Part shown: one piece after another, positions 1 to 64,000 of the stretch
Numbering within the stretch: the stretch's first letter is position 1
Layout: every line of letters begins with the position of its first letter
From: an uncultured bacterium
Lineage (GTDB): Bacteria; Hinthialibacterota; Hinthialibacteria; Hinthialibacterales; Hinthialibacteraceae
Reading direction: 5' to 3'
Assembly (NCBI GenBank): GCA_964419335.1
Contig: CAYQOX010000027.1
Span: 180 to 64,179, forward strand
Length of the DNA stretch: 64,000 bases
Position numbers and translations under genes: made by a program
The notes under the pieces: generated by a model
Database searches by the model: none
Told to the model about the DNA's origin: nothing
The model's input: the letters and a program-made list of their open reading frames with translations, nothing else

Positions 1-1
1 G

Positions 2-1339
2 TTGAAACGTCTATCCCATTTGATCACCATGGTGACTATCGGTCTCGCTTCCTTGCCCTTTTTTACACCAAAATCCATAGCCCAAAGCGAAGCACTCTCA
101 CAAAGCGCGGAAGATATTATCCAAGAATCAACCGGACAAAATCTAAGCGATCTCATTGAAGAAGCCTACCAATCGAACCCTGACATTCGAGCAGCAAAAG
201 CCCAATGGTCTCAAACCATTGAAAAATATCCCCAGGAAACCGCCTTCGATGATCCCGTCCTGAACTTCTCCTACTATATCGAAAATGTAGAAACCCGAGT
301 GGGTCCCCAAGAATACACCGTGGGGATTTCACAAAAATTCCCCTTCCCTGGCACCCTCCGACAGAAAGGCCGAGTCGTAGAAAAAGAAATCGAAATCGCT
401 CGCTTAGAATATGAAAAAACCGTTCGGGATATTATTGTTGAATTAAAACAAGCCGTCTACGAACTCCAATACTTGGACGGTGCCATAGAAATCACCCACC
501 AAAATAAAGAACTTCTCCATGAAATTCTATCTTATGCCGAAGCCAAATATAGCGAGCAATCCGTTAGCCTAAACGACGTCTTTCGAGCAGAATCTCAACT
601 CGCCCAGTTGGATTATGATCTGATTACCCTGCGCGAACTGCGTGCAGTCCAACAATCGGTGATTAATTCGTTACTCAACCGTCCCTCGGATTCCCCGATC
701 CAATCGGTTGCCGCCTCGATCCCTCAACAAGCCACCTTAGAAATCACCTCCTTAGAGCGTTTAGCACACGAACAAAACCAAGACCTCCTTATGTCGGAAT
801 TCGGGGTAGAAAAAGCCGATGAATCCATCCAATTAGCCCGAAAGAAAAATCTGCCTTCCTTCACACTTGGAGCCAACTATATCAACACCGGCGAAGCGAG
901 AAATCCTGCAACTCCAGAAAGTGGAAAAGATCCCATCCTCATAGGCGGCGGGATTTCCATCCCCCTTTGGTTTGGAAAAAACAAAGCCCGTATACGACAC
1001 GCAGAGGAAGGAAGAGAAGCCGCCAGGCAAAAAGAAAAATCCGTCGCCAACCACATCGAGGTCCAGTTACGCAAGACCTATTTTCGTATGCAAAATGCCA
1101 AACGCCTGGTGACCCTCTATCGCGACCATTTAATTCCCCAAGCGGAACATTCCATGCAAATTGCCGAGGAATGGAACCGCAATCGCCAAGGCAGTGTCTC
1201 CGAAGTGCTCGAAGTGCAAAGCGTGTGGCTCAATTTCAATTTAGCCTGGCTGCGCGCCCGGATTGATTATGCCTTGAGTCTCACCCAACTCGAACAGATA
1301 GTGGGCGGTTCTCTCTCCCCCATTATGAATCAGGAGTAA
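2..1339 (+). CDS. TolC-family outer membrane efflux protein (CusC-like); start uncertain at the window edge
   Basis: Signal peptide; two OEP-type helical repeats (NPDIRAAKAQW...; ISQKFPFPG; ISIPLWFG); first gene of the RND operon. Confidence 0.9.
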   Translation: MKRLSHLITMVTIGLASLPFFTPKSIAQSEALSQSAEDIIQESTGQNLSDLIEEAYQSNPDIRAAKAQWSQTIEKYPQETAFDDPVLNFSYYIENVETRVGPQEYTVGISQKFPFPGTLRQKGRVVEKEIEIARLEYEKTVRDIIVELKQAVYELQYLDGAIEITHQNKELLHEILSYAEAKYSEQSVSLNDVFRAESQLAQLDYDLITLRELRAVQQSVINSLLNRPSDSPIQSVAASIPQQATLEITSLERLAHEQNQDLLMSEFGVEKADESIQLARKKNLPSFTLGANYINTGEARNPATPESGKDPILIGGGISIPLWFGKNKARIRHAEEGREAARQKEKSVANHIEVQLRKTYFRMQNAKRLVTLYRDHLIPQAEHSMQIAEEWNRNRQGSVSEVLEVQSVWLNFNLAWLRARIDYALSLTQLEQIVGGSLSPIMNQE

Positions 1340-1342
1340 ATT

Positions 1343-2887
1343 ATGAGATCTTCAGTTTTCATCTACTCAATTACGATTCTCTTCCTCCTTCTCACCATCC
1401 CCCAGGGGTGGAACGATTCATACCGGGAGGCACGTAAAAAATTAAACAGTGAAGAACGTCCCTGGTTTGTCGAGGATCAAATAAAAAGTTCATACAATAC
1501 GCAAGCGGCAGAATTACCGCAAGCGGTCACCTTTCCAGAAGTAGAAAACTTAATGGCTCAATATCATGAGCAAAAAGAAGTTTCTCTAGATTCGATCCTC
1601 CAAACCATTGAACCTTCTCTTTTGAGTCAAGAAGGAAAACAAATCCAAAAGCAGGCCACAGATCCAACGCTTGATGACCTCTTAACCGATCAAATTACCT
1701 TAGATATCGTATTGAATACAGCCTATAGTCGTAATCCCTCGATCAAAGCCGCCTCTCAAGCCTGGCAAGCTGCCCTCGAACGATACCCTCAAGCGGCTTA
1801 TTTAGAAGGCATCCTGCGGCAATACAACTCGTTCACCAAAACCCTCAATTTGCTTTTAAGTGGTATGCAGCCCCATAAACAGATGGTAGAAACAGAATGG
1901 CCTTTCCCCAGCATCACCTCCTTACGGGGTGATATCATCCAAACCGATATCGAAATCGCCAGACAGGATTTCGCTATTGCCTTGCGCGACATCCTCGCCA
2001 ATGTAAAAAAGACCTACCACGATTACTTCTATATTCATCAAGCCATCGATATTACTCAAGAAAATGAAGATTTGCTTGAACAAATGCTGGATGTCGCCTC
2101 CCAAGAATTTGAAGCCGGCAACCGCTCGTATAGCGACGTGATCAAAGCCCGGGTTGCCCTCTCCAAAATTACTGACAACCTCATCACGCTCCGTGATCAA
2201 CGCGAAACCATCATCGCCCGGCTGAACACGCTTCTCGATCGGCCGCCCCATGCCACCTTCGGCTTCGTCGCACCGACCCAAGTCACTTCGGTTCAACTAA
2301 ATCTTGATCGCTTATACGAAATCGCCGAACAGAAGCGGCAAGAAATTCGTCAAATGCAACTCAAAGTGAAACGGACTCACTTGATGATCGATCTCGCCCA
2401 AGAAATGAACCGCCCCGATTCCACCCTCGGTGCCAGTTATTTTCAAGATCGCAGCGGTTTGCTGGTAGGCTCCGCGCCCGACCGTGACACCTTCCAGCCT
2501 TCACCACGTCAACCACTGCGGCCCTGGTTTGGCCAGCGAGAAGCCTTTATCGCCGAAATGCAGCAACGTAGAAGAGAACTGCAAGAAAAACTGGTAAACA
2601 TCATCAATCAAACCATGTTTGATATCAAAAGCGTGCATTACTCTTTAGATGCGGCCTACCGGGAAGCCGAACTCTTCCGTACGACTTTGATTCCCGAATC
2701 CCGCCAGTCGCTAGAAGTGGCAGAAACCGACTACCTCGGTGCACGGATTAACTTTTTGGATTATCTGGATGCCCAGCGTACTTGGCTGGATTTCAATTTA
2801 TCCTACTACAAAGCCCAGCGCTCGTTTGGCAAAACCCGTGCTGAACTGGAACGTGTCACAGGCACTTCATTACAAACAATTCAATAA
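1343..2887 (+). CDS. Second TolC-family outer membrane efflux protein with N-terminal extension
   Basis: OEP repeats (RNPSIKAASQAW, WPFPS, AELERVTG); starts 3 nt after the previous stop. Confidence 0.85.
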   Translation: MRSSVFIYSITILFLLLTIPQGWNDSYREARKKLNSEERPWFVEDQIKSSYNTQAAELPQAVTFPEVENLMAQYHEQKEVSLDSILQTIEPSLLSQEGKQIQKQATDPTLDDLLTDQITLDIVLNTAYSRNPSIKAASQAWQAALERYPQAAYLEGILRQYNSFTKTLNLLLSGMQPHKQMVETEWPFPSITSLRGDIIQTDIEIARQDFAIALRDILANVKKTYHDYFYIHQAIDITQENEDLLEQMLDVASQEFEAGNRSYSDVIKARVALSKITDNLITLRDQRETIIARLNTLLDRPPHATFGFVAPTQVTSVQLNLDRLYEIAEQKRQEIRQMQLKVKRTHLMIDLAQEMNRPDSTLGASYFQDRSGLLVGSAPDRDTFQPSPRQPLRPWFGQREAFIAEMQQRRRELQEKLVNIINQTMFDIKSVHYSLDAAYREAELFRTTLIPESRQSLEVAETDYLGARINFLDYLDAQRTWLDFNLSYYKAQRSFGKTRAELERVTGTSLQTIQ

Positions 2888-2916
2888 CATTTAATCAACG
2901 CAGGAGCCTAACCACT

Positions 2917-4863
2917 ATGAACCGTCTGAAATTAATATTGCAATACAAGATGACTTACTTAGTTCTAGGACTAATCTTAGGCGCTCTTCTATTTGTCTTG
3001 TTTTCAGGAGGACAAGACCATTCCACCAGTTCTTCCACAGCCGAGGTTGAGGATCAAACGACGACCTGGACCTGCTCTATGCATCCTCAAATTCAACAAC
3101 CCGAACCGGGAAAATGTCCCATCTGCGGCATGGATTTAATCCCCGCCAGTTCCGCCGAAAAAGAAGAAAGCGGTCCGCGTGAACTCAAGATGACCGAAGC
3201 CGCTAAAGCCTTAGCTGAAATTCAAACCGCTCCCGTTCGCCGTGAGTTTGCCGAGCACGAACTACGTATGGTCGGCAAGGTGGAATATGACGAAACCCGC
3301 CTCAAGTATATCACCGCCTGGTTCCCTGGCCGCCTCGACCGCTTATTTGTCGACTACACAGGGATACCCGTGCGCAAAGGCGAGCATCTGGTCGAAATCT
3401 TTAGTCCTTCTCTTATCACCGACCAAGAGTCCTTAATCCAAGCCAAACAAGCAGTCGAAAGTTTAAGTGAATCCACCGTCTCCCAAGTTTTAAACAACCG
3501 GATGGAAACCTTGGAGCGCGCACGCGAACGCCTACGGTTATTGGGACTCACAGAAGCCCAAATTCAAGAAATCGAAGAACGCGAATCTCCCTCCGAACAT
3601 ATTACCTTCTATTCCCCCATCGATGGAATCGTCATTCACAAAAACGCGATGGAAGGCGACTATGTAGAAACCGGAACTCGCATCTATACCATCGCCGATT
3701 TAAGTCACGTTTGGGTAAAAATGGATGCTTATGAATCCGATCTGCAATGGATCCACTACGGACAAGAAGTCGAGTTCACCACCATTTCTTATCCCGGTGA
3801 AGTCTTTAAAGGCCGCGTCTCCTTTATTGACCCTTATCTCAACGAGAACACCCGCACGGTTAAAGTACGAGTTAACGTAGAAAATCCCAAGGGTAAACTA
3901 AAACCCGAGATGTTCGTCCGTGCCACAGTCCATAGCAAAGTCAACGCCGAGGGAGAGATCTACGATCCAGAATTAATTGGCAAATGGATCAGCCCCATGC
4001 ACCCTGAAATCATTAAAGACGAACCCGGGTCCTGCGATATCTGCGGGATGCCGCTGGTCAAAGCCGAAGAATACGGCTATGTGGATCCAGAGGTGAAAGA
4101 AAGCCAGCCCCCGTTAATCATCCCCGATACCGCTCCTTTGGTCACTGGCAAACGGGCTGTGGTCTATGTCAAAGTCCCTAACACCGAACGCCCTACGTTT
4201 GAAGGCCGGCAGATCGTGCTTGGCCCGCGCTTAAGAAATCATTACATCGTACATTCCGGCCTTGAAGAAGGCGAAGAGGTCGTCGTGAAAGGCAACTTTA
4301 AAATCGACAGCGCTCTTCAAATCCAAGCCAAACCAAGCATGATGAGCCCCGAAGACGAGGCTGCCCCTGAGCAGGACCACGCAGAAACCACCAAGTTGAC
4401 CTTACCCTCCGAAACTCTACCTGCCTTTTTGCAAGCCTATCAATCCATCTATACAGCCCTCGTCCAAGACGATTTAGAACAAGCCCAAACCGCTTCTCAA
4501 GAATGGGTAGATGCAGCAAAATCAGAAAACTTAAAAGATGTAGAAATGTTGGGGCATGGGATCATGCACGCCGAAGCATTGGAAGAAGCCCGCCAAACCT
4601 TTGAAAAAATAGCGAATCTGTTGATCCAAGCCGTTGAACTACATGGTGCTCCGGAGGATCCCCTCTATGTTCTCCACTGCCCCATGGCCTTTAACAACCA
4701 AGGGGCACATTGGCTGCAATGGCAAGAAAAAATCCAAAATCCCTATTTCGGAGACGCTATGCTCACCTGTGGAGAAGTACAAGAAACCTATCCCCCTGCG
4801 GATTCACAAAGCCAATCCGACACTGACTCGGAAGATGATCAATCATCACATAATCACGAATAA
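2917..4863 (+). CDS. cusB: CusB-type RND periplasmic adaptor with heavy-metal-binding domains and a C-terminal DUF3347-like domain
   Basis: WTCSMHP...GKCPICGMDL and WISPMHP...CDICGM motifs; membrane-fusion core; C-terminal HCPMA...W...NPYFG..MLTCG. Confidence 0.9.
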   Translation: MNRLKLILQYKMTYLVLGLILGALLFVLFSGGQDHSTSSSTAEVEDQTTTWTCSMHPQIQQPEPGKCPICGMDLIPASSAEKEESGPRELKMTEAAKALAEIQTAPVRREFAEHELRMVGKVEYDETRLKYITAWFPGRLDRLFVDYTGIPVRKGEHLVEIFSPSLITDQESLIQAKQAVESLSESTVSQVLNNRMETLERARERLRLLGLTEAQIQEIEERESPSEHITFYSPIDGIVIHKNAMEGDYVETGTRIYTIADLSHVWVKMDAYESDLQWIHYGQEVEFTTISYPGEVFKGRVSFIDPYLNENTRTVKVRVNVENPKGKLKPEMFVRATVHSKVNAEGEIYDPELIGKWISPMHPEIIKDEPGSCDICGMPLVKAEEYGYVDPEVKESQPPLIIPDTAPLVTGKRAVVYVKVPNTERPTFEGRQIVLGPRLRNHYIVHSGLEEGEEVVVKGNFKIDSALQIQAKPSMMSPEDEAAPEQDHAETTKLTLPSETLPAFLQAYQSIYTALVQDDLEQAQTASQEWVDAAKSENLKDVEMLGHGIMHAEALEEARQTFEKIANLLIQAVELHGAPEDPLYVLHCPMAFNNQGAHWLQWQEKIQNPYFGDAMLTCGEVQETYPPADSQSQSDTDSEDDQSSHNHE

Positions 4864-4890
4864 TCAAACCATTGTGCAACAAGGTGGATC

Positions 4891-7800
4891 ATGCTCAATA
4901 CACTAATCCGTTTTTGCTTGGAAAATAAACTAGTCGTTACCCTTTTTCTTGTTTTCATCCTTTTGTGGGGAATTATGGTCGCCCCCTTTGATTGGGATAT
5001 CACCGGGTTGCCGCGCGATCCCGTGCCCGTGGATGCCATCCCCGATATCGGTGAAAATCAACAGATCGTGTTTACCGAGTGGATGGGACGCTCTCCCCAA
5101 GATGTCGAAGACCAAATCACGTATCCTTTAACGGTCTCCCTCCTGGGCATCCCCGGAGTCAAAACCATCCGTAGTTATTCTTTCTTTGGATTCTCTTCGA
5201 TTTACATCATCTTCAAAGAAGATGTGGAATTTTATTGGTCTCGCTCCAGAGTCTTGGAAAAACTCAACAGCCTTCCTGCCGGAACCTTACCCCAAGGGGT
5301 CCAACCGGCCCTCGGCCCCGACGCCACCGCGCTGGGACAAATCTTCTGGTACACATTGGAAGGCTACGATGAACAAGGGAATCCTACCGGCGGCTGGGAT
5401 CTGGATGAATTACGCAGCATTCAGGATTGGTATGTTCGCTATGCCTTAATGTCGGCCGATGGTGTAAGCGAAGTCGCCTCGGTCGGTGGGTTCGTACGCG
5501 AATATCAAATTGATGTCGATCCAGACGCCATGCGCGCATATAACGTCACCCTGAATGATGTCTACAATGCCGTACGTCAATCCAATGTGGATGTCGGAGC
5601 CCGTACCATCGAAGTCAATCGTGCCGAATATATTGTCCGAGGCCGAGGATTCCTCGAAAGTGTGGATGACCTCGAGAAAACCGTCATCAAAGCGAACGAC
5701 AATGTTCCCGTCAAAATACAGGATGTCGCTCATGTCTCTACCGGCCCCGCTCTTCGCCGGGGAGCCTTGGACAAAGCCGGCGCCGAAGCCGTCGGCGGCG
5801 TGGTCGTTGTTCGTTATGGAGAAAATCCCCTCAAAGTCATCCAAAACGTGAAAGACAAAATTGAAGAAATTTCCCCCGGTCTCCCCAAAAAAGAGCTGGA
5901 CGACGGCACCGTCTCTCAAATCAAAATCGTCCCCTTCTACGACCGCACCGGCCTTATTTACGAAACCCTGGGAACCCTCAACACCGCCCTAAGCGAAGAG
6001 ATTCTCGTCACCATCATCGTCATCATTGTGATGGTTTACCATCTGCGCAGTTCCTTCCTCATTTCCGCTTTACTGCCTATCTCCGTTTTGATGTGCTTCA
6101 TCGCCATGAAACAGTTCGGGGTAGATGCCAACATCGTCGCCCTCTCCGGAATCGCCATTGCCATCGGAACCATGGTGGATATGGGAGTGGTCATTTGTGA
6201 AAATATTTTAAGGCACTTAGATCAATCTAAAGAAAGTGAAAACAAACTAGAGGCCATCTTCCGTGCTACCACCGAGGTTGGCAGCGCGATCCTCACCGCC
6301 GTGGCCACCACCGTCGTTAGTTTTCTCCCCGTATTCACCATGACCGCGGCAGAAGGAAAACTCTTCAAACCCTTAGCCTTCACCAAAACCTTCGCCCTGA
6401 TCGCTTCGGTTATCGTAGCCTTAACAATCATCCCGCCCTTTGCCCACCTTTTGTTTACGGGCAAAATCCGCGGCCAAACCCTGCGCAATTGGGTCCACTG
6501 TGGATTAATCATCGCTGGAATTCTTTTAACATTCATGTTTTCCTGGTGGGTCGGTATCATCATCTTTGGTTTTGGAATCTACCATTTCATCGCCGAACTC
6601 TTGCCGGATACAACCCGCCGCTGGATCCCCATGCTTGTCAATGGTTTAGCCTTGCTGGTGGTTGTAACGATACTCAGCAATCACTGGCTCCCTCTCGGAC
6701 CAGATAAAGGCGAACTCACGAACTGGGTTTTTGTTGTGGCTTTATTGGGCGGCATTCTCTTCCTAATCCAATTATTTATGCGTTACTATGAGCCGCTTCT
6801 CCGATGGTGCTTGGATCATAAACCCACTTTCTTGACTCTCCCTATCTTGGTTTTGCTTCTTGGCGGTATGATCTGGTTGGGATTTGATCGAATCTTCGGC
6901 TTCTTACCCCAATTTGTTCTTCGAGCCCCTATTGTGTCTGACATCCGTCATGCCTTCCCAGGGTTGGGTAAAGAATTTATGCCTCCTTTAGACGAAGGAT
7001 CCTACTTGTACATGCCCACCACCATGCCCCACGCCTCCATCGGTGAAGCCATGGATGTATTAGAAAAAGTCGATATGGCCATCCAAGCCATCCCGGAAGT
7101 GGAAGAAGCGGTTGGCAAAATTGGACGGGTCGAAAGCCCCCTGGATCCCGCCCCTATCTCCATGATCGAAACCATTATCAATTACAAATCTGAATACAAA
7201 ACCGATGAATCAGGACATCGCCTACGCTTCAAATACGATGCGGACAAGGAGGAATATGTCCGCGACCAAGAGGGCGAACTCATTCCGGATCCCAACGGAA
7301 TGCCCTATCGTCAATGGCGTGACCATATTCAATCAGCCGATGACATTTGGGATGAAATCACCAAAGCGGCCCAAGTTCCAGGAACCACCTCCGCTCCTCG
7401 ACTCCAGCCCATTGCCGCCCGAATTGTCATGCTGCAAAGCGGAATGCGCGCTCCCATGGGAGTTAAAGTCAAAGGTCCGGATTTAAGAACCATCGAAGAA
7501 GTTGGCCTGCAAATTGAAAAACACTTGAAAGAAGTTCCCTCTGTCCAAGCCGAAGCGGTCATCGCCGACCGCATCGTAGGCAAACCTTATATGGAAATCG
7601 ATATTGATCGCGAAGCCATTTCCCGCTATGGCGTTTCTATACGACAAGTGCAAGACGTCATCGAAGTCGCTATTGGCGGGAAAAGAATCACAACCACCGT
7701 AGAAGGACGAGAGCGTTACCCCGTACGCGTACGCTATATGCGAGAATTGCGCGATACGATCGAATCGCTGGGCGCCATCCTCGTCCCAACTCCCACCGGC

Positions 7801-8631
7801 GCACAAATCCCCATGCAGGAATTGGCGGATATCGAATATGTCCGCGGCCCCCAAGCCATTAAAGGCGAAGACACCTTCCTTGTAGGTTATGTCCTCTTCG
7901 ATATGAAAGAAGGATTCGCCGAAGTCGAAGTCGTGGAACAAGCCCGAGACTACTTGAAAGAAAAAGAAGCGAGTGGGGAATTAAACATCCCCAGTGGAGT
8001 GAGCTACTCCTTCGCCGGCAGCTATGAAAACCAAGTCCGCTCGGAAAAACGCCTTCGAATCGTACTCCCGCTTTCCCTCTTTATCATTTTTATTATCTTG
8101 TATTTCCAATTCAAAAACATTCCCACGACACTGATTGTCTTTTCTGGCATCCTCGTCGCCTGGGCGGGAGGATTCATCATGCTTTGGCTCTACGGTCAAG
8201 ATTGGTTCCTGAATATCACCGTCTTTGGCGAAAACCTCCAAGAACTCTTTCAAGTCCGTCCCTTCAACTTAAGCGTAGCCGTATGGGTAGGCTTTTTGGC
8301 CTTGTTCGGAATCGCCACCGATAACGGAGTCATCTATTCCACTTACTTAGATCAAATCTTCACTAGCGAGAACCCTCGTAGCACCCAAGAAATTCGTGAA
8401 GCCACCATCCGTGCTTCTCTTCGCCGTATTCGTCCTTGCTTGATGACCACCGCCACCACTCTGTTGGCGCTTATCCCGGTGTTAACTTCAACCGGACGCG
8501 GCTCCGATATTATGGTCCCCATGGCGATCCCCTCCTTTGGAGGCATGACCGTGGTCATCGTCACCGTCTTTGTCGTCCCCGTGTTGTACTGCGCCATGAA
8601 AGAATGGAAAATCTCCCGCGGCGGCTCATAA
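4891..8631 (+). CDS. cusA: CusA/CzcA-family heavy-metal RND permease (Cu/Ag type)
   Basis: DAIPDIGENQQIVFTEWMGRSPQDVEDQITYPL, LGPDATALG, EFMPPLDEG, RIRPCLMT, MVPMAIPSFGG. Confidence 0.95.
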   Translation: MLNTLIRFCLENKLVVTLFLVFILLWGIMVAPFDWDITGLPRDPVPVDAIPDIGENQQIVFTEWMGRSPQDVEDQITYPLTVSLLGIPGVKTIRSYSFFGFSSIYIIFKEDVEFYWSRSRVLEKLNSLPAGTLPQGVQPALGPDATALGQIFWYTLEGYDEQGNPTGGWDLDELRSIQDWYVRYALMSADGVSEVASVGGFVREYQIDVDPDAMRAYNVTLNDVYNAVRQSNVDVGARTIEVNRAEYIVRGRGFLESVDDLEKTVIKANDNVPVKIQDVAHVSTGPALRRGALDKAGAEAVGGVVVVRYGENPLKVIQNVKDKIEEISPGLPKKELDDGTVSQIKIVPFYDRTGLIYETLGTLNTALSEEILVTIIVIIVMVYHLRSSFLISALLPISVLMCFIAMKQFGVDANIVALSGIAIAIGTMVDMGVVICENILRHLDQSKESENKLEAIFRATTEVGSAILTAVATTVVSFLPVFTMTAAEGKLFKPLAFTKTFALIASVIVALTIIPPFAHLLFTGKIRGQTLRNWVHCGLIIAGILLTFMFSWWVGIIIFGFGIYHFIAELLPDTTRRWIPMLVNGLALLVVVTILSNHWLPLGPDKGELTNWVFVVALLGGILFLIQLFMRYYEPLLRWCLDHKPTFLTLPILVLLLGGMIWLGFDRIFGFLPQFVLRAPIVSDIRHAFPGLGKEFMPPLDEGSYLYMPTTMPHASIGEAMDVLEKVDMAIQAIPEVEEAVGKIGRVESPLDPAPISMIETIINYKSEYKTDESGHRLRFKYDADKEEYVRDQEGELIPDPNGMPYRQWRDHIQSADDIWDEITKAAQVPGTTSAPRLQPIAARIVMLQSGMRAPMGVKVKGPDLRTIEEVGLQIEKHLKEVPSVQAEAVIADRIVGKPYMEIDIDREAISRYGVSIRQVQDVIEVAIGGKRITTTVEGRERYPVRVRYMRELRDTIESLGAILVPTPTGAQIPMQELADIEYVRGPQAIKGEDTFLVGYVLFDMKEGFAEVEVVEQARDYLKEKEASGELNIPSGVSYSFAGSYENQVRSEKRLRIVLPLSLFIIFIILYFQFKNIPTTLIVFSGILVAWAGGFIMLWLYGQDWFLNITVFGENLQELFQVRPFNLSVAVWVGFLALFGIATDNGVIYSTYLDQIFTSENPRSTQEIREATIRASLRRIRPCLMTTATTLLALIPVLTSTGRGSDIMVPMAIPSFGGMTVVIVTVFVVPVLYCAMKEWKISRGGS

Positions 8632-8719
8632 AAAAATCACCGCCATGGTTTGGCAGTGAGAATCAAGATCACGTGAATCTACTTAATGAATAAATCCTGA
8701 TGGCGGGAGGTTAAATCAT

Positions 8720-10261
8720 TCAATCAAAGAAATAAGCATCATCACCCGCATCCCAATGCTTCGCCATCGTTTCTAATTCTTCAATAACATCCCGGTGCTT
8801 TGGATCATGATACAAATTCATGGTTTCCCCGGGATCGTTTTTTAGATCGTAAAGCGCACCATCCTTATCCTCCACCCGATGATCCATGAAATAAATGAGC
8901 TTCCATTCTTTGGTGCGTACCATCACTCGGCGCCCAGTTCCCTGTCGCAACTCTTGATACATGCTTTGGCTGTGATCAATCTCCGAAAAGCAAGCTTTGC
9001 GCCATGGATTGACCTCTCCCTGAATCAACGGCATCAAACTTCTTCCCCGTATTGCCTTGGGCACTTCCAAATCGGTTAGTTCTAATAACGTCGGTAAAAA
9101 ATCAATCAGTTCTACCGGCTCTTCAATGACTTTCCCTTGCGGTAATTTTTGGGGGTAACGAAAAATCAACGGCACCCGCACATTGGCCTCATAAAAGACT
9201 CGCTTCTTCCATAAATTATGCTCCCCAAGTTGAAAACCTTGATCCGAAGTAAAAGCAATGACGGTATTTTCCAACTCTCCCGCTTCTTCCAACGCTTTCA
9301 CGATCCGGCCAATCTGCACATCGACCAAAGAAACCATGCCATAATAAGTCCCCCGGCAGAGGTCAATTTCCTCTCGGCTTAAACTGGCACCGGCATAAGT
9401 ATGCAAAGGCCCTTTTTCAAACTCCGGTTTGGAGGCAAGTTCTTCTTCCTTAGGGAAGGGTAAATCGATGGTTCCAGGATCGATGAAATATTCAGGCGGA
9501 ACATAACATGGAACATGGGGTTCATGAAACGAGACCCGTAGAAAAAATGGATCATCTTCTTTTGTCAATTCCTTGATGGTTTCAACCGCCCGGTTACCCA
9601 AACGCCATGGCTCCGTTTGTTCCGCTTCAACATCCAAAAGTCCGCCAATCATCCATTGATGGGTATCCGTCACCACCGGTTTGGTTTTAAAAACATCGTC
9701 TCGATCTCCAAAAGTCTTCTCGAAATACGGAGTCGGTTTCCCATGCACATTCAAAAACCGCGGGGCATCTCCACGATGATCAAAACATCGATGAAAGCCA
9801 TGGATCTTCCCAACGTTGATCGGCTTCATTCCCACTTGGTTCCACACATCCAGCAACGTTGGAGATTGATCGAATTTCTCCATCTGTTCTTGATCTATAT
9901 AATCGCCGGCTTGATCCGGTTCTTTCCCCATGGCCACCGGGCCCACCTCATGGGCATAGAAGCCCGACTTCATACTCCGGCGCGAAGGCACGCATACCGG
10001 ATTCTGGATTATGGCATCATGAAAACGAACTCCCTGACTCGCCAGGCGATCCAAGTTTGGTGTCTTCGCCCAGGGGGCGTTATAACAACCTACAGTATCA
10101 GCCCGGCCGTCATCCAGCATGATCCACAATACATTGGGACGTTTCTTTTTCCCCCCGGATAAAGAAGGAACCGTCTCGGCCTTCACACCTTGGTTTGCAA
10201 TCGTCCCTGCCGATAGTACACCCCACGCACTCTTTTGTAAAAAATCTCTTCTCTTCATCAT
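8720..10261 (-). CDS. Tat-exported formylglycine-dependent sulfatase
   Basis: KRRDFL twin-arginine signal; NVLWIMLDD; catalytic CVPSR; SDQG; LYDLKNDPGE. Confidence 0.92.
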   Translation of the reverse strand: MMKRRDFLQKSAWGVLSAGTIANQGVKAETVPSLSGGKKKRPNVLWIMLDDGRADTVGCYNAPWAKTPNLDRLASQGVRFHDAIIQNPVCVPSRRSMKSGFYAHEVGPVAMGKEPDQAGDYIDQEQMEKFDQSPTLLDVWNQVGMKPINVGKIHGFHRCFDHRGDAPRFLNVHGKPTPYFEKTFGDRDDVFKTKPVVTDTHQWMIGGLLDVEAEQTEPWRLGNRAVETIKELTKEDDPFFLRVSFHEPHVPCYVPPEYFIDPGTIDLPFPKEEELASKPEFEKGPLHTYAGASLSREEIDLCRGTYYGMVSLVDVQIGRIVKALEEAGELENTVIAFTSDQGFQLGEHNLWKKRVFYEANVRVPLIFRYPQKLPQGKVIEEPVELIDFLPTLLELTDLEVPKAIRGRSLMPLIQGEVNPWRKACFSEIDHSQSMYQELRQGTGRRVMVRTKEWKLIYFMDHRVEDKDGALYDLKNDPGETMNLYHDPKHRDVIEELETMAKHWDAGDDAYFFD

Positions 10262-10686
10262 CTTATTCCTTCGCTGCCTTCCATCGGTTCCTCAATTATA
10301 TTTTTTTTTCTTTGCCGATCGAGTATCTCCTGCATTTTCTCAATGACATTCTCGTCTAAATCCGTGGTTTCAAACGCACGCAATGCAAAGCCCTCGGTAT
10401 CCCCATCAAAAAGTACATGGGTTATATGGTTGAATATCTTTTTTTCCATATTTTTCCGATCCACATTGGCATGATAAACTCCCGCCTTCCCTTGTTGAGT
10501 TATTCGCACCCACCCTTTGTCATCCATCGTACGCAGAATCGTGCGAATCGAGGAATCCGAACGCTCTATGCCCTGCCCTCGAAGAATTTCACGAATCTCA
10601 TCTGCTTTTTTGGGACCCGAGTTCCATAAGACTTTTAATAGCATTAATTCCCAATCTGTGGGGGTTGGCGATTGTGGTCGATTCAT
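10258..10686 (-). CDS. BlaI/MecI/CopY-family transcriptional repressor
   Basis: PTDWELMLLKVLW...SSIRTILRTMDDKGWV winged helix; ATG at 10686 with GAAAGGA upstream; overlaps the sulfatase start by 4 nt. Confidence 0.88.
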   Translation of the reverse strand: MNRPQSPTPTDWELMLLKVLWNSGPKKADEIREILRGQGIERSDSSIRTILRTMDDKGWVRITQQGKAGVYHANVDRKNMEKKIFNHITHVLFDGDTEGFALRAFETTDLDENVIEKMQEILDRQRKKNIIEEPMEGSEGIR

Positions 10687-10784
10687 CACTAATCCTTTCT
10701 TCTCCATTAAACTGGAGAGCATTTCAATTAATGAAAGTGAAATACAGTGATTTATCTTCTATCATATATTATAAAACACAAAAC

Positions 10785-13700
10785 TTACATTTTCACTTTC
10801 CATTGATAATACCCCGACTCTACAGAAAAGACTGAACGTGTTTTCTCCTGCCCAAGATATCTCACTTTTTCGATCTCTTCGTACGGTGCTCCTTGCACTT
10901 GAATCGTCTCCTTTTTCGGGGAAGGAAGATAAATCGTCGCTTTTGTATTCACAGGAATCGTTACATTCCAAATAAATTCCCCTTCCTCGATTTTCCAATC
11001 ACTTAAAATCATCCCCTGACTCGAGCGGTAAGAAGCTTTCACATAATCCAAATCCCCCACGGGATGCGGCTTCATGAGAATATGCTGAAATCCCGGGTTG
11101 TCTGGATCCGCCTTGATCCCCGCCAAATATTCATAAAACCAAATATTCAAGTCTCCCACCAGCATTACATGGTTCCGCGAATTCATGGCAGGGTTGGCTG
11201 TATCTCCATTCCATAACTCCCACATGGTGGTCGCCCCCTGCTCGATCATATATCCCCAGCTAGGATAGGTTGTTTGCGTAGCGATCGCATAGGCAATATC
11301 CGCACGCCCGTTATCGCTTAATGTCCGCATTAACCATTGCCCCCCAATTAATCCCGTACCAATATGCTTATCGCTTTCATGAACAATTTTATCAATCAGA
11401 TTGCGAAAAACCGCTTCCTTATGACCTTCAGGTACCATTCCAAAATAAAGCGGGAGAACATACGACGTTTGAGATCCATTATCATATTGATTCTTATCGG
11501 CATCAAAGTACTTTTCGTTAAACGCTTGTTTAATTGTCTCCGCTCGTTCGTTGAAAGATTTACGATCATCTTCGTTGCCCAAAATTTTCGCATACCGCGC
11601 CATCAAACGCAGATCATTATAGAAATACGTAGTCCCCAACACCGCTTTCGCTGTTTTCCGATTGGGATCACGCGAATGAATCAGTTCCGGCGACTCAGGG
11701 GGGACACACCAATCCCCATACGTATCGCGTGGCATAATAGAATCTTCTAGAAAATCACTCATAAACCGAATCCATCGCTTCATGCTGGGATACCGCTTTT
11801 CTAACACTCGCTTATCCCCATACTGATCGTACAACGTTCCCGGAATGATGATATAACAGCTGGGCCAGGTAACATCATTGGGATAGAAGGGCCAATAATA
11901 AGGCGCCACACTGGGTACCGAGCCGCTAGGCTTCTGCGAGTCATTGATATCCGCCATCCACTTGGCGTACAAGGCGGCGACATCAAATAAATAAGTTTCC
12001 CCCCGGGCTTCAGCCCCCCGGTCTCCCAACCACGCTTGTCGTTCATCACGTTGGGGACAATCCGTGGGAAAACTCCGATAATTCCCCCGCACTCCCCAAA
12101 CAATATTATGATGAATCTGATTCAGTAATGCATTCGAACATTCAAAATACCCCGTACGCTCGACATCATCATGCACCACACATCCGGTGATCGTATCCAT
12201 ATCCGGCGTCCCGGGATATCCCGTCAATTCTACATAACGAAAACCATGATAGGTAAATCGCGGTTCATACGTTTCCCATCCATCCCCTTTCAGCGTATAT
12301 AGATCCGTCACTTTTGCCGAGCGAATATTCTCCAAATACAGCAAGCCCTCCTCGTCCAACACTTCCGCATGGCGCAACTTCACTTCTGCCCCTCGAGGCC
12401 CTTTGACCTTTAGCCTGCACCAGCCCACCATATTTTGCCCCATATCATAAATATACACTCCCGGCTTGGGCTGCGTCATTGAAATCGGTTGCAGCGTTTC
12501 CGTCACTCGGATAGGTTCCATCATCTGCGCCCGCATCTCCCCTTCCGGAGCATCAACAAGTTCTACCTCTTCCCAGACTTCTCCCGTTTGAAAATGCGCT
12601 TCATCCCAACCCGGCATCTCCATACGAGCATCATATTCTTCCCCGTCATATTCATTATTGGCGCCAATGGGACCTTCCGTAGTGATCCTCCAGGTCTCAT
12701 CGCTGCATAATGTTTTCTGACTCCCATCTTCATACTCAATATGCATTTGCAACAATAATTTTGGATAACCAAACGTTCGCGTCTTGGTAGGAACATTCAA
12801 ACGGGGAGCATAATAGCGGCCATTGCCAAGAATCACCCCGACGCCATTCATCCCCGTGCGAATCTGATCGGTAACATCGAACGTCTCATAAAAAACGCGC
12901 TTCGTATATTCCGTCAGTGCCGGCTCCAACACACGATCCCCGATCTTTTCTCCATTGATACGCAGTTCATACAATCCAAGCCCACTACAATAGACCACCG
13001 CCCGCTTCACTTCTTTCGACGAAGTAAATTCTTTACGCAAATAACGGGCAGAAAGACGACGATCAGGCTCTGTGCTCTCCACTTCCCCCCAGGGTGCCAT
13101 CCCATACTCACCGAGAACCCTTGCCTTCTCCCACTCTGAATCATCATACTCACCTTCGTACCATATCTCTTCGACTTCTCGGCTGGCTTTCCAACTCGCA
13201 TCCGTAGGAAGCGTACGAGACTCCCCTTCCTCAAACCGAAGTAAGAGACAACCAATTAGACCCGCCGGATTCGGTGCATCCCCATGGTTTTCCACTTCGA
13301 TCGCGATTTGATTCTCTCCCGGTTCCATCGCATCAAGTACCCGGAACAAAAACGGCACATCAAAATTATCTCCACCGCCAATCTTCTCCCCATTGATCCA
13401 CAGCACAAAAACATTATCCGCAGTGATCACAAACTCCGCGCTTTCGAGTTCTTTGTCTTGAGGAACATGAACGGTTTTACGAAAATTACGATTCCCCACC
13501 GGGGCTTCCGCTTCAGGTTGATCCTCGGGATACCAAATCCAAGAAGAGTCTTCAAACGTCGGAGTCGTCCCCTCCTCTTCTTTGGGATCCTCGCGATCCA
13601 AACCAATCCATTGTGCCTGCCAATCCTCCTCCTCAAGCAACCCCATCGTCCAAGAAGCGCTGGGACTCCACTCACTTGCTCTCCCCTCTCGATCCCAAAC

Positions 13701-14036
13701 CTTCACTTTCCAATAACATTCATCATGGGATGCCAATTCTTTCCCCTGGTAAACAACCTGCGCCGTCTGGTTCGAATCAACTTTGCCCGAATCCCATAAA
13801 TCACCTCGGTCTTGTTCCAGTAATTCACTCCGGCTGGCCACGAGAACTCGATAAGCGGTTTGCTTTTGCCCCGGCTCCCGGGATTGCAAATGCCAACTCA
13901 AACGCGGCTCCTTTTCATCAATCCCCAAAGGATTATCTCTATACTCGCAACCCAGATTTTCAATGATGACGTCCTCAGCCATTACGAGGCAAGAAAATAA
14001 AAAAACAAACACGGTAAAATAAAGAGATGTACGCAT
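10785..14036 (-). CDS. Alpha-L-rhamnosidase (GH78), secreted
   Basis: Signal peptide; CEYRDNPLGID, DMGQNMVGW, FTYHGFRY, PTDCPQRDER, TTMWELW, MNSRNH. Confidence 0.93.
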   Translation of the reverse strand: MRTSLYFTVFVFLFSCLVMAEDVIIENLGCEYRDNPLGIDEKEPRLSWHLQSREPGQKQTAYRVLVASRSELLEQDRGDLWDSGKVDSNQTAQVVYQGKELASHDECYWKVKVWDREGRASEWSPSASWTMGLLEEEDWQAQWIGLDREDPKEEEGTTPTFEDSSWIWYPEDQPEAEAPVGNRNFRKTVHVPQDKELESAEFVITADNVFVLWINGEKIGGGDNFDVPFLFRVLDAMEPGENQIAIEVENHGDAPNPAGLIGCLLLRFEEGESRTLPTDASWKASREVEEIWYEGEYDDSEWEKARVLGEYGMAPWGEVESTEPDRRLSARYLRKEFTSSKEVKRAVVYCSGLGLYELRINGEKIGDRVLEPALTEYTKRVFYETFDVTDQIRTGMNGVGVILGNGRYYAPRLNVPTKTRTFGYPKLLLQMHIEYEDGSQKTLCSDETWRITTEGPIGANNEYDGEEYDARMEMPGWDEAHFQTGEVWEEVELVDAPEGEMRAQMMEPIRVTETLQPISMTQPKPGVYIYDMGQNMVGWCRLKVKGPRGAEVKLRHAEVLDEEGLLYLENIRSAKVTDLYTLKGDGWETYEPRFTYHGFRYVELTGYPGTPDMDTITGCVVHDDVERTGYFECSNALLNQIHHNIVWGVRGNYRSFPTDCPQRDERQAWLGDRGAEARGETYLFDVAALYAKWMADINDSQKPSGSVPSVAPYYWPFYPNDVTWPSCYIIIPGTLYDQYGDKRVLEKRYPSMKRWIRFMSDFLEDSIMPRDTYGDWCVPPESPELIHSRDPNRKTAKAVLGTTYFYNDLRLMARYAKILGNEDDRKSFNERAETIKQAFNEKYFDADKNQYDNGSQTSYVLPLYFGMVPEGHKEAVFRNLIDKIVHESDKHIGTGLIGGQWLMRTLSDNGRADIAYAIATQTTYPSWGYMIEQGATTMWELWNGDTANPAMNSRNHVMLVGDLNIWFYEYLAGIKADPDNPGFQHILMKPHPVGDLDYVKASYRSSQGMILSDWKIEEGEFIWNVTIPVNTKATIYLPSPKKETIQVQGAPYEEIEKVRYLGQEKTRSVFSVESGYYQWKVKM

Positions 14037-14150
14037 GAAGGAATCCTTTCCATTATTTTTTACTCGATAAGCAAGTAGAATATTTACGTTTAGTTCCTAT
14101 TCATATCAGCAAGACATCCACGAAGTTCACACGGTTAGAATTCATTCTCT

Positions 14151-15458
14151 ATGCATTCACAAAAGCAACCAAAACTCCGCACCGTCCAAATCCACACCCT
14201 TGATGACAAAGGCTGGGGAGAGGGCACCAGCCATACCGGCGGCAACATTCATGTCCCCTATGTGATTCCTGACGAACTCGTAGAGGTAGATAAAATACGT
14301 GGTGGCAAAGGAGCTTTACTAGATGTAATTCATCCCTCTTCCCATCGTATCCATCCTCGCTGCTCTCACTTTTCCCACTGTGGCGGCTGCTTATGGCAGC
14401 ATATGGAGTACCCCTACCAGCTCCATTGGAAACAAAAACTCGTCACCCGCTATTTCCAGCGGCATGGTTTATCATACGATACAGAGGATTTCCCCGTCCA
14501 GTCCTCATCCCCATTTCATTACCGCAATCGTATGGATTTTGTCTGGTGGTATGACGGTCGTTTTGGTTTACGCGAACGTATGCGCTGGCATTCGGTAATT
14601 GACCTCAACGAGTGTTATCTCCTCCCTCCCCACGTCATGCAAACCGCGCTTACCGTAAACCGCCGGGTACAAGAAGCCCATCTTCCTTTCAAGGATCAAA
14701 AACATCGCGTTCCCGGATTGCGCTATCTCGTGATTCGCTGCGGAATCCACACCGAGGAAATCATGCTCTCTTTCGTAAGCGATTCCCTCGATCTTTCCCC
14801 TTCCCTATGGCAAGACCTTGATCAAGTAACGAGTGTATATCAATTGGTAAACAACAATTTAGAAAACGATCAATCCGATGGCGAGCCCATTCATTTAGAT
14901 AAAAATGAATGTTACCAAGAAACCATCGCAGACCACACCTTCTCCGTTGGTCCTCGATCTTTTTTTCAGCCCAACCCGGCAGTCGCCCAAGCCATGGTTA
15001 AACATATCCAATCATTACTAGCGGATAAACCAACTCAAGCACGCCTCTTGGATCTCTATTGCGGCATCGGTTTATTCTCAATTATTTTATCCTCGCAATT
15101 CGACCACATTACCGGAGTGGAAAACAACTCCGAAGCCATCGCATGGGCAAAACATAACGACAAAAACTCCCGAATCGAATGGATTTGTTCCGAAGTCGAA
15201 GAGTTAGACGGGCAGTCTCTTGGTTCCTACGATGTACTCTTAGTCGATCCTCCCCGCGCGGGAATCCACCCACGCGCGCTCAAAACCATCTTCCAATGCG
15301 ATTTCCCCGAAATCATCTATGTTTCCTGTAATCCCAAACGCGGCGCCGAAGACATCGCCTATTTAACAAATCATTACTCTATCCAATCTCTCCAACTCTT
15401 TGATCAATTTCCACAAACCCCACATATCGAACTCATCGCCCATCTTAAACACCACTAA
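14151..15458 (+). CDS. rlmD: 23S rRNA (uracil-C5)-methyltransferase, RlmD/TrmA family
   Basis: Fe-S motif CSHFSHCGGC; SFFQPN; DLYCGIG; DPPRAG; YVSCNP; FPQTPHIE. Confidence 0.9.
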   Translation: MHSQKQPKLRTVQIHTLDDKGWGEGTSHTGGNIHVPYVIPDELVEVDKIRGGKGALLDVIHPSSHRIHPRCSHFSHCGGCLWQHMEYPYQLHWKQKLVTRYFQRHGLSYDTEDFPVQSSSPFHYRNRMDFVWWYDGRFGLRERMRWHSVIDLNECYLLPPHVMQTALTVNRRVQEAHLPFKDQKHRVPGLRYLVIRCGIHTEEIMLSFVSDSLDLSPSLWQDLDQVTSVYQLVNNNLENDQSDGEPIHLDKNECYQETIADHTFSVGPRSFFQPNPAVAQAMVKHIQSLLADKPTQARLLDLYCGIGLFSIILSSQFDHITGVENNSEAIAWAKHNDKNSRIEWICSEVEELDGQSLGSYDVLLVDPPRAGIHPRALKTIFQCDFPEIIYVSCNPKRGAEDIAYLTNHYSIQSLQLFDQFPQTPHIELIAHLKHH

Positions 15459-15586
15459 AGCCCCAAATATTATTCCCCCCTCATTGAAAGATTTTCGCGA
15501 TTCTTTCACTTTTTTGTTTATTTTTTCTATCAAATGTGCTTACATTGAAGAAATACCATCCGGTATACAATGGGGGAGAGAAAAAA

Positions 15587-17035
15587 ATGACAGAGTCAAA
15601 ATTGAATCAACCCACGAAAATGAATCGGCGTAATTTCGGTATCACCATGGGAGCCGCCACCGGGGGGATGCTCGCTTCTAACTCCAAAGCCTTCGCCCAA
15701 CCCAATCCTCAATCGCAGAAAAAAGAACCGGCATTCATCATGGGTGCCTTTCCCTATCCACCCACGGCTAAATTGGATGAAGTTGGCTACTACAGCTGGC
15801 CCGGATCGAGTTTTGAAGCCGAAGAGCGGCAAAAACAATATATGCGCTCTTTGAATCGAATGGAGAAAGAACTCAACCTAAAAATCTCCATGGAAGAGAC
15901 TCCGCTCGATACCTCCGATCAAGTCACCCGCTTCATCCAACAAGTGCAACAAGAAAAACCTGACGGTCTGCTATTAATTCCCTTCAAAAAAAGTCATTTT
16001 GATCATGTAGAAACCATTATCGAAGAAATCGATCTTCCCACCGTTATTCTGGCAACCCAAGGCATCTTGTTAAATCGGCATATCCAATCCACCTATAAAA
16101 AATCAGGTGTCTTTCTCATTAACTCATTGGATAACCTCGAAGCCGTCCAAGAAGGTCTCAACATGATTCGCACCGCGAAATGGATGAAACAAGCCTGTAT
16201 CGCCAACATCACTGGGGATAATTTCCGCGAAAGCACCGTCTCCCATTTGGGCACCACGATCAAGCAAATTCCCCACCAGCGTTTCTACGAGGAATATGCC
16301 AATACAAAAATGTCTGACGAAATCAAGCAGCTGGCGAAATTCTATTTAAGCCATGCCCTTCGCATCGAAGAACCCAACGAAGAAGATATCTATGAAGCCG
16401 CCAAAGCGTACTATGTATTAAAAGCCATCGTCGAAGAGGCGGGTGCGGATGCAGTCATGATGAACTGCCTCCCCGGATTAAAACGTCCACATAAACACGT
16501 CCCCCCTTGCATGGGCTTTATGAATCTCCGCGACGATGGCATTCCCGCCGGCTGCGAATCCGATTTGGACGCCACCCTCTCCATGATGCTCATTCAACAA
16601 CTCTTTAACCGCCCCGCTTTTCAGCATAATCCCTCCATGGATACGATTAAAAACCACTACTTCGGAGCCCATTGCACCAGCGCTTCGAAAATGCATGGAG
16701 CCGATGGCCCGCAAGAACCTTTCATCCTACGCAGCCATGCAGAAGCCGGCTGGGGATGTGTGCCCCGCGTATTGTTCTCCACAGGACAGGAAATCACCTT
16801 TATGAAATACCTCTCACGCCAATCACCACCTCAAATGCTGGTCTATAGCGGGACCATCGTAGGTTGCCCCGCCAATCCTCCTTGCGGCGGTTGTCGCACC
16901 AATATGGAAGTCGAAGTGGATGAACTCGATGACGTTTGCCAAGTCAAAGGACATCATCTCTGCATGTTCTATGGCAAAGAAACAAACCAACTGCGTAGTT
17001 TTTGCCAATTACTCGGCATCGATGCGGTTTCTTAA
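15587..17035 (+). CDS. Tat-signal protein of the L-fucose/L-arabinose isomerase-like family
   Basis: NRRNFG twin-arginine signal; PCMG...GIPAGCESD and AHCT motifs, C-terminal CRT and GHH, all typical of FucI-like proteins; ATG at 15587 after GGAGAG. Confidence 0.6.
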   Translation: MTESKLNQPTKMNRRNFGITMGAATGGMLASNSKAFAQPNPQSQKKEPAFIMGAFPYPPTAKLDEVGYYSWPGSSFEAEERQKQYMRSLNRMEKELNLKISMEETPLDTSDQVTRFIQQVQQEKPDGLLLIPFKKSHFDHVETIIEEIDLPTVILATQGILLNRHIQSTYKKSGVFLINSLDNLEAVQEGLNMIRTAKWMKQACIANITGDNFRESTVSHLGTTIKQIPHQRFYEEYANTKMSDEIKQLAKFYLSHALRIEEPNEEDIYEAAKAYYVLKAIVEEAGADAVMMNCLPGLKRPHKHVPPCMGFMNLRDDGIPAGCESDLDATLSMMLIQQLFNRPAFQHNPSMDTIKNHYFGAHCTSASKMHGADGPQEPFILRSHAEAGWGCVPRVLFSTGQEITFMKYLSRQSPPQMLVYSGTIVGCPANPPCGGCRTNMEVEVDELDDVCQVKGHHLCMFYGKETNQLRSFCQLLGIDAVS

Positions 17036-17153
17036 TAACTGTGTCAGATATTTTGGCTTTACAGACACATAAACCAATAGACGTTTACGAACCAAAAAAA
17101 AGAAGGGGTGGGTGGGAGGAAGGGAAATTTTATAAAAAAACGAGGCATAACAT

Positions 17154-18203
17154 TTAACGTCGGTTGTAGCGCGATTGACTTCCCGGTAAAAACTTCACTG
17201 GATTTTGATGCTTCCCATTTTGTAGCACTTCAAAATGGAGGTGGGCTCCTGTAGTCCGGCCGGTGCTTCCTACGTATGCAATAATATCGCCTTGCTTCAC
17301 CCGTTGTCCTACTTTCACCTTGATCCGGCTGTTATGAGCATACACCGTCTCGAGCCCATTATCATGACGCAACGAAACCACTAAACCTAATAAGCCTCGA
17401 TTTCCAGCCTCAATCACCGTACCATCCAGTACGGCTTGAATCGGAGTTCCTCGATCGGCACGGAAATCAACCCCCTTATGAAAACGTATACCACCACCAA
17501 GAGGATGCTTCCGGTTTCCATAGCCCGAGGTAATATAAGTCGAGTTCCGCAAAGGATAAATCATGCGTTGACTTTTGGAATAAGTGAGCGGCTCCTTCGC
17601 TTCGGGTATAAAAAGTTTATCCCCTTCCATAATTCGATTGGGGTTCATGGAAGGGTTATATTTTGCAATTTTTTCAAGACTCACATCATATAAACGGGCT
17701 AAGAGCCAGGGATTTTCTCCCGATTTCACATGATGATACACTCCATTCACACTAGGCAAATCCTCTTTCTCTTTCGACTTCTCAGGCGTGGGAGATGGAT
17801 GGGAAGCTTGCGAATGAGGGGCCATACCCGTATTCGCAATATTCTTCTCATTTTTCATCGATAAGCCTATATTCGCGATGACTAACGGTTTGCGGGTTAT
17901 ATAATTGTATCCGGGATGGAGTTCATGAGGGATTTCCCCTTCCATAAAACGATCGAAAGAGGTGTGATCTTGATCTTCCTCTTTCCATTCTTGGCTCTTT
18001 GCAGCATTTGCATACAAAATTCTAGATAAATCCAATTTTTCTGTTGGCTTTGGCCAATGATTGCCCACGAAAACCAATAAAATGCTAATGAAAACCCCCG
18101 CCATTCCCCAGAGGAATAGAGGTGGTATACGCAAAGGGTAAAACGTTATCGCGCGGCAACATCGCTGAACCCAGCTGGTCACAACGTAAAGTGCTGTTAA
18201 CAT
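17154..18203 (-). CDS. LysM + M23 family peptidoglycan endopeptidase, membrane anchored
   Basis: LysM (YHHVKSGENPWLLARLY); M23 motifs HKGVD, YAH, TGAHLHFE; N-terminal TM segment; start chosen at ATG 18203 (ORF open to 18356). Confidence 0.88.
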   Translation of the reverse strand: MLTALYVVTSWVQRCCRAITFYPLRIPPLFLWGMAGVFISILLVFVGNHWPKPTEKLDLSRILYANAAKSQEWKEEDQDHTSFDRFMEGEIPHELHPGYNYITRKPLVIANIGLSMKNEKNIANTGMAPHSQASHPSPTPEKSKEKEDLPSVNGVYHHVKSGENPWLLARLYDVSLEKIAKYNPSMNPNRIMEGDKLFIPEAKEPLTYSKSQRMIYPLRNSTYITSGYGNRKHPLGGGIRFHKGVDFRADRGTPIQAVLDGTVIEAGNRGLLGLVVSLRHDNGLETVYAHNSRIKVKVGQRVKQGDIIAYVGSTGRTTGAHLHFEVLQNGKHQNPVKFLPGSQSRYNRR

Positions 18204-19061
18204 TTGTATATTATTTCCCTGAACCTTGCAGTTCTCCTTCCACGGTTTCTCCAATCCATTCCGAGAGGAAAACCGTTTTACGACTTCGCCGGCAAAATAG
18301 CCGACGAGATCATAAAAGGAAGGCAAAGAAAGGAAATCTCCCTTTTGGCGCTTCATAAGCTATTGGCACCTTCTTGAGATTTCCCTCAGACCCTTTAGCA
18401 ACAAAAAACAACGAATCTTATTTCTCCCAACACAAAAGATAAAAAAAGAGACGATACCCTCACTTACGATGACATAGTCGTTAAGATAAAAAGAAATAAG
18501 AACGATGTCAATACTTCCCCTAACCTCTTAGAATCAAAAGTTTTTCTCATACTTTGAGGTTTAGGAAAATCCAACAATCCTCGTTTTCCTCATTGAAACA
18601 AAGATCCCCACGGCTCAAAAGTCATTAAAATCAGAGAAAAGATATACTCGTAACAATTACGTACCCATAATAAATTTTTTAATACTTTATCAGAAGAAGA
18701 ATACTCTTTCAATCCTTTTTTATCATTTTTCTCCTAAAAAATAAACCATAAAACCAACAATCACAAACTTTGCAACGTAAACACAACATAATCAAATAAT
18801 TAAGTTTACACTTTGCCAAAATCCCTTATAAATCGATCGTTTTTTTAATCAAGTAATAAAAACATCCTCTACCTGATATTCAACTTCTTTTTTACTATAC
18901 TATTAAGAAAAGTAAAAAAAAACACATTTATTAACGGTTTCTTCAGCACGACCTCGATGAATTTATCCACTTGCGTTACAACATACCTTTATGAATTATG
19001 CCTAAGAAAATACAATCGAAAAAACGAGAAAAGCCCAAAATTCAAGCAGATTAATATTTTT

Positions 19062-20222
19062 ATGAGTTACAAAAAAACTTTTTTATCCTATACAATACTC
19101 ATCATGGTGGGAGTTTTGCTCTTCCATTCCCTTGGTTGGGGAGGCAATCCCTTAGTTTTACCCACGGGCAAAGTATTGCACTGGCCCACGAAGGACATCT
19201 CGTTCCATATCGATAAAGGCCCACTGGGACCCTATCCCAACAAGTTAGCCAAACAATGGGTCTTGCTCGCCTTTGAAAAATGGAGTGAAATTCCGCACCT
19301 TGACCTCAACCTACAATTTGAAGGAACTTACGACGAAGAAATCACCTACGAGAACTACCATAAAGAAATCAAAGAAAAAAATACCGACCGAAATCCCATC
19401 ATTTTCGACGACGGTTCGATCATCGAGTGGCTACGAGGCGAAGGTGCTTCAACAAACTACCTGGGATTGACCATCCCTTTTTATCATAACAGTAGCGGTG
19501 AAATCAACCGGGTCATCACCATCCTCAACGGCAAACAATTGACCGGCACAGAAGATGATCTCAATCGAATCATGTCAACCATGCTGCATGAATTTGGCCA
19601 TTTCTTCGGCTTAGACCACTCCCAACTCTATCCTGAATTTGCCTTTGATACCGATCCCTCTAATAACCTTTTCCTACCCGTTATGTTTCCTATCGAAACC
19701 GAAGATCAAATCTCACCCGCCTCTCCAAGTCAAGATGACAAAACCACTCTTCAATCCCTTTACCCTCTCCCCTCTTTCCAACAAGAACGAGGCTCCATCC
19801 AGGGAACAGTCATGCGCCCCGCCGGCGATGTCGTCCAAGGAGCCAATGTGGTGGCCGTCAATATTGACAAACCCTACGTCGAAGCCTATGCCACCATCTC
19901 CGACCTGATGATCGAATTTACAGGTGAATTCGTCTTTGAAGGCCTCCCTCCTGGATGGTATGAAGTTTATATCGAACCTCTCAACCAGCAATTTATGGGA
20001 GTTTCGCGGGTTGGGCCTTTTTCAGAAGACGAATTATCTCCCTCTTTTATAAATCCTGTCACCAAGGAATACTATAATGGTAGCCGTGAAAACGGCTACA
20101 TGAATGTAGATGATCCTATGGATCGTGTGTTTATCGAAGTCAACGCCGGCGAAACGGTCACCGATATTGACTTTATCACCAACGAAGAAACCAATGCTGT
20201 AAATTGCTGGGATCTTTATTAA
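19062..20222 (+). CDS. Secreted matrixin/M10-like zinc metalloprotease with a carboxypeptidase-regulatory-like domain
   Basis: Metzincin motif HEFGHFFGLDHS and Met-turn VMFP; GSIQGTV...GANVVA domain; signal peptide. Confidence 0.82.
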   Translation: MSYKKTFLSYTILIMVGVLLFHSLGWGGNPLVLPTGKVLHWPTKDISFHIDKGPLGPYPNKLAKQWVLLAFEKWSEIPHLDLNLQFEGTYDEEITYENYHKEIKEKNTDRNPIIFDDGSIIEWLRGEGASTNYLGLTIPFYHNSSGEINRVITILNGKQLTGTEDDLNRIMSTMLHEFGHFFGLDHSQLYPEFAFDTDPSNNLFLPVMFPIETEDQISPASPSQDDKTTLQSLYPLPSFQQERGSIQGTVMRPAGDVVQGANVVAVNIDKPYVEAYATISDLMIEFTGEFVFEGLPPGWYEVYIEPLNQQFMGVSRVGPFSEDELSPSFINPVTKEYYNGSRENGYMNVDDPMDRVFIEVNAGETVTDIDFITNEETNAVNCWDLY

Positions 20223-20234
20223 TTCTCATTTCAC

Positions 20235-20263
20235 TTGGAAACTTTCAAGGCTTATGGTACGCT
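20235..20263 (+). promoter_or_regulatory. Putative sigma70 promoter for hpf-pta-ackA
   Basis: TTGGAA-17 nt-TACGCT with an extended -10 TG. Confidence 0.45.
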
Positions 20264-20457
20264 CATAATAAATAATAGTACGGAAAAAGCTCATGGCTGA
20301 GCGTGGAATCGCCTTCCACAGAGAATGGGCTGAACGTATCAACCGTGGGATCTCTACACCGAAATCTGGGGGGAATGTCCATCACAATCGAGGGTATAAA
20401 ATAACCACTGATTGGTTTTTCCGGAGCGAATCGCTTTTAGGAAGGAGAACCAGGCCT

Positions 20458-20751
20458 ATGCGTATCGAGATTACGAGCAGAAGGCATCAACTCTCCGACC
20501 ACCTCAAAGAGTATATCGAATCCAAAGTATCAAAATTGGAAAAATATGCTCACGGAGATTGTGATGCACATGTTGTCATGGAGAGAAAAGATAATTTTCA
20601 AACCGTAGAGATTACGGTACACGCTCTCCATAAAGTGTTGCATGCCGAAGACACCGGGGACAAAGTACGTGCATGTATCGATAAGGTGGTAAGCAAAGTC
20701 GAAAAGCAAATGCGCCGACTTAAAGACAAACAACTTGATAAAAGGAATTGA
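20458..20751 (+). CDS. hpf: Ribosome hibernation promoting factor (short HPF/RaiA)
   Basis: MRIEITSRRHQLSDHLKEYIESKVSKLEKY...IDKVVSKVEKQMRRLK; RBS AAGGAG before ATG 20458. Confidence 0.9.
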   Translation: MRIEITSRRHQLSDHLKEYIESKVSKLEKYAHGDCDAHVVMERKDNFQTVEITVHALHKVLHAEDTGDKVRACIDKVVSKVEKQMRRLKDKQLDKRN

Positions 20752-20759
20752 TAAGTATC

Positions 20760-21764
20760 ATGCATCCACTGGAAAGAATTCTAAACGAAGCCAAAAAAAA
20801 CCCCATGCGTATCGTTCTTCCTGAAGCCACCGATCCTCGTATGCTGGAAGCCGCGCGACGAGCCGCCGATGAGAAAATCGCTCACGTGATTCTCATCAGC
20901 CCACAAGCAGAAATCGAAACGGCTGCCAAAGAATCTGGGACCCACCTTGATCGCCTCACGATTGTCGATCAAAGCCGCGATGAGAGAATCCAAGATTGGT
21001 CTGCTTACTTCGCTGAAAAACGCAAGCACAAAGGATTGACCGTGGACCAAGCTGAACAAACACTGCGTGATCCTCTCTTCTTCGGAGCCATGATGGTACA
21101 CAAAGATGCAGCCGACGGCATGGTTGCTGGTGCCGTCAACACCACCGGAAACGTCATCCGATCAGCCCTCCAAATCGTTGGCGTCGAACCCGGCATCGGC
21201 ACCGTTTCTTCCTGCTTCATGATGATCGTTCCCGATTGCCCTTTTGGCGTTAATGGCACCTTGATGTATGGCGATTGCGGCGTGGTTCCCGATCCGAACC
21301 CAGAACAACTCGCCGACATCGCCATCTCAACCGCCGGTTCCATGAAAAATCTCGTGGGAGCCGAAGCGATTGTCGCCATGCTTTCTTTCTCCACCATGGG
21401 CAGCGCTTCTCACCCCATCGTGGAGAAAGTCATCGAAGCCACAAAAATCGCCAAGGAAAAACGCCCCGATCTCCGTATCGAAGGCGAACTCCAAGCCGAT
21501 GCCGCCCTGATTGAGTCTATCGGAAAAAAGAAAGCCCCAGAGAGCACCGTTGCCGGCCAAGCCAATACCCTCATCTTCCCCGATCTTAATGCCGGCAATA
21601 TTGCTTATAAACTCACTGAACGATTGGCAAAAGCCGAAGCCTATGGGCCTTTGTTACAAGGCTTGGCACAGCCCATCAACGACTTGTCACGCGGGTGCAG
21701 CGCAAACGATATCTTCAACACCATCGCGATCACCTGTGTACAAGCCCAGGCAGCAAAAAACTAA
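20760..21764 (+). CDS. pta: Phosphate acetyltransferase
   Basis: IVLPE, GELQADAA, FPDLNAGNIAYK, PINDLSRG. Confidence 0.96.
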   Translation: MHPLERILNEAKKNPMRIVLPEATDPRMLEAARRAADEKIAHVILISPQAEIETAAKESGTHLDRLTIVDQSRDERIQDWSAYFAEKRKHKGLTVDQAEQTLRDPLFFGAMMVHKDAADGMVAGAVNTTGNVIRSALQIVGVEPGIGTVSSCFMMIVPDCPFGVNGTLMYGDCGVVPDPNPEQLADIAISTAGSMKNLVGAEAIVAMLSFSTMGSASHPIVEKVIEATKIAKEKRPDLRIEGELQADAALIESIGKKKAPESTVAGQANTLIFPDLNAGNIAYKLTERLAKAEAYGPLLQGLAQPINDLSRGCSANDIFNTIAITCVQAQAAKN

Positions 21765-21847
21765 GCGAATCAAATAGGTATCGTTCGGCGTCGATACGAT
21801 AAATGAACCCATAGAAATTACTTGCATCTACCTGAGAGGAAAACATC

Positions 21848-23107
21848 ATGAAAGTTCTTGTCTTGAATAGCGGTAGCTCATCGGTAAAATTTCAACTCAT
21901 TGAAACCGACTTGGATCGAATTAAAAATCAAAACGAAGTCGTTTTAGCACGCGGGATGGTCGAAAAGATCGGGCTCTCTCCCGCGATCCTGCGCTATCAA
22001 TTTCTTAACGAAAATCCCATCCTTCTTCCTGAGAAAAAAGACTCTCTCCCCCCAGAAACCAAAGAACCGATCGAAATCTTAGACCACGGCGAAGCCATTA
22101 ATTATGCTCTCAAAGCCTTAACCAATCCCCAAAAAGGAGTCGTCTCTTCTCCCAAAGAAATCGAAGCCGTGGGTCACCGCATCGTCCACGGCGGAGAACG
22201 CTTCCAACAATCCGTGGTTATCGATGACGAGGTGGTCAGCGGGATCCAAGCCTGCGTTGAATTCGCCCCGCTCCACAATCCCCATAACTTGAACGGCTAT
22301 TTCGCCACTCGCGAGATTCTTTCGCATTGCCCTCACGTTGCTATTTTCGATACCGCTTTTCACCAAACCATGCCGCCTAAAGCCTATCTCTATGGACTTC
22401 CATATTCGATTTATAAAAAACATGGGATTCGCCGGTACGGTTTTCATGGCATCTCTCACCGCTACGTCTCCTACCGCTTGGGACAATTGGTCGGCATCAC
22501 CCGTGACCACCTTCGTATTATCACCTGCCATTTAGGGAATGGTTGCAGCGTTACCGCCCTGGATCATGGAAAATCCATCGACCATTCCATGGGCTTCACG
22601 CCTCTCGAAGGTCTCCTCATGGGCACCCGCACCGGCGATATGGATCCCTCCATCATTCTCACCCTTATCGCCAAAGAAGAACTTACCATCAACGAAGCCA
22701 ATAACCTCATGAACAAACATTCCGGCCTCGTGGGAGTTGCAGGCGTTTCCAGCGATATGCGGGAAATTCAAATCGCCGCGAAAGACGGCAATGAACGCTG
22801 CCAAATCGCCATCAATATGTTCACCTACCGCCTGAAAAAATACATCTCCGCTTACGCCGGAGCGATGGGGGGCGTCGATCATATCATCTTCACCGGAGGC
22901 ATTGGCGAAAACTCCACGGAAATACGAGCCCTGAGCTGTGAAAACCTTGAGTTCATGGGCATCGAAATCGATGAAGAACGAAATAATAACTGCGCTGGGC
23001 GGGAAGGCAAAATTTCCCCTGATTCTGCCAAAGTGGGGATTTGGGCGATACCCACCAACGAAGAACTCGTCTTCGCCCGCGATACCGTACGTTGCATTCT
23101 TCAATAA
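21848..23107 (+). CDS. ackA: Acetate kinase
   Basis: VLNSGSSSVK, GHRIVHGG, APLHNP, FDTAFH, HLGNG, FTGGIGEN, PTNEE. Confidence 0.97.
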   Translation: MKVLVLNSGSSSVKFQLIETDLDRIKNQNEVVLARGMVEKIGLSPAILRYQFLNENPILLPEKKDSLPPETKEPIEILDHGEAINYALKALTNPQKGVVSSPKEIEAVGHRIVHGGERFQQSVVIDDEVVSGIQACVEFAPLHNPHNLNGYFATREILSHCPHVAIFDTAFHQTMPPKAYLYGLPYSIYKKHGIRRYGFHGISHRYVSYRLGQLVGITRDHLRIITCHLGNGCSVTALDHGKSIDHSMGFTPLEGLLMGTRTGDMDPSIILTLIAKEELTINEANNLMNKHSGLVGVAGVSSDMREIQIAAKDGNERCQIAINMFTYRLKKYISAYAGAMGGVDHIIFTGGIGENSTEIRALSCENLEFMGIEIDEERNNNCAGREGKISPDSAKVGIWAIPTNEELVFARDTVRCILQ

Positions 23108-23155
23108 TATTGAAGACAATGAACCGATATTTAAACTTTAACAGGAGATTCGCGA

Positions 23156-24574
23156 ATGATGGTTCAACGTTTTTTACTTACCGGTTTTCTTTTCACGGCG
23201 TTCTCTTTTTCGGTTTTCTCTCAATCTGAAATCACCGAAAAACCTTTATCAGGACCTTGCGTGGAATTCTCTCATGGGAAACTGGAAGTCTCAGAAAATG
23301 AACGCTTTCTTCAACATGATGATGGGACTCCCTTCTTTTATCTTGGAGATACCGCTTGGGAACTGTTTCACCGCCTAGATCGAGAAGAAGCGGATAAATA
23401 TCTGGAAAATCGGCGGCAAAAAGGGATTAATGTCATCCAAGCAGTCGTACTGGCCGAATTGGATGGCTTAAACCAGCCCAACCCCTACAACCAAACCCCA
23501 TTAATTGATAACGATCCTGCTAAACCCAACGATAAATACTTCGAACATGTCGATTACATTGTAGAGAAAGCCGCCGAAAAAGGCCTGTATATCGGTATGC
23601 TTCCTACCTGGGGAGATAAAGTCAACAAAAAATGGGGGGTTGGACCGGTCGTCTTCAATAAAACCAACGCCGAAAAATACGGTCGCTACCTGGGAAAACG
23701 TTACCAAGACCATCCCAATATCATTTGGCTCCTCGGCGGGGATCGCGTACCGGAAGACACCGAAGATATTTGGCGCTCCATGGCCAAAGGCATTCTCGCC
23801 CACGATACCAACCACCTTATGACCTATCATCCCCAAGGGGGACGCTCAAGTTCCAAATGGTTCCATAACGATGATTGGCTCGATTTCAATATGCTGCAAT
23901 CCGGACATAGCCGTTACAACAATCCCAACTATCAACAAATTCAGCGGGATTACAACAAAACCCCAGTAAAACCATGCATGGATGGCGAACCCTGTTATGA
24001 AAACCATCCAGTCGACTGGAATCCAGAAAAAGGGTGGTTCGATGAATACGACGTTCGCAAAGCCTGTTATTGGGCACTCTTCGCCGGCGCCCACGGCCAT
24101 ACCTACGGCTGCCACGATATCTGGCAAATGATGGCGCCTGGCCGCCAGCCGATTTCATCCGCCCGTAATCACTGGGACGAAGTCCTCAATCTTCCCGGGG
24201 CATGGGATATGATGCACGCCAAACATCTCCTTCTTTCCCGTCCCTTTTTCAACCGGGTGCCGGATCAATCTCTGATCGCCGACGGCCAGGGAGAAGGAAC
24301 CCACCATGTCCAAGCCACTCGTGGCGATGATTATGCGTTTATCTATATCCCCACGGGACGAAACATCAAAATCAACCTGGGCAAAATTTCGGGAGACACT
24401 GTAACAGCCTGGTGGTATGATCCTCGTACCGGCGAAGCCGAAAAAATCGGAGAAAAAGAGAATCAAGGCACCCTGGAAGTCGATCCTCCAGGAGAACCAG
24501 GGAAGTACAATGACTGGGTCCTAGTCCTAGATGATGATTCCAAGAAATTTCCACCACCAGGACAACTAAAATAA
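23156..24574 (+). CDS. GH140 (apiosidase-like; DUF4038 plus putative collagen-binding domain) glycoside hydrolase
   Basis: PFFYLGDTAWELF, MLPTWG, QSGH, DGEPCYE, GHTYG, WYDPRTG, DWVLVL; signal peptide. Confidence 0.85.
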   Translation: MMVQRFLLTGFLFTAFSFSVFSQSEITEKPLSGPCVEFSHGKLEVSENERFLQHDDGTPFFYLGDTAWELFHRLDREEADKYLENRRQKGINVIQAVVLAELDGLNQPNPYNQTPLIDNDPAKPNDKYFEHVDYIVEKAAEKGLYIGMLPTWGDKVNKKWGVGPVVFNKTNAEKYGRYLGKRYQDHPNIIWLLGGDRVPEDTEDIWRSMAKGILAHDTNHLMTYHPQGGRSSSKWFHNDDWLDFNMLQSGHSRYNNPNYQQIQRDYNKTPVKPCMDGEPCYENHPVDWNPEKGWFDEYDVRKACYWALFAGAHGHTYGCHDIWQMMAPGRQPISSARNHWDEVLNLPGAWDMMHAKHLLLSRPFFNRVPDQSLIADGQGEGTHHVQATRGDDYAFIYIPTGRNIKINLGKISGDTVTAWWYDPRTGEAEKIGEKENQGTLEVDPPGEPGKYNDWVLVLDDDSKKFPPPGQLK

Positions 24575-24599
24575 TTTGGCGAGATTCAATCATTCAAAC

Positions 24600-24631
24600 A
24601 AAAGGGGGGATGCACAAATCCCCCCTCTTTT
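24600..24631. terminator. Bidirectional rho-independent terminator
   Basis: AAAAGGGGGGAT-gcacaa-ATCCCCCCTCTTTT between convergent genes. Confidence 0.85.
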
Positions 24632-24665
24632 CTTGAAGACTTTTCTCTTGAAGCTCCTTTTCAAC

Positions 24666-25745
24666 TTAATAAATCGACCACGATCCAATCCGGCTGCCCC
24701 CTATCGCCGGAGGTTCATTGGCATAAAGTCCAAAAATATGGTCAACATTTACAGCGAAAGCCTCCCCTTCCAAGGAAGCATCCATCATCATTCCCACTTC
24801 TTCCAATCCATCCTCGCCGAGTTCATACCAATAAATTTCACTCCATCCACCCTCAGCATGGTTGGTAATTAATAAATCCACATTCTCATCTCCATCGACC
24901 GAAGCAACGGTCATACCTTCCGCACCACTCCCGGTTTCACGCAGAAGGATTTCTTGCAATGAATCGGCATATTCTCCGGAAGACGTTTGCTCCAATAGAT
25001 AAAGAACGTTCGAGGTGACATCGCCATAAAACATCTTGCTAAGCACAAAATCACGATCTCCATCCTGGTCATAATCCACCGCGGCAACACCATTCAGCCC
25101 CCCTAAGTCAGGATAATCCGCTCCCCAATCCAAATCCTGGGAATACACTTCCGTCGGCTCGCTAATCACAGAGAGTGTACCATCCTCTTCTACACGCAAT
25201 TCTTGATCATAGAGGATCCCGACTGATGTCACATCGCTGTCTTCCAACCAGACCATTCTCAGTTGTCCATCCGACCAGTAGACATCCACGCCTAAGGGGC
25301 TAATATCCGCAGGCGTCGTATGGATGGGATCTTGCACAACCTCCCAATTTCCTTCGCCATTTAATCGCCGATGCTGAAACTCGGTTCCTTCACTAGGAAA
25401 ATGACTCTCCCCTTTGGAAACCGCAAGAATCGCATGCGGTTCAGATTCTCCTTCCAAATAAAAGAGATCAATTCCCATATCATAAATAGGACCGGAATAA
25501 TCTTCGTTCATAATCAGCGGCTCTTCTAAGTATTCTTGCGTCAGCTCCCACCATCCATTACTTTCCTCATAGACCCATCTCATAAGGCTATAACCAGACT
25601 CCGGAGATTCACTCCCCCAATTGCTCGTCCACATACTATACCCATCGGGTATCCCTTCGACATATTCTTGACTACTTACAGAAAGACCCAAAAACATACT
25701 CATCACGAAAAAGACACTGACCTTCTTCAAAATGTTTTGACGCAT
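24666..25745 (-). CDS. Secreted acidic hypothetical protein with FG-GAP/VCBS-like Ca-binding motifs
   Basis: Signal peptide; DYDQDGDRD and SVDGDENVDL motifs; RBS GGAG/GAGG. Confidence 0.7.
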   Translation of the reverse strand: MRQNILKKVSVFFVMSMFLGLSVSSQEYVEGIPDGYSMWTSNWGSESPESGYSLMRWVYEESNGWWELTQEYLEEPLIMNEDYSGPIYDMGIDLFYLEGESEPHAILAVSKGESHFPSEGTEFQHRRLNGEGNWEVVQDPIHTTPADISPLGVDVYWSDGQLRMVWLEDSDVTSVGILYDQELRVEEDGTLSVISEPTEVYSQDLDWGADYPDLGGLNGVAAVDYDQDGDRDFVLSKMFYGDVTSNVLYLLEQTSSGEYADSLQEILLRETGSGAEGMTVASVDGDENVDLLITNHAEGGWSEIYWYELGEDGLEEVGMMMDASLEGEAFAVNVDHIFGLYANEPPAIGGSRIGSWSIY

Positions 25746-25931
25746 CCTCTCATCTCCTTTTACACTTAGAATTGTTTTACTTCTTCCTTCTCACTCCAAT
25801 AAGTGTAAAACCAATATTATTCACCTCCTTACATTGAATAGATATATATACAATTGCGAAATAAATTTATCATAGGTCTCCACATAATTCAAATGAATTT
25901 ATAAAAATTTATTTCCCAATGAATAAAACAC

Positions 25932-25964
25932 AAAAAAAGGGTGGAACCTTTCGCTCCACCCTCT
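25932..25964 (-). terminator. Rho-independent terminator after the EF-G paralogue
   Basis: Minus strand AGGGTGGAGC-gaaag-GTTCCACCC followed by T7. Confidence 0.85.
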
Positions 25965-25993
25965 CGAATCGATGTCCTATGTGACTCCGAAGA

Positions 25994-28084
25994 TTATTCT
26001 TCTTCGCCTTCTTCCACCTTGCTTGCCTCGATAACCTTTTGCTCTAATTCCTTAGGTACAGGGTCATAATGCGAAAATTCCATTTCGAAACTTCCACGCC
26101 CTTGTGAAATGGATCGTAAATCTATGGAATAGGTGTACATCTCCGCCAAAGGCACCTGAGCCCGAATGATCTGCTTTTTGTTGATCGCATCCATACCCAT
26201 GACGCGTCCCCGCCGCGAATTAAGATCTCCCATCACATCCCCCATATAGGCTTCAGGAACCGTCACTTTAACATTCATAATCGGTTCGAGCAAAATGGGA
26301 TTGCAATTTTCGCGGGCGACTTGCCGAAAACACATCGAACCCGCAATTTTGAACGCCATTTCTGACGAGTCCACGTCATGATATTGCCCATCAAAACATT
26401 CCACGGATACATCCACTACTGGATAACCTGCGAGAATGCCGCGTTCCATGGCATCCAATACTCCTTTCTCTACCGCGGGAATAAATTTCGTGGGGATCGC
26501 ACCACCGAAAATACTGTTGATAAACTCATAGTGTTCACCACGCTCCATCGGTTTAAGACGCAAGTGAACTTCCCCAAACTGCCCACGTCCGCCGGATTGT
26601 TTCTTATGACGAAAACGGCCTTCCCCTTGTTTTGTAATGGTCTCGCGATAGGCCACTTTAGGCGTAGTAAACTCCGCATTCAGTTTATATTGATTTTTGA
26701 GACGTTGAGAAATCAATTCCACCTGCATCGATCCCATTGCGGTAAGAACCGTTTCCTTGGTCTCCGGATTTCGGTTGGCTTGAATCGTGGGGTCGCCTGC
26801 GATAATCTTATGCACCGCACCGCCCACCTTATCTTCATCATTTTTATCGGCTGCATGAACCGCCATATGGATGGGAGGCTGAGGATACTCTAAAGGAGCC
26901 ACAATAAAATCTAATGTTCCATTGGAAAGCGTATCGTTGGTTTCGAAATCATCCACTTTCGATACGGCAACAATATCCCCAACTTCTGCACGACTAACCG
27001 TAGTATGTTTCTTTCCATTGACAGAGAGAACATGTCCTACCCGCGCTTTTTCTTGTTTATTAATAATGTTCCAATCCGATTCCCCTTCTATCGTTCCTGA
27101 GAAAATCCGAATGAAAGAGGTCTTTCCCGCGAAGGGATCCATAAAACTTTTGAAGACGAATCCCACCCCTTGACCATCTTCTTTTATTTCTTGTTGCAAA
27201 ATTTCCTCACCATCCAACTTTTTGGCCGGGAAGGTTTTACGATCCATCGGTGCGGGAATATAATTGATCAAGCCATCCATAAGGCTTTCAATGCCAATAC
27301 AACGCGTCGCTGCAGTAGCAAAAATCGGAACTACAGAACCAGCTAAAGCCCCCTCACGTAACCCTTGGCGTATTTCATCCAGAGGAATTTTTTCATCTTC
27401 CAAATAGCGCATCATCAATTCTTCATCGGTAGAAACCGCCGATTCGGTCATTTTTTGTTCGAATTCTTCCACTTCCGCGCGCAGATCCTCCGGAATATTC
27501 TCTTCTTTACTGACTTTTCCCCTCTCATCAAAGCTCAGTACTTTATTTTTAAGCAGATCAATGACTCCTTTAAAATGATCTTCACTCCCCCAAGGCAAGC
27601 GCACCGGACAAACTTGAGCCCCAAAAAAATCCTCTAATGATTTAACACTTGCCGCAAAATCGGCTCGTTCGCGATCCATCCGATTGACCACCACCGCCCG
27701 CGGCATTTGGTATTCTTCCAAAAATTCCCAGATTTTCTCTAATTCCACTTCCACCCCGCTTTGGCCATTCAACACAACCAAAGCTCCATCAGCTGCATGC
27801 AAGGCACCCTTAATATCCCCGACAAAATCAGAATACCCTGGAGTATCGATAAAATTCAATTCATGCCCTTTGTAACTGCAATGGATTAACTTAGAAGTGA
27901 GAGTATGTTTCTTTTCTTTTTCTTCATCGAGGTAATCACAGAAAGTATTTTTGTCATCGATTTTACCCAGGCGATCAATTTGTCCAGTAAAATAAAGAAT
28001 CGCTTCCATGATCGATGTTTTTCCGGATCCATGATGTCCTACAACCGCAATATTACGTTTTTTACCAACCTCGACTTGCTTCAT
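25994..28084 (-). CDS. fusA: Elongation factor G paralogue (EF-G2/EF-G II type)
   Basis: GHHGSGKT, DTPG, KKQSGGRGQFG, YHDVDSSEMAF; stand-alone gene outside the str operon. Confidence 0.9.
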   Translation of the reverse strand: MKQVEVGKKRNIAVVGHHGSGKTSIMEAILYFTGQIDRLGKIDDKNTFCDYLDEEKEKKHTLTSKLIHCSYKGHELNFIDTPGYSDFVGDIKGALHAADGALVVLNGQSGVEVELEKIWEFLEEYQMPRAVVVNRMDRERADFAASVKSLEDFFGAQVCPVRLPWGSEDHFKGVIDLLKNKVLSFDERGKVSKEENIPEDLRAEVEEFEQKMTESAVSTDEELMMRYLEDEKIPLDEIRQGLREGALAGSVVPIFATAATRCIGIESLMDGLINYIPAPMDRKTFPAKKLDGEEILQQEIKEDGQGVGFVFKSFMDPFAGKTSFIRIFSGTIEGESDWNIINKQEKARVGHVLSVNGKKHTTVSRAEVGDIVAVSKVDDFETNDTLSNGTLDFIVAPLEYPQPPIHMAVHAADKNDEDKVGGAVHKIIAGDPTIQANRNPETKETVLTAMGSMQVELISQRLKNQYKLNAEFTTPKVAYRETITKQGEGRFRHKKQSGGRGQFGEVHLRLKPMERGEHYEFINSIFGGAIPTKFIPAVEKGVLDAMERGILAGYPVVDVSVECFDGQYHDVDSSEMAFKIAGSMCFRQVARENCNPILLEPIMNVKVTVPEAYMGDVMGDLNSRRGRVMGMDAINKKQIIRAQVPLAEMYTYSIDLRSISQGRGSFEMEFSHYDPVPKELEQKVIEASKVEEGEEE

Positions 28085-28441
28085 CGACTTCGCTCCTTAC
28101 CGCATTTAAATAATTAAAAAACAGGCTTTTCACGTATGCGATTTTCTCAAACTCAGCGTGTCTTCCTGTTTTTGATAACGGTGTGTCTCTTCGCCTTTCG
28201 CAATGACACTTGTTATTCTTTTTTGACTGCGAACAATATTTATTAAAAAAATATTATGAGACTACATAGGCTATCAAAGGGGTGTGTGTGAAACAAGGGA
28301 CGGAAACCCCTTTCTTGCCAGAATCGGAATGACCACCATGATTCATCCAAACCTCATTCTTCCCAAAAAAATGCCTGCTCCCTCGCAAAGAAGGAACAGG
28401 CATTTGCATTCTTCAAACCCACCTTATGTTTTTGTTAATTT

Positions 28442-30073
28442 TTACTCGATCAAGGATAGAATCGATTCGCGTTGAATCCGTTGGATCGTGAAGTTATCCA
28501 GCTCAATTTGCACGAATGCCTCCGTTGGATTCACCATTTGAATGACTGGATACAGGACCCCATCAGCCGCTTTTCCTATCACCTCGACCCATCCAAAGTG
28601 ATGTTCATAGCGATGGAGATTCTTCTGCAATGTCACATCAATCGAACCATCGATCTGCGATTCTGCCATCGTCATAGCCTCCGCGTTTAATCCCCCCAAA
28701 CCAAATTGAATACCGCCGTGGTTCGTTCGTACCGCAATCCGCATAAAAGCATAGTCTCGTTCCAATTGGAAAGGCGAGGCATAGAAAAGTACGCCTTCAC
28801 CTGCATCCAAGCCCACTTTTATACCTTGGCCATCAGAAAAAACTTCCTCTCCATCTTCTACCTCAATTTCACTCAGTTTCACTTCTCCCAAGGGATATTC
28901 ACCCTCAGAACCAGGCGAAACCGGTGAAAGAGAGGTCTCCTCAATATCCTCTTCATTAAAAGTATAAACCATAGATCTAGAACTTTCTTGACCACTCTCC
29001 TTTTCACGATCACCTACCGGAAGAGTCCCACTATAATATCGCTCTCCATTTAACGTCCCAATGACCTCATGCAAACCAGCAGGGAAACTTTCTCTCCCCA
29101 CCAGTTCTCGAAACGGTTCTAAAACCGGAAGCACCACGGATTCAGTCTGGTAGATCTCAACATCAACCATCAGGTGTTCGGGAATAGAGTCACTGGTATG
29201 CAATTCTTTCGACACGATTTTAAATCCCGACGATGGATAAGTCCCGGTGATATACACTGAGAACGTCTCACCTGCTTGAGGATTTTCCGGCACGATCTCT
29301 ATATCCGGATCAAACGCTTCAGGAGGCAGAGGATCTTCAGGGCTCTTAAACTGCAGCGTTTCCCGCAAAAGGGTTTTTCCGTTCACGATCAGGGTTAGAT
29401 CATGTTTTAATCCGCTGAGGGTTACGGTTCCCATACGTTCGACAAATGGAGTAATGACCTGCGGCTGCGGCGATTCCGGCCGTTTAATATCGACGGAAAC
29501 AATCACTTGCTCGGGATACGATTCAGCAATGCTAACTTGGGTCGCCTTAAACACATAACCCGGCGTGGGAAATTCACCCGCGAAGTAAATTGTGATTTCT
29601 TCTCCTACATAGGGCTCTTCAGGCTCTATTTTAATACGGGGATTATAGATCAACACCGAGTCTTGATCCTTCTCTTCTGGGATCGTAAAGCGGGTATCCG
29701 CCACTTCCTCGCGATTCACAAACAAAGAAGCCGTGTAATCTCCCGCTTTTAACGGAGCCACCAGGAGGCGTTCCTCCACCGGCACCAAGACCGTGGCACC
29801 AAACTCATCCGTCTTTTCCACGGTCATATAGATATTCACCTGATCCGCTTCGACCGTATACGTCACCTCAGAAACTGCGTAATTTGTCTGCGGTAAAAAC
29901 CCTGTAATCTCAAAAAGTGCACTTTTCTCTTTGTATTCAGCATCCACTTTTAACTCAGGCTCATGGATATGAACACCCTTCTCATCCAACCCATCTTGGG
30001 CGAGTCCCGTCGAACCGACCATCATTAGAAAAAGTAACCCAATGAGTATAATGCGTTTTTCGTTGACCATCAT
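28442..30073 (-). CDS. Secreted hypothetical protein with three tandem Ig-like repeats and a distinct C-terminal domain
   Basis: Signal peptide from MMVNEKR; three similar units containing GFLPQTNY / GEFPTPGY / GTYPSSGF. Confidence 0.7.
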   Translation of the reverse strand: MMVNEKRIILIGLLFLMMVGSTGLAQDGLDEKGVHIHEPELKVDAEYKEKSALFEITGFLPQTNYAVSEVTYTVEADQVNIYMTVEKTDEFGATVLVPVEERLLVAPLKAGDYTASLFVNREEVADTRFTIPEEKDQDSVLIYNPRIKIEPEEPYVGEEITIYFAGEFPTPGYVFKATQVSIAESYPEQVIVSVDIKRPESPQPQVITPFVERMGTVTLSGLKHDLTLIVNGKTLLRETLQFKSPEDPLPPEAFDPDIEIVPENPQAGETFSVYITGTYPSSGFKIVSKELHTSDSIPEHLMVDVEIYQTESVVLPVLEPFRELVGRESFPAGLHEVIGTLNGERYYSGTLPVGDREKESGQESSRSMVYTFNEEDIEETSLSPVSPGSEGEYPLGEVKLSEIEVEDGEEVFSDGQGIKVGLDAGEGVLFYASPFQLERDYAFMRIAVRTNHGGIQFGLGGLNAEAMTMAESQIDGSIDVTLQKNLHRYEHHFGWVEVIGKAADGVLYPVIQMVNPTEAFVQIELDNFTIQRIQRESILSLIE

Positions 30074-30279
30074 AACCGCTTCACTCCAATCTATCGGTTT
30101 TGGGGTTTCATAAAAACCCAATTTCAATCAGCCTTCACTTAGATATATCCAGATTGGAGGAAAAATATTTCAAAAAATTTATTTTTTTACGCAAAAAAGA
30201 ACTTCATTGCCCCCACCCAACCGCGAGCGACGATAAAATATTGTAATAAATTGATCCAATTACGCCTTCTATGAGCCTA

Positions 30280-31032
30280 TTAAGGAAGTTCCCGAATTTG
30301 AATATTTTTAAACTCAATCGGCGAGCCTTCCGATTCTAAACAAATATAACCCGACGCAGGTTCTGCGTTCCTCCCCCCAGAAACTTCCTCGCCATTGACC
30401 CACAGCCGAACTTCACCATTGATACATCGAACATAATAGTGATTCCATTCTCCCACCCCTTTGCTAAGATTCTTTCGTGGAAAACTGCGGGATCCATTGG
30501 GCGATGTTGGAGGAAAAGGATCGAGCTTGGATTTCCCCACCGCAAAAACATCGCCATTGGTTGTAAACCAATCGGGTTTTTTCTCTTGTTGTTCTTCATA
30601 ACGAGTCGCGTAGCCATGATCGAGCATTTGAAACTCAATCCCATAACTCGGTAATTTCCCCGGGGGTAAATCCTCAAGCCCTTTCATGGGTGCCCAAGCA
30701 AAAAATCCAGAATTCCCGGCGGATTTTAAATGACGCCATTCAACCATAAATTCAAAATTGGTGTATTCTTTTTTGGAACGCATAACCCCTATGGGCTGAC
30801 CACTACATAAGAGAATCTCCTCTTTCCAGGTCCAGGTATCTTCTTCCCCGTTCACCATAACAAAATCATCCTCCCACAGGGATTCCCAACCCGGCTCACT
30901 TCCATCAAGACACGCTTTGGGCAAAGAGATTTCTTCTTCTGTTTGCCCCACATGAAAGAAAACCGAGACGACTATAAAGAAAATCCCAACCGTCCACAAG
31001 AAATAATATCGCTTCATCGAATACCTCCACAA
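30280..31032 (-). CDS. DUF1080 (3-keto-disaccharide hydrolase-like) protein
   Basis: EYTNFEFMVEWR...GNSG, GEWNHY, WVNGEEV, GYICLESEGSPIEFKNI. Confidence 0.88.
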   Translation of the reverse strand: MWRYSMKRYYFLWTVGIFFIVVSVFFHVGQTEEEISLPKACLDGSEPGWESLWEDDFVMVNGEEDTWTWKEEILLCSGQPIGVMRSKKEYTNFEFMVEWRHLKSAGNSGFFAWAPMKGLEDLPPGKLPSYGIEFQMLDHGYATRYEEQQEKKPDWFTTNGDVFAVGKSKLDPFPPTSPNGSRSFPRKNLSKGVGEWNHYYVRCINGEVRLWVNGEEVSGGRNAEPASGYICLESEGSPIEFKNIQIRELP

Positions 31033-31251
31033 ATCTTTTCTTACCAGCTTCTCGCAATAAAAATCATAGGTATCATACCATATTTCCTCTTACTTGTTCC
31101 CCCCTCTTTTTGCGCAATTTCTTTTTATCTAAGAAAAAAACGAAAGCTTGATCACAAACCCTGGAGACCTGACTCACGGTTTGTTAGACTGGAAATCTCT
31201 GTCACTGGAAAACCATTCTATAAAAACGAAATAAGAAAAGGAGCCAGCAAA

Positions 31252-32835
31252 ATGAACCAACAGCCAAGCCAATCTTCCAGTTTTGATGATATTTACCTAC
31301 GCAGTCGTTTCTTCCGCTACCTTGCCCTCATCGCGGGTCTGCTTGCCTGGACTTTCGATGGAATGGAACAAGGGGTCTATAGTATTATGACCCGCCCCGC
31401 CCTTAAAGATTTGATTCCTGGCATCCAAGAACTGGCCGATCAGCAAAATGAAATCAAAGCAAAAATCGATGAACTGCTTGAAAACGAAGGGGCGAACCAA
31501 GAACAAGTCCAAGATTTATTGCAAGATAAAACTCTTCAACAAATTCTTTCACTAGAGACCGAACATGTCGAAGAACAGCAATCCATCCAAGAACTAACCC
31601 ACCAGTTCGAAGAAGAACAAGAAGCCGATGTCGAGCAACTCACCCTCCTTCGCGAGAACGTCTCAACCATCCTTCGAAAAGTGGTCGACGGTCCGGTGGG
31701 CAATCTCTTCGGCTGGTCTTTAGCCATGTGGTTATGGGGGGCAGCCTGTGGAGGGGTGATCTTTGGACGCTTGGGAGACCGTTATGGACGTGTGCGAGGG
31801 CTGATTTTCGCCGTTATTGTGTATTCCGGGTTTACTGGCCTCTCCGCCCTTTCCACGCATTGGTCTCACCTGATTCTCTGCCGATTTGTTGGGGCTATTG
31901 GGCTTGGAGGGGCTTGGCCACTGAGTGTCGCCCTTATCGTCGAAACCTGGCCGGATAAATATCGCGCTGTTCTCGCCGGTCTTATGGGAATGGCAGCCAA
32001 TATCGGCTACTTTATCGCCGCGAAATATTCCGGCTTTATGGGTGCCGCCGGATATAATTGGCGATGGGTCATTGGTATGGGCTGCTTCATTGGCTTGAGT
32101 AGTTTAGTTTTCATCGTTTTTACCCCCGAGCCGGGCAAATGGCGACAATCTCGCCTGAAGAAACAACACTCCTCACTCGGCGACTTGTTCCACAAACAGT
32201 ACATTCGTTCCACCATCGTCGGCAGCCTGCTGTCGACCATCGCCTTGTTAGGAACTTGGGGCTCCTTCTTATGGCTAGCCACCTATGTCGACCAGATTTC
32301 CGAAGGAACGAAATTCGCCGATACCGCCCGCTCCTCCATTGCTGAATGGCAATCCTATGGGCAAATCGTGGGTGGCTTTCTTGGTGGTTTGCTAGCAGGC
32401 TGGATGGGAAACAAAAAATCTTGGATCTTCCTCTGCATCACCGCCTGGGCTTCCGTCTTCTCCCTCTTCTACTTCAATGAAGTCTTTGGCTATCAGATGA
32501 TGTTCATGGGCACATTTGCCGGCCTCTTTGTTACCGCTTACTTTGGCTGGCTGCCCAAATACCTTCCTGAACTCTTCCCCACACGTATTCGCGCTACCGG
32601 CCAAGGCTTTTGCTTTAATATTGGCCGGGTTCTGGCCGGTCTTGGCGTTTTAGGTACAGGATGGCTCGTCGATGCCTTTGGTGGCGAATTTCAAAAAGGC
32701 GCGATGACCATGTGCTCCATCTACCTCGTGGGCTTGATCGTTATTCTCTTCGCTCCAGACACCAAAGGGAAGATGATCTCCGATGAAGACGATGAACGAA
32801 TGATGCAGGCAGAAGGGAAAGGCCAAGAAGCCTAA
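31252..32835 (+). CDS. MFS transporter with a soluble coiled-coil insertion
   Basis: Motif A FGRLGDRYGR; ETWP...R; ELFPTRIRATG; RBS AAGGAG before ATG 31252. Confidence 0.9.
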   Translation: MNQQPSQSSSFDDIYLRSRFFRYLALIAGLLAWTFDGMEQGVYSIMTRPALKDLIPGIQELADQQNEIKAKIDELLENEGANQEQVQDLLQDKTLQQILSLETEHVEEQQSIQELTHQFEEEQEADVEQLTLLRENVSTILRKVVDGPVGNLFGWSLAMWLWGAACGGVIFGRLGDRYGRVRGLIFAVIVYSGFTGLSALSTHWSHLILCRFVGAIGLGGAWPLSVALIVETWPDKYRAVLAGLMGMAANIGYFIAAKYSGFMGAAGYNWRWVIGMGCFIGLSSLVFIVFTPEPGKWRQSRLKKQHSSLGDLFHKQYIRSTIVGSLLSTIALLGTWGSFLWLATYVDQISEGTKFADTARSSIAEWQSYGQIVGGFLGGLLAGWMGNKKSWIFLCITAWASVFSLFYFNEVFGYQMMFMGTFAGLFVTAYFGWLPKYLPELFPTRIRATGQGFCFNIGRVLAGLGVLGTGWLVDAFGGEFQKGAMTMCSIYLVGLIVILFAPDTKGKMISDEDDERMMQAEGKGQEA

Positions 32836-32864
32836 ATCGATCCCCAGTAATATTCGTTTATGCC

Positions 32865-32894
32865 AAGAGGGCGTAAATTCTACGCCCTCTTTTT
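32865..32894 (+). terminator. Rho-independent terminator
   Basis: AAGAGGGCGTA-aattc-TACGCCCTCTTTTT. Confidence 0.85.
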
Positions 32895-32981
32895 ACTTGT
32901 TCTCAATAATACAAATCCATAAAGCCTGCCATCTTCTCACACTTGAGTCGGCAGGCAATGTTTACAGATTGATCTCTTCTA

Positions 32982-33341
32982 CTACTGGAAAAGCGCTTGA
33001 ACTAAGCCGATTTGGAAGGATTGTCCATCTTTTAATGAAAATAGAATAAGAAACCCAAAAAAGAAAACCACCGTCAACAAAAGCACCGTCATCACTTTTC
33101 GCGCTGTCTTTCGTTCTTTCTTTCGATACCGTTTCGCGTGTTCAATCAAAGGCTCTACATGATAATCCTCTTCTTTAGGAATAGGCAGGTTTAATAGTTC
33201 ACGCGGAATTCGTTGCATGGATAATGGCGGTACATGACCTGCACGAAACGCCTGCAGCCTCCACAACAAATAGGGATTCCTCGACGCCATTAAATAGGCT
33301 TCTCTTCTTTGCTCTTCATTTAAATGATACAAAGAACCCAT
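32982..33341 (-). CDS. Hypothetical protein with a C-terminal transmembrane helix
   Basis: ORF with RBS GGAGAGG before ATG 33341; basic stretch followed by a hydrophobic segment. Confidence 0.6.
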   Translation of the reverse strand: MGSLYHLNEEQRREAYLMASRNPYLLWRLQAFRAGHVPPLSMQRIPRELLNLPIPKEEDYHVEPLIEHAKRYRKKERKTARKVMTVLLLTVVFFFGFLILFSLKDGQSFQIGLVQALFQ

Positions 33342-33618
33342 AATTTCCCCTCTCCTTGGAAAATACAAGACCGTCCCTCATACGCCTCTTGACCATGACC
33401 ATGTCGGAGAAAACCTCCGTGTTTTCCCCGACATACATCGCCGGCGACCAGCAAAATCTTTCTCCAGCCCAACATTCATCTTGATTCATAAAATGCCTAG
33501 ATGGCTCCGCATCTTTCCTGGTTACACTTCAGGCAAAAGAGAAAGACACGGAGCCATCCATCCTGTCTCGCACCTGAAAGCCTGAAGCGTTTCCAGAATG
33601 AACAACACTTCCCTTTCA

Positions 33619-33634
33619 TGCAACATGCGTACCA
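33619..33634 (-). promoter_or_regulatory. Putative sigma54 (-24/-12) promoter
   Basis: Minus strand TGGTAC-GCATG-TTGCA matches TGGCAC-N5-TTGCA with one mismatch and correct GG/GC spacing. Confidence 0.65.
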
Positions 33635-33716
33635 ATCCCCTTCCCTTTTCTAATTTACTTGCAACAATCAACTTGTAGAATTCTTCTCTAAGCGCTTCTC
33701 TTCAAAACAAAGTCCA

Positions 33717-34991
33717 TTGGGAGGTATTTTTTTCCTCTTGACGACCCATACTATACAAAAAATTCCAAATCCGGTTTCCACCCCCCCACCCCGTGGAGCC
33801 GTAACCCAAGAGGTTGGGCTCTACATTCATATCCCTTTCTGCGAGAAAAAATGCGATTACTGTGCCTTTGTCTCTACTCCCCCTGAATCTCAAGAAATCA
33901 TGGATCGCTATGTCGAGGCGATATTACAACACCTCAGAACTGGTTATTGTTTACTCCACCCTCGCCCCCTTGGATCCATCTTTTTTGGCGGCGGCACCCC
34001 CACGCTTCTGGGCGCAAAGCGTCTCATCCGCATTCTTCATCACATACGCACTCATGTCGACCTGACTCCCCATTGTGAGATCACCCTCGAAGCCAACCCC
34101 GAAAGCCTCTCCCCGGAACGAATCCACGCCCTCCGCGAATATGGCGTCAATCGTATCAGCCTTGGAGCGCAATCCTTCCACCCCCAAGAATTACAAACGC
34201 TTGGCCGCCTTCATTCCCCCGAACAAATTTACCAGGCAATCGATAGCATTCACCTTGCAGGAATCGAGAATCTTAACCTCGATCTCATCTTCGCAATCCC
34301 AGGACAAACCACATCCTCCTGGCAATCCAACCTCGAAACCGCCCTGAACTGCCGACCCACTCATCTTTCCACCTATGGCTTAACCTACGAAGAAGGAACC
34401 CTTCTCTCCCAACACCTGCAAAACCACCACATTACCCCAGTGCTGGAAGAAGACTATATTGAGATGTATGATATATTTTTGAATCAAATACAAGACGCCG
34501 GTTGGAAGCATTACGAAATCTCGAACGCTTGCCTTCCAGAACATGAATGCCGCCATAACCTTTTATACTGGAACCAACAGAACTACTTGGCAGTGGGAGT
34601 TTCTGCCCATGGTTTCATCCAGGGAGTGCGCTACGGACTCATACCAAACATCAATCGCTATAGGGAGGCACTGCTACAAAAACCAGCTAAGACTTTTTTC
34701 GCACCTGAATGCATATCAGAAATAAGCCGGCCTTCAACGCTTGAAATCGCTTCCGATACCATGATGGTTGGCTTACGAAAAAGAAAAGGAATCGACCTTG
34801 AGGCTTTCCACACTCGCTTTGGCTTTTCCCCTGAAGACCTATGGGGCTCGACCATCGAACATCTCCTTAATCGGGGCTGGCTGGAATATCTCGATCACCA
34901 TCTTCGTCTTACAAAAATCTCCTTACTCTTCAGTAACGAGGTTTTTGAATACTTTTTGGAACCGGATCAATCATCCTATCCCATGAGATGA
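33717..34991 (+). CDS. hemW: Radical SAM heme chaperone HemW (HemN-like); start uncertain
   Basis: LYIHIPFCEKKCDYCAF, FFGGGTP, TLEANP, HYEISN, HNLLYW. Confidence 0.9.
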   Translation: MGGIFFLLTTHTIQKIPNPVSTPPPRGAVTQEVGLYIHIPFCEKKCDYCAFVSTPPESQEIMDRYVEAILQHLRTGYCLLHPRPLGSIFFGGGTPTLLGAKRLIRILHHIRTHVDLTPHCEITLEANPESLSPERIHALREYGVNRISLGAQSFHPQELQTLGRLHSPEQIYQAIDSIHLAGIENLNLDLIFAIPGQTTSSWQSNLETALNCRPTHLSTYGLTYEEGTLLSQHLQNHHITPVLEEDYIEMYDIFLNQIQDAGWKHYEISNACLPEHECRHNLLYWNQQNYLAVGVSAHGFIQGVRYGLIPNINRYREALLQKPAKTFFAPECISEISRPSTLEIASDTMMVGLRKRKGIDLEAFHTRFGFSPEDLWGSTIEHLLNRGWLEYLDHHLRLTKISLLFSNEVFEYFLEPDQSSYPMR

Positions 34992-35213
34992 CTAAAACCA
35001 TCAAATAAGTCCAACAGGGTGCACTTCGCGAGATTCATAATATAATCTATTCTATCTATTACTTTTGTTCTTCGGTCAAAATCTTTTGATTCACGTGGTA
35101 CACTCATACGCATCCGCAGAGTAAACCAATAAAAGAAACCACCGAACCATACATACCACGGTATGTACTTTTGCCAAAAATTCATTATGATCTAAAGTTT
35201 AAAGGAAGCAACG

Positions 35214-35930
35214 ATGAGACGCCTTTACATCATTCTCGCTGAAAAATTGCTTTACTTTCCTTGGGGACGAGGGATTGTTAACCATATTCGTAGACACCCC
35301 CGGATTTACGAAAACCTGGAAGCGATCTATACCGCCTTAATTCTATTCTTGCTCATCAAAACCTTCATCATCGAAGGCTTTAAAATCCCCTCCAGCTCCA
35401 TGTGCAATACGCTCCAAGAATATGATCGCATCTTTGTCATGAAATTCATCTATCAATTCCAACCCATTCAACCGGGGGATATCGTGGTTTTTCGAACAAA
35501 AGGCATCCCAGAGATCGAATCTCCCGAGAAAAAATATTACATCAAACGGGTTATCGGAACTCCTGGAGACCATATTACAATTGGCCATGATGGACATATC
35601 TACCGAAACGGGGAATTATTAGATAAGCCTGAATTCTTCCTTCAAAACCGTTATGTCACCATCCCCAACAATGGAAATCAGCGTGAATTCAATGTTCCCG
35701 AAGGAGAATACTTCGTGTTGGGTGACAACAGTTCTAACAGTTTCGATAGCCGTGCATGGGGCACTATACCCCGGGAGAACATTGTAGGCAAAGCCTTTTT
35801 CCGCTACTATCCGCTCTCTCGTATAGGACTAATTTATGGTGACCCGATCAATCCAATCACAGCCGATGAGGTTTCTATCTTCCCTTTTTCTAAGAGAGTA
35901 CCAACACTTCCATTATCAAAATCGGGATAA
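35214..35930 (+). CDS. lepB: Signal peptidase I (paralogue 1)
   Basis: IPSSSMCNTL (catalytic Ser), YIKRVIGTPGD (catalytic Lys), LGDNSSNSFDSR. Confidence 0.92.
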   Translation: MRRLYIILAEKLLYFPWGRGIVNHIRRHPRIYENLEAIYTALILFLLIKTFIIEGFKIPSSSMCNTLQEYDRIFVMKFIYQFQPIQPGDIVVFRTKGIPEIESPEKKYYIKRVIGTPGDHITIGHDGHIYRNGELLDKPEFFLQNRYVTIPNNGNQREFNVPEGEYFVLGDNSSNSFDSRAWGTIPRENIVGKAFFRYYPLSRIGLIYGDPINPITADEVSIFPFSKRVPTLPLSKSG

Positions 35931-35939
35931 ACAAATATT

Positions 35940-36596
35940 ATGGTCATGAGATTATTGTATGTACAATTGGCTAGCAAACTCATGTACTTCTCCTTTGGAC
36001 GTAGGATCGTCAAACATATTCACCGTAACCAACGAACATACGAAAATGGTGAAGCCTTTTATCTTGCAATCATTATTGTCCTCTTAGTTCAAACATTCAT
36101 CCTCGAGGCCTACAGCATTCCCTCCTCTTCTATGATGAACACCTTACAAAAAGGCGATCGCATTTTTGTCGTTAAATGCATCTATTGGTTCAAACCCATC
36201 GATCCAGGCGATGTTGTTGTTTTTCGCACCAACGACATCGAAGAAATCGATAAACCCGGTAAAGAATATTACATTAAACGAGTCGTGGGACTCCCGGGAG
36301 ACCAAATTCGAATTGGCCATGACTACCATCTTTATCGGAATGAGGATCCTCTAACCGATCCGCCTTTCTTCTTTCAAAACCGGTATGTACCTTCCAACTC
36401 CAACCGCGAACGCCAATTTGAAGTGCCCGAGGGTCATATTTTCGTCTTCGGCGACAACAGCGCCAACAGCTATGACAGTCGGGCTTGGGGAGGCGTCCCC
36501 CTCGAAAACATCGTCGGCCAAGCAGTCTTTCGTTATTGGCCCCCTGCCCGCATAGGCTTCCTTCAAGGCGTATCCGTTGATCCCCTTACCCCCTAG
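35940..36596 (+). CDS. lepB: Signal peptidase I (paralogue 2)
   Basis: IPSSSMMNTL, YIKRVVGLPGD, FGDNSANSYDSR. Confidence 0.92.
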   Translation: MVMRLLYVQLASKLMYFSFGRRIVKHIHRNQRTYENGEAFYLAIIIVLLVQTFILEAYSIPSSSMMNTLQKGDRIFVVKCIYWFKPIDPGDVVVFRTNDIEEIDKPGKEYYIKRVVGLPGDQIRIGHDYHLYRNEDPLTDPPFFFQNRYVPSNSNRERQFEVPEGHIFVFGDNSANSYDSRAWGGVPLENIVGQAVFRYWPPARIGFLQGVSVDPLTP

Positions 36597-36607
36597 GAGA
36601 ATTCCTC

Positions 36608-37372
36608 ATGAATCCCCCGAAAATACTCGCTCTCGATATTGGCAATTCACGCACAAAACTCGCCATTTTTATCAACCACACCATGGAAAAGAGCGATTTT
36701 CTTCCCTCCCAACCCGAGTATGCCGAGAAAATTTGCCTTATTACCGATAAGTGGTACCAAGACTATGCCTTCCAGGAAATCATTATCTCTTCTGTGGTTC
36801 CCGCTCAAAGCGATATGCTCCAAACCATGATGAGCGAGCGCTATCATCAAAAAATCATCATGGTAGAAGATATCAAAACCCAATTACTCCCCCTTAAAGT
36901 CGATCGTCCTGAAACCGTCGGCGTCGATCGGGTGGTCAATTCCTACGCCGCCATCCAACTTTGCGGCACCCCCTGCATTGTCATAAGTTTAGGAACAGCA
37001 ACCACTTTTGAGGTCATTTCTACCTATGGCGAATACCTGGGCGGAGCCATCTGTCCCGGGGTTCGTATCTCCATGGAGGCTCTTACCCAACGTACCGCCC
37101 TACTCCCCCCCCCTGTATGGAAAAAGCCCAAGTCCATTATCGCGAAAAATACGATGGCCCACATGGAGTCGGGCATCTATTATGGAACCCTAAGTTTAAT
37201 CGAAGGCATGGTTCAGCGGATGAAACCAGAGGTAGGAAAAAACACAAAAATAGTGTGTACCGGCGGGCTTAGCACAATCCTGGCCCAAGAAAACATTTTT
37301 GACTATCACGAGCCTCACCTCACCCTTAAAGGGTTAGAGCGAATCCATCGCCATCACTTTCAATCACGTTAA
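36608..37372 (+). CDS. coaX: Type III pantothenate kinase
   Basis: LDIGNSRTK, VGVDR, GTATT, GGAICPG, TGG, LTLKGL. Confidence 0.93.
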   Translation: MNPPKILALDIGNSRTKLAIFINHTMEKSDFLPSQPEYAEKICLITDKWYQDYAFQEIIISSVVPAQSDMLQTMMSERYHQKIIMVEDIKTQLLPLKVDRPETVGVDRVVNSYAAIQLCGTPCIVISLGTATTFEVISTYGEYLGGAICPGVRISMEALTQRTALLPPPVWKKPKSIIAKNTMAHMESGIYYGTLSLIEGMVQRMKPEVGKNTKIVCTGGLSTILAQENIFDYHEPHLTLKGLERIHRHHFQSR

Positions 37373-38512
37373 TGAACACTCCGACCGCACACGCTCCACC
37401 ACACTCGGAAAGACCTGCACAAAACGGTCAATCTCATCCTCGCTATTCTCATACCCCAGAGAAATACGAACCGCCGCCGTCGCTTCTTCATCCGTGCGTC
37501 CCAAGGCTTTAATGACATGCGAAGGCGTGGTTTTCCCCTGCGAACAAGCCGACCCCGTGGAAAGACAGAATCCCTCCTCACTCATAGCCCGGATAAGTTC
37601 TCGCGCATTCACCCTCCCTAAACTGAAATTCAACGTCCCCGGCAAACAGCCCCTCGCCGGACTGTTACGCAACACCTCCATCGGCATCTCACACAAAGCC
37701 TCCCACAGACGTTCTCTTAAACGCTCTTCATGGGACATACGATGCTTCAGTTCCTTCTTCGCCAACTCGGCCGCTTTTCCCAATCCTACTATTCCAGGGA
37801 CATTCTCGGTCCCACCCCGCAAACCCTTTTCTTGGGCTCCCCCCAGCGCATGAGCCACAAAAGAAACTCCTTCACCCACATAAAGTGCACCGACTCCCTT
37901 GGGACCATACATTTTATGCGCCGAAAGCGAAAGTAAATCTACCCCGAGTTCCTCCACATTCACGGGGATCTTTCCCACCGCCTGCACTGCATCCGTATGA
38001 AACGGAACCCCATACGCACGGGCGATTTTACAAATCTCTTGAATCGGTTGAATACTGCCAATCTCATTATTGGCGGTCATAATGCTGATCAACGCCGTAT
38101 CCGAACCAATCCGCCTTTCTACATCCCGGGGATTCACCCGCCCCTCTCGATCCACTGGCAAATAATCCACCTTGCATCCCACATACCTTTCTAAAAAATG
38201 ACATGTTTCGATCACTGCGGGATGCTCTACCAAAGAAGTGATAATATGCTTTTTGCCACTGGCATAAACCACCCCCTTCAACGCCGCATTGTCCGACTCT
38301 GTACCTCCACTGGTGAAGACAACCCTCTCTTCGACTCCCCCTATCAAGCGGGCTACTTGAATCCGGCTTTTTTCTACCGCATAACCCGCATCCACCCCAA
38401 GCCGATATAAACACGAAGCATTGCCGAATTGGTGCTTATAATACGGCTCCATCGACCGAAACACCTCAGAATGTACGGGTGTGGTGGCGTTATGATCAAA
38501 ATAAATAGACAT
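37364..38512 (-). CDS. iscS: Cysteine desulfurase, IscS/NifS family
   Basis: YFDHNATTP, FTSGGTE, SAHKMYGPKG, catalytic TGSACS. Confidence 0.92.
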   Translation of the reverse strand: MSIYFDHNATTPVHSEVFRSMEPYYKHQFGNASCLYRLGVDAGYAVEKSRIQVARLIGGVEERVVFTSGGTESDNAALKGVVYASGKKHIITSLVEHPAVIETCHFLERYVGCKVDYLPVDREGRVNPRDVERRIGSDTALISIMTANNEIGSIQPIQEICKIARAYGVPFHTDAVQAVGKIPVNVEELGVDLLSLSAHKMYGPKGVGALYVGEGVSFVAHALGGAQEKGLRGGTENVPGIVGLGKAAELAKKELKHRMSHEERLRERLWEALCEMPMEVLRNSPARGCLPGTLNFSLGRVNARELIRAMSEEGFCLSTGSACSQGKTTPSHVIKALGRTDEEATAAVRISLGYENSEDEIDRFVQVFPSVVERVRSECSLT

Positions 38513-38598
38513 GAAAAACCCTCCCAGGGTTTTTAAACGATTCTTACTTCAAATTATACTGGGAGGGCACCATGAAACAACGTAACCTAAGTCGCTTG

Positions 38599-39150
38599 TC
38601 AATCAAACAAGAATACCGCCGCCGCCACTACCGTGGTATAACCGCCGGATTTATTCACCGCCGACTGGGTAATATTACGCGAATGTACGATTTTCCCGCT
38701 CAGACGGTAGACTTCTTCTTTCTCATCCCATGATTTATCCTCGTCAAATTCCACTCCCAAGGTCGTCGCTAGCATGGCCGCCGCCAAATCTTCGGCATAC
38801 TCCCCTGCTTCATGCCGAGTTTGGCCAAAACCGTGATATTCGCTCAAATAGCCATAATGAGTTTTATCCGCCGGTAAGGCCAATCCAATCGAGGACACCA
38901 ATTGCCGCCGAGGTTCATTGGTTGTACATCGCGCCATCACCGCATAAGTAATGGCTCCCGGCACCAATTCCTTGATCCCTTTCTCGCGTGAAATGATTTT
39001 ACACCCTGGTGGATAGATACTGGACACTTGCACCAGATTACAAACGGCAATTCCAGCATCCCTCAATGCCATCTCAAAAGATCGCAATTCTTCCTTGTGA
39101 AATCCTATGCCTTTAGTCAAAAACATACGCTTGGGTACGAGATCAATCAT
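38599..39150 (-). CDS. pdaD: Pyruvoyl-dependent arginine decarboxylase
   Basis: [23 protein letters not shown] with the SS autocleavage site; YGYLSE; RBS AAGGAGG. Confidence 0.9.
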
Positions 39151-39430
39151 GAGTCCTCCTTCTCTAGCCTTGTTATTCCATGGAGTGTGAAACAGACTCC
39201 GACTGTAAGCCATATTTTTATGGCCTATCTCTTGACATTAGTGCATGTTACGACCGCACCCCCCGTCTGTTGAATAAAACCGGAAAGGCTCCGCTCGAGC
39301 AATGCCATGCCCTCTTATAAATAAAAGAAAACAACGAAAATCTACTTCGTCAATTTATGATAGATATGGATTGGCTTTCTACGCTAGAAAGGATACAATT
39401 TCTTTATTAAAAGAAAAGTATTATAAAGCA

Positions 39431-40198
39431 ATGGCAACTACCCTAGGAAAGAACAATTTGCACTCCCCCGTTACAAATAATCGTTTCCCTCAGCTCGAAG
39501 AACCGACACTCCAAACTTTACAAAACGCGGCTCTGAAAGCCTTATCCCATTATACGTTTACTCGAAATACCCAACCCCTCGCCACCTTCTATCCCTACGC
39601 CGGCTTAAAAAGCACAATCAAAATAGAAAAAGAGATTACCCGCCTTCGTATCAGCGATATCCTAAGTGATGCACCGGGCGAAGTACTCGAATCTCTTATC
39701 CACATCCTGATCACCCGTGCCGTCCGCCGCAAGCCAAACGTGGAACACCTCTCTCGCTATAATCAATATATCCATCATCCAGAAATGGAGAACCGGCTCG
39801 CCCGGGTACGTCTTTGCAGAAGCCGCAAACGACTTCCCGGTCCAGTGGGTAAATACTTCAACCTGAATGAATCCTTCCTCCGTATCAACCAGAAGTATTT
39901 CCACGCATCTCTACGAAAACCCAACCTCTCCTGGTCTCCGGGACGCAGCCGCACTCAACTTGGCTACCACGACAGTCATCTCAACTTAGTCGTCATCAGC
40001 CGGTGGCTAGACCAAAAAGCCACCCCCCTCTTCATCATCGATTACATTATGTACCATGAATTATTACACATCGTTGTGCGTCCGGAATTTCGCACCCAAA
40101 AACGCGTAATTCACTCCGCTGAATTCAAGCGCCGCGAAGAACAGTTTGAAGAGATCGATTTCGTACGTGAATGGTTTCGCCGCCGGGGTCTATATTAA
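39431..40198 (+). CDS. SprT-like/YgjP-type zinc metallopeptidase domain protein
   Basis: YIMYHELLH followed by a downstream H (VIHSAEF); start uncertain (ORF open from 39302). Confidence 0.75.
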   Translation: MATTLGKNNLHSPVTNNRFPQLEEPTLQTLQNAALKALSHYTFTRNTQPLATFYPYAGLKSTIKIEKEITRLRISDILSDAPGEVLESLIHILITRAVRRKPNVEHLSRYNQYIHHPEMENRLARVRLCRSRKRLPGPVGKYFNLNESFLRINQKYFHASLRKPNLSWSPGRSRTQLGYHDSHLNLVVISRWLDQKATPLFIIDYIMYHELLHIVVRPEFRTQKRVIHSAEFKRREEQFEEIDFVREWFRRRGLY

Positions 40199-40239
40199 AC
40201 GGCACAATCGTAGGCAATAAAAAGCGTGGGCATACTCAC

Positions 40240-40587
40240 TCAGGCCGTACTCTCAAATTCAGAAACCGCTTCTTCTACCCTCTCATAGACATGCAATATA
40301 TTATCAATCCGGGTGGCTTGAAAGGTTTGAGCAACACGTTGCTGCAACTGCGCGAAAGTCAAATCGCCCCCACGATCGCGTAATTCCCGCGCAAACGCCA
40401 CAAAAACCCCAACCGTGTAAGAGGATATCATATCGACACCGCTTAGATTCAAGATGACTTTGTGGCGGTTTTGTTTCAATAAATCATAAAACTCTCCGCG
40501 CAACCACACCGTATTCTCGAAATCCAACTCCCCTTGCACATGCAGGATCGTGACTCCGTCACGATCTTCACGGTTCACTGGAATCAT
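40240..40587 (-). CDS. STAS-domain anti-sigma factor antagonist
   Basis: VQGELD...ILNLSGVDMISSYTVG...GGDL... Confidence 0.85.
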   Translation of the reverse strand: MIPVNREDRDGVTILHVQGELDFENTVWLRGEFYDLLKQNRHKVILNLSGVDMISSYTVGVFVAFARELRDRGGDLTFAQLQQRVAQTFQATRIDNILHVYERVEEAVSEFESTA

Positions 40588-41207
40588 TCAACCGCCCCTT
40601 TCATGGACAGTTTCTCTGCGTCCATTAACTCACGGGCTTCCTCAGAACTTAGAATTCCCTTGCTCTCCAGCATCTGGATCATTGTGGCGATCATACAACT
40701 ATTCGCATAGAGAATTTCCCCTGTTTCGAACTTGCTCTTAAGTTCTTCTGCCGTTACAGCCCCTGATTCCAACTTTTCATCCGTTTTTTCTTTCACAGGG
40801 GAGAGCGGTATCGAGGTGGGTTCCGCATTCGTCGCCAAAGATTTTTCCTCGGGAATCTCTTTTGGCGCCGCTTTTTCAAACGCATGCACCGCTTCCGCTT
40901 TGGATGCAAAGATATCGAATATTTCAAATATACGATTTTGCTTCAAGTATTGAAGAACAGCGCGCTGGGGCTTGATCATCTTGATATCACCGCCCCCAGC
41001 GCGTATCTCTTTCAAATTGGAAATCAGTAAACTTACTGTTTGACTGCCAATAAAGCGAATCGATTGGACATCCAAGATAATCTTAAAAAGATTTCTTGAG
41101 GCTAACCCTTTGATGGCCTTGTCCAAACCTTGGTTTCCTCGGCTGTCCAACTCACCCACCAAGGTCAACACCGCAATGTTACCGATCAATTCCGTTTCAA
41201 TTTTCAT
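40584..41207 (-). CDS. STAS-domain protein with C-terminal extension
   Basis: LVGELD...ILDVQSIRFIGS...GGDIK; extra ~95 aa ending MLESKGILSSEE. Confidence 0.8.
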   Translation of the reverse strand: MKIETELIGNIAVLTLVGELDSRGNQGLDKAIKGLASRNLFKIILDVQSIRFIGSQTVSLLISNLKEIRAGGGDIKMIKPQRAVLQYLKQNRIFEIFDIFASKAEAVHAFEKAAPKEIPEEKSLATNAEPTSIPLSPVKEKTDEKLESGAVTAEELKSKFETGEILYANSCMIATMIQMLESKGILSSEEARELMDAEKLSMKGAVE

Positions 41208-41268
41208 AGGGCCTACAAAGTACGTTGAGTCGCATGTCTTTCGACATGATTCACACCGGCGTCCAATT

Positions 41269-41439
41269 TCATTTCTTCTCTTCCCGTGATAAGGGCTCTT
41301 CTTCCTGAGATTCCTTCATCTCCTTAATTCCCAAAAGAAGAGATTTCCCCATCTCGGGTATACACCTCCACCCGGATAGAAGAAAGACCGTCACCACCAG
41401 CAAGCTCAGAACGATTGGACCGCCCAATGCTATACTCAT
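41269..41439 (-). CDS. Divergent TatA-like small protein (56 aa; not in the ORF track)
   Basis: Manual translation MSIALGGPIVLSLLVVTVFLLSGWRCIPEMGKSLLLGIKEMKESQEEEPLSREEKK; shares PEMGKSLxLGIKExK with the adjacent TatA. Confidence 0.65.
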   Translation of the reverse strand: MSIALGGPIVLSLLVVTVFLLSGWRCIPEMGKSLLLGIKEMKESQEEEPLSREEKK

Positions 41440-41445
41440 TGTATT

Positions 41446-41676
41446 TTAGGATTCCTTCGCGGTCTCTTCTTCTTTCTTTCCTTCGATCTTCGACGTTTTT
41501 TCTTTCTCTTTTTCTTCTTCTTCTTCGAGATCGTCGGTGACAGAAGTGAGGGATTTCTTAAATTCCTTGATACCTAAACCCAAGGATTTCCCCATTTCTG
41601 GCAGCCGCTTGGCTCCGAAGACCAGAAGAATGAATAACGCGATGATGATGTACTCCGTCATTCCTATGTTATACAT
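41446..41676 (-). CDS. tatA: Twin-arginine translocase subunit TatA
   Basis: IGMTE...LVFGAKRLPEMGKSLGLGIKEFKK. Confidence 0.95.
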   Translation of the reverse strand: MYNIGMTEYIIIALFILLVFGAKRLPEMGKSLGLGIKEFKKSLTSVTDDLEEEEEKEKEKTSKIEGKKEEETAKES

Positions 41677-41813
41677 ACTCGTAACTCCCTTCTGAGGAAT
41701 AAAAATAGTTCTTCCTCATTTCAAGATCATCATACTCACAGCACTACAAGAGTCAAGGATTTAGTTGAGAATGTTTTCCTATTAAATAGGTTAATGCGAG
41801 CAAATAGAGTAGA

Positions 41814-42647
41814 TTAAAAAATTCTCCGCACCCCCACTACGCCTAAAAAACACGTCCCCGCAACCATCACAATCATGGGGCCAGCCGGTAAATCGAATGA
41901 ATAACTCGCTCCCATCCCTACCACAATAAATCCTGCACAAAAAACAATCGCCCAAATCATCATCTGCCACAACCGCCGTGTAAACTGACCGGCGGTTGCC
42001 GCCGGCAAGGTCAACAAAGCGATAACCATAACAATCCCCACCACCCGCACCAGCAAAACAATCGTCAACGCGGTAAGACATAGCAATAATTGATAATAAA
42101 ATTCCACCCGAATCCCCCGCAACCGGCTGAATTCCTCATCAAAACAAACAGCCAAAAAATAATGATAACAAACCAAACTGATACCCACGACCACAAAATC
42201 CAATCCCGCCACCATCCACATATCTTTTTTCGTTATCAATAATATATTGCCAAACAAATAACTCATGGGATCCACATAGCCCGGAGTCTTCGCCAAAAAC
42301 AACACCCCGATCGCCATCCCAATCACCCACAACGCCCCGATCACCGTATCTTCCCTTTCTTTCGCATAAAGGCTCACCCACCCGATCACCAGCGCAGATA
42401 GAAGCGCCGCCGCAATCGCCCCCGCCATAGGATGACTCCACGCCACATTCTGCGCATGCTTTAAATACAAAGCCACCCCGATCCCCCCCAAAACACTATG
42501 CGCAATCGCTCCCGCAAGATAAGAAATCCTCCGGGCAACCACAAAACTCCCCATAATCCCAAACGAAACACTCGCCAACAATCCCACCACCAAGGCATAA
42601 AACAAAAAGGGCATATCCGGATTCAACAACGCTTGCAAAAATTCCAT
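41814..42647 (-). CDS. znuB: Zn/Mn ABC transporter permease
   Basis: AIAHSVLGG, YLFGNIL, FDEEF, VGIVMVIALLTLPAA. Confidence 0.92.
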   Translation of the reverse strand: MEFLQALLNPDMPFLFYALVVGLLASVSFGIMGSFVVARRISYLAGAIAHSVLGGIGVALYLKHAQNVAWSHPMAGAIAAALLSALVIGWVSLYAKEREDTVIGALWVIGMAIGVLFLAKTPGYVDPMSYLFGNILLITKKDMWMVAGLDFVVVGISLVCYHYFLAVCFDEEFSRLRGIRVEFYYQLLLCLTALTIVLLVRVVGIVMVIALLTLPAATAGQFTRRLWQMMIWAIVFCAGFIVVGMGASYSFDLPAGPMIVMVAGTCFLGVVGVRRIF

Positions 42648-43402
42648 TAAGCAGACTCCTTGGGATTCAAAAACTTATGATCATGCCGCACCATCACCAC
42701 ATCCTCTTCATAAATGTCCTGAATCATCTCTCCCGTCAATTCACTCGTGGGATGCTTTACCACTTTTCGATTCACACATATCACACTTGCAAAAATTCGC
42801 GATACGATCCCTACATCGTGCGAAATCATCAACACCGTCATTCGCTCGCTAATGCTTTCTAAAATTTCCAACAAGCGCGCCTCAAAGCGGAAATCCACAT
42901 TCGCCGTGGGTTCATCGAGCAATAAAATCTCCGGTTGGGAGGACAACGCCCGCGCAATCAGCACCCGCTGCCTCTCACCGCCGGATAGTTCCGCAAACAA
43001 ACGGTCCGCCAATGGGGTTAGTTGCATTTCTTCCAGCGCTTCTTGCGCCGCTTGATAATCTTCCTTCGTGTAAAAACCACCCCAGCGCCTCCCCAAACGT
43101 CCCATCAACACCACTTCCATAACGGATATGGGAAACTGAACATCATAATGCATGAATTGCGGCACATAGCCCATCTCTTGGCGTGCTCGCACCGGTGTTT
43201 TCCCTAAAATCCGGATTTCTCCCCGGTCCGGCGCATGCAACCCCAGCATGAGTTTAAATAATGTCGTTTTCCCTCCTCCGTTGGGGCCAACGATACTTAC
43301 AAATTCCTTCTCATGAATCTGAAACGAAACCCCTTCCAGAACTCTTTCTGATTCATACGCGAAAGTAACATCTTGAAATGAGATAACCGGTTGCTCCTTC
43401 AA
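42647..43402 (-). CDS. znuC: Zn/Mn ABC transporter ATPase
   Basis: GPNGGGKT, LSGGERQR, LLDEPT, SHD. Confidence 0.92.
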   Translation of the reverse strand: MKEQPVISFQDVTFAYESERVLEGVSFQIHEKEFVSIVGPNGGGKTTLFKLMLGLHAPDRGEIRILGKTPVRARQEMGYVPQFMHYDVQFPISVMEVVLMGRLGRRWGGFYTKEDYQAAQEALEEMQLTPLADRLFAELSGGERQRVLIARALSSQPEILLLDEPTANVDFRFEARLLEILESISERMTVLMISHDVGIVSRIFASVICVNRKVVKHPTSELTGEMIQDIYEEDVVMVRHDHKFLNPKESA

Positions 43403-43416
43403 AAGAACATCCTTTC

Positions 43417-44283
43417 TTAACGCTGGAAAGATCGCTCTATTTCCTCCGCCATCTCCAGCAGATTGGTTAATACATCTTCCCTCAAAGGATCGATAGACAC
43501 CACCGCCCCATCGATCGCAGAAGCAATCGCCTCGGCGCTCTTCGTATCGAACTGCGGCTGCACAAACAGAATCCGCACATTCTCTTCTTTGGCTGTTCGG
43601 ATATATTCATCCAATTGCCTCGTCGTGAAGGATTTCCCTTCTATCTCAAGATAAACCTGCTCTAAACCATACGTTTCTCCAAAATAACCAAACGCCGAAT
43701 GATAAACATAAAATCTCTCACCCTCATAAGGCCGCAAACGTTGCTGGATTTTCTCATGAACCTCTTCCACCTCCTCCAAGAACGCCTGCACATTTTTCTC
43801 ATACTCTTCCTGATTCGCCGGATCCCTCTCTTTCAAAACATTGGCAATATGGATCGCCATGGTTTTTATCAATGGCGGTGCTAACCACACATGGGGATCC
43901 AAATCTTCCTCATGCTCATGCCCCTCATGCTCGTCATGAGCTTCGAAATCTTTTTTCTCCATCCCTTCGGTCACATCCACCACCAACAAATCTTCTTTCA
44001 ATTCCAACTTCTCCAAAATCATATTCTCAAAGGGCATATCCATTCGCAAAAAAAGATCCGCTTGACTGACCTCCATAATCTGCCGCGGATTAGGTTCAAA
44101 CGTATGAGGATTCTCTCCCGGCTTAATCAACAAATGCGTTTGCACCCATTCCCCGCCTACACGCTCTACAAAATACTCCAAAGGCGGTATCCCTACCACG
44201 ACATCCAACCCCTCCCCCTCTTCGGGTAAGGGACTACACGACATAACCAACAATGACAAACCCAAAAAAAGCACTTCTCTCAT
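43417..44283 (-). CDS. znuA: Zinc ABC transporter substrate-binding lipoprotein
   Basis: Lipobox LVMSC; NPHTFEP; His-rich loop HDEHEGHEHEE; DPHVW; YHSAFGYF. Confidence 0.92.
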   Translation of the reverse strand: MREVLFLGLSLLVMSCSPLPEEGEGLDVVVGIPPLEYFVERVGGEWVQTHLLIKPGENPHTFEPNPRQIMEVSQADLFLRMDMPFENMILEKLELKEDLLVVDVTEGMEKKDFEAHDEHEGHEHEEDLDPHVWLAPPLIKTMAIHIANVLKERDPANQEEYEKNVQAFLEEVEEVHEKIQQRLRPYEGERFYVYHSAFGYFGETYGLEQVYLEIEGKSFTTRQLDEYIRTAKEENVRILFVQPQFDTKSAEAIASAIDGAVVSIDPLREDVLTNLLEMAEEIERSFQR

Positions 44284-44561
44284 TTCTTTTCCCCCTGTTC
44301 TTCCGCACATACAATATGGGTCGCGTTGCAATCCTCACATCGCTCAACAAAATGGGTTCGCGAAAATTCTTCCCAATGTTTACGCTGATTTGGCGCAAGC
44401 ACCCCCGTCCCCAAACACAAAGGACATACATTCTCCAACGCATTCAAAATCGCTGTGCGAATAAACGCCGATCGATTGGTTATCCCCTCCATCGCCTGAG
44501 ACAGAGATTCATCCACCTTAAACGTTATTATTTCTTGTTTTCTCTGAGACATAAACGGCAT
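44280..44561 (-). CDS. Ribbon-helix-helix (CopG-like) regulator with a Cys/His-rich C-terminal domain
   Basis: IITFKVDESL...NRSAFIRTAI RHH pattern; CPLC, H, H, CEDC, H, C; overlaps the znuA start by 4 nt; RBS GGAGG. Confidence 0.8.
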   Translation of the reverse strand: MPFMSQRKQEIITFKVDESLSQAMEGITNRSAFIRTAILNALENVCPLCLGTGVLAPNQRKHWEEFSRTHFVERCEDCNATHIVCAEEQGEKK

Positions 44562-44586
44562 ACCTCCCACGCCTTTCTCTATAAAA

Positions 44587-44612
44587 GTATTACTTTGTAT
44601 TACAAATAATGC
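44587..44612. promoter_or_regulatory. Palindromic operator candidate upstream of the RHH regulator-znuABC operon
   Basis: GTATTAC twice; TTTGTA-T-TACAAA perfect inverted repeat; outer GTATTA...TAATGC. Confidence 0.55.
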
Positions 44613-44673
44613 AAGGGGATTTCTTCCAAAACTTGAGCTCAATACTAGGGTTCATTCTTAAAAAAAGTTATAA

Positions 44674-45180
44674 TTGGATGAATCTCAAAGGAACAGAACA
44701 ACCTTGATACTCAACGTCAATATCTCTGACATGAAAATATCGAAGAACAGGGAAGATATCATCATCACTTCTTCCCTCGGCTCGTGTATTGGCGTCACTC
44801 TCTATGATCCAACCCAGGGTATCGGGGGCATGTTGCACGCGCTTCTCCCCCTTTCGAAATCCAATCCTCAACGCGCTCAGCAAAATCCTCATATGTTCGT
44901 GGACTCCGGGTTCGAATCGCTGTTACATGAAATGCTTCGCATGGGAGCCGATAAAAAAAAAATGATCTGTAAAGTAGCGGGAGGCGGCCAATTCCTTGAC
45001 ACCAAAGGCGTCTTTAAAACCGGTGAAAAAAACTTCACCGCCCTGCGTAAGGTGCTTTGGAAAAAGAATATCCTCATCGCAGGCCAAGATGTTGGCGGCC
45101 AAATACCTCGCACCCTGATTCTTAACCTCAACAACGGAGAAACCCTTATCCGTGTCCATGGAAAGGAAACTCCACTATGA
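44674..45180 (+). CDS. cheD: Chemoreceptor glutamine deamidase CheD
   Basis: TSSLGSCIG, GMLHALLP, KVAGGG, DVGG...RT. Confidence 0.9.
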   Translation: MDESQRNRTTLILNVNISDMKISKNREDIIITSSLGSCIGVTLYDPTQGIGGMLHALLPLSKSNPQRAQQNPHMFVDSGFESLLHEMLRMGADKKKMICKVAGGGQFLDTKGVFKTGEKNFTALRKVLWKKNILIAGQDVGGQIPRTLILNLNNGETLIRVHGKETPL

Positions 45181-46019
45181 TCGATCGAGCCACCATCCTG
45201 CAAGAGATGAATACACTCCAGCCCTTCCCGGCCTATACCCGCCGCATGATCGAACTCGGTTGTTTTGAGGGGAACTCCCCCCAAGAAATAATCGATGCGA
45301 ACCGCACCACCGAGACCGCGTTTGCGGAAGCCCTGAAACTTGCCAACTCTCCCTATTTTTCCCAACACCCATTCTCGAGTCTTGATGATGCCCTCACCAC
45401 TCTCGGCCCCGCCCGCTGTAGCCAAATTCTTCTAGCCGCTGCCGTCGTCGCTTGGAGCCGCCACTACATCCAACCCCAAGACTCCCAACAATGGCGCTTG
45501 TTCGACCATTGCCTCGCAGTAGGCATCGGGGCTGAACGCCTATGCCAAGAACTTCAGCGGGATCCTCCAAACCACCTCTTTCTTCTCGGCTTCCTTCATG
45601 ATATCGGCAAAGTCATTTTTGAAGGCTGTCTGAAAATCCAATCCAAACCGATTATCGATTTATCCTTGGAAAAGAACATCCCCGTCGATGAAGCCGAACG
45701 GCAGCTGCTAGGCATCGATCATATGGAAGCGGGAGCCATCCTCCTGCGGATGGGACATTTTCCAGAAGAATTTATCGAGGTGATACGTTGGCATCATCTC
45801 CCCGACTCCTTAGATCCACCGCCCTTCGCCCTCGATCTCGTCCATACCGCCGATGTGCTCGCCCTGCTCATGGGGATTGGCCCAGAAAGTGAAGGCTTAA
45901 ATTATCGTACCTCCAAAAACACGGAAACCCGCCTTGCACTTAGAAACCGCAATATCGAAAATGTTCTATGCCAATTAAACGACGACATGGAACAAACCTC
46001 ATCGCTTTGGAAAACCTAA
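45177..46019 (+). CDS. HDOD-domain protein
   Basis: LKLANSPYF, GFLHDIGKV, ERQLLGIDHMEAG, RWHH. Confidence 0.88.
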   Translation: MIDRATILQEMNTLQPFPAYTRRMIELGCFEGNSPQEIIDANRTTETAFAEALKLANSPYFSQHPFSSLDDALTTLGPARCSQILLAAAVVAWSRHYIQPQDSQQWRLFDHCLAVGIGAERLCQELQRDPPNHLFLLGFLHDIGKVIFEGCLKIQSKPIIDLSLEKNIPVDEAERQLLGIDHMEAGAILLRMGHFPEEFIEVIRWHHLPDSLDPPPFALDLVHTADVLALLMGIGPESEGLNYRTSKNTETRLALRNRNIENVLCQLNDDMEQTSSLWKT

Positions 46020-46035
46020 GCAGGAGAATAATCGT

Positions 46036-46413
46036 ATGGCCTTTAATATTCTCATCGTAGATGATTCTCGTATTGTTCATGCCGTCATCGAAAAATCACT
46101 GGGCATGGCCCAGATTGCAACCGATGAAATTTACCATGCTATGAATGGAAAGGAAGGCTTAGAATTGCTCTCTCAAAAAGACATCCACCTCGTCATTTCT
46201 GATATTCATATGCCCGAGATGGATGGGGTGGAAATGATCAACACCATGTGGAATGATGAGAGACTCAAACAGATTCCCGTAGTGGTCATCTCCTCCGAAG
46301 GAGGAAAAAAGCGAATCGACGAAATCAAGAGCCGCGGCGTTAAAGGCTTTATCCGCAAACCCTTTACCCCGGAAATGATTCAAGAAATGTTCGAAAAGGT
46401 GATCCATGAATAA
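46036..46413 (+). CDS. Single-domain response regulator (CheY-like)
   Basis: IVDDS, SDIHMPEMDG, KPFT. Confidence 0.9.
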   Translation: MAFNILIVDDSRIVHAVIEKSLGMAQIATDEIYHAMNGKEGLELLSQKDIHLVISDIHMPEMDGVEMINTMWNDERLKQIPVVVISSEGGKKRIDEIKSRGVKGFIRKPFTPEMIQEMFEKVIHE

Positions 46414-46894
46414 CTTAAACGAATCCCAACAAGAACTCGTTTTCGATGTATTCGAAAACGTACTGGAACAATACTCCTTCCTCTTTTTAGAACGGGTAGA
46501 AAAGGAAGAAATCACTACCGAAGAAAACTCTTTCGCCCGCGCTTCCCTCTCTTTTACCGGTCCAAAAGAGGGACTGCTTTCGCTCACAATTCCCGATACT
46601 CTGGCCATCGAAATGGCAGGCAATGTTTTAGGGATTGACCCCGAAGACGAAAAAGCCCAACAGTACGCCCATGACGCACTCAAAGAATTAATCAACGTGT
46701 TTCTCGGCCAATTGCTAACCACCTTATATGGCGAAAATCAGGATTACGATTTCGGCGTTCCCGTATGCGAAACACTTGATCACGATCAATGGGATCACCT
46801 TCTTAAAGATCCCATCTCCCACGCTTGTATGCTGGATGACTATCCCGCTTTACTTGTCTTTCAAGCCAGCAGTTCTTTGGATTCATTGAATTGA
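46406..46894 (+). CDS. cheX: CheX-family phosphatase
   Basis: FTG...G.L.L; DALKELIN (ExxN motif); cheD/REC context. Confidence 0.75.
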   Translation: MNNLNESQQELVFDVFENVLEQYSFLFLERVEKEEITTEENSFARASLSFTGPKEGLLSLTIPDTLAIEMAGNVLGIDPEDEKAQQYAHDALKELINVFLGQLLTTLYGENQDYDFGVPVCETLDHDQWDHLLKDPISHACMLDDYPALLVFQASSSLDSLN

Positions 46895-47952
46895 ACCGGC
46901 GTCGCATCCTTAATCTTGACAATCTCCGGCAGCAAATCCATAAACAATTCCACCAATCGTGGTTCAAAATGTGCACCGCTCATGCGTTGAATTTCCTGAA
47001 CCGACGCTTCGACCGGCCAAGCCTCTTTATACGGTCTCTTTGACGTAAGCGCATCAAAGACATCCGCGATCGAACAAAGCCGCCCCACCAATGGAATCTC
47101 CTCCCCCTCCAATCCAGAGGGATATCCTTTCCCATTCCAGCGCTCATGATGGGTCAACGCGATCATCTCCGCCAACATAATCAGTTCTGAACGTCCATTT
47201 TCCATTAATCGCGCCCCAATGGTCGTATGGGTTTTCATAATCTCCCATTCTTCAGCATTCAAAGGACCCGATTTCAACAAAATGTTATCCGGGATTCCAA
47301 TCTTTCCAACATCATGCATCGGCGTTGCATGAAGAATCAACTCACACTCCCTCGGGGACATCCCCACCCCTTGGGCTAAAAGACTTGTGTATTGGCTCAT
47401 ACGGCTAATATGAACCCCCGTATCATCATCGCGATACTCGGCTGCCAAACTAAGCCGTTGAATGACTTCCAATTGGGTATCATGCAGTTCTTTCGTTCGC
47501 TTCTGAACCTTACGCTCCAATACCTCATTCTGCCCACGCAATTGCTTATGAAGCAAGCGTATTTCTAATAAATTTCGAATCCGGTTCAATACCTCCGCTT
47601 GATCCAAAGGCTTGCTCAGAAAATCTTTTGCCCCGGCTTCCAGCGCCCGTAACCGTGTCTCCCGGTCCACCTGCGCCGTCAAAACAATAATCGGTAAATA
47701 ATCCTCATATTCAACTTCCCCCAATTGCTTCATGATCTCAAATCCATCCACATAAGGCATCCTTAAATCAAGAAGCAACAGATCCGGCCGTAATTCTTTA
47801 TACATTTCTACCGCTTTACGCGAATCACTCAAACTATGGACCAACGCATAACCATCGAGACTCAACATCTTTTCTAAAAAGAGTAAATTCGAAGATTGAT
47901 CATCGACGATCATAATGGTGACTTGTTTTTTTATCTCAGATGATATAACCAT
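46861..47952 (-). CDS. Response regulator with HD-GYP cyclic dinucleotide phosphodiesterase domain (RpfG-like)
   Basis: REC domain (IVDD, DLRMP, KP); HDVGK; HHERWNGKGYP; RPYK. Confidence 0.92.
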   Translation of the reverse strand: MVISSEIKKQVTIMIVDDQSSNLLFLEKMLSLDGYALVHSLSDSRKAVEMYKELRPDLLLLDLRMPYVDGFEIMKQLGEVEYEDYLPIIVLTAQVDRETRLRALEAGAKDFLSKPLDQAEVLNRIRNLLEIRLLHKQLRGQNEVLERKVQKRTKELHDTQLEVIQRLSLAAEYRDDDTGVHISRMSQYTSLLAQGVGMSPRECELILHATPMHDVGKIGIPDNILLKSGPLNAEEWEIMKTHTTIGARLMENGRSELIMLAEMIALTHHERWNGKGYPSGLEGEEIPLVGRLCSIADVFDALTSKRPYKEAWPVEASVQEIQRMSGAHFEPRLVELFMDLLPEIVKIKDATPVQFNESKELLA

Positions 47953-48122
47953 AGACTCACAAACCCTCCGTTTTGAGTCCCCAAACAAATTACAACAAAA
48001 AAACAAATTCGATCAATTTATACCCCTTATGTTTTACATTGCAAAGAATTTTACCTGTCCACTCTCATTATAGGAAGTGATGAAGAGCGACCAAAAATAG
48101 GTAGGGGTCAGAGAACACCTCT

Positions 48123-48488
48123 TCACAATGATCCCGCTGGAGGCTCCAACTCTTTCAATAATTCTTTCAGATCCTGCATTTCTTTCTCTAATACATACCA
48201 CTCATCAACGATCTTTTCTCGACACGGCTCCTGGCTCCATTGCTCGATTCGCGCCAAACTATGCATATCCAAATCAAGAGCAAACATACTGATCGCTCCC
48301 TTCAACCGGTGCGTCGATTTTCTTATCTGGGCATAATCTGTCGCCTCAATCGCTCGTCTCAAATTCTCCATCATTTCATCCGAGCTCGCAAAAAAAAGCG
48401 CAATCAGCTCATGCAATAATACTTCATCCCCGTTTACTTGCTCCAGCAAACGCTTCTTAATATGCGTAGATTGATTCCCTGAACACAT
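48123..48488 (-). CDS. Stand-alone Hpt phosphotransfer protein
   Basis: GDEVLLHELIALF...THRLKGA. Confidence 0.82.
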   Translation of the reverse strand: MCSGNQSTHIKKRLLEQVNGDEVLLHELIALFFASSDEMMENLRRAIEATDYAQIRKSTHRLKGAISMFALDLDMHSLARIEQWSQEPCREKIVDEWYVLEKEMQDLKELLKELEPPAGSL

Positions 48489-48661
48489 GAGGTAATCCCG
48501 GGAACACCATTTTTGTACTTCTAACGATCGTTTGGCTCTATAAAGTTATTATATCAAACAATTTACACAAACAAAAACGAAAAAGATTTATTGATTTCCA
48601 CTTAAATAAACAATTTTTCCATGGATTTTTTTTATATAAAATCTATCCGCGAGAGGCTCTC

Positions 48662-49588
48662 ATGAGAAAATTCGAACCCATAAAACGAACCTCGGTACCC
48701 GCCCTGGATCAGGTATTAGGTCAACCTTTTCCAGTGCTCGATGACGGCTTCGTTCGCGTCGTCGATTATATGGGCGGCGATGAATCGATCGTTCAAGCCG
48801 CCCGCGTTTCTTACGGCAGAGGAACGAAAAAAGTCCATGAAGATCGCGGGCTCATCCGCTATCTCATGCGCCACCATCATACCACTCCCTTCGAAATGTG
48901 CGAAATCAAACTGCATGTGCGCGTCCCCATGGACTGCTGGCGCCAATGGATCCGCCACCGCACCGCCAACGTCAACGAATACTCCACCCGCTATTCTGTC
49001 GCCATCGATTCCGCCCAACATACGCCGCCCGACCAATGGCGCCTCCAAGCCCAAGCCAACCGCCAAGGCAGCAAGGGAAACCTCCCCCCTGATGAAGGCG
49101 AGAAACTCTCCCAACGGGAAGACGAACTCATCCGCCACGCCCACCAGGTCTACCAAAACCGTCTCGACGCCTCGGTCGCCCGTGAACAAGCCCGTAAAGA
49201 CCTCCCTCTATCCACTTACACCGAAGCCTACTGGAAAATCGACCTCCACAACCTGCTTCACTTCCTTGATCTTCGCATGGAAGAACATGCCCAGTTCGAA
49301 ATTCGCCAATACGCCCGCACCATCGGCGAGAAAATCGTTCAACCTTGGTGCCCCATCACCTGGGAAGCGTTTCTAGACTACCGTTACCACGGCACGACCT
49401 ACTCCCGCCTCGAAAGCCTCATCCTCCAAGCCTTAATCCAACATGATCCCGAAAAAGCGCGTCAACTCGCAGAACAATTCGGTTGGCTTAACTACACTTC
49501 AGAAGGCAAACTAAAACGAAATCGTGAACGCCAAGAACTGGAAGAAAAATGCCTCGCCTTGGGACTCACTCCCCCTTGGCTGTCATAA
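48662..49588 (+). CDS. thyX: FAD-dependent thymidylate synthase
   Basis: QAARVSY, HTTPFE, RHRTANVNEYSTRY, REQAR, HAQFEIR. Confidence 0.96.
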   Translation: MRKFEPIKRTSVPALDQVLGQPFPVLDDGFVRVVDYMGGDESIVQAARVSYGRGTKKVHEDRGLIRYLMRHHHTTPFEMCEIKLHVRVPMDCWRQWIRHRTANVNEYSTRYSVAIDSAQHTPPDQWRLQAQANRQGSKGNLPPDEGEKLSQREDELIRHAHQVYQNRLDASVAREQARKDLPLSTYTEAYWKIDLHNLLHFLDLRMEEHAQFEIRQYARTIGEKIVQPWCPITWEAFLDYRYHGTTYSRLESLILQALIQHDPEKARQLAEQFGWLNYTSEGKLKRNRERQELEEKCLALGLTPPWLS

Positions 49589-49606
49589 CTCATTATAGGA
49601 CTCATC

Positions 49607-50551
49607 GTGACTTTATTCTTCGAAATCACAGGTATCGTCTTCCCCGTCTTTCTCATCATGGCTATTGGCTACGGCCTCCGGCGCATCCAATTCCTCGATG
49701 CTCTCTTTATACAACAAGCCAATCGCTTGGTCTTTCACATTTGCCTCCCCCTGCTCTTGGTCTATAAAATCGGCACCTCCGATTTTGGCGCCAATTTCAA
49801 CCTCTATTTACTGCTCACCTCCTATCTCACCATCACCACAATTATGGCGATCTCCTACGCCTATGCCCATTGGCGGGGCTATCCTCCCAATCAAAGCGGC
49901 GTTTTTTGCCAAGGTTCCTTCCGCGCCAATATGGCCATCGTTGGCCTTGCAATTATATTCAACGCCTACGGCAACGAAGGCCTCACCCGCGCGGGGATTC
50001 TCATGGGACTCATTGTCCCTTTCTTGAATTTCTTCTCTGTGCTCATCCTCCTCTTCCCTCATGCACGCCAAGAACAATTTCATCCCCTGACCTACCTCAA
50101 GCAAATCCTCCTCAATCCGCTTATCATTGGTTCGCTGATCGGCATTGCCTGGAGCCTGCTCGAAATCCCACTCCCCCAGGTGCTCGACCGCACCTTGGAC
50201 ATTTTCACCAGCATGACCCTGCCCCTCGCCCTCTTATGTATTGGTGCGGGATTCACGTTCCAGCGCCTCCAGGGTGATCTATGGCAAATCAGTACAGCGG
50301 TTTTCTTCAAAAACATCCTCCTGCCCTGCATCGCCGCTCTCTATTTCATCCTTTTTCACGTTCATAACCTGGATTTCGCCATCGGTGTCCTCTTGCTGGG
50401 CAGCCCTACCGCTGCCGCCTCGTATATCATGGCTTCACAAATGAAGGGCGATTCCGAACTGGCCGGGGCTATCATCGTTCTCTCCACCTTGCTTTCTATT
50501 CTCACCTATTCTCTCATCCTCGCCGCCTTGGCCTTATTCTCCATCCCTTAG
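49607..50551 (+). CDS. AEC (auxin efflux carrier) family transporter
   Basis: FRANMAIVGL, NPLII, LALLCIG, PTAAASY. Confidence 0.88.
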   Translation: MTLFFEITGIVFPVFLIMAIGYGLRRIQFLDALFIQQANRLVFHICLPLLLVYKIGTSDFGANFNLYLLLTSYLTITTIMAISYAYAHWRGYPPNQSGVFCQGSFRANMAIVGLAIIFNAYGNEGLTRAGILMGLIVPFLNFFSVLILLFPHARQEQFHPLTYLKQILLNPLIIGSLIGIAWSLLEIPLPQVLDRTLDIFTSMTLPLALLCIGAGFTFQRLQGDLWQISTAVFFKNILLPCIAALYFILFHVHNLDFAIGVLLLGSPTAAASYIMASQMKGDSELAGAIIVLSTLLSILTYSLILAALALFSIP

Positions 50552-50646
50552 AAGAAAACAAGAGCGCGTTCTTCTTCTCTGAACTTATCAACCCATTTTA
50601 TTTATGATTGAATAACGTAACAGACTCAAGCCAGGGGAGGCTACTC

Positions 50647-51954
50647 ATGCAATCCAATTTCATAAACCGCCGTACCTTTGGGCGTCTTAGCGCCGCCCTG
50701 GGCTTAACCGCCGCCTCGACACGTGTACTCGGCGCCAATGAAACCATTTCGCTTGGACTGATTGGCTGCAGCAATCGCGCCCAAGGCCTCGTACGCACCT
50801 TCCTGAAATGCGGTGCCGAGTTCCGCGCCGCGTGTGATGTGGATCAAAAACGCTTAGAACGGGGACGCCATCTCTGCGGCATCGATGAAGACGCTTGCTA
50901 TAAGGATTATCGCAAACTTTTGGAACGTAAGGATCTGGACGCCGTACTCATCGCCACGCCCCCGCATTGGCACCCGCTTCCGTTCGTGGATGCCTGCAAG
51001 GCTGGACTCGATATCTATTGTGAAAAACCGCTGGGCGTGACGATTTATGAAGGCCAACAAATGGTGAAAGCCGCCCGTCAATATGATCGTATCACCCAAT
51101 GCGGCACCCAATCGCACTCCGCCCCCTATTACCACGAAGCCATCCAGCGCCTCCACGAAGGCGAAATAGGCCGTATCTTCAAAGCCAAAAGTTGGAGCCT
51201 GCGCAATAACGATCCCGCCGGTATGGGCCCCGCGAAAATCACCGATCCTCCCCCTGAACTGGATTGGGACTTCTGGCTTGGCCCCTTACCCGAACGTGAT
51301 TATTTCCCCCAGCGCTGCCATGGCGGCTTTCGCTGGTTTTGGGATACCGACGGCGGTTGGATGACCGATTGGGGCGTGCATCAGTTCGACATCATCCAAT
51401 GGGGCATTCAGCAATACGCCCCCTTGGCCGTCTCGGCCGAAGGCGGTAAGTTCTTCTTCACCGATTGCTCCGAAACTCCCGACTCCTTCGACGCTGTCTT
51501 TCGCTTCAAAGACTGCCTAGTACAGTTCACCGTCCGCTCTTGGAACGCGCATTCGCCATCCCATGAACCGAAGCAGCCCACCTGGGATGGCTATGGCATC
51601 GAGTTTTATGGCGAGAAAGGCACCATGTTCATCGACCGCGACCGCTACATCATCTGGCCGGAAAAAGGCAAGTTCGGCGAAGGCGTCGAGGCCGCAGAAG
51701 TCTCCGGCGACTATACCACCATGGGCACCAACCACGTCACCGAATTCTTGGATAACATCAAAACCCGCAACCGCTGTGCCTGCGATGTGGAAGTCTGCCA
51801 CTTCGCCAGCAGTACATGCCACCTTGGCAACATCGCCTTCCGTTCGGGGGAACGCATTGTGTGGGATCAGGAAAACGAGCGGATTACGAACCACCCCGAA
51901 CTAAACTCCTGGCTCAAACGCCCCTATCGCGAACCCTGGACGTTGGAAGTGTGA
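50647..51954 (+). CDS. Tat-exported Gfo/Idh/MocA oxidoreductase
   Basis: NRRTF signal; ATPPHWH, YCEKP, WLGP, DWGVH. Confidence 0.9.
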   Translation: MQSNFINRRTFGRLSAALGLTAASTRVLGANETISLGLIGCSNRAQGLVRTFLKCGAEFRAACDVDQKRLERGRHLCGIDEDACYKDYRKLLERKDLDAVLIATPPHWHPLPFVDACKAGLDIYCEKPLGVTIYEGQQMVKAARQYDRITQCGTQSHSAPYYHEAIQRLHEGEIGRIFKAKSWSLRNNDPAGMGPAKITDPPPELDWDFWLGPLPERDYFPQRCHGGFRWFWDTDGGWMTDWGVHQFDIIQWGIQQYAPLAVSAEGGKFFFTDCSETPDSFDAVFRFKDCLVQFTVRSWNAHSPSHEPKQPTWDGYGIEFYGEKGTMFIDRDRYIIWPEKGKFGEGVEAAEVSGDYTTMGTNHVTEFLDNIKTRNRCACDVEVCHFASSTCHLGNIAFRSGERIVWDQENERITNHPELNSWLKRPYREPWTLEV

Positions 51955-52175
51955 ATTTGACCAGAACAGACTATGTCAAGTAAAAAATCGTCGTTCGTTT
52001 AAGCAGGGATTTTTATGTTACGTAATTAGGTTTATCTCATCGGTTGGCTCGGATGAAAAAGAAACATTCGAATCTAAGAGGAAAAGAAATATGGTTAAAA
52101 AAAGATTATGTTATTAATTGCTTTCATTTTTTCACCTTTAACCACTGTTCAAATTTTGGGGGACAGTATATTATA

Positions 52176-53555
52176 TCATTCAGGATCAAGCACAAAATCC
52201 ACCTTGAGACTCTTCTTGCGCTGCATAAATCCGGTATCCACAATGTGTTTATCCTCTTGATACTCTGGCGCGCTGGCCTTGAGCAAATGCTCTTCGCTGT
52301 GAATCATGAATTCATAGTAACCATTTTCATCCGTCCGGGCTTCTGCATAAGGCGGCTGATTTAAGTAATACGCAACCACTTTGGCATTCGTAACGGGTTT
52401 TAATGTCTCCGCATCACGCACCACCCCCTTGCACTGTACTTGCGGTTGCTTTCCCTCGACTTTTCGTTCTCCGCCATTCCCCACTTTCAGGGTTACTGGA
52501 CTAAATTCGGCCCCAATCTTGATCCGTCCCGCTCCTTCACCAAGTTTCCCTTGCACCTTTTGCTTCAACATCTCTTTTTCATGATTCAAAGAAGCGGGTG
52601 CATGAATTTGCCCCATATTCGATTCTGCATCGACGATTCCATTGAAACCTTTGGGCAGGTGAATTCGAGTCGCACCAAAAGAAAAATTCCCAACCAACGT
52701 CACATCCTCGTTCAATCCCTGGATAGAACTTTGACTGAATTTCACCTCCAATTTCAAATCCCCATCATAATCCTCAATCGTCAAACCGCCGTACTCCACA
52801 TAATAATCTCCATCTCCCGTGTGATGATCAATATCGAGAGAACCAAACTTATTTTGGATCTTCGCATTTCCCCGCACGTTTTTTAATTGCACTGAACCAA
52901 ATTCATTTTTACAAATTATATCCGTATCAATATCGTTCAAGAGAATATCCCCAAAGTTATTATCAATATCTAAAGCCGAGAGATTTTCCGGGATTCGCAG
53001 TTTAATCTTATACACGCGCACGTCTCCCATTTCATGCTCCTTGTTAGTCACCCGCGGGACGCCGATCCGATACACCTCTTTCGTATCCTCGAAATCCACT
53101 TTCATCGTCTCTAAGATTTCTTTGGCTCTGTCTTCATTCCCCGCTCCCGCGATCATTTCAATCGAAGCATGAATTTCATCGGTCACCTTCCCCGGAACCA
53201 CAGCAATTTCAGAATAGGTCCCGTATAATTGCAGCGGCTTCTCCCCTTCAACCTTCCATGTTTGTTCCACCACCTGCGATTCCTTCACCCCCGTAAATTC
53301 ATTAAAAAATCGATCAAAAAATGGAATCGGGGGCATCTCGAAATCTAACGCCAGTTGAGACGGCTGCATATGAAAAGCATCAAAATTCTCTTCCATTTTC
53401 TCCATTTGCTTCTCGAGCAATTGCCGTTGTTTTTCAAATTGTTTCTCACTTTGCTCTAACAAATGATTAATATCCTGAGCCCTGCCTTCACCCGCCATCG
53501 CCAAACTGAAACAAAAGAACCCTGCGATCATTTTCATAATCTTTGAACGTAACAT
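52176..53555 (-). CDS. Secreted DUF4097-like beta-repeat protein with a C-terminal carboxypeptidase-regulatory-like domain
   Basis: Signal peptide; repeated xxxFGx(I/V/L) strands; GVVRDAET...TDENGYY. Confidence 0.65.
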   Translation of the reverse strand: MLRSKIMKMIAGFFCFSLAMAGEGRAQDINHLLEQSEKQFEKQRQLLEKQMEKMEENFDAFHMQPSQLALDFEMPPIPFFDRFFNEFTGVKESQVVEQTWKVEGEKPLQLYGTYSEIAVVPGKVTDEIHASIEMIAGAGNEDRAKEILETMKVDFEDTKEVYRIGVPRVTNKEHEMGDVRVYKIKLRIPENLSALDIDNNFGDILLNDIDTDIICKNEFGSVQLKNVRGNAKIQNKFGSLDIDHHTGDGDYYVEYGGLTIEDYDGDLKLEVKFSQSSIQGLNEDVTLVGNFSFGATRIHLPKGFNGIVDAESNMGQIHAPASLNHEKEMLKQKVQGKLGEGAGRIKIGAEFSPVTLKVGNGGERKVEGKQPQVQCKGVVRDAETLKPVTNAKVVAYYLNQPPYAEARTDENGYYEFMIHSEEHLLKASAPEYQEDKHIVDTGFMQRKKSLKVDFVLDPE

Positions 53556-53597
53556 GTTCACGACTCCTTCCACTTTTTTATCTCTCTATTCCCTGAC

Positions 53598-54293
53598 TCA
53601 AAATGATTCGCCATCCCCATTTACCCTCTCTCCTCGATCCATAGAGGGCTGTTCCCCTTCTTTTAACGCCTGACACAAAGATTCCAGAGTTTCCACATTC
53701 TGATAAATCGCGCGGCAAAACCCCCGTTGAGTCACTGGATCGCCTTGAGTTTCCCGATAATACTTTTGGATCATTTCCGAGGTATAGCGAACCTGCTCAA
53801 TGGGATAACGCCACACCTCGGGCGCAGAGACGAGGGATTGATCCGCCTTCTCTTCCAAAATGCTTTCCAACTGATCCAGCAATTCATTTTGGGCAGTCAC
53901 CAGCGCGCTAAACGTCCTATCAGGATCAACCGCCTCTGAACTTAACCGTACGTGTTGGCCGATCCATAATCCGCTGAGAAACACCACAAACAACACCATC
54001 GCTCCCGCGGCCAAGGCCCGCAAACGAAACATCCACCGTACGGCCTCTTTCTTCGCCCCCGCTTTCTCCTCCACAATCCGGCCGGGAAGCCCATCCGGCA
54101 TCACCGGCCGGGGGAGATTCTGCAAAAAAACGTACTGGTTTTGTATCTCTTCGACTTGCGTACGACAGGCATCACACTCCACCACATGAGCCACGATGGC
54201 TGCTTGCTCTTCGGTAGTCAATGCATCCTCGCGTCCCTCTAGGGCCTCAACATAGAGAAACAATTTTTCTGGATCACAACGGTTGATCTTCAT
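53598..54293 (-). CDS. Zinc-binding (ZAS) transmembrane anti-sigma factor
   Basis: HVVECDAC (HxxxCxxC), a TM helix, directly downstream of an ECF sigma. Confidence 0.82.
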   Translation of the reverse strand: MKINRCDPEKLFLYVEALEGREDALTTEEQAAIVAHVVECDACRTQVEEIQNQYVFLQNLPRPVMPDGLPGRIVEEKAGAKKEAVRWMFRLRALAAGAMVLFVVFLSGLWIGQHVRLSSEAVDPDRTFSALVTAQNELLDQLESILEEKADQSLVSAPEVWRYPIEQVRYTSEMIQKYYRETQGDPVTQRGFCRAIYQNVETLESLCQALKEGEQPSMDRGERVNGDGESF

Positions 54294-54306
54294 GATTCCA
54301 TCTCTC

Positions 54307-54894
54307 TCAAAAACCCATCCGTTTCAACTTCTCTCGTAGTTCACGTTCCGCTCGAAACGCCAGGTTTTTTACCGTACCTTCCGGTTTGTTCATCACCTTA
54401 GAAATTTCTTTATATTTCATCCCCTCGAAGAAGCGCAATATCAACACACTCCTTTTCTCTAAATCCAAACGCTGCAGCAAGCGCTCCACCGCTCGCTCCC
54501 GCTCTCTCGCATCGAGCCTCTCACCGATGGGCTCTTCCTCATCGGCCAGCCACTCCTCCGGCTTCAACCCCAAAGGTGAAACAAATCGCCGTACTTTCCG
54601 CCACCGCAACAGCGAAATCGCCTTCCGCCGCGCAATGGTAAAGAGGAAGGGACGAAGCGAAACATCCGTCTTTAAACTCGCCCGATGTTTATACACCTGC
54701 CAAAAGGTTTCCTGAGCCAAATCTTCTGCATCCTCGCCATTCCCCACCATCCGTTTCAAAAAAGCATACAACGAAGGCGAATGATGCGCGACAATCAAAG
54801 CAAACGCCCGCTCGCTCCCTTCTTTGACTTGTTTGATCCACTCTTGCTCTTCCATCGCAGCATACGTTAAAGGTTGTTTGCTTGTCATTTCCAC
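54307..54894 (-). CDS. ECF sigma-70 family sigma factor
   Basis: DAEDLAQETF, region 4 EGMKYKEIS...EGTVK. Confidence 0.92.
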   Translation of the reverse strand: MEMTSKQPLTYAAMEEQEWIKQVKEGSERAFALIVAHHSPSLYAFLKRMVGNGEDAEDLAQETFWQVYKHRASLKTDVSLRPFLFTIARRKAISLLRWRKVRRFVSPLGLKPEEWLADEEEPIGERLDARERERAVERLLQRLDLEKRSVLILRFFEGMKYKEISKVMNKPEGTVKNLAFRAERELREKLKRMGF

Positions 54895-55030
54895 ATTCCG
54901 TCAACCCGATTCACTCTTAGAATTCGCTTCCTATCGAAAAAAGTTTCATTTTCTTTTTGAAATTGACGAAACTACGGAAAATATGAAAATATCTCTAATT
55001 TCCCTATATAAATGATAAACTTTTCATTCT

Positions 55031-57691
55031 GTGATATCATTACAATACATCCTTTGTTTCATGGGAGCCTTATCCTTGCGAGTCACGAACCTCTTTAACC
55101 TACTACCTATCGTTTTGCTCTCCTTCTCTGCGTGGAGCGCAGATCAAGACATCGTGATCAACGAGATCATGTATCACCCCCACGTGGATTGTTCCTATAC
55201 CGAATTCATTGAGTTGACGAACAAAGGAGATCAACCGGTTGACCTAGGCGGCTGGTTTGTTTCAGACGGAGTCTTGCTTACCCTTCCTGATGAAGTAATC
55301 CTCGAACCGGGTGACTATTGTCTATTCGTCCGCGATCCTGAGGCCTTTCGCCAAGAATACCCGGATGTCGAAGCCCCTATCATCGGTCCCTATGAACGCA
55401 AACTCTCCAACAGCGGCGAACGGCTGGCCATTATGAACCGCGAGCGAGAAATCATCGACGAATTCACCTGGGACGATGCCTATCCCTGGCCTGTGGCTGC
55501 CGATGGCATGGGAGCCTCACTCGAATTAATCCATCCCAGCCTCGACAACTCCCAACCGGGCTATTGGCGTCCCGCCGAAGGAGTCCGCTATGTAGACGAG
55601 ACTCCCTACATCCGCTTTGACCGTCTAGATACTCACGCTACTCCAGGCCAGCGCAATTCCGTATACAGCGAAGAAATCCCTCCCAACCTACAAGACATCC
55701 GCCATGATCCCCATGCCCCTGAAAGCGGCGAAGAAGTCTTCGTCGCCGCTACCATTGAACACCCTTCGCAACTGGATTCCATCATTCTTCAATACCAAAT
55801 CGTCCATCCTGGACACTACATACGCCTAACCGACAAAGAATACTCTACCAACTGGACAGATATTTCCATGCACGATTCCGGTGAGTTTCCTGACGCCCAT
55901 GCAAACGACGGAATCTTCACCGCCTCCATTCCCGCCCAAGACCACCGCGACTTAGTCCGCTACAAAATTACGGCCCTAAACAAAAACGGGGCTTCCGTTA
56001 CCGCCCCCCATCCCACCGATCCCTCCCCCAATTTTGCCTACTTTGTCTACGATGGGGTTCCCCCCTACCGCGTAACCAAACCCGAAGAACGCATCCATAC
56101 CCAATTGACCGAGGTCCCCGTCTATCACCTCCTCGCGGATGCTGACGATATCCGTGAGTGCGAAAATGTCCAAACCAACAAAACCACCCGCAACTACTTC
56201 CAATGGTATGGAACCTTCTACTACAACGGCGAGGTCTACGACCACATCCGCTACCGCCTGCGCGGCGGCGTCTGGCGCTATACCTTCAATAAACGCATGT
56301 GGAAAATCCGCCTCAACAAAGGCGCTTATTTTCGCGGCCACAACAACGATGGCACCCCCTATGATCCTCCCCGCCGTACCCTCAACTTAAACTCCCTCTC
56401 CCAAAATATGCAAATTAACGATCCCCACCGTGGCGAACTAGGCCTCTTCGAAACCGCAGGCTTTTGGCTTTTTGGTCGGGTGGGCTGCGGAACCTTCGAC
56501 ACCACTTGGGTACATTACCGCATTATCGATGATGAAAGCGAAGAAGGAGAAGACCAGTTCTCCGGCGATTTTTACGGCCTTTACCTCAACATCGAACAAG
56601 CCGACGACCGCTACATCGAAAACCACGATTATCCAGAAAATTCCAGCCTCTATAAAATGCACCGCGGCTGGACCGGCACCGATAAAATTTGGGAAAAAGA
56701 AACTAACAACTGCGATCCCCCCGACGATTCCGACCTCGTCGAATTCTACCAAGGCTATAACCGCCGCGATGGCGATCAATACCTCCAACAACACCTCAAC
56801 ATCGAAAAATATCTCTCCTACCGCTGTATTGTCGAAGCCATCCATCATTACGATATCTACGCCGAAAAGAATTATTACTACCTGCGTAATGGCGCCAATA
56901 ATCTATGGGAAGTCATCCCCTGGGATCTGGATATCACCTTCGGCTCGGACCATGGCGATGGCAACGAACCCTTCCGCGATAAACTCATCGGCAATCTCGC
57001 CGCCAACCCCAACGTCGACAAAGAATACACCATGGAATTCCGCAACCGCCTGCGCGAAGTGGTTCAACTCCTCTATAACGAAGAAGTCTTCTTCCCTGTC
57101 CTCGATCAGTGGAAAGCGTTAATCGACGAAATCGCCGCCGCAGACTTAGACCGCTGGGATCTCTACCAACCTCCCGATGCCCCTCCCCACAAAAGCCGCT
57201 ACAAACCACTTGATGTACGCCTCCAAGAAATGAAAGACTGGATCAAACAGCGGATTTACGAAGATTACACGGATAACAATAATGGCCCCAAAAATTTCGT
57301 TCCCGCTCTGGTTAACATGGCCGCCGACGACCAGATCCCCCATCCGCCTTCCATCATAACCCCACAATCACAAACAAACTTCACCCCCGCAAACTCTTTG
57401 CGCCTCGAAAGCTCTCCCTTTGAAGACCCCAACCCCGACGATCTCCACATGGCCTCTCGCTGGATCATTACTCGCGAAGATCATTTCGAAATCCAGCCCG
57501 ACTGGGATAGCCGTCCCACTCAGCAAGAACGAACCTCCATCTCTGTCCCCCTGCAACAATTTGAACCGGGCTATGCCTATCGCGCACGGGTGAAATACCA
57601 AGACCAAACCGGACGCTGGAGCGAATGGTCTAAACCTGTTTCTTTTGTTCTTCGAAAACCCGTTTCTGTCCAAGAATGGAATATACATTGA
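55031..57691 (+). CDS. Secreted CotH-kinase-family protein with a lamin-tail domain
   Basis: IVINEIMYHP...EFIEL (lamin tail); RLRGG...WKI, YGLY..IE, KNYY, IPWDLD (CotH); start uncertain. Confidence 0.82.
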   Translation: MISLQYILCFMGALSLRVTNLFNLLPIVLLSFSAWSADQDIVINEIMYHPHVDCSYTEFIELTNKGDQPVDLGGWFVSDGVLLTLPDEVILEPGDYCLFVRDPEAFRQEYPDVEAPIIGPYERKLSNSGERLAIMNREREIIDEFTWDDAYPWPVAADGMGASLELIHPSLDNSQPGYWRPAEGVRYVDETPYIRFDRLDTHATPGQRNSVYSEEIPPNLQDIRHDPHAPESGEEVFVAATIEHPSQLDSIILQYQIVHPGHYIRLTDKEYSTNWTDISMHDSGEFPDAHANDGIFTASIPAQDHRDLVRYKITALNKNGASVTAPHPTDPSPNFAYFVYDGVPPYRVTKPEERIHTQLTEVPVYHLLADADDIRECENVQTNKTTRNYFQWYGTFYYNGEVYDHIRYRLRGGVWRYTFNKRMWKIRLNKGAYFRGHNNDGTPYDPPRRTLNLNSLSQNMQINDPHRGELGLFETAGFWLFGRVGCGTFDTTWVHYRIIDDESEEGEDQFSGDFYGLYLNIEQADDRYIENHDYPENSSLYKMHRGWTGTDKIWEKETNNCDPPDDSDLVEFYQGYNRRDGDQYLQQHLNIEKYLSYRCIVEAIHHYDIYAEKNYYYLRNGANNLWEVIPWDLDITFGSDHGDGNEPFRDKLIGNLAANPNVDKEYTMEFRNRLREVVQLLYNEEVFFPVLDQWKALIDEIAAADLDRWDLYQPPDAPPHKSRYKPLDVRLQEMKDWIKQRIYEDYTDNNNGPKNFVPALVNMAADDQIPHPPSIITPQSQTNFTPANSLRLESSPFEDPNPDDLHMASRWIITREDHFEIQPDWDSRPTQQERTSISVPLQQFEPGYAYRARVKYQDQTGRWSEWSKPVSFVLRKPVSVQEWNIH

Positions 57692-58080
57692 GATTTTATT
57701 TCGTGCTTAAATTATGGTTCTAATCGAAACTTTCTGATCTTTAACTTGATAAGCGAAAAAAAAGTTGTCATAATTCGGTAGGATGGTATATAGTAGGTTG
57801 TGATTTCTTGGTTTCCCTTTTGGGGTACTTAGTTGATTTTTTCCGATTTTTTAGAGGAGCATCGGAATTCGGCGAGTGCCCCAAAATATCAAACCATAGC
57901 GAAGCAATCTGTATTTGCATTCGGATTGCTCGATTTTGTTTATATATACTGGATTCACTCCTTGCTAAAGAAAGCATGGTTGCTTTTTCGAGGATTGGGA
58001 TTTTAACCAATTAGGTTGTATTCTCCGCCTGGAAGAGAAGAATTGGGCTTATAACCCACTGAATTTTGTTGTTTTATTAA

Positions 58081-58108
58081 TTGACAAAATTCAACCTTGT
58101 GATATACT
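58081..58108 (+). promoter_or_regulatory. Sigma70 promoter for wcaJ
   Basis: TTGACA-16 nt-TATACT with an extended -10 TG. Confidence 0.7.
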
Positions 58109-58234
58109 ACTTTACGTCCTATTGTGTGTGGGAAATACGTGCTTTGTCACGCTTCTTTTAATTCGCTGATTTAGAGAATAAACAAGTTTCATTGTTGTAC
58201 TTAAGTTTTGCGCAGGGAACCCATTTGTTTTGAA

Positions 58235-59704
58235 ATGAAAGTAAAAACGAATACTAAACAAACATACTTTTCAAACTCCGAACCATTTTATAAAGATATC
58301 TATTTTCTTCCTCTCCTCTTTTTAATTTGTGCCGATTTATGCGTCTTTATCTTTTCTTTCGCCATGGGATACGTGGTGCGCTTCCATACCAACCTTTATT
58401 ACTTGTTTCCACCTCCTACACCACCCTATATCCCAGAATTTGCTCCCTATTTTAAACTCTCCCTCCTCATCGCCGCCTTCGGGCTATTCGTCTTCGAACG
58501 CTTCGGACTTTATGAAAAGCGAGTAGGCTTAGACCGTAACGTCCATATCGCCTCCCTGATCCTCGCCATCTTGGTCACCTACATCTTTATCATGGCGCTC
58601 TTGTTTAACTACCGTGGCTACACCTTTTCTCGATTAACCATCGGGCTTGCAATTCCTATGACCTGCTTCGGTGTCATTTTTGCCCATGCCCTTTTGAAAA
58701 AAACCCAATTTTTCATGATCCGCAAAGGGATTATGTTTTTCAAAACCATCCTCATTGGTCCCGAATTGGAATGTCAGCGTATTAATCTTAAATTGCAAGA
58801 ACACCATGGTTCGAAATTCCAAGTGTTAGGATATGTTAACACCCATACCGAGGACGGCGCCATGCAACAACAACCTCTCATGCCCTGCTTAGGTAATAAA
58901 GAACAATTGGACAATATATTGCAGAAAGAACCTGTAGACAATGTAATCATCGCCATGCCCGCTAATAATGAACTCGAAATTGTGAATATCATGAAAACAT
59001 GCCTCAATAATCACGTTACCTTTCGCGTGATCCCCAACTTGTATGACATCCTTACCCAACGCATCCATGGTAACGAAATCGAAGCCATTCCCACCGTCGC
59101 TTTTGGAGAAACACCTCTCTGCATCAACAATACCGGCTTCTTAGCCAAGCGTTTTATGGATATTATCGTCTCTAGCGTCGCCTTAATCCTCTCTTTCCCC
59201 CTTATGCTGTTTATCGCTCTTTTAATCAAGTTCGACTCCAAAGGCAGCATTTTCTATGTGCAAGAACGTATCGGGAACGATGGCCGGCGCTTCAAAATGC
59301 TAAAATTCCGCTCGATGGTCGATGAAGCCGAACGAGATACCGGCCCCACCTGGGCAACCTCCAAAGATCCCCGTACCACCTACATTGGACGGTTTTTACG
59401 CAAATACAACTTGGATGAACTCCCCCAATTCCTAAACGTCCTCCGCGGCGATATGAGCCTGGTCGGCCCTCGCCCCGAACGTCCCTATTTTGTCAACAAA
59501 TTCAAAGAAGAAATTCCCTACTACACCCGCCGCCATATGGTCAAAACCGGGATTACGGGTTGGGCACAAGTCAACGGATGGCGTGGTGACACTTCCGTCA
59601 TGGAACGCACCAAGTATGATTTATATTATATCAAAAATTGGTCTCTGCTTCTGGATTTGAAAATCATCATCAAAACCTTGATCTCATTCAAAAACGCCTA
59701 TTAG
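58235..59704 (+). CDS. wcaJ: Undecaprenyl-phosphate glucose phosphotransferase (WcaJ-type priming transferase)
   Basis: N-terminal TM helices; [32 protein letters not shown]. Confidence 0.9.
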
Positions 59705-59734
59705 AATGATAATACGCTTTTATCCCATGATTTT

Positions 59735-60217
59735 ATGAGAATTCGTCTCTTTTGTTCTATCCTTTTCCCTTTATGTCTTGTGGCATGCTCCGAAAATCGG
59801 GATACTCTCCTAGCAAAAGCCACAACCCATCTCCAAAACCAAAGGATTGACGAAGCCCAAAATATCTATCATCGTTTATATCAACAGGATCCCTGGAACC
59901 CAGAGATTATCCATGGACTTATGTCCACCACCCGCATCAAGAACGCAACCCAGGACTATCTCCATTGGTGCCACAAAATGATCCAATTGCGACCCTGGAA
60001 CCGAGAGGCCAACATCACCGTCGCCCAGGATCTCGCCAAACAAGGCAAAAAAAAAGACGCAGCTCTACGACTGCTTCTCGCTTATGAAGAATCTTTTTTC
60101 AAGAACGATAAAAAAGAAGTCGAGCGTTTACTTCTACAAATATCAAGTTCAGAAACACAGGATGATACAATAAATGCCCCTCACCACCACCCGACTCACA
60201 CCCCAAGCAGCCCTTGA
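59735..60217 (+). CDS. TPR-like lipoprotein
   Basis: Lipobox LVAC; helical repeats ending DPWN/RPWN. Confidence 0.65.
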   Translation: MRIRLFCSILFPLCLVACSENRDTLLAKATTHLQNQRIDEAQNIYHRLYQQDPWNPEIIHGLMSTTRIKNATQDYLHWCHKMIQLRPWNREANITVAQDLAKQGKKKDAALRLLLAYEESFFKNDKKEVERLLLQISSSETQDDTINAPHHHPTHTPSSP

Positions 60218-61208
60218 ATTATTCCAAGAAGACCTGATGTCTCTTGGCGAACGCGCCCACCAAATGCGCTTGCAAACCACCGATCCCCTCTCCGTCACCT
60301 ATGTCGTTGATCGCAATATAAATTATTCCAACATCTGCTCCGCCCATTGCGATTTCTGCGCTTTTTACCGCAACCTCAAAGATACAGAAGGCTATGTCCT
60401 CCCCAATGAGGAAATCTACCGTAAAATTGACGAACTCATCCAAACGGGAGGCACCCAAGTTCTACTTCAAGGCGGCCTGCACCCTAAATTACCCCTCTCC
60501 TACTACTGCGAACTTTTACAAGGCATTAAGCAGCGTTTTGAGATCGATCTGCATGCCTTCTCCGCACCCGAAATCTTTCACTTTACCAAAGTAACAAAAA
60601 TGCCCATCGCCCACCTCCTGAGCCAATTGCAAGAAGCGGGGCTAGACACCATCCCCGGCGGCGGAGCCGAAATTCTCAGCGATCGAGTTCGCAAAAAAAT
60701 CACCCGGGGCAAATGCCTCACTCACGAATGGCTCGCCGTCCACGATGAAGCCCATCGACTCGGCATGCGCACCACCGCCACCATGATGTTCGGCCATATC
60801 GAAACCTTAGACGAACGTATCGAACACCTCGAACACATTCGCTCCCTCCAAGACCGCACCGGCGGCTTTACCGCCTTCATCCCCTGGACCTTCCAAGGCC
60901 ATAACACCCAAATGGAAGAAGTCCCTGAAGTGGGCTCCGTGGAATATCTAAAAACCCTGGCCATCTCACGCCTTTACTTGGACAACGTCCCCAACCTGCA
61001 AGCCTCCTTCATCACCCAAGGCAAACACGTGGGACAAATGTCCCTCTTCTTTGGCGCCAACGATATGGGAGGAACCATGATGGAAGAAAACGTCGTTGCC
61101 GCGACCGGCTCCCATCATTGCAGCAACGAAAATGAAGTACGCAAAATCATCGAAGATGCTGGCTTTTCTCCTCGTAAACGCAACACTCTTTATCAATATT
61201 TGAATTAA
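60174..61208 (+). CDS. mqnC: Cyclic dehypoxanthinyl futalosine synthase (futalosine menaquinone pathway)
   Basis: VDRNINYSNIC..CDFCAF, LQGG, PGGGAEIL, TMMFG, FIPWTFQ, MMEENVV. Confidence 0.9.
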   Translation: MPLTTTRLTPQAALELFQEDLMSLGERAHQMRLQTTDPLSVTYVVDRNINYSNICSAHCDFCAFYRNLKDTEGYVLPNEEIYRKIDELIQTGGTQVLLQGGLHPKLPLSYYCELLQGIKQRFEIDLHAFSAPEIFHFTKVTKMPIAHLLSQLQEAGLDTIPGGGAEILSDRVRKKITRGKCLTHEWLAVHDEAHRLGMRTTATMMFGHIETLDERIEHLEHIRSLQDRTGGFTAFIPWTFQGHNTQMEEVPEVGSVEYLKTLAISRLYLDNVPNLQASFITQGKHVGQMSLFFGANDMGGTMMEENVVAATGSHHCSNENEVRKIIEDAGFSPRKRNTLYQYLN

Positions 61209-61541
61209 TCATTTATTTACCATAACAACTGTTCACTTATTTTCTATCACACAAACCCGTATCGCAATATCCATCCAATTTTCTTTCTTTTCTCTCCCTC
61301 TCAAAAAAATATAAAAAGAAAGTTAATACTTTCGCTTTACAGACCTATAAAACAACAAACTTCCTCTCTTATAATAAGTTCAAATTGGGGGGTGGTACTT
61401 CCCCTTCACTTTAACTTTCATAACATGTTTTGCTATTATTAGGTGAATCTTTGTCCAAATTGGTTGAACTTGTATGGCTGTGCAAATGAACCGTTTTCAT
61501 AAACGGTATGAAAAAATTCAAGTAGAAGAAGGGAGAAAAGT

Positions 61542-62711
61542 ATGAGTTTGAATCTCGCAAGTCTAGTGGCAATCACAAGTGTATTTGGTTTGGGGATGAC
61601 GTTGGCGTTGCTCGGCAGTGTGAAACTACGCTTGACAGAACAGTTGGGAATCGATGACGCACAATTCGGAAAACTGTTTTCAGTGTTTAATTTCAGTAAT
61701 TTCGTTTTCGTCCTTGTCGCAGGGGTTGTCTGCGATGTTCTCGGTTATAAAACCATCGCGATCATCGGTTACCTTGCTGGCGCCATTTCATTCTTCATTT
61801 TTGGCCAAGCCAAAAATTACGGAATGGCCATTATGGCCTGTCTTTTACTCGGGATCGGCGGTATGTTCATGAACACCGCCGGGAATGTACTCCTCGGGGA
61901 TTCCACCATCCTCTTCGAAGACCCCTCGCGTTCTAACAACCTCGGAAATGTCTTCTTTGGCCTTGGTGCTTTCTTAACCCCGATGATCATTACCTACTTG
62001 TGCAAAAAGATGCAACTTGGCGGGGCCATGACCGTATTGGCCATTATTATTGTTTTCCCACTTATCTTTGCCTTAACCGCGGCGTTTCCCGAAGCTCCGG
62101 AAGGTTTTAGCTTCGGTGTAGCGACCACCCTCCTCGGCCAAACCCAGGTTATCTTTTGTGCCCTAACTCTCCTGTGCTATGTCGCTTTGGAAGTCTCCAT
62201 GGGCGGATGGATCACCACTTACATGACTTATTTGGGTGCAGAAGAAGCCAAAGCCTCCCAAGTGCTTTCTTACTTCTGGGTCTGCATCATGATTGGCCGT
62301 CTGGTTACCGCCCTGGTCGTTGGCGAATATCTTTTCGAAATCGGTATCCATGGTGCCTGGTACATTCTCTTCTTGGCCATTGTTGCCTCCGTTGTTCTCT
62401 TCTCCATGACCAAAATTAGCAGCATCGGATCCGCAACCATCGCAATTATCATTACCGGTTTAGCCTTCGCACCCATATTCCCCACCACCATCGGCTTGCT
62501 CTTTACTCGTACAGACCAGGCCTTTTGGGGAACCGGCTTCAGCCTGATCTTCGCCGTTGGTTTGCTCGGCGCCATTTTTGTTCCTGCTTGGATGGGTTCC
62601 ATCTCTCGTGGAAAAACCATCAAAGCCAGTATGGGCGTAGCCGGGGGTACAGCGGTCATTCTCTGTGTGATCGCTTTATTGATGGGCTTTCTCTTACCTG
62701 CTCCTCTCTAA
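61542..62711 (+). CDS. MFS transporter (fucose/glucose permease-like)
   Basis: About 12 hydrophobic segments; FFGLGA, YVALE...WITTY, APIFPT. Confidence 0.85.
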   Translation: MSLNLASLVAITSVFGLGMTLALLGSVKLRLTEQLGIDDAQFGKLFSVFNFSNFVFVLVAGVVCDVLGYKTIAIIGYLAGAISFFIFGQAKNYGMAIMACLLLGIGGMFMNTAGNVLLGDSTILFEDPSRSNNLGNVFFGLGAFLTPMIITYLCKKMQLGGAMTVLAIIIVFPLIFALTAAFPEAPEGFSFGVATTLLGQTQVIFCALTLLCYVALEVSMGGWITTYMTYLGAEEAKASQVLSYFWVCIMIGRLVTALVVGEYLFEIGIHGAWYILFLAIVASVVLFSMTKISSIGSATIAIIITGLAFAPIFPTTIGLLFTRTDQAFWGTGFSLIFAVGLLGAIFVPAWMGSISRGKTIKASMGVAGGTAVILCVIALLMGFLLPAPL

Positions 62712-62741
62712 ACCAAACCATCTACTATTAAAATGTAAAAT

Positions 62742-62771
62742 AGAGGGCGTGGATCATACCACGCCCTTTTT
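62742..62771 (+). terminator. Rho-independent terminator
   Basis: AGGGCGTGG-atcata-CCACGCCCTTTTT. Confidence 0.85.
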
Positions 62772-62857
62772 ATCTTCACCCGATTGCTTTCTGTTGATTT
62801 CTCCACAAAATGAAGTAACACTTCAACCAGTACATTTTTTTTAAGGATAATGGCCCC

Positions 62858-63592
62858 TTGCTAGGATTCTTTATCACCGGAACCGATACAGAAATCGGCA
62901 AGACATTAATAACATCCTTTCTTACCTTAGGTTTGCGGCAAGAAGGAATAAACACTTGCCCGATCAAACCCCTCGCCACCGGTGCACTTCAAATCGATGG
63001 CGAAGCCGTCTCGGAAGACGCCCAAGTCTACCAACGGCTATGTGGTCTATCCGAACCGCTCAAAACCCTCAACCCCTTTTGTCTCGATTATCCCGCCTCC
63101 CCCCATTTCTCCGCCCAGATACAGCAAATCCCCATCGATATGCAAAAAATCCATGACTCCATCCTCTCACTTTCGCAGCGTTATCAAGCCCTTCTCATCG
63201 AAGGGATTGGCGGCTGGATGGTGCCTATTCATGAAAACTATTTCGTCGCCGACTGGGCTTGCGACTTAAAACTTCCAGTGCTCGTGGTCTCGGCCAATAA
63301 ACTGGGAACCTTGAACCACACCCTATTAACTCTCGAATCCATCCGCGCCAAAAATCTCGAACCGGCCGGCGTCATTTTTACTCATCTCACCCCCGGCCCC
63401 CATTCTCCGGTACAAAAAAATAATACCCAAACCATTGAACGCTTGGGACATGTACCCATCTTGGGCAGCGTCCCTTACTTGTCTAACATACGCGAACAAA
63501 AACCCGAAATTATTTACGAAAGGATCAAGGATTCATTCCTATGGAACCGAATCAAAAACATCCTCTTCCACCCGAAGAAATCCAACGCTTGA
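62858..63592 (+). CDS. bioD: Dethiobiotin synthase
   Basis: [30 protein letters not shown]. Confidence 0.94.
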
Positions 63593-64000
63593 AACAGTGG
63601 GACAAACAACACGTTTGGCACCCCTTCACTCAAATGTACGAATACGACAAATTCCCCCCTTTGATCATCTCCCATGCCGAAGGCGTATATCTCTATGACA
63701 TCGACGGCAATCAATATCTCGACGGCAATTCATCGCTGTGGGTGAATCTTCATGGACATAATCGCCCGGAAATCAACCATGCCATCGTGGATCAAATGCA
63801 GCAAATCTCGCACTCCACCATGCTGGGACAAGGAAATATTCCCGCCACCAAACTGGCCAAACGCTTAGTTGACCTCACTCCCCCGGGCTTGGAAAAAGTG
63901 TTTTATTCCGATAATGGATCAACCGCCAACGAAGTCGCTTTAAAAATGGCCTTTCAATACTGGCACCAGCTCGATCCCCCTCACCCCGAACGCAAAACCT
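63541..64000 (+). CDS. bioA: Adenosylmethionine-8-amino-7-oxononanoate transaminase, truncated by the window end
   Basis: Manual translation MEPNQK...HVWHPFTQM...[15 protein letters not shown]...FYSDNGS..EVALKMA. Confidence 0.92.

What the first reader, a model, noticed from the sequence alone, without database searches (positions are those of the whole stretch)
19062..57691. Shared C-terminal tail [VI]-x-x-W-x-[LI]-[YH]-stop on three unrelated secreted proteins: candidate undescribed protein sorting or anchoring system
Seen: three unrelated proteins, each with an N-terminal signal peptide, end in the same register. They are the M10-like protease (19062-20222) ...ETNA-VNCWDLY*, the FG-GAP-like protein (24666-25745, minus) ...GGSR-IGSWSIY*, and the CotH/lamin-tail protein (55031-57691) ...KPVS-VQEWNIH*. 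Each tail follows a short linker beyond the last domain. I did not see the motif on cytoplasmic or Tat proteins in the window. Established: short conserved C-terminal tags route proteins to dedicated machineries (T9SS CTD, PEP-CTERM/exosortase, LPxTG/sortase, GlyGly-CTERM/rhombosortase, BAM beta-signal). This tail has no TM segment or basic tail, is far shorter than a T9SS CTD, and its carriers are not beta-barrels, so it fits none of those. Inference: it is a lineage-specific signal for outer-membrane export or surface attachment. From memory and unverified, similar tails occur in Sumerlaeota/OLB16-type candidate phyla.
Basis: partly seen in the sequence, partly recalled or inferred. Interest (0 to 1): 0.85.

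Follow-up and report, generated by a model that had tools for sequence, protein, structure and literature searches.

The report
New C-terminal tag on secreted proteins
About 55 unrelated exported proteins in this uncultured bacterium, and their relatives across its small phylum, end in the same short tryptophan-containing tail, which looks like an undescribed address label for delivery to or attachment at the cell surface.

Summary
The three window proteins end VNCWDLY*, IGSWSIY* and VQEWNIH*. In the 4.7-Mb genome, 46 gene products end in [VI]xxWx[LIVMF][YHF], and 9 more carry 1-2 extra residues. About 0.12 are expected by chance.

The 55 carriers fall into 36 unrelated families. 47 of 55 have Sec-type signal peptides, and none has a twin-arginine motif. 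The consensus is E-P-T-x-[VI]-x-[DE]-W-x-[LI]-[YF]. The tail is unstructured in an AlphaFold model and conserved in orthologues.

It is enriched in most of the 35 genomes of the phylum. It is absent from 61 Planctomycetota, 3 further PVC-group genomes and 6 other bacterial genomes. No Pfam or NCBIfam model covers it.

It differs from PEP-CTERM, LPXTG, GlyGly-CTERM, the T9SS CTD and this genome's own OMP beta-signals.

Tail genes sit next to GspG-like pseudopilin genes about six times more often than chance predicts, and some flank a T2SS operon.

Best reading: a lineage-specific sorting or docking tag, possibly read by T2SS/pseudopilin machinery. The receptor is unknown.

The parts
19062..20222 (+). 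Gene for a signal-peptide-bearing M10-like metalloprotease with a CarboxypepD_reg-like beta-sandwich and the C-terminal tail
   Evidence: The AF2 model gives pLDDT ~90 for the catalytic domain and places the last strand at residues 365-372. Orthologues in 9 genera of the same family keep the tail.
20187..20219 (+). Tail ETNAVNCWDLY, followed by the stop codon at 20220-20222
   Evidence: Residues 376-386 have pLDDT below 50 in the model. W is invariant in 13 aligned orthologues.
24666..25745 (-). Gene for a signal-peptide-bearing FG-GAP-like protein with the tail
   Evidence: The FG-GAP_3 match (21.8 bits) is below the Pfam cut-off.
24669..24701 (-). Tail GGSRIGSWSIY, followed by the stop codon at 24666-24668
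55031..57691 (+). Gene for a signal-peptide-bearing LTD + CotH protein with the tail
   Evidence: The orthologue (57% identity) in the named MAG ends ...GVGVEDWVAY*.
57656..57688 (+). Tail KPVSVQEWNIH, followed by the stop codon at 57689-57691

Best explanation
The tail is a phylum-restricted C-terminal address or docking peptide. Its consensus is E-P-T-x-[V/I]-x-[D/E]-W-x-[L/I]-[Y/F/H], with zero to a few trailing residues. It hangs on a flexible linker behind the last folded domain of many unrelated proteins. These proteins are first exported unfolded through Sec and signal peptidase I.

Because one near-identical peptide is shared by at least 36 protein families, I infer one common receptor, a many-to-one arrangement. 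That receptor would act in the periplasm or at the outer membrane and would route the cargo to the cell surface or the medium, or hold it there.

The most likely machinery, at roughly 0.3 on its own, is the type II secretion / pseudopilin apparatus. This genome has a complete T2SS operon, six secretins and 91 GspG-like prepilin genes, and tail genes are often co-oriented neighbours of such prepilin genes. On that reading the tail would work like the disordered export signal of TcpF, which hooks onto a pilin of its type IV pilus, but placed at the C-terminus and serving dozens of cargoes.

Shown: existence, enrichment, restriction to Sec substrates, conservation, lineage range, lack of structure, absence of a known model, and linkage to pilin genes. 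Inferred: that it is a sorting or docking signal, its receptor, and the destination.
For: Enrichment:
- 46 gene products end in the core motif, 8 have +1 residue and 1 has +2. There are none at +3 to +8 and 1 at +9.
- 0.12 are expected at C-termini from the internal rate.

Independence of carriers:
- The 55 carriers form 36 single-linkage clusters, 31 of them singletons.
- Their domains are diverse: Laminin_G_3 in 7, LTD in 5, CotH in 5, CBM9 in 3, plus FG-GAP, cohesin/dockerin, S8, WD40 and others among 43 scanned.

Export route:
- 47 of 55 are signal-peptide-like. Of the 8 that are not, 2 visibly lack their N-terminus at a contig end, 1 has a clear signal peptide miscalled as a TM segment, and 1 is a 101-aa fragment.
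- Only 2 have a lipobox-like string.
- 0 of 55 have an RR motif, against 256 of 3,533 genes.

Cargo type:
- NCBIfam hits among carriers include choice_anch_X (3), choice_anch_Y (1) and an M36 protease. That protease's best matches are the T9SS-, rhombosortase- and myxosortase-dependent M36 families. These are protein families that carry different sorting tags in other lineages.

Shape:
- Information is confined to positions -11 to -1.
- The tail has pLDDT below 50, following a confident last strand.

Conservation:
- 9 of 9 same-family orthologues of the protease keep the tail.
- 3 of 3 orthologues in the sister family keep the core plus 2-5 residues.
- 18 of 20 database homologues of another carrier keep it.

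Range, using a DNA pattern for the tail with its reversed pattern as control:
- Same family: 18-53 hits against 0-8 controls in 20 of 20 genomes.
- A genus in another family of the class: 21-43 hits.
- Weaker elsewhere in the phylum.
- The named MAG: 25 against 1.
- 61 Planctomycetota: none above control.
- One Pirellulales (Planctomycetota), 3 further PVC-group genomes and 6 other genomes: none above control.

Pilin and T2SS link:
- 14 of 47 tail genes have a prepilin gene as immediate neighbour. Random gene sets average 1.9 (maximum 8) and random signal-peptide genes average 2.9 (maximum 10), each over 1000 draws.
- 18 of 91 prepilin genes touch a tail gene.
- In two distant genomes, 8 of 30 tail loci hold a prepilin gene within 1.5 kb. 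5 of these are directly downstream on the same strand.
- The T2SS operon on contig C2 is flanked by pilin-tail and tail-pilin-pilin genes.
- The orthologous operon has a tail gene within about 10 kb in 2 of 4 relatives examined.

Precedent:
- The disordered N-terminal export signal of TcpF binds the minor pilin TcpB (abstracts read).
Against: - No receptor was identified and nothing shows where the proteins end up.
- About two thirds of tail genes have no adjacent pilin gene.
- Tail-adjacent pilins are not a distinct clade: 15 label changes on the tree against a shuffled mean of 16.5, and 19% of shuffles reach 15 or fewer.
- Pilin gene number does not track the strict tail count across the phylum. 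One genome has 166 pilin-pattern hits and only 2 tail-pattern hits.
- Pilin, tail, sulfatase and GFO-oxidoreductase genes lie together in polysaccharide-utilisation-like loci. Adjacency may therefore reflect co-regulation rather than contact.
- The T2SS flank synteny is seen only within one family and is missing in 2 of 4 relatives.
- Signal peptides were called with a crude rule, and genes with a home-made caller.
Confidence: 0.55

Rival explanations
1. The tail is a processing, quality-control or degradation tag. A periplasmic PDZ-domain protease (Prc/CtpA/DegS-like) reads it, so it controls maturation or turnover rather than location.
For: Short hydrophobic or aromatic C-termini are the classical ligands of periplasmic PDZ proteases (established knowledge, recalled). 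A trypsin-like protease with a PDZ domain is encoded on contig C75. The tail is unstructured and exposed.
Against: 9 of 55 carriers here, and 3 of 3 orthologues in the sister family, have 1-5 residues after the motif. A free carboxylate right after the aromatic residue is therefore not required. There is no obvious reason why 36 unrelated families of large binding or degradative proteins should share a degradation tag that stays conserved in orthologues. The tag is absent from Tat-exported periplasmic enzymes. S41 proteases were not searched for.
Confidence: 0.12
2. The tail is a self-sufficient interfacial anchor. The W, L and Y side chains dip into the outer membrane or bind a surface glycan directly. 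No protein receptor or dedicated machinery exists, and export itself is by an unrelated route.
For: Trp and Tyr favour membrane interfaces (established knowledge, recalled). No receptor was found. One cohesin-dockerin scaffold-like protein carries the tail where anchoring modules sit in cellulosomal scaffoldins (that position is recalled).
Against: Seven to nine residues with conserved polar positions (T at -9, D/E at -5, S/E at -3) look like a specific peptide ligand rather than a lipid anchor. The conserved register relative to the end also suggests recognition by a protein. The gene linkage to pilins is left unexplained.
Confidence: 0.15
3. The tail is a BAM-type beta-signal or a strand that completes an outer-membrane barrel.
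For: It ends in an aromatic residue, as OMP beta-signals do.
Against: Carriers have soluble domains, not barrels. The genome's own OMP-like proteins end differently, for example ...SLRYSF...GLRFRF...QLMYKF, and ...SISASF in the TonB-dependent receptor. These have alternating hydrophobics and a terminal F. The tail tolerates H at the last position and extra residues.
Confidence: 0.05
4. The shared ending is due to chance, composition or common descent of paralogues.
For: One 12-member and one 5-member paralogue group are among the carriers.
Against: Enrichment over the internal rate is about 300-fold. There are 36 unrelated clusters. The reversed-pattern controls give 0-8 hits. The tail is conserved in orthologues while the linkers vary.
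Confidence: 0.01

Closest known systems
Tripartite C-terminal sorting signals read by dedicated sortases (PEP-CTERM/exosortase, LPXTG/sortase, GlyGly-CTERM/rhombosortase, MYXO-CTERM)
   Same: A short signature at the C-terminus of many unrelated signal-peptide-bearing proteins. Many cargoes per genome. Lineage-restricted. Found on 'choice-of-anchor' type cargo.
   Different: There is no transmembrane helix and no basic cluster after the motif. No exosortase family gene was found in the genome. Without a TM helix the cargo is not held in the inner membrane, so a membrane-embedded transpeptidase is unlikely.
T9SS C-terminal domain (type A/B CTD)
   Same: It marks Sec-exported, multi-domain degradative or adhesive proteins for transit across the outer membrane and surface attachment. 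The cargo classes are similar, for example M36 and S8 proteases and LamG/CBM proteins.
   Different: The CTD is a folded domain of about 70-100 residues. Here only about 11 residues are conserved and they are unstructured. No T9SS sorting-domain model hits the carriers or the genome. The genome search had no positive control.
Export signal of T4b-pilus exoproteins (TcpF/CofJ) that binds the minor pilin
   Same: A short disordered linear peptide on a Sec-exported protein. A pilin-family protein is the receptor and export runs through a secretin (abstracts). Here the tail genes are linked to prepilin genes and to a T2SS.
   Different: That signal is N-terminal, serves one cargo per system, and its binding is shown experimentally. 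Here the tag is C-terminal, serves about 55 cargoes, and binding is not shown.
OMP beta-signal / PDZ-read C-terminal tags (DegS, Prc)
   Same: An aromatic-rich extreme C-terminus on envelope proteins.
   Different: The register and residues differ from the genome's own OMP ends. The carriers are not barrels. The motif need not be at the very end.

Membership tests
PEP-CTERM / exosortase | PEP-like motif followed by a hydrophobic TM helix and an Arg-rich end | tested here: not met
   The tails end 7-9 residues after the T/P region, with no hydrophobic stretch or basic cluster.
PEP-CTERM / exosortase | An exosortase (EpsH family) gene in the genome | tested here: not met
   PF09721 gives no match in G000, which is 96.8% complete.
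LPXTG / sortase and GlyGly-CTERM / rhombosortase | Signature motif + TM helix + basic tail | tested here: not met
   The sequence lacks a TM helix and a basic tail. No such NCBIfam sorting model is among the listed families for the 43 carriers, of which only the top 25 of 45 families were shown.
LPXTG / sortase and GlyGly-CTERM / rhombosortase | A sortase or rhombosortase gene is present | not tested
   PF04203 and PF01694 were not searched.
T9SS C-terminal domain | Folded C-terminal domain of about 70-100 aa that matches TIGR04183/TIGR04131-type models | tested here: not met
   Conservation is limited to the last 11 residues. The tail is unstructured. TIGR04183 gives no match in the genome, but that search also rang in none of the 14 control genomes. 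No shared model is found in the 43 carriers.
BAM beta-signal | The carrier is a beta-barrel OMP whose last strand ends ...aromatic-x-F/Y/W | tested here: not met
   Carrier domains are soluble folds. The genome's OMP-like ends differ from the tail.
T1SS C-terminal secretion signal | Cargo lacks an N-terminal signal peptide and is exported in one step | tested here: not met
   47 of 55 carriers have signal-peptide-like N-termini.
PDZ-read C-terminal tag | The motif must sit at the free C-terminus | tested here: inconclusive
   46 carriers have it exactly at the end, but 9 have 1-2 extra residues. The sister-family orthologues have 2-5 extra residues.
Pilin-bound export signal (TcpF type) | A disordered linear peptide on a Sec-exported cargo | tested here: met
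Pilin-bound export signal (TcpF type) | The peptide binds a pilin of the cognate T4P/T2SS | not testable with these tools
   Only gene linkage is seen. Testing it needs binding assays.
Pilin-bound export signal (TcpF type) | The signal lies at the N-terminus of the mature protein | tested here: not met
   The tag is C-terminal.

The most novel reading that the evidence does not exclude
The tail is a sequence-defined, linear C-terminal targeting signal. It hands dozens of different folded cargoes to GspG-like pseudopilin adaptors of a type II secretion (endopilus) system, for export or pilus-borne surface display. This would be the first general, readable T2SS cargo signal. It would also explain the large orphan pseudopilin families of PVC-type bacteria.
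Probability: 0.2. Interest if true: 0.9.

Novelty: new variant of a known kind. Interest (0 to 1): 0.72.

Why it matters
C-terminal sorting tags have repeatedly led to the discovery of envelope machineries such as sortases, exosortases, rhombosortase and the T9SS. This tag marks about 1.5% of the proteome of a whole candidate phylum known only from metagenomes. It carries the proteins most likely to meet the environment: proteases, lectin-like and carbohydrate-binding proteins, CotH/LTD proteins and a cohesin scaffold. It is invisible to current annotation, where the NCBI names seen for homologues are only 'hypothetical protein'.

The tag immediately gives a way to list the surface or secreted proteome of these organisms. 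It also gives a handle, in the form of a peptide bait, for finding the machinery. If that machinery is the T2SS/pseudopilin system, the finding would bear on the long-open question of how T2SS recognises its substrates.

Tried and rejected
1. Co-folding of a tail-adjacent pseudopilin with the tail. The pilin was residues 30-186 of the C14 pilin, given as a 16-row alignment (A2). The tail was the last 40 residues, given as a 43-row alignment (A3). The score was 0.00 and the verdict 'no answer'. I do not count this for or against binding.

2. Known-model check. No family in NCBIfam or Pfam is shared by more than 7 of the 43 carriers. The TafC hits (4 carriers) concern haloarchaeal Tat-fimbria subunits (search listing and abstract starts only). 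I take them to reflect shared body domains rather than the tail. This is an inference: the matched regions were not shown.

3. The 10-TM protein on C75 that ends KISDWPLY. Its orthologues conserve ...[IV]-[TS]-[ED]-W-P-x-x(-x) right after the last TM helix, with variable last residues. The family was not found in the other orders that still have tails. I treat it as a look-alike juxtamembrane motif, neither a cargo nor the machinery.

4. The C4:76031 protein (ending ...SIDWMVY). Its ending abuts a cohesin match and lacks V/I at -7, so it is a probable false positive of the loose pattern.

5. Phyletic profiling inside the phylum. All 35 genomes have at least a few pattern hits and all have many prepilin genes, so no contrast was available. 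The genomes with few hits show variant forms, namely W-R-L-Y in G028, and use another C-terminal module, a dockerin-like end on the CotH orthologues.

6. Pilin subfamily test. Tail-adjacent pilins are scattered on the pilin tree.

7. Literature. Six searches found no description of this tail. The OLB16 paper does not mention it (term search of the main text and section 6 read). They may list secretion genes of Hinthialibacter, but I have no sign that they treat C-terminal motifs.

Full report
OBSERVATION

Pfam finds Peptidase_M10 plus CarboxypepD_reg in the first. It finds a sub-threshold FG-GAP_3 match in the second, and LTD plus CotH in the third. NCBIfam has nothing on their C-termini at E up to 0.1.

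GENOME-WIDE TEST

The window is contig C27 of a 4.70-Mb, 115-contig assembly with 45.5% G+C, estimated 96.8% complete.
- Of 15,861 six-frame ORFs of at least 60 aa, 40 end in [VI]..W.[LI][YHF].
- Among ORFs of at least 150 aa, Trp is over-represented at position -4: 113, against 27-78 at the other eleven last positions.
- I made a crude gene set of 3,533 ORFs by codon-usage score and greedy overlap removal. It covers 88% of the genome.
- In that set 39 products end in the strict motif. The motif occurs internally 46 times in 1.36 million positions, so 0.12 are expected at C-termini.
- 33 of the 39 have a signal-peptide-like N-terminus and no further TM segment, against 954 of 3,533 overall (odds ratio 15, p = 6e-14).
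- With a looser pattern the figures are 41 of 47. The signal-peptide rule is a simple charge-plus-hydrophobicity test and over-calls.
- A logo of the 47 shows information only in the last eleven positions: E (-11), P (-10), T (-9: T 31, V 10), V/I (-7: 46 of 47), D/E (-5), W (-4), S/E (-3), L/I (-2), Y/F/H (-1: 35/7/5).
- The motif sits at the very end in 46 products. It is followed by one residue (E, K or D) in 8, by two in 1 and by nine in 1. There are none at +3 to +8.

WHO CARRIES IT

The 55 carriers (0-2 trailing residues) fall into 36 single-linkage clusters at E of 1e-10 or better, and 31 of these are singletons. 47 are signal-peptide-like. Of the 8 that are not, 2 visibly lack their N-terminus at a contig end, 1 has a clear signal peptide miscalled as a TM segment and 1 is a 101-aa fragment; the rest are dubious or, in one case, a 10-TM protein. 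Two have a lipobox-like string. None has a twin-arginine motif, against 256 of 3,533 genes.

A Pfam scan of 43 of them shows no shared family. It finds Laminin_G_3 (7), LTD (5), CotH (5), CBM9 (3), FG-GAP, Fn3-associated, cohesin, dockerin, S8, WD40 and others.

NCBIfam likewise shows no shared model. It does flag 'choice-of-anchor' X and Y domains. It also flags an M36 protease whose best matches are the T9SS-dependent, rhombosortase-dependent and myxosortase-dependent M36 families. These are protein families that carry different C-terminal sorting tags in other phyla.

STRUCTURE

An AlphaFold2 model of the window protease was built with 13 orthologues (mean pLDDT 71.7). It has a confident catalytic domain and a beta-sandwich whose last strand is residues 365-372. 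Residues 376-386, the tail, have pLDDT below 50. The tail is therefore a flexible appendage and not part of a fold.

CONSERVATION AND RANGE

Orthologues of the protease in nine other genera of the same family all keep the tail. Examples are SVSDWSLF, PVREWSLY, NILDWSLY and GVHEWPLF, and one has an added D. Three orthologues in a sister family have the core followed by QP or VPPIQ.

In the 5.8-billion-protein collection, 18 of 20 homologues of another carrier (the query itself included) end in the tail. The only names given are 'hypothetical protein [bacterium]'.

A DNA pattern for [V/I/M]xxWx[L/F]Y-TAA/TGA was compared with its reversed pattern as control.
- It gives 18-53 hits against 0-8 controls in all 20 genomes of the family.
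- It gives 6-18 in five of the six genomes of the two sister families and 2 in the sixth, which is 77% complete.
- It gives 21-43 in one genus of another family of the class.
- It gives 4-9 in the rest of the class.
- The GTDB phylum holds only these 35 species in one class.
- In a low-count genome all four hits read W-R-L-Y, which is a variant form.
- In two distant genomes, 27 of 30 pattern hits are the ends of long ORFs with the full T/S-x-V/I-x-x-W-x-L-Y tail.

Outside the phylum, six 'same domain' genomes have 0-3 hits. A Pirellulales, a Verrucomicrobiales, a Sedimentisphaerales and a Phycisphaerae genome that encode LTD/CotH relatives have 0-5 hits, no more than their controls. None of 61 Planctomycetota genomes exceeds its control.

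The closest named relative carries a CotH orthologue at 57% identity that ends GVGVEDWVAY. It is labelled 'Candidatus Omnitrophota bacterium isolate Ch114' and has 25 hits against 1 control. A paper on Ca. Hinthialibacterota states that OLB16 was formerly included in Omnitrophota. The phylum may be that one, but I could not verify this.

WHAT IT IS NOT

- It has no TM helix or basic end, so it is not a PEP-CTERM, LPXTG, GlyGly-CTERM or MYXO-CTERM type signal.
- No exosortase gene is present.
- No T9SS CTD model matches the genome. That search had no positive control.
- The genome's real OMP-type ends, such as SLRYSF, GLRFRF, QLMYKF and the TonB receptor's SISASF, differ in register and residue from the tail.
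- The carriers have N-terminal signal peptides, unlike T1SS cargo.

NEIGHBOURHOOD

Tail genes are scattered over 38 contigs. The one gene family that recurs beside them is a family of about 200-aa GspG-like prepilins. These have an N-terminal FTLIELLIVVAIIGILAAIAVPNF segment and a conserved C-terminal YDxSNGLxSxGDI motif. They match TIGR01710 below its cut-off.

- The genome has 91 such genes.
- 14 of 47 tail genes have one as immediate neighbour. Random gene sets average 1.9 and random signal-peptide genes average 2.9, with maxima of 8 and 10 in 1000 draws each.
- With the 55-gene set, 18 of 91 pilin genes touch a tail gene.
- Most pairs are co-oriented with short gaps.
- The link recurs in the two distant genomes. 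8 of 30 tail loci hold a prepilin gene within 1.5 kb, and 5 of these are directly downstream.
- It also recurs next to the CotH orthologue of the named MAG.

The genome encodes six secretin-domain proteins, seven full-length GspE/PilB-type ATPases and four GspF-type proteins. One operon on contig C2 is a complete T2SS. It encodes GspE, F, G, an H-like protein, J, K, an L-like protein, M, a weak C-like protein, and a secretin split into an N-domain protein and a secretin-domain protein. That operon is flanked by pilin-tail and tail-pilin-pilin genes. The orthologous operon has a tail gene within about 10 kb in 2 of 4 relatives examined, all within one family.

CAVEATS TO THE PILIN LINK

- Two thirds of tail genes have no pilin neighbour.
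- Tail-adjacent pilins are not a clade.
- Pilin numbers (28-206 pattern hits per genome) do not follow the strict tail counts.
- The same loci also hold Tat-exported sulfatases, GFO/IDH/MocA oxidoreductases and FGE-sulfatase-domain proteins. Co-regulation within polysaccharide-utilisation-like loci could therefore explain the adjacency.

MECHANISM

One peptide shared by at least 36 unrelated Sec-exported families, conserved in orthologues and restricted to one phylum, is the signature of a many-to-one sorting or docking signal.

I propose the following. After Sec export and signal-peptide removal, the folded cargo exposes the flexible tail in the periplasm. A common receptor binds the tail, probably as an extended strand, since conserved residues lie on both faces (T, V, D/E, S, Y on one and W, L on the other). 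The cargo is then passed through a secretin or held at the surface.

The only machinery with any genomic link is the T2SS/pseudopilin system. A precedent exists in TcpF, whose disordered N-terminal signal binds the minor pilin of its type IV pilus (abstracts). The receptor and the destination are inferred, not shown.

Rivals are a tag read by a PDZ protease, a receptor-free interfacial anchor, and a beta-signal-like strand. They are listed in the rival explanations with their evidence.

NOVELTY

Six full-text searches found no description of this tail. No Pfam or NCBIfam model covers it. C-terminal sorting tags are a known kind of system. This one is a new variant because it is short, lacks a TM segment, is unstructured, sits on Sec substrates of a diderm, and has an unknown reader.

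Noticed in passing
G000 contig C2:102104-117466 (locus L123): Complete T2SS operon in which the secretin is split into two adjacent genes. One encodes a 473-aa protein with N0/Secretin_N domains and the other a 410-aa protein with the secretin domain alone. A sigma-54-type two-component pair follows. Three of the six secretin-domain proteins in the genome are only 374-410 aa long.
   Followed up: partly
G000 genome-wide; examples L108-L122: 91 GspG-like prepilin genes make up the second-largest paralogue family. They have a near-invariant N-terminus and a conserved C-terminal motif YDxSNGLxSxGDI. All 35 genomes of the phylum have 28-206 of them by DNA pattern.
   Followed up: partly
G000 contig C75:9318-10874 (L015; P0004): A 518-aa protein with about 10 TM segments and no Pfam family lies just after the def-fmt genes. 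Its orthologues across three families conserve a juxtamembrane C-terminal ...LRNHxK[IV][TS][ED]WP.. end that resembles the tail. One orthologue (G006:C3) is read with 12 in-frame stops and may be broken.
   Followed up: partly
L104, L105 (genomes G033, G029) and paralogues of the window protease in L072, L079, L082: The phylum has a second recurrent C-terminal module. A Thr/Pro-rich linker is followed by a dockerin-like DxDGDGxIxxxDLLxF...FW end. It replaces the W-tail on CotH orthologues in tail-poor genera. The genome also has 8 cohesin and 10 dockerin matches.
   Followed up: partly
window 53598-54894 (-) and L003:368-1674: The two genes upstream of the CotH gene (231 and 195 aa) appear to be syntenic with an ORF pair of similar size (231 and 204 aa) upstream of the orthologue in the named MAG. 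That pair looks like an anti-sigma factor and an ECF sigma factor by reading the sequence; no family search or comparison was run. In the MAG a prepilin gene lies between that pair and the CotH gene, and in the window it does not.
   Followed up: no
G000 contigs C2, C8, C29, C63, C4, C15, C28, C35: Tail genes lie in loci with Tat-signal sulfatases, GFO/IDH/MocA oxidoreductases, an FAD oxidoreductase with a Golvesin_C domain and FGE-sulfatase-domain proteins. These look like polysaccharide-utilisation loci. The genome has families of 50 sulfatase-like and 67 GFO-like paralogues.
   Followed up: partly
G000, e.g. genes at C2:63817, C11:46129, C28:4407, C29:29588, C17:14550: Several further signal-peptide proteins end in degenerate versions of the tail (..SVRDWRSY..PIKEWMRY..SVLDYMLY..EVETWNEY..VSVGEFMVY). 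The true cargo set is therefore probably larger than 55.
   Followed up: no
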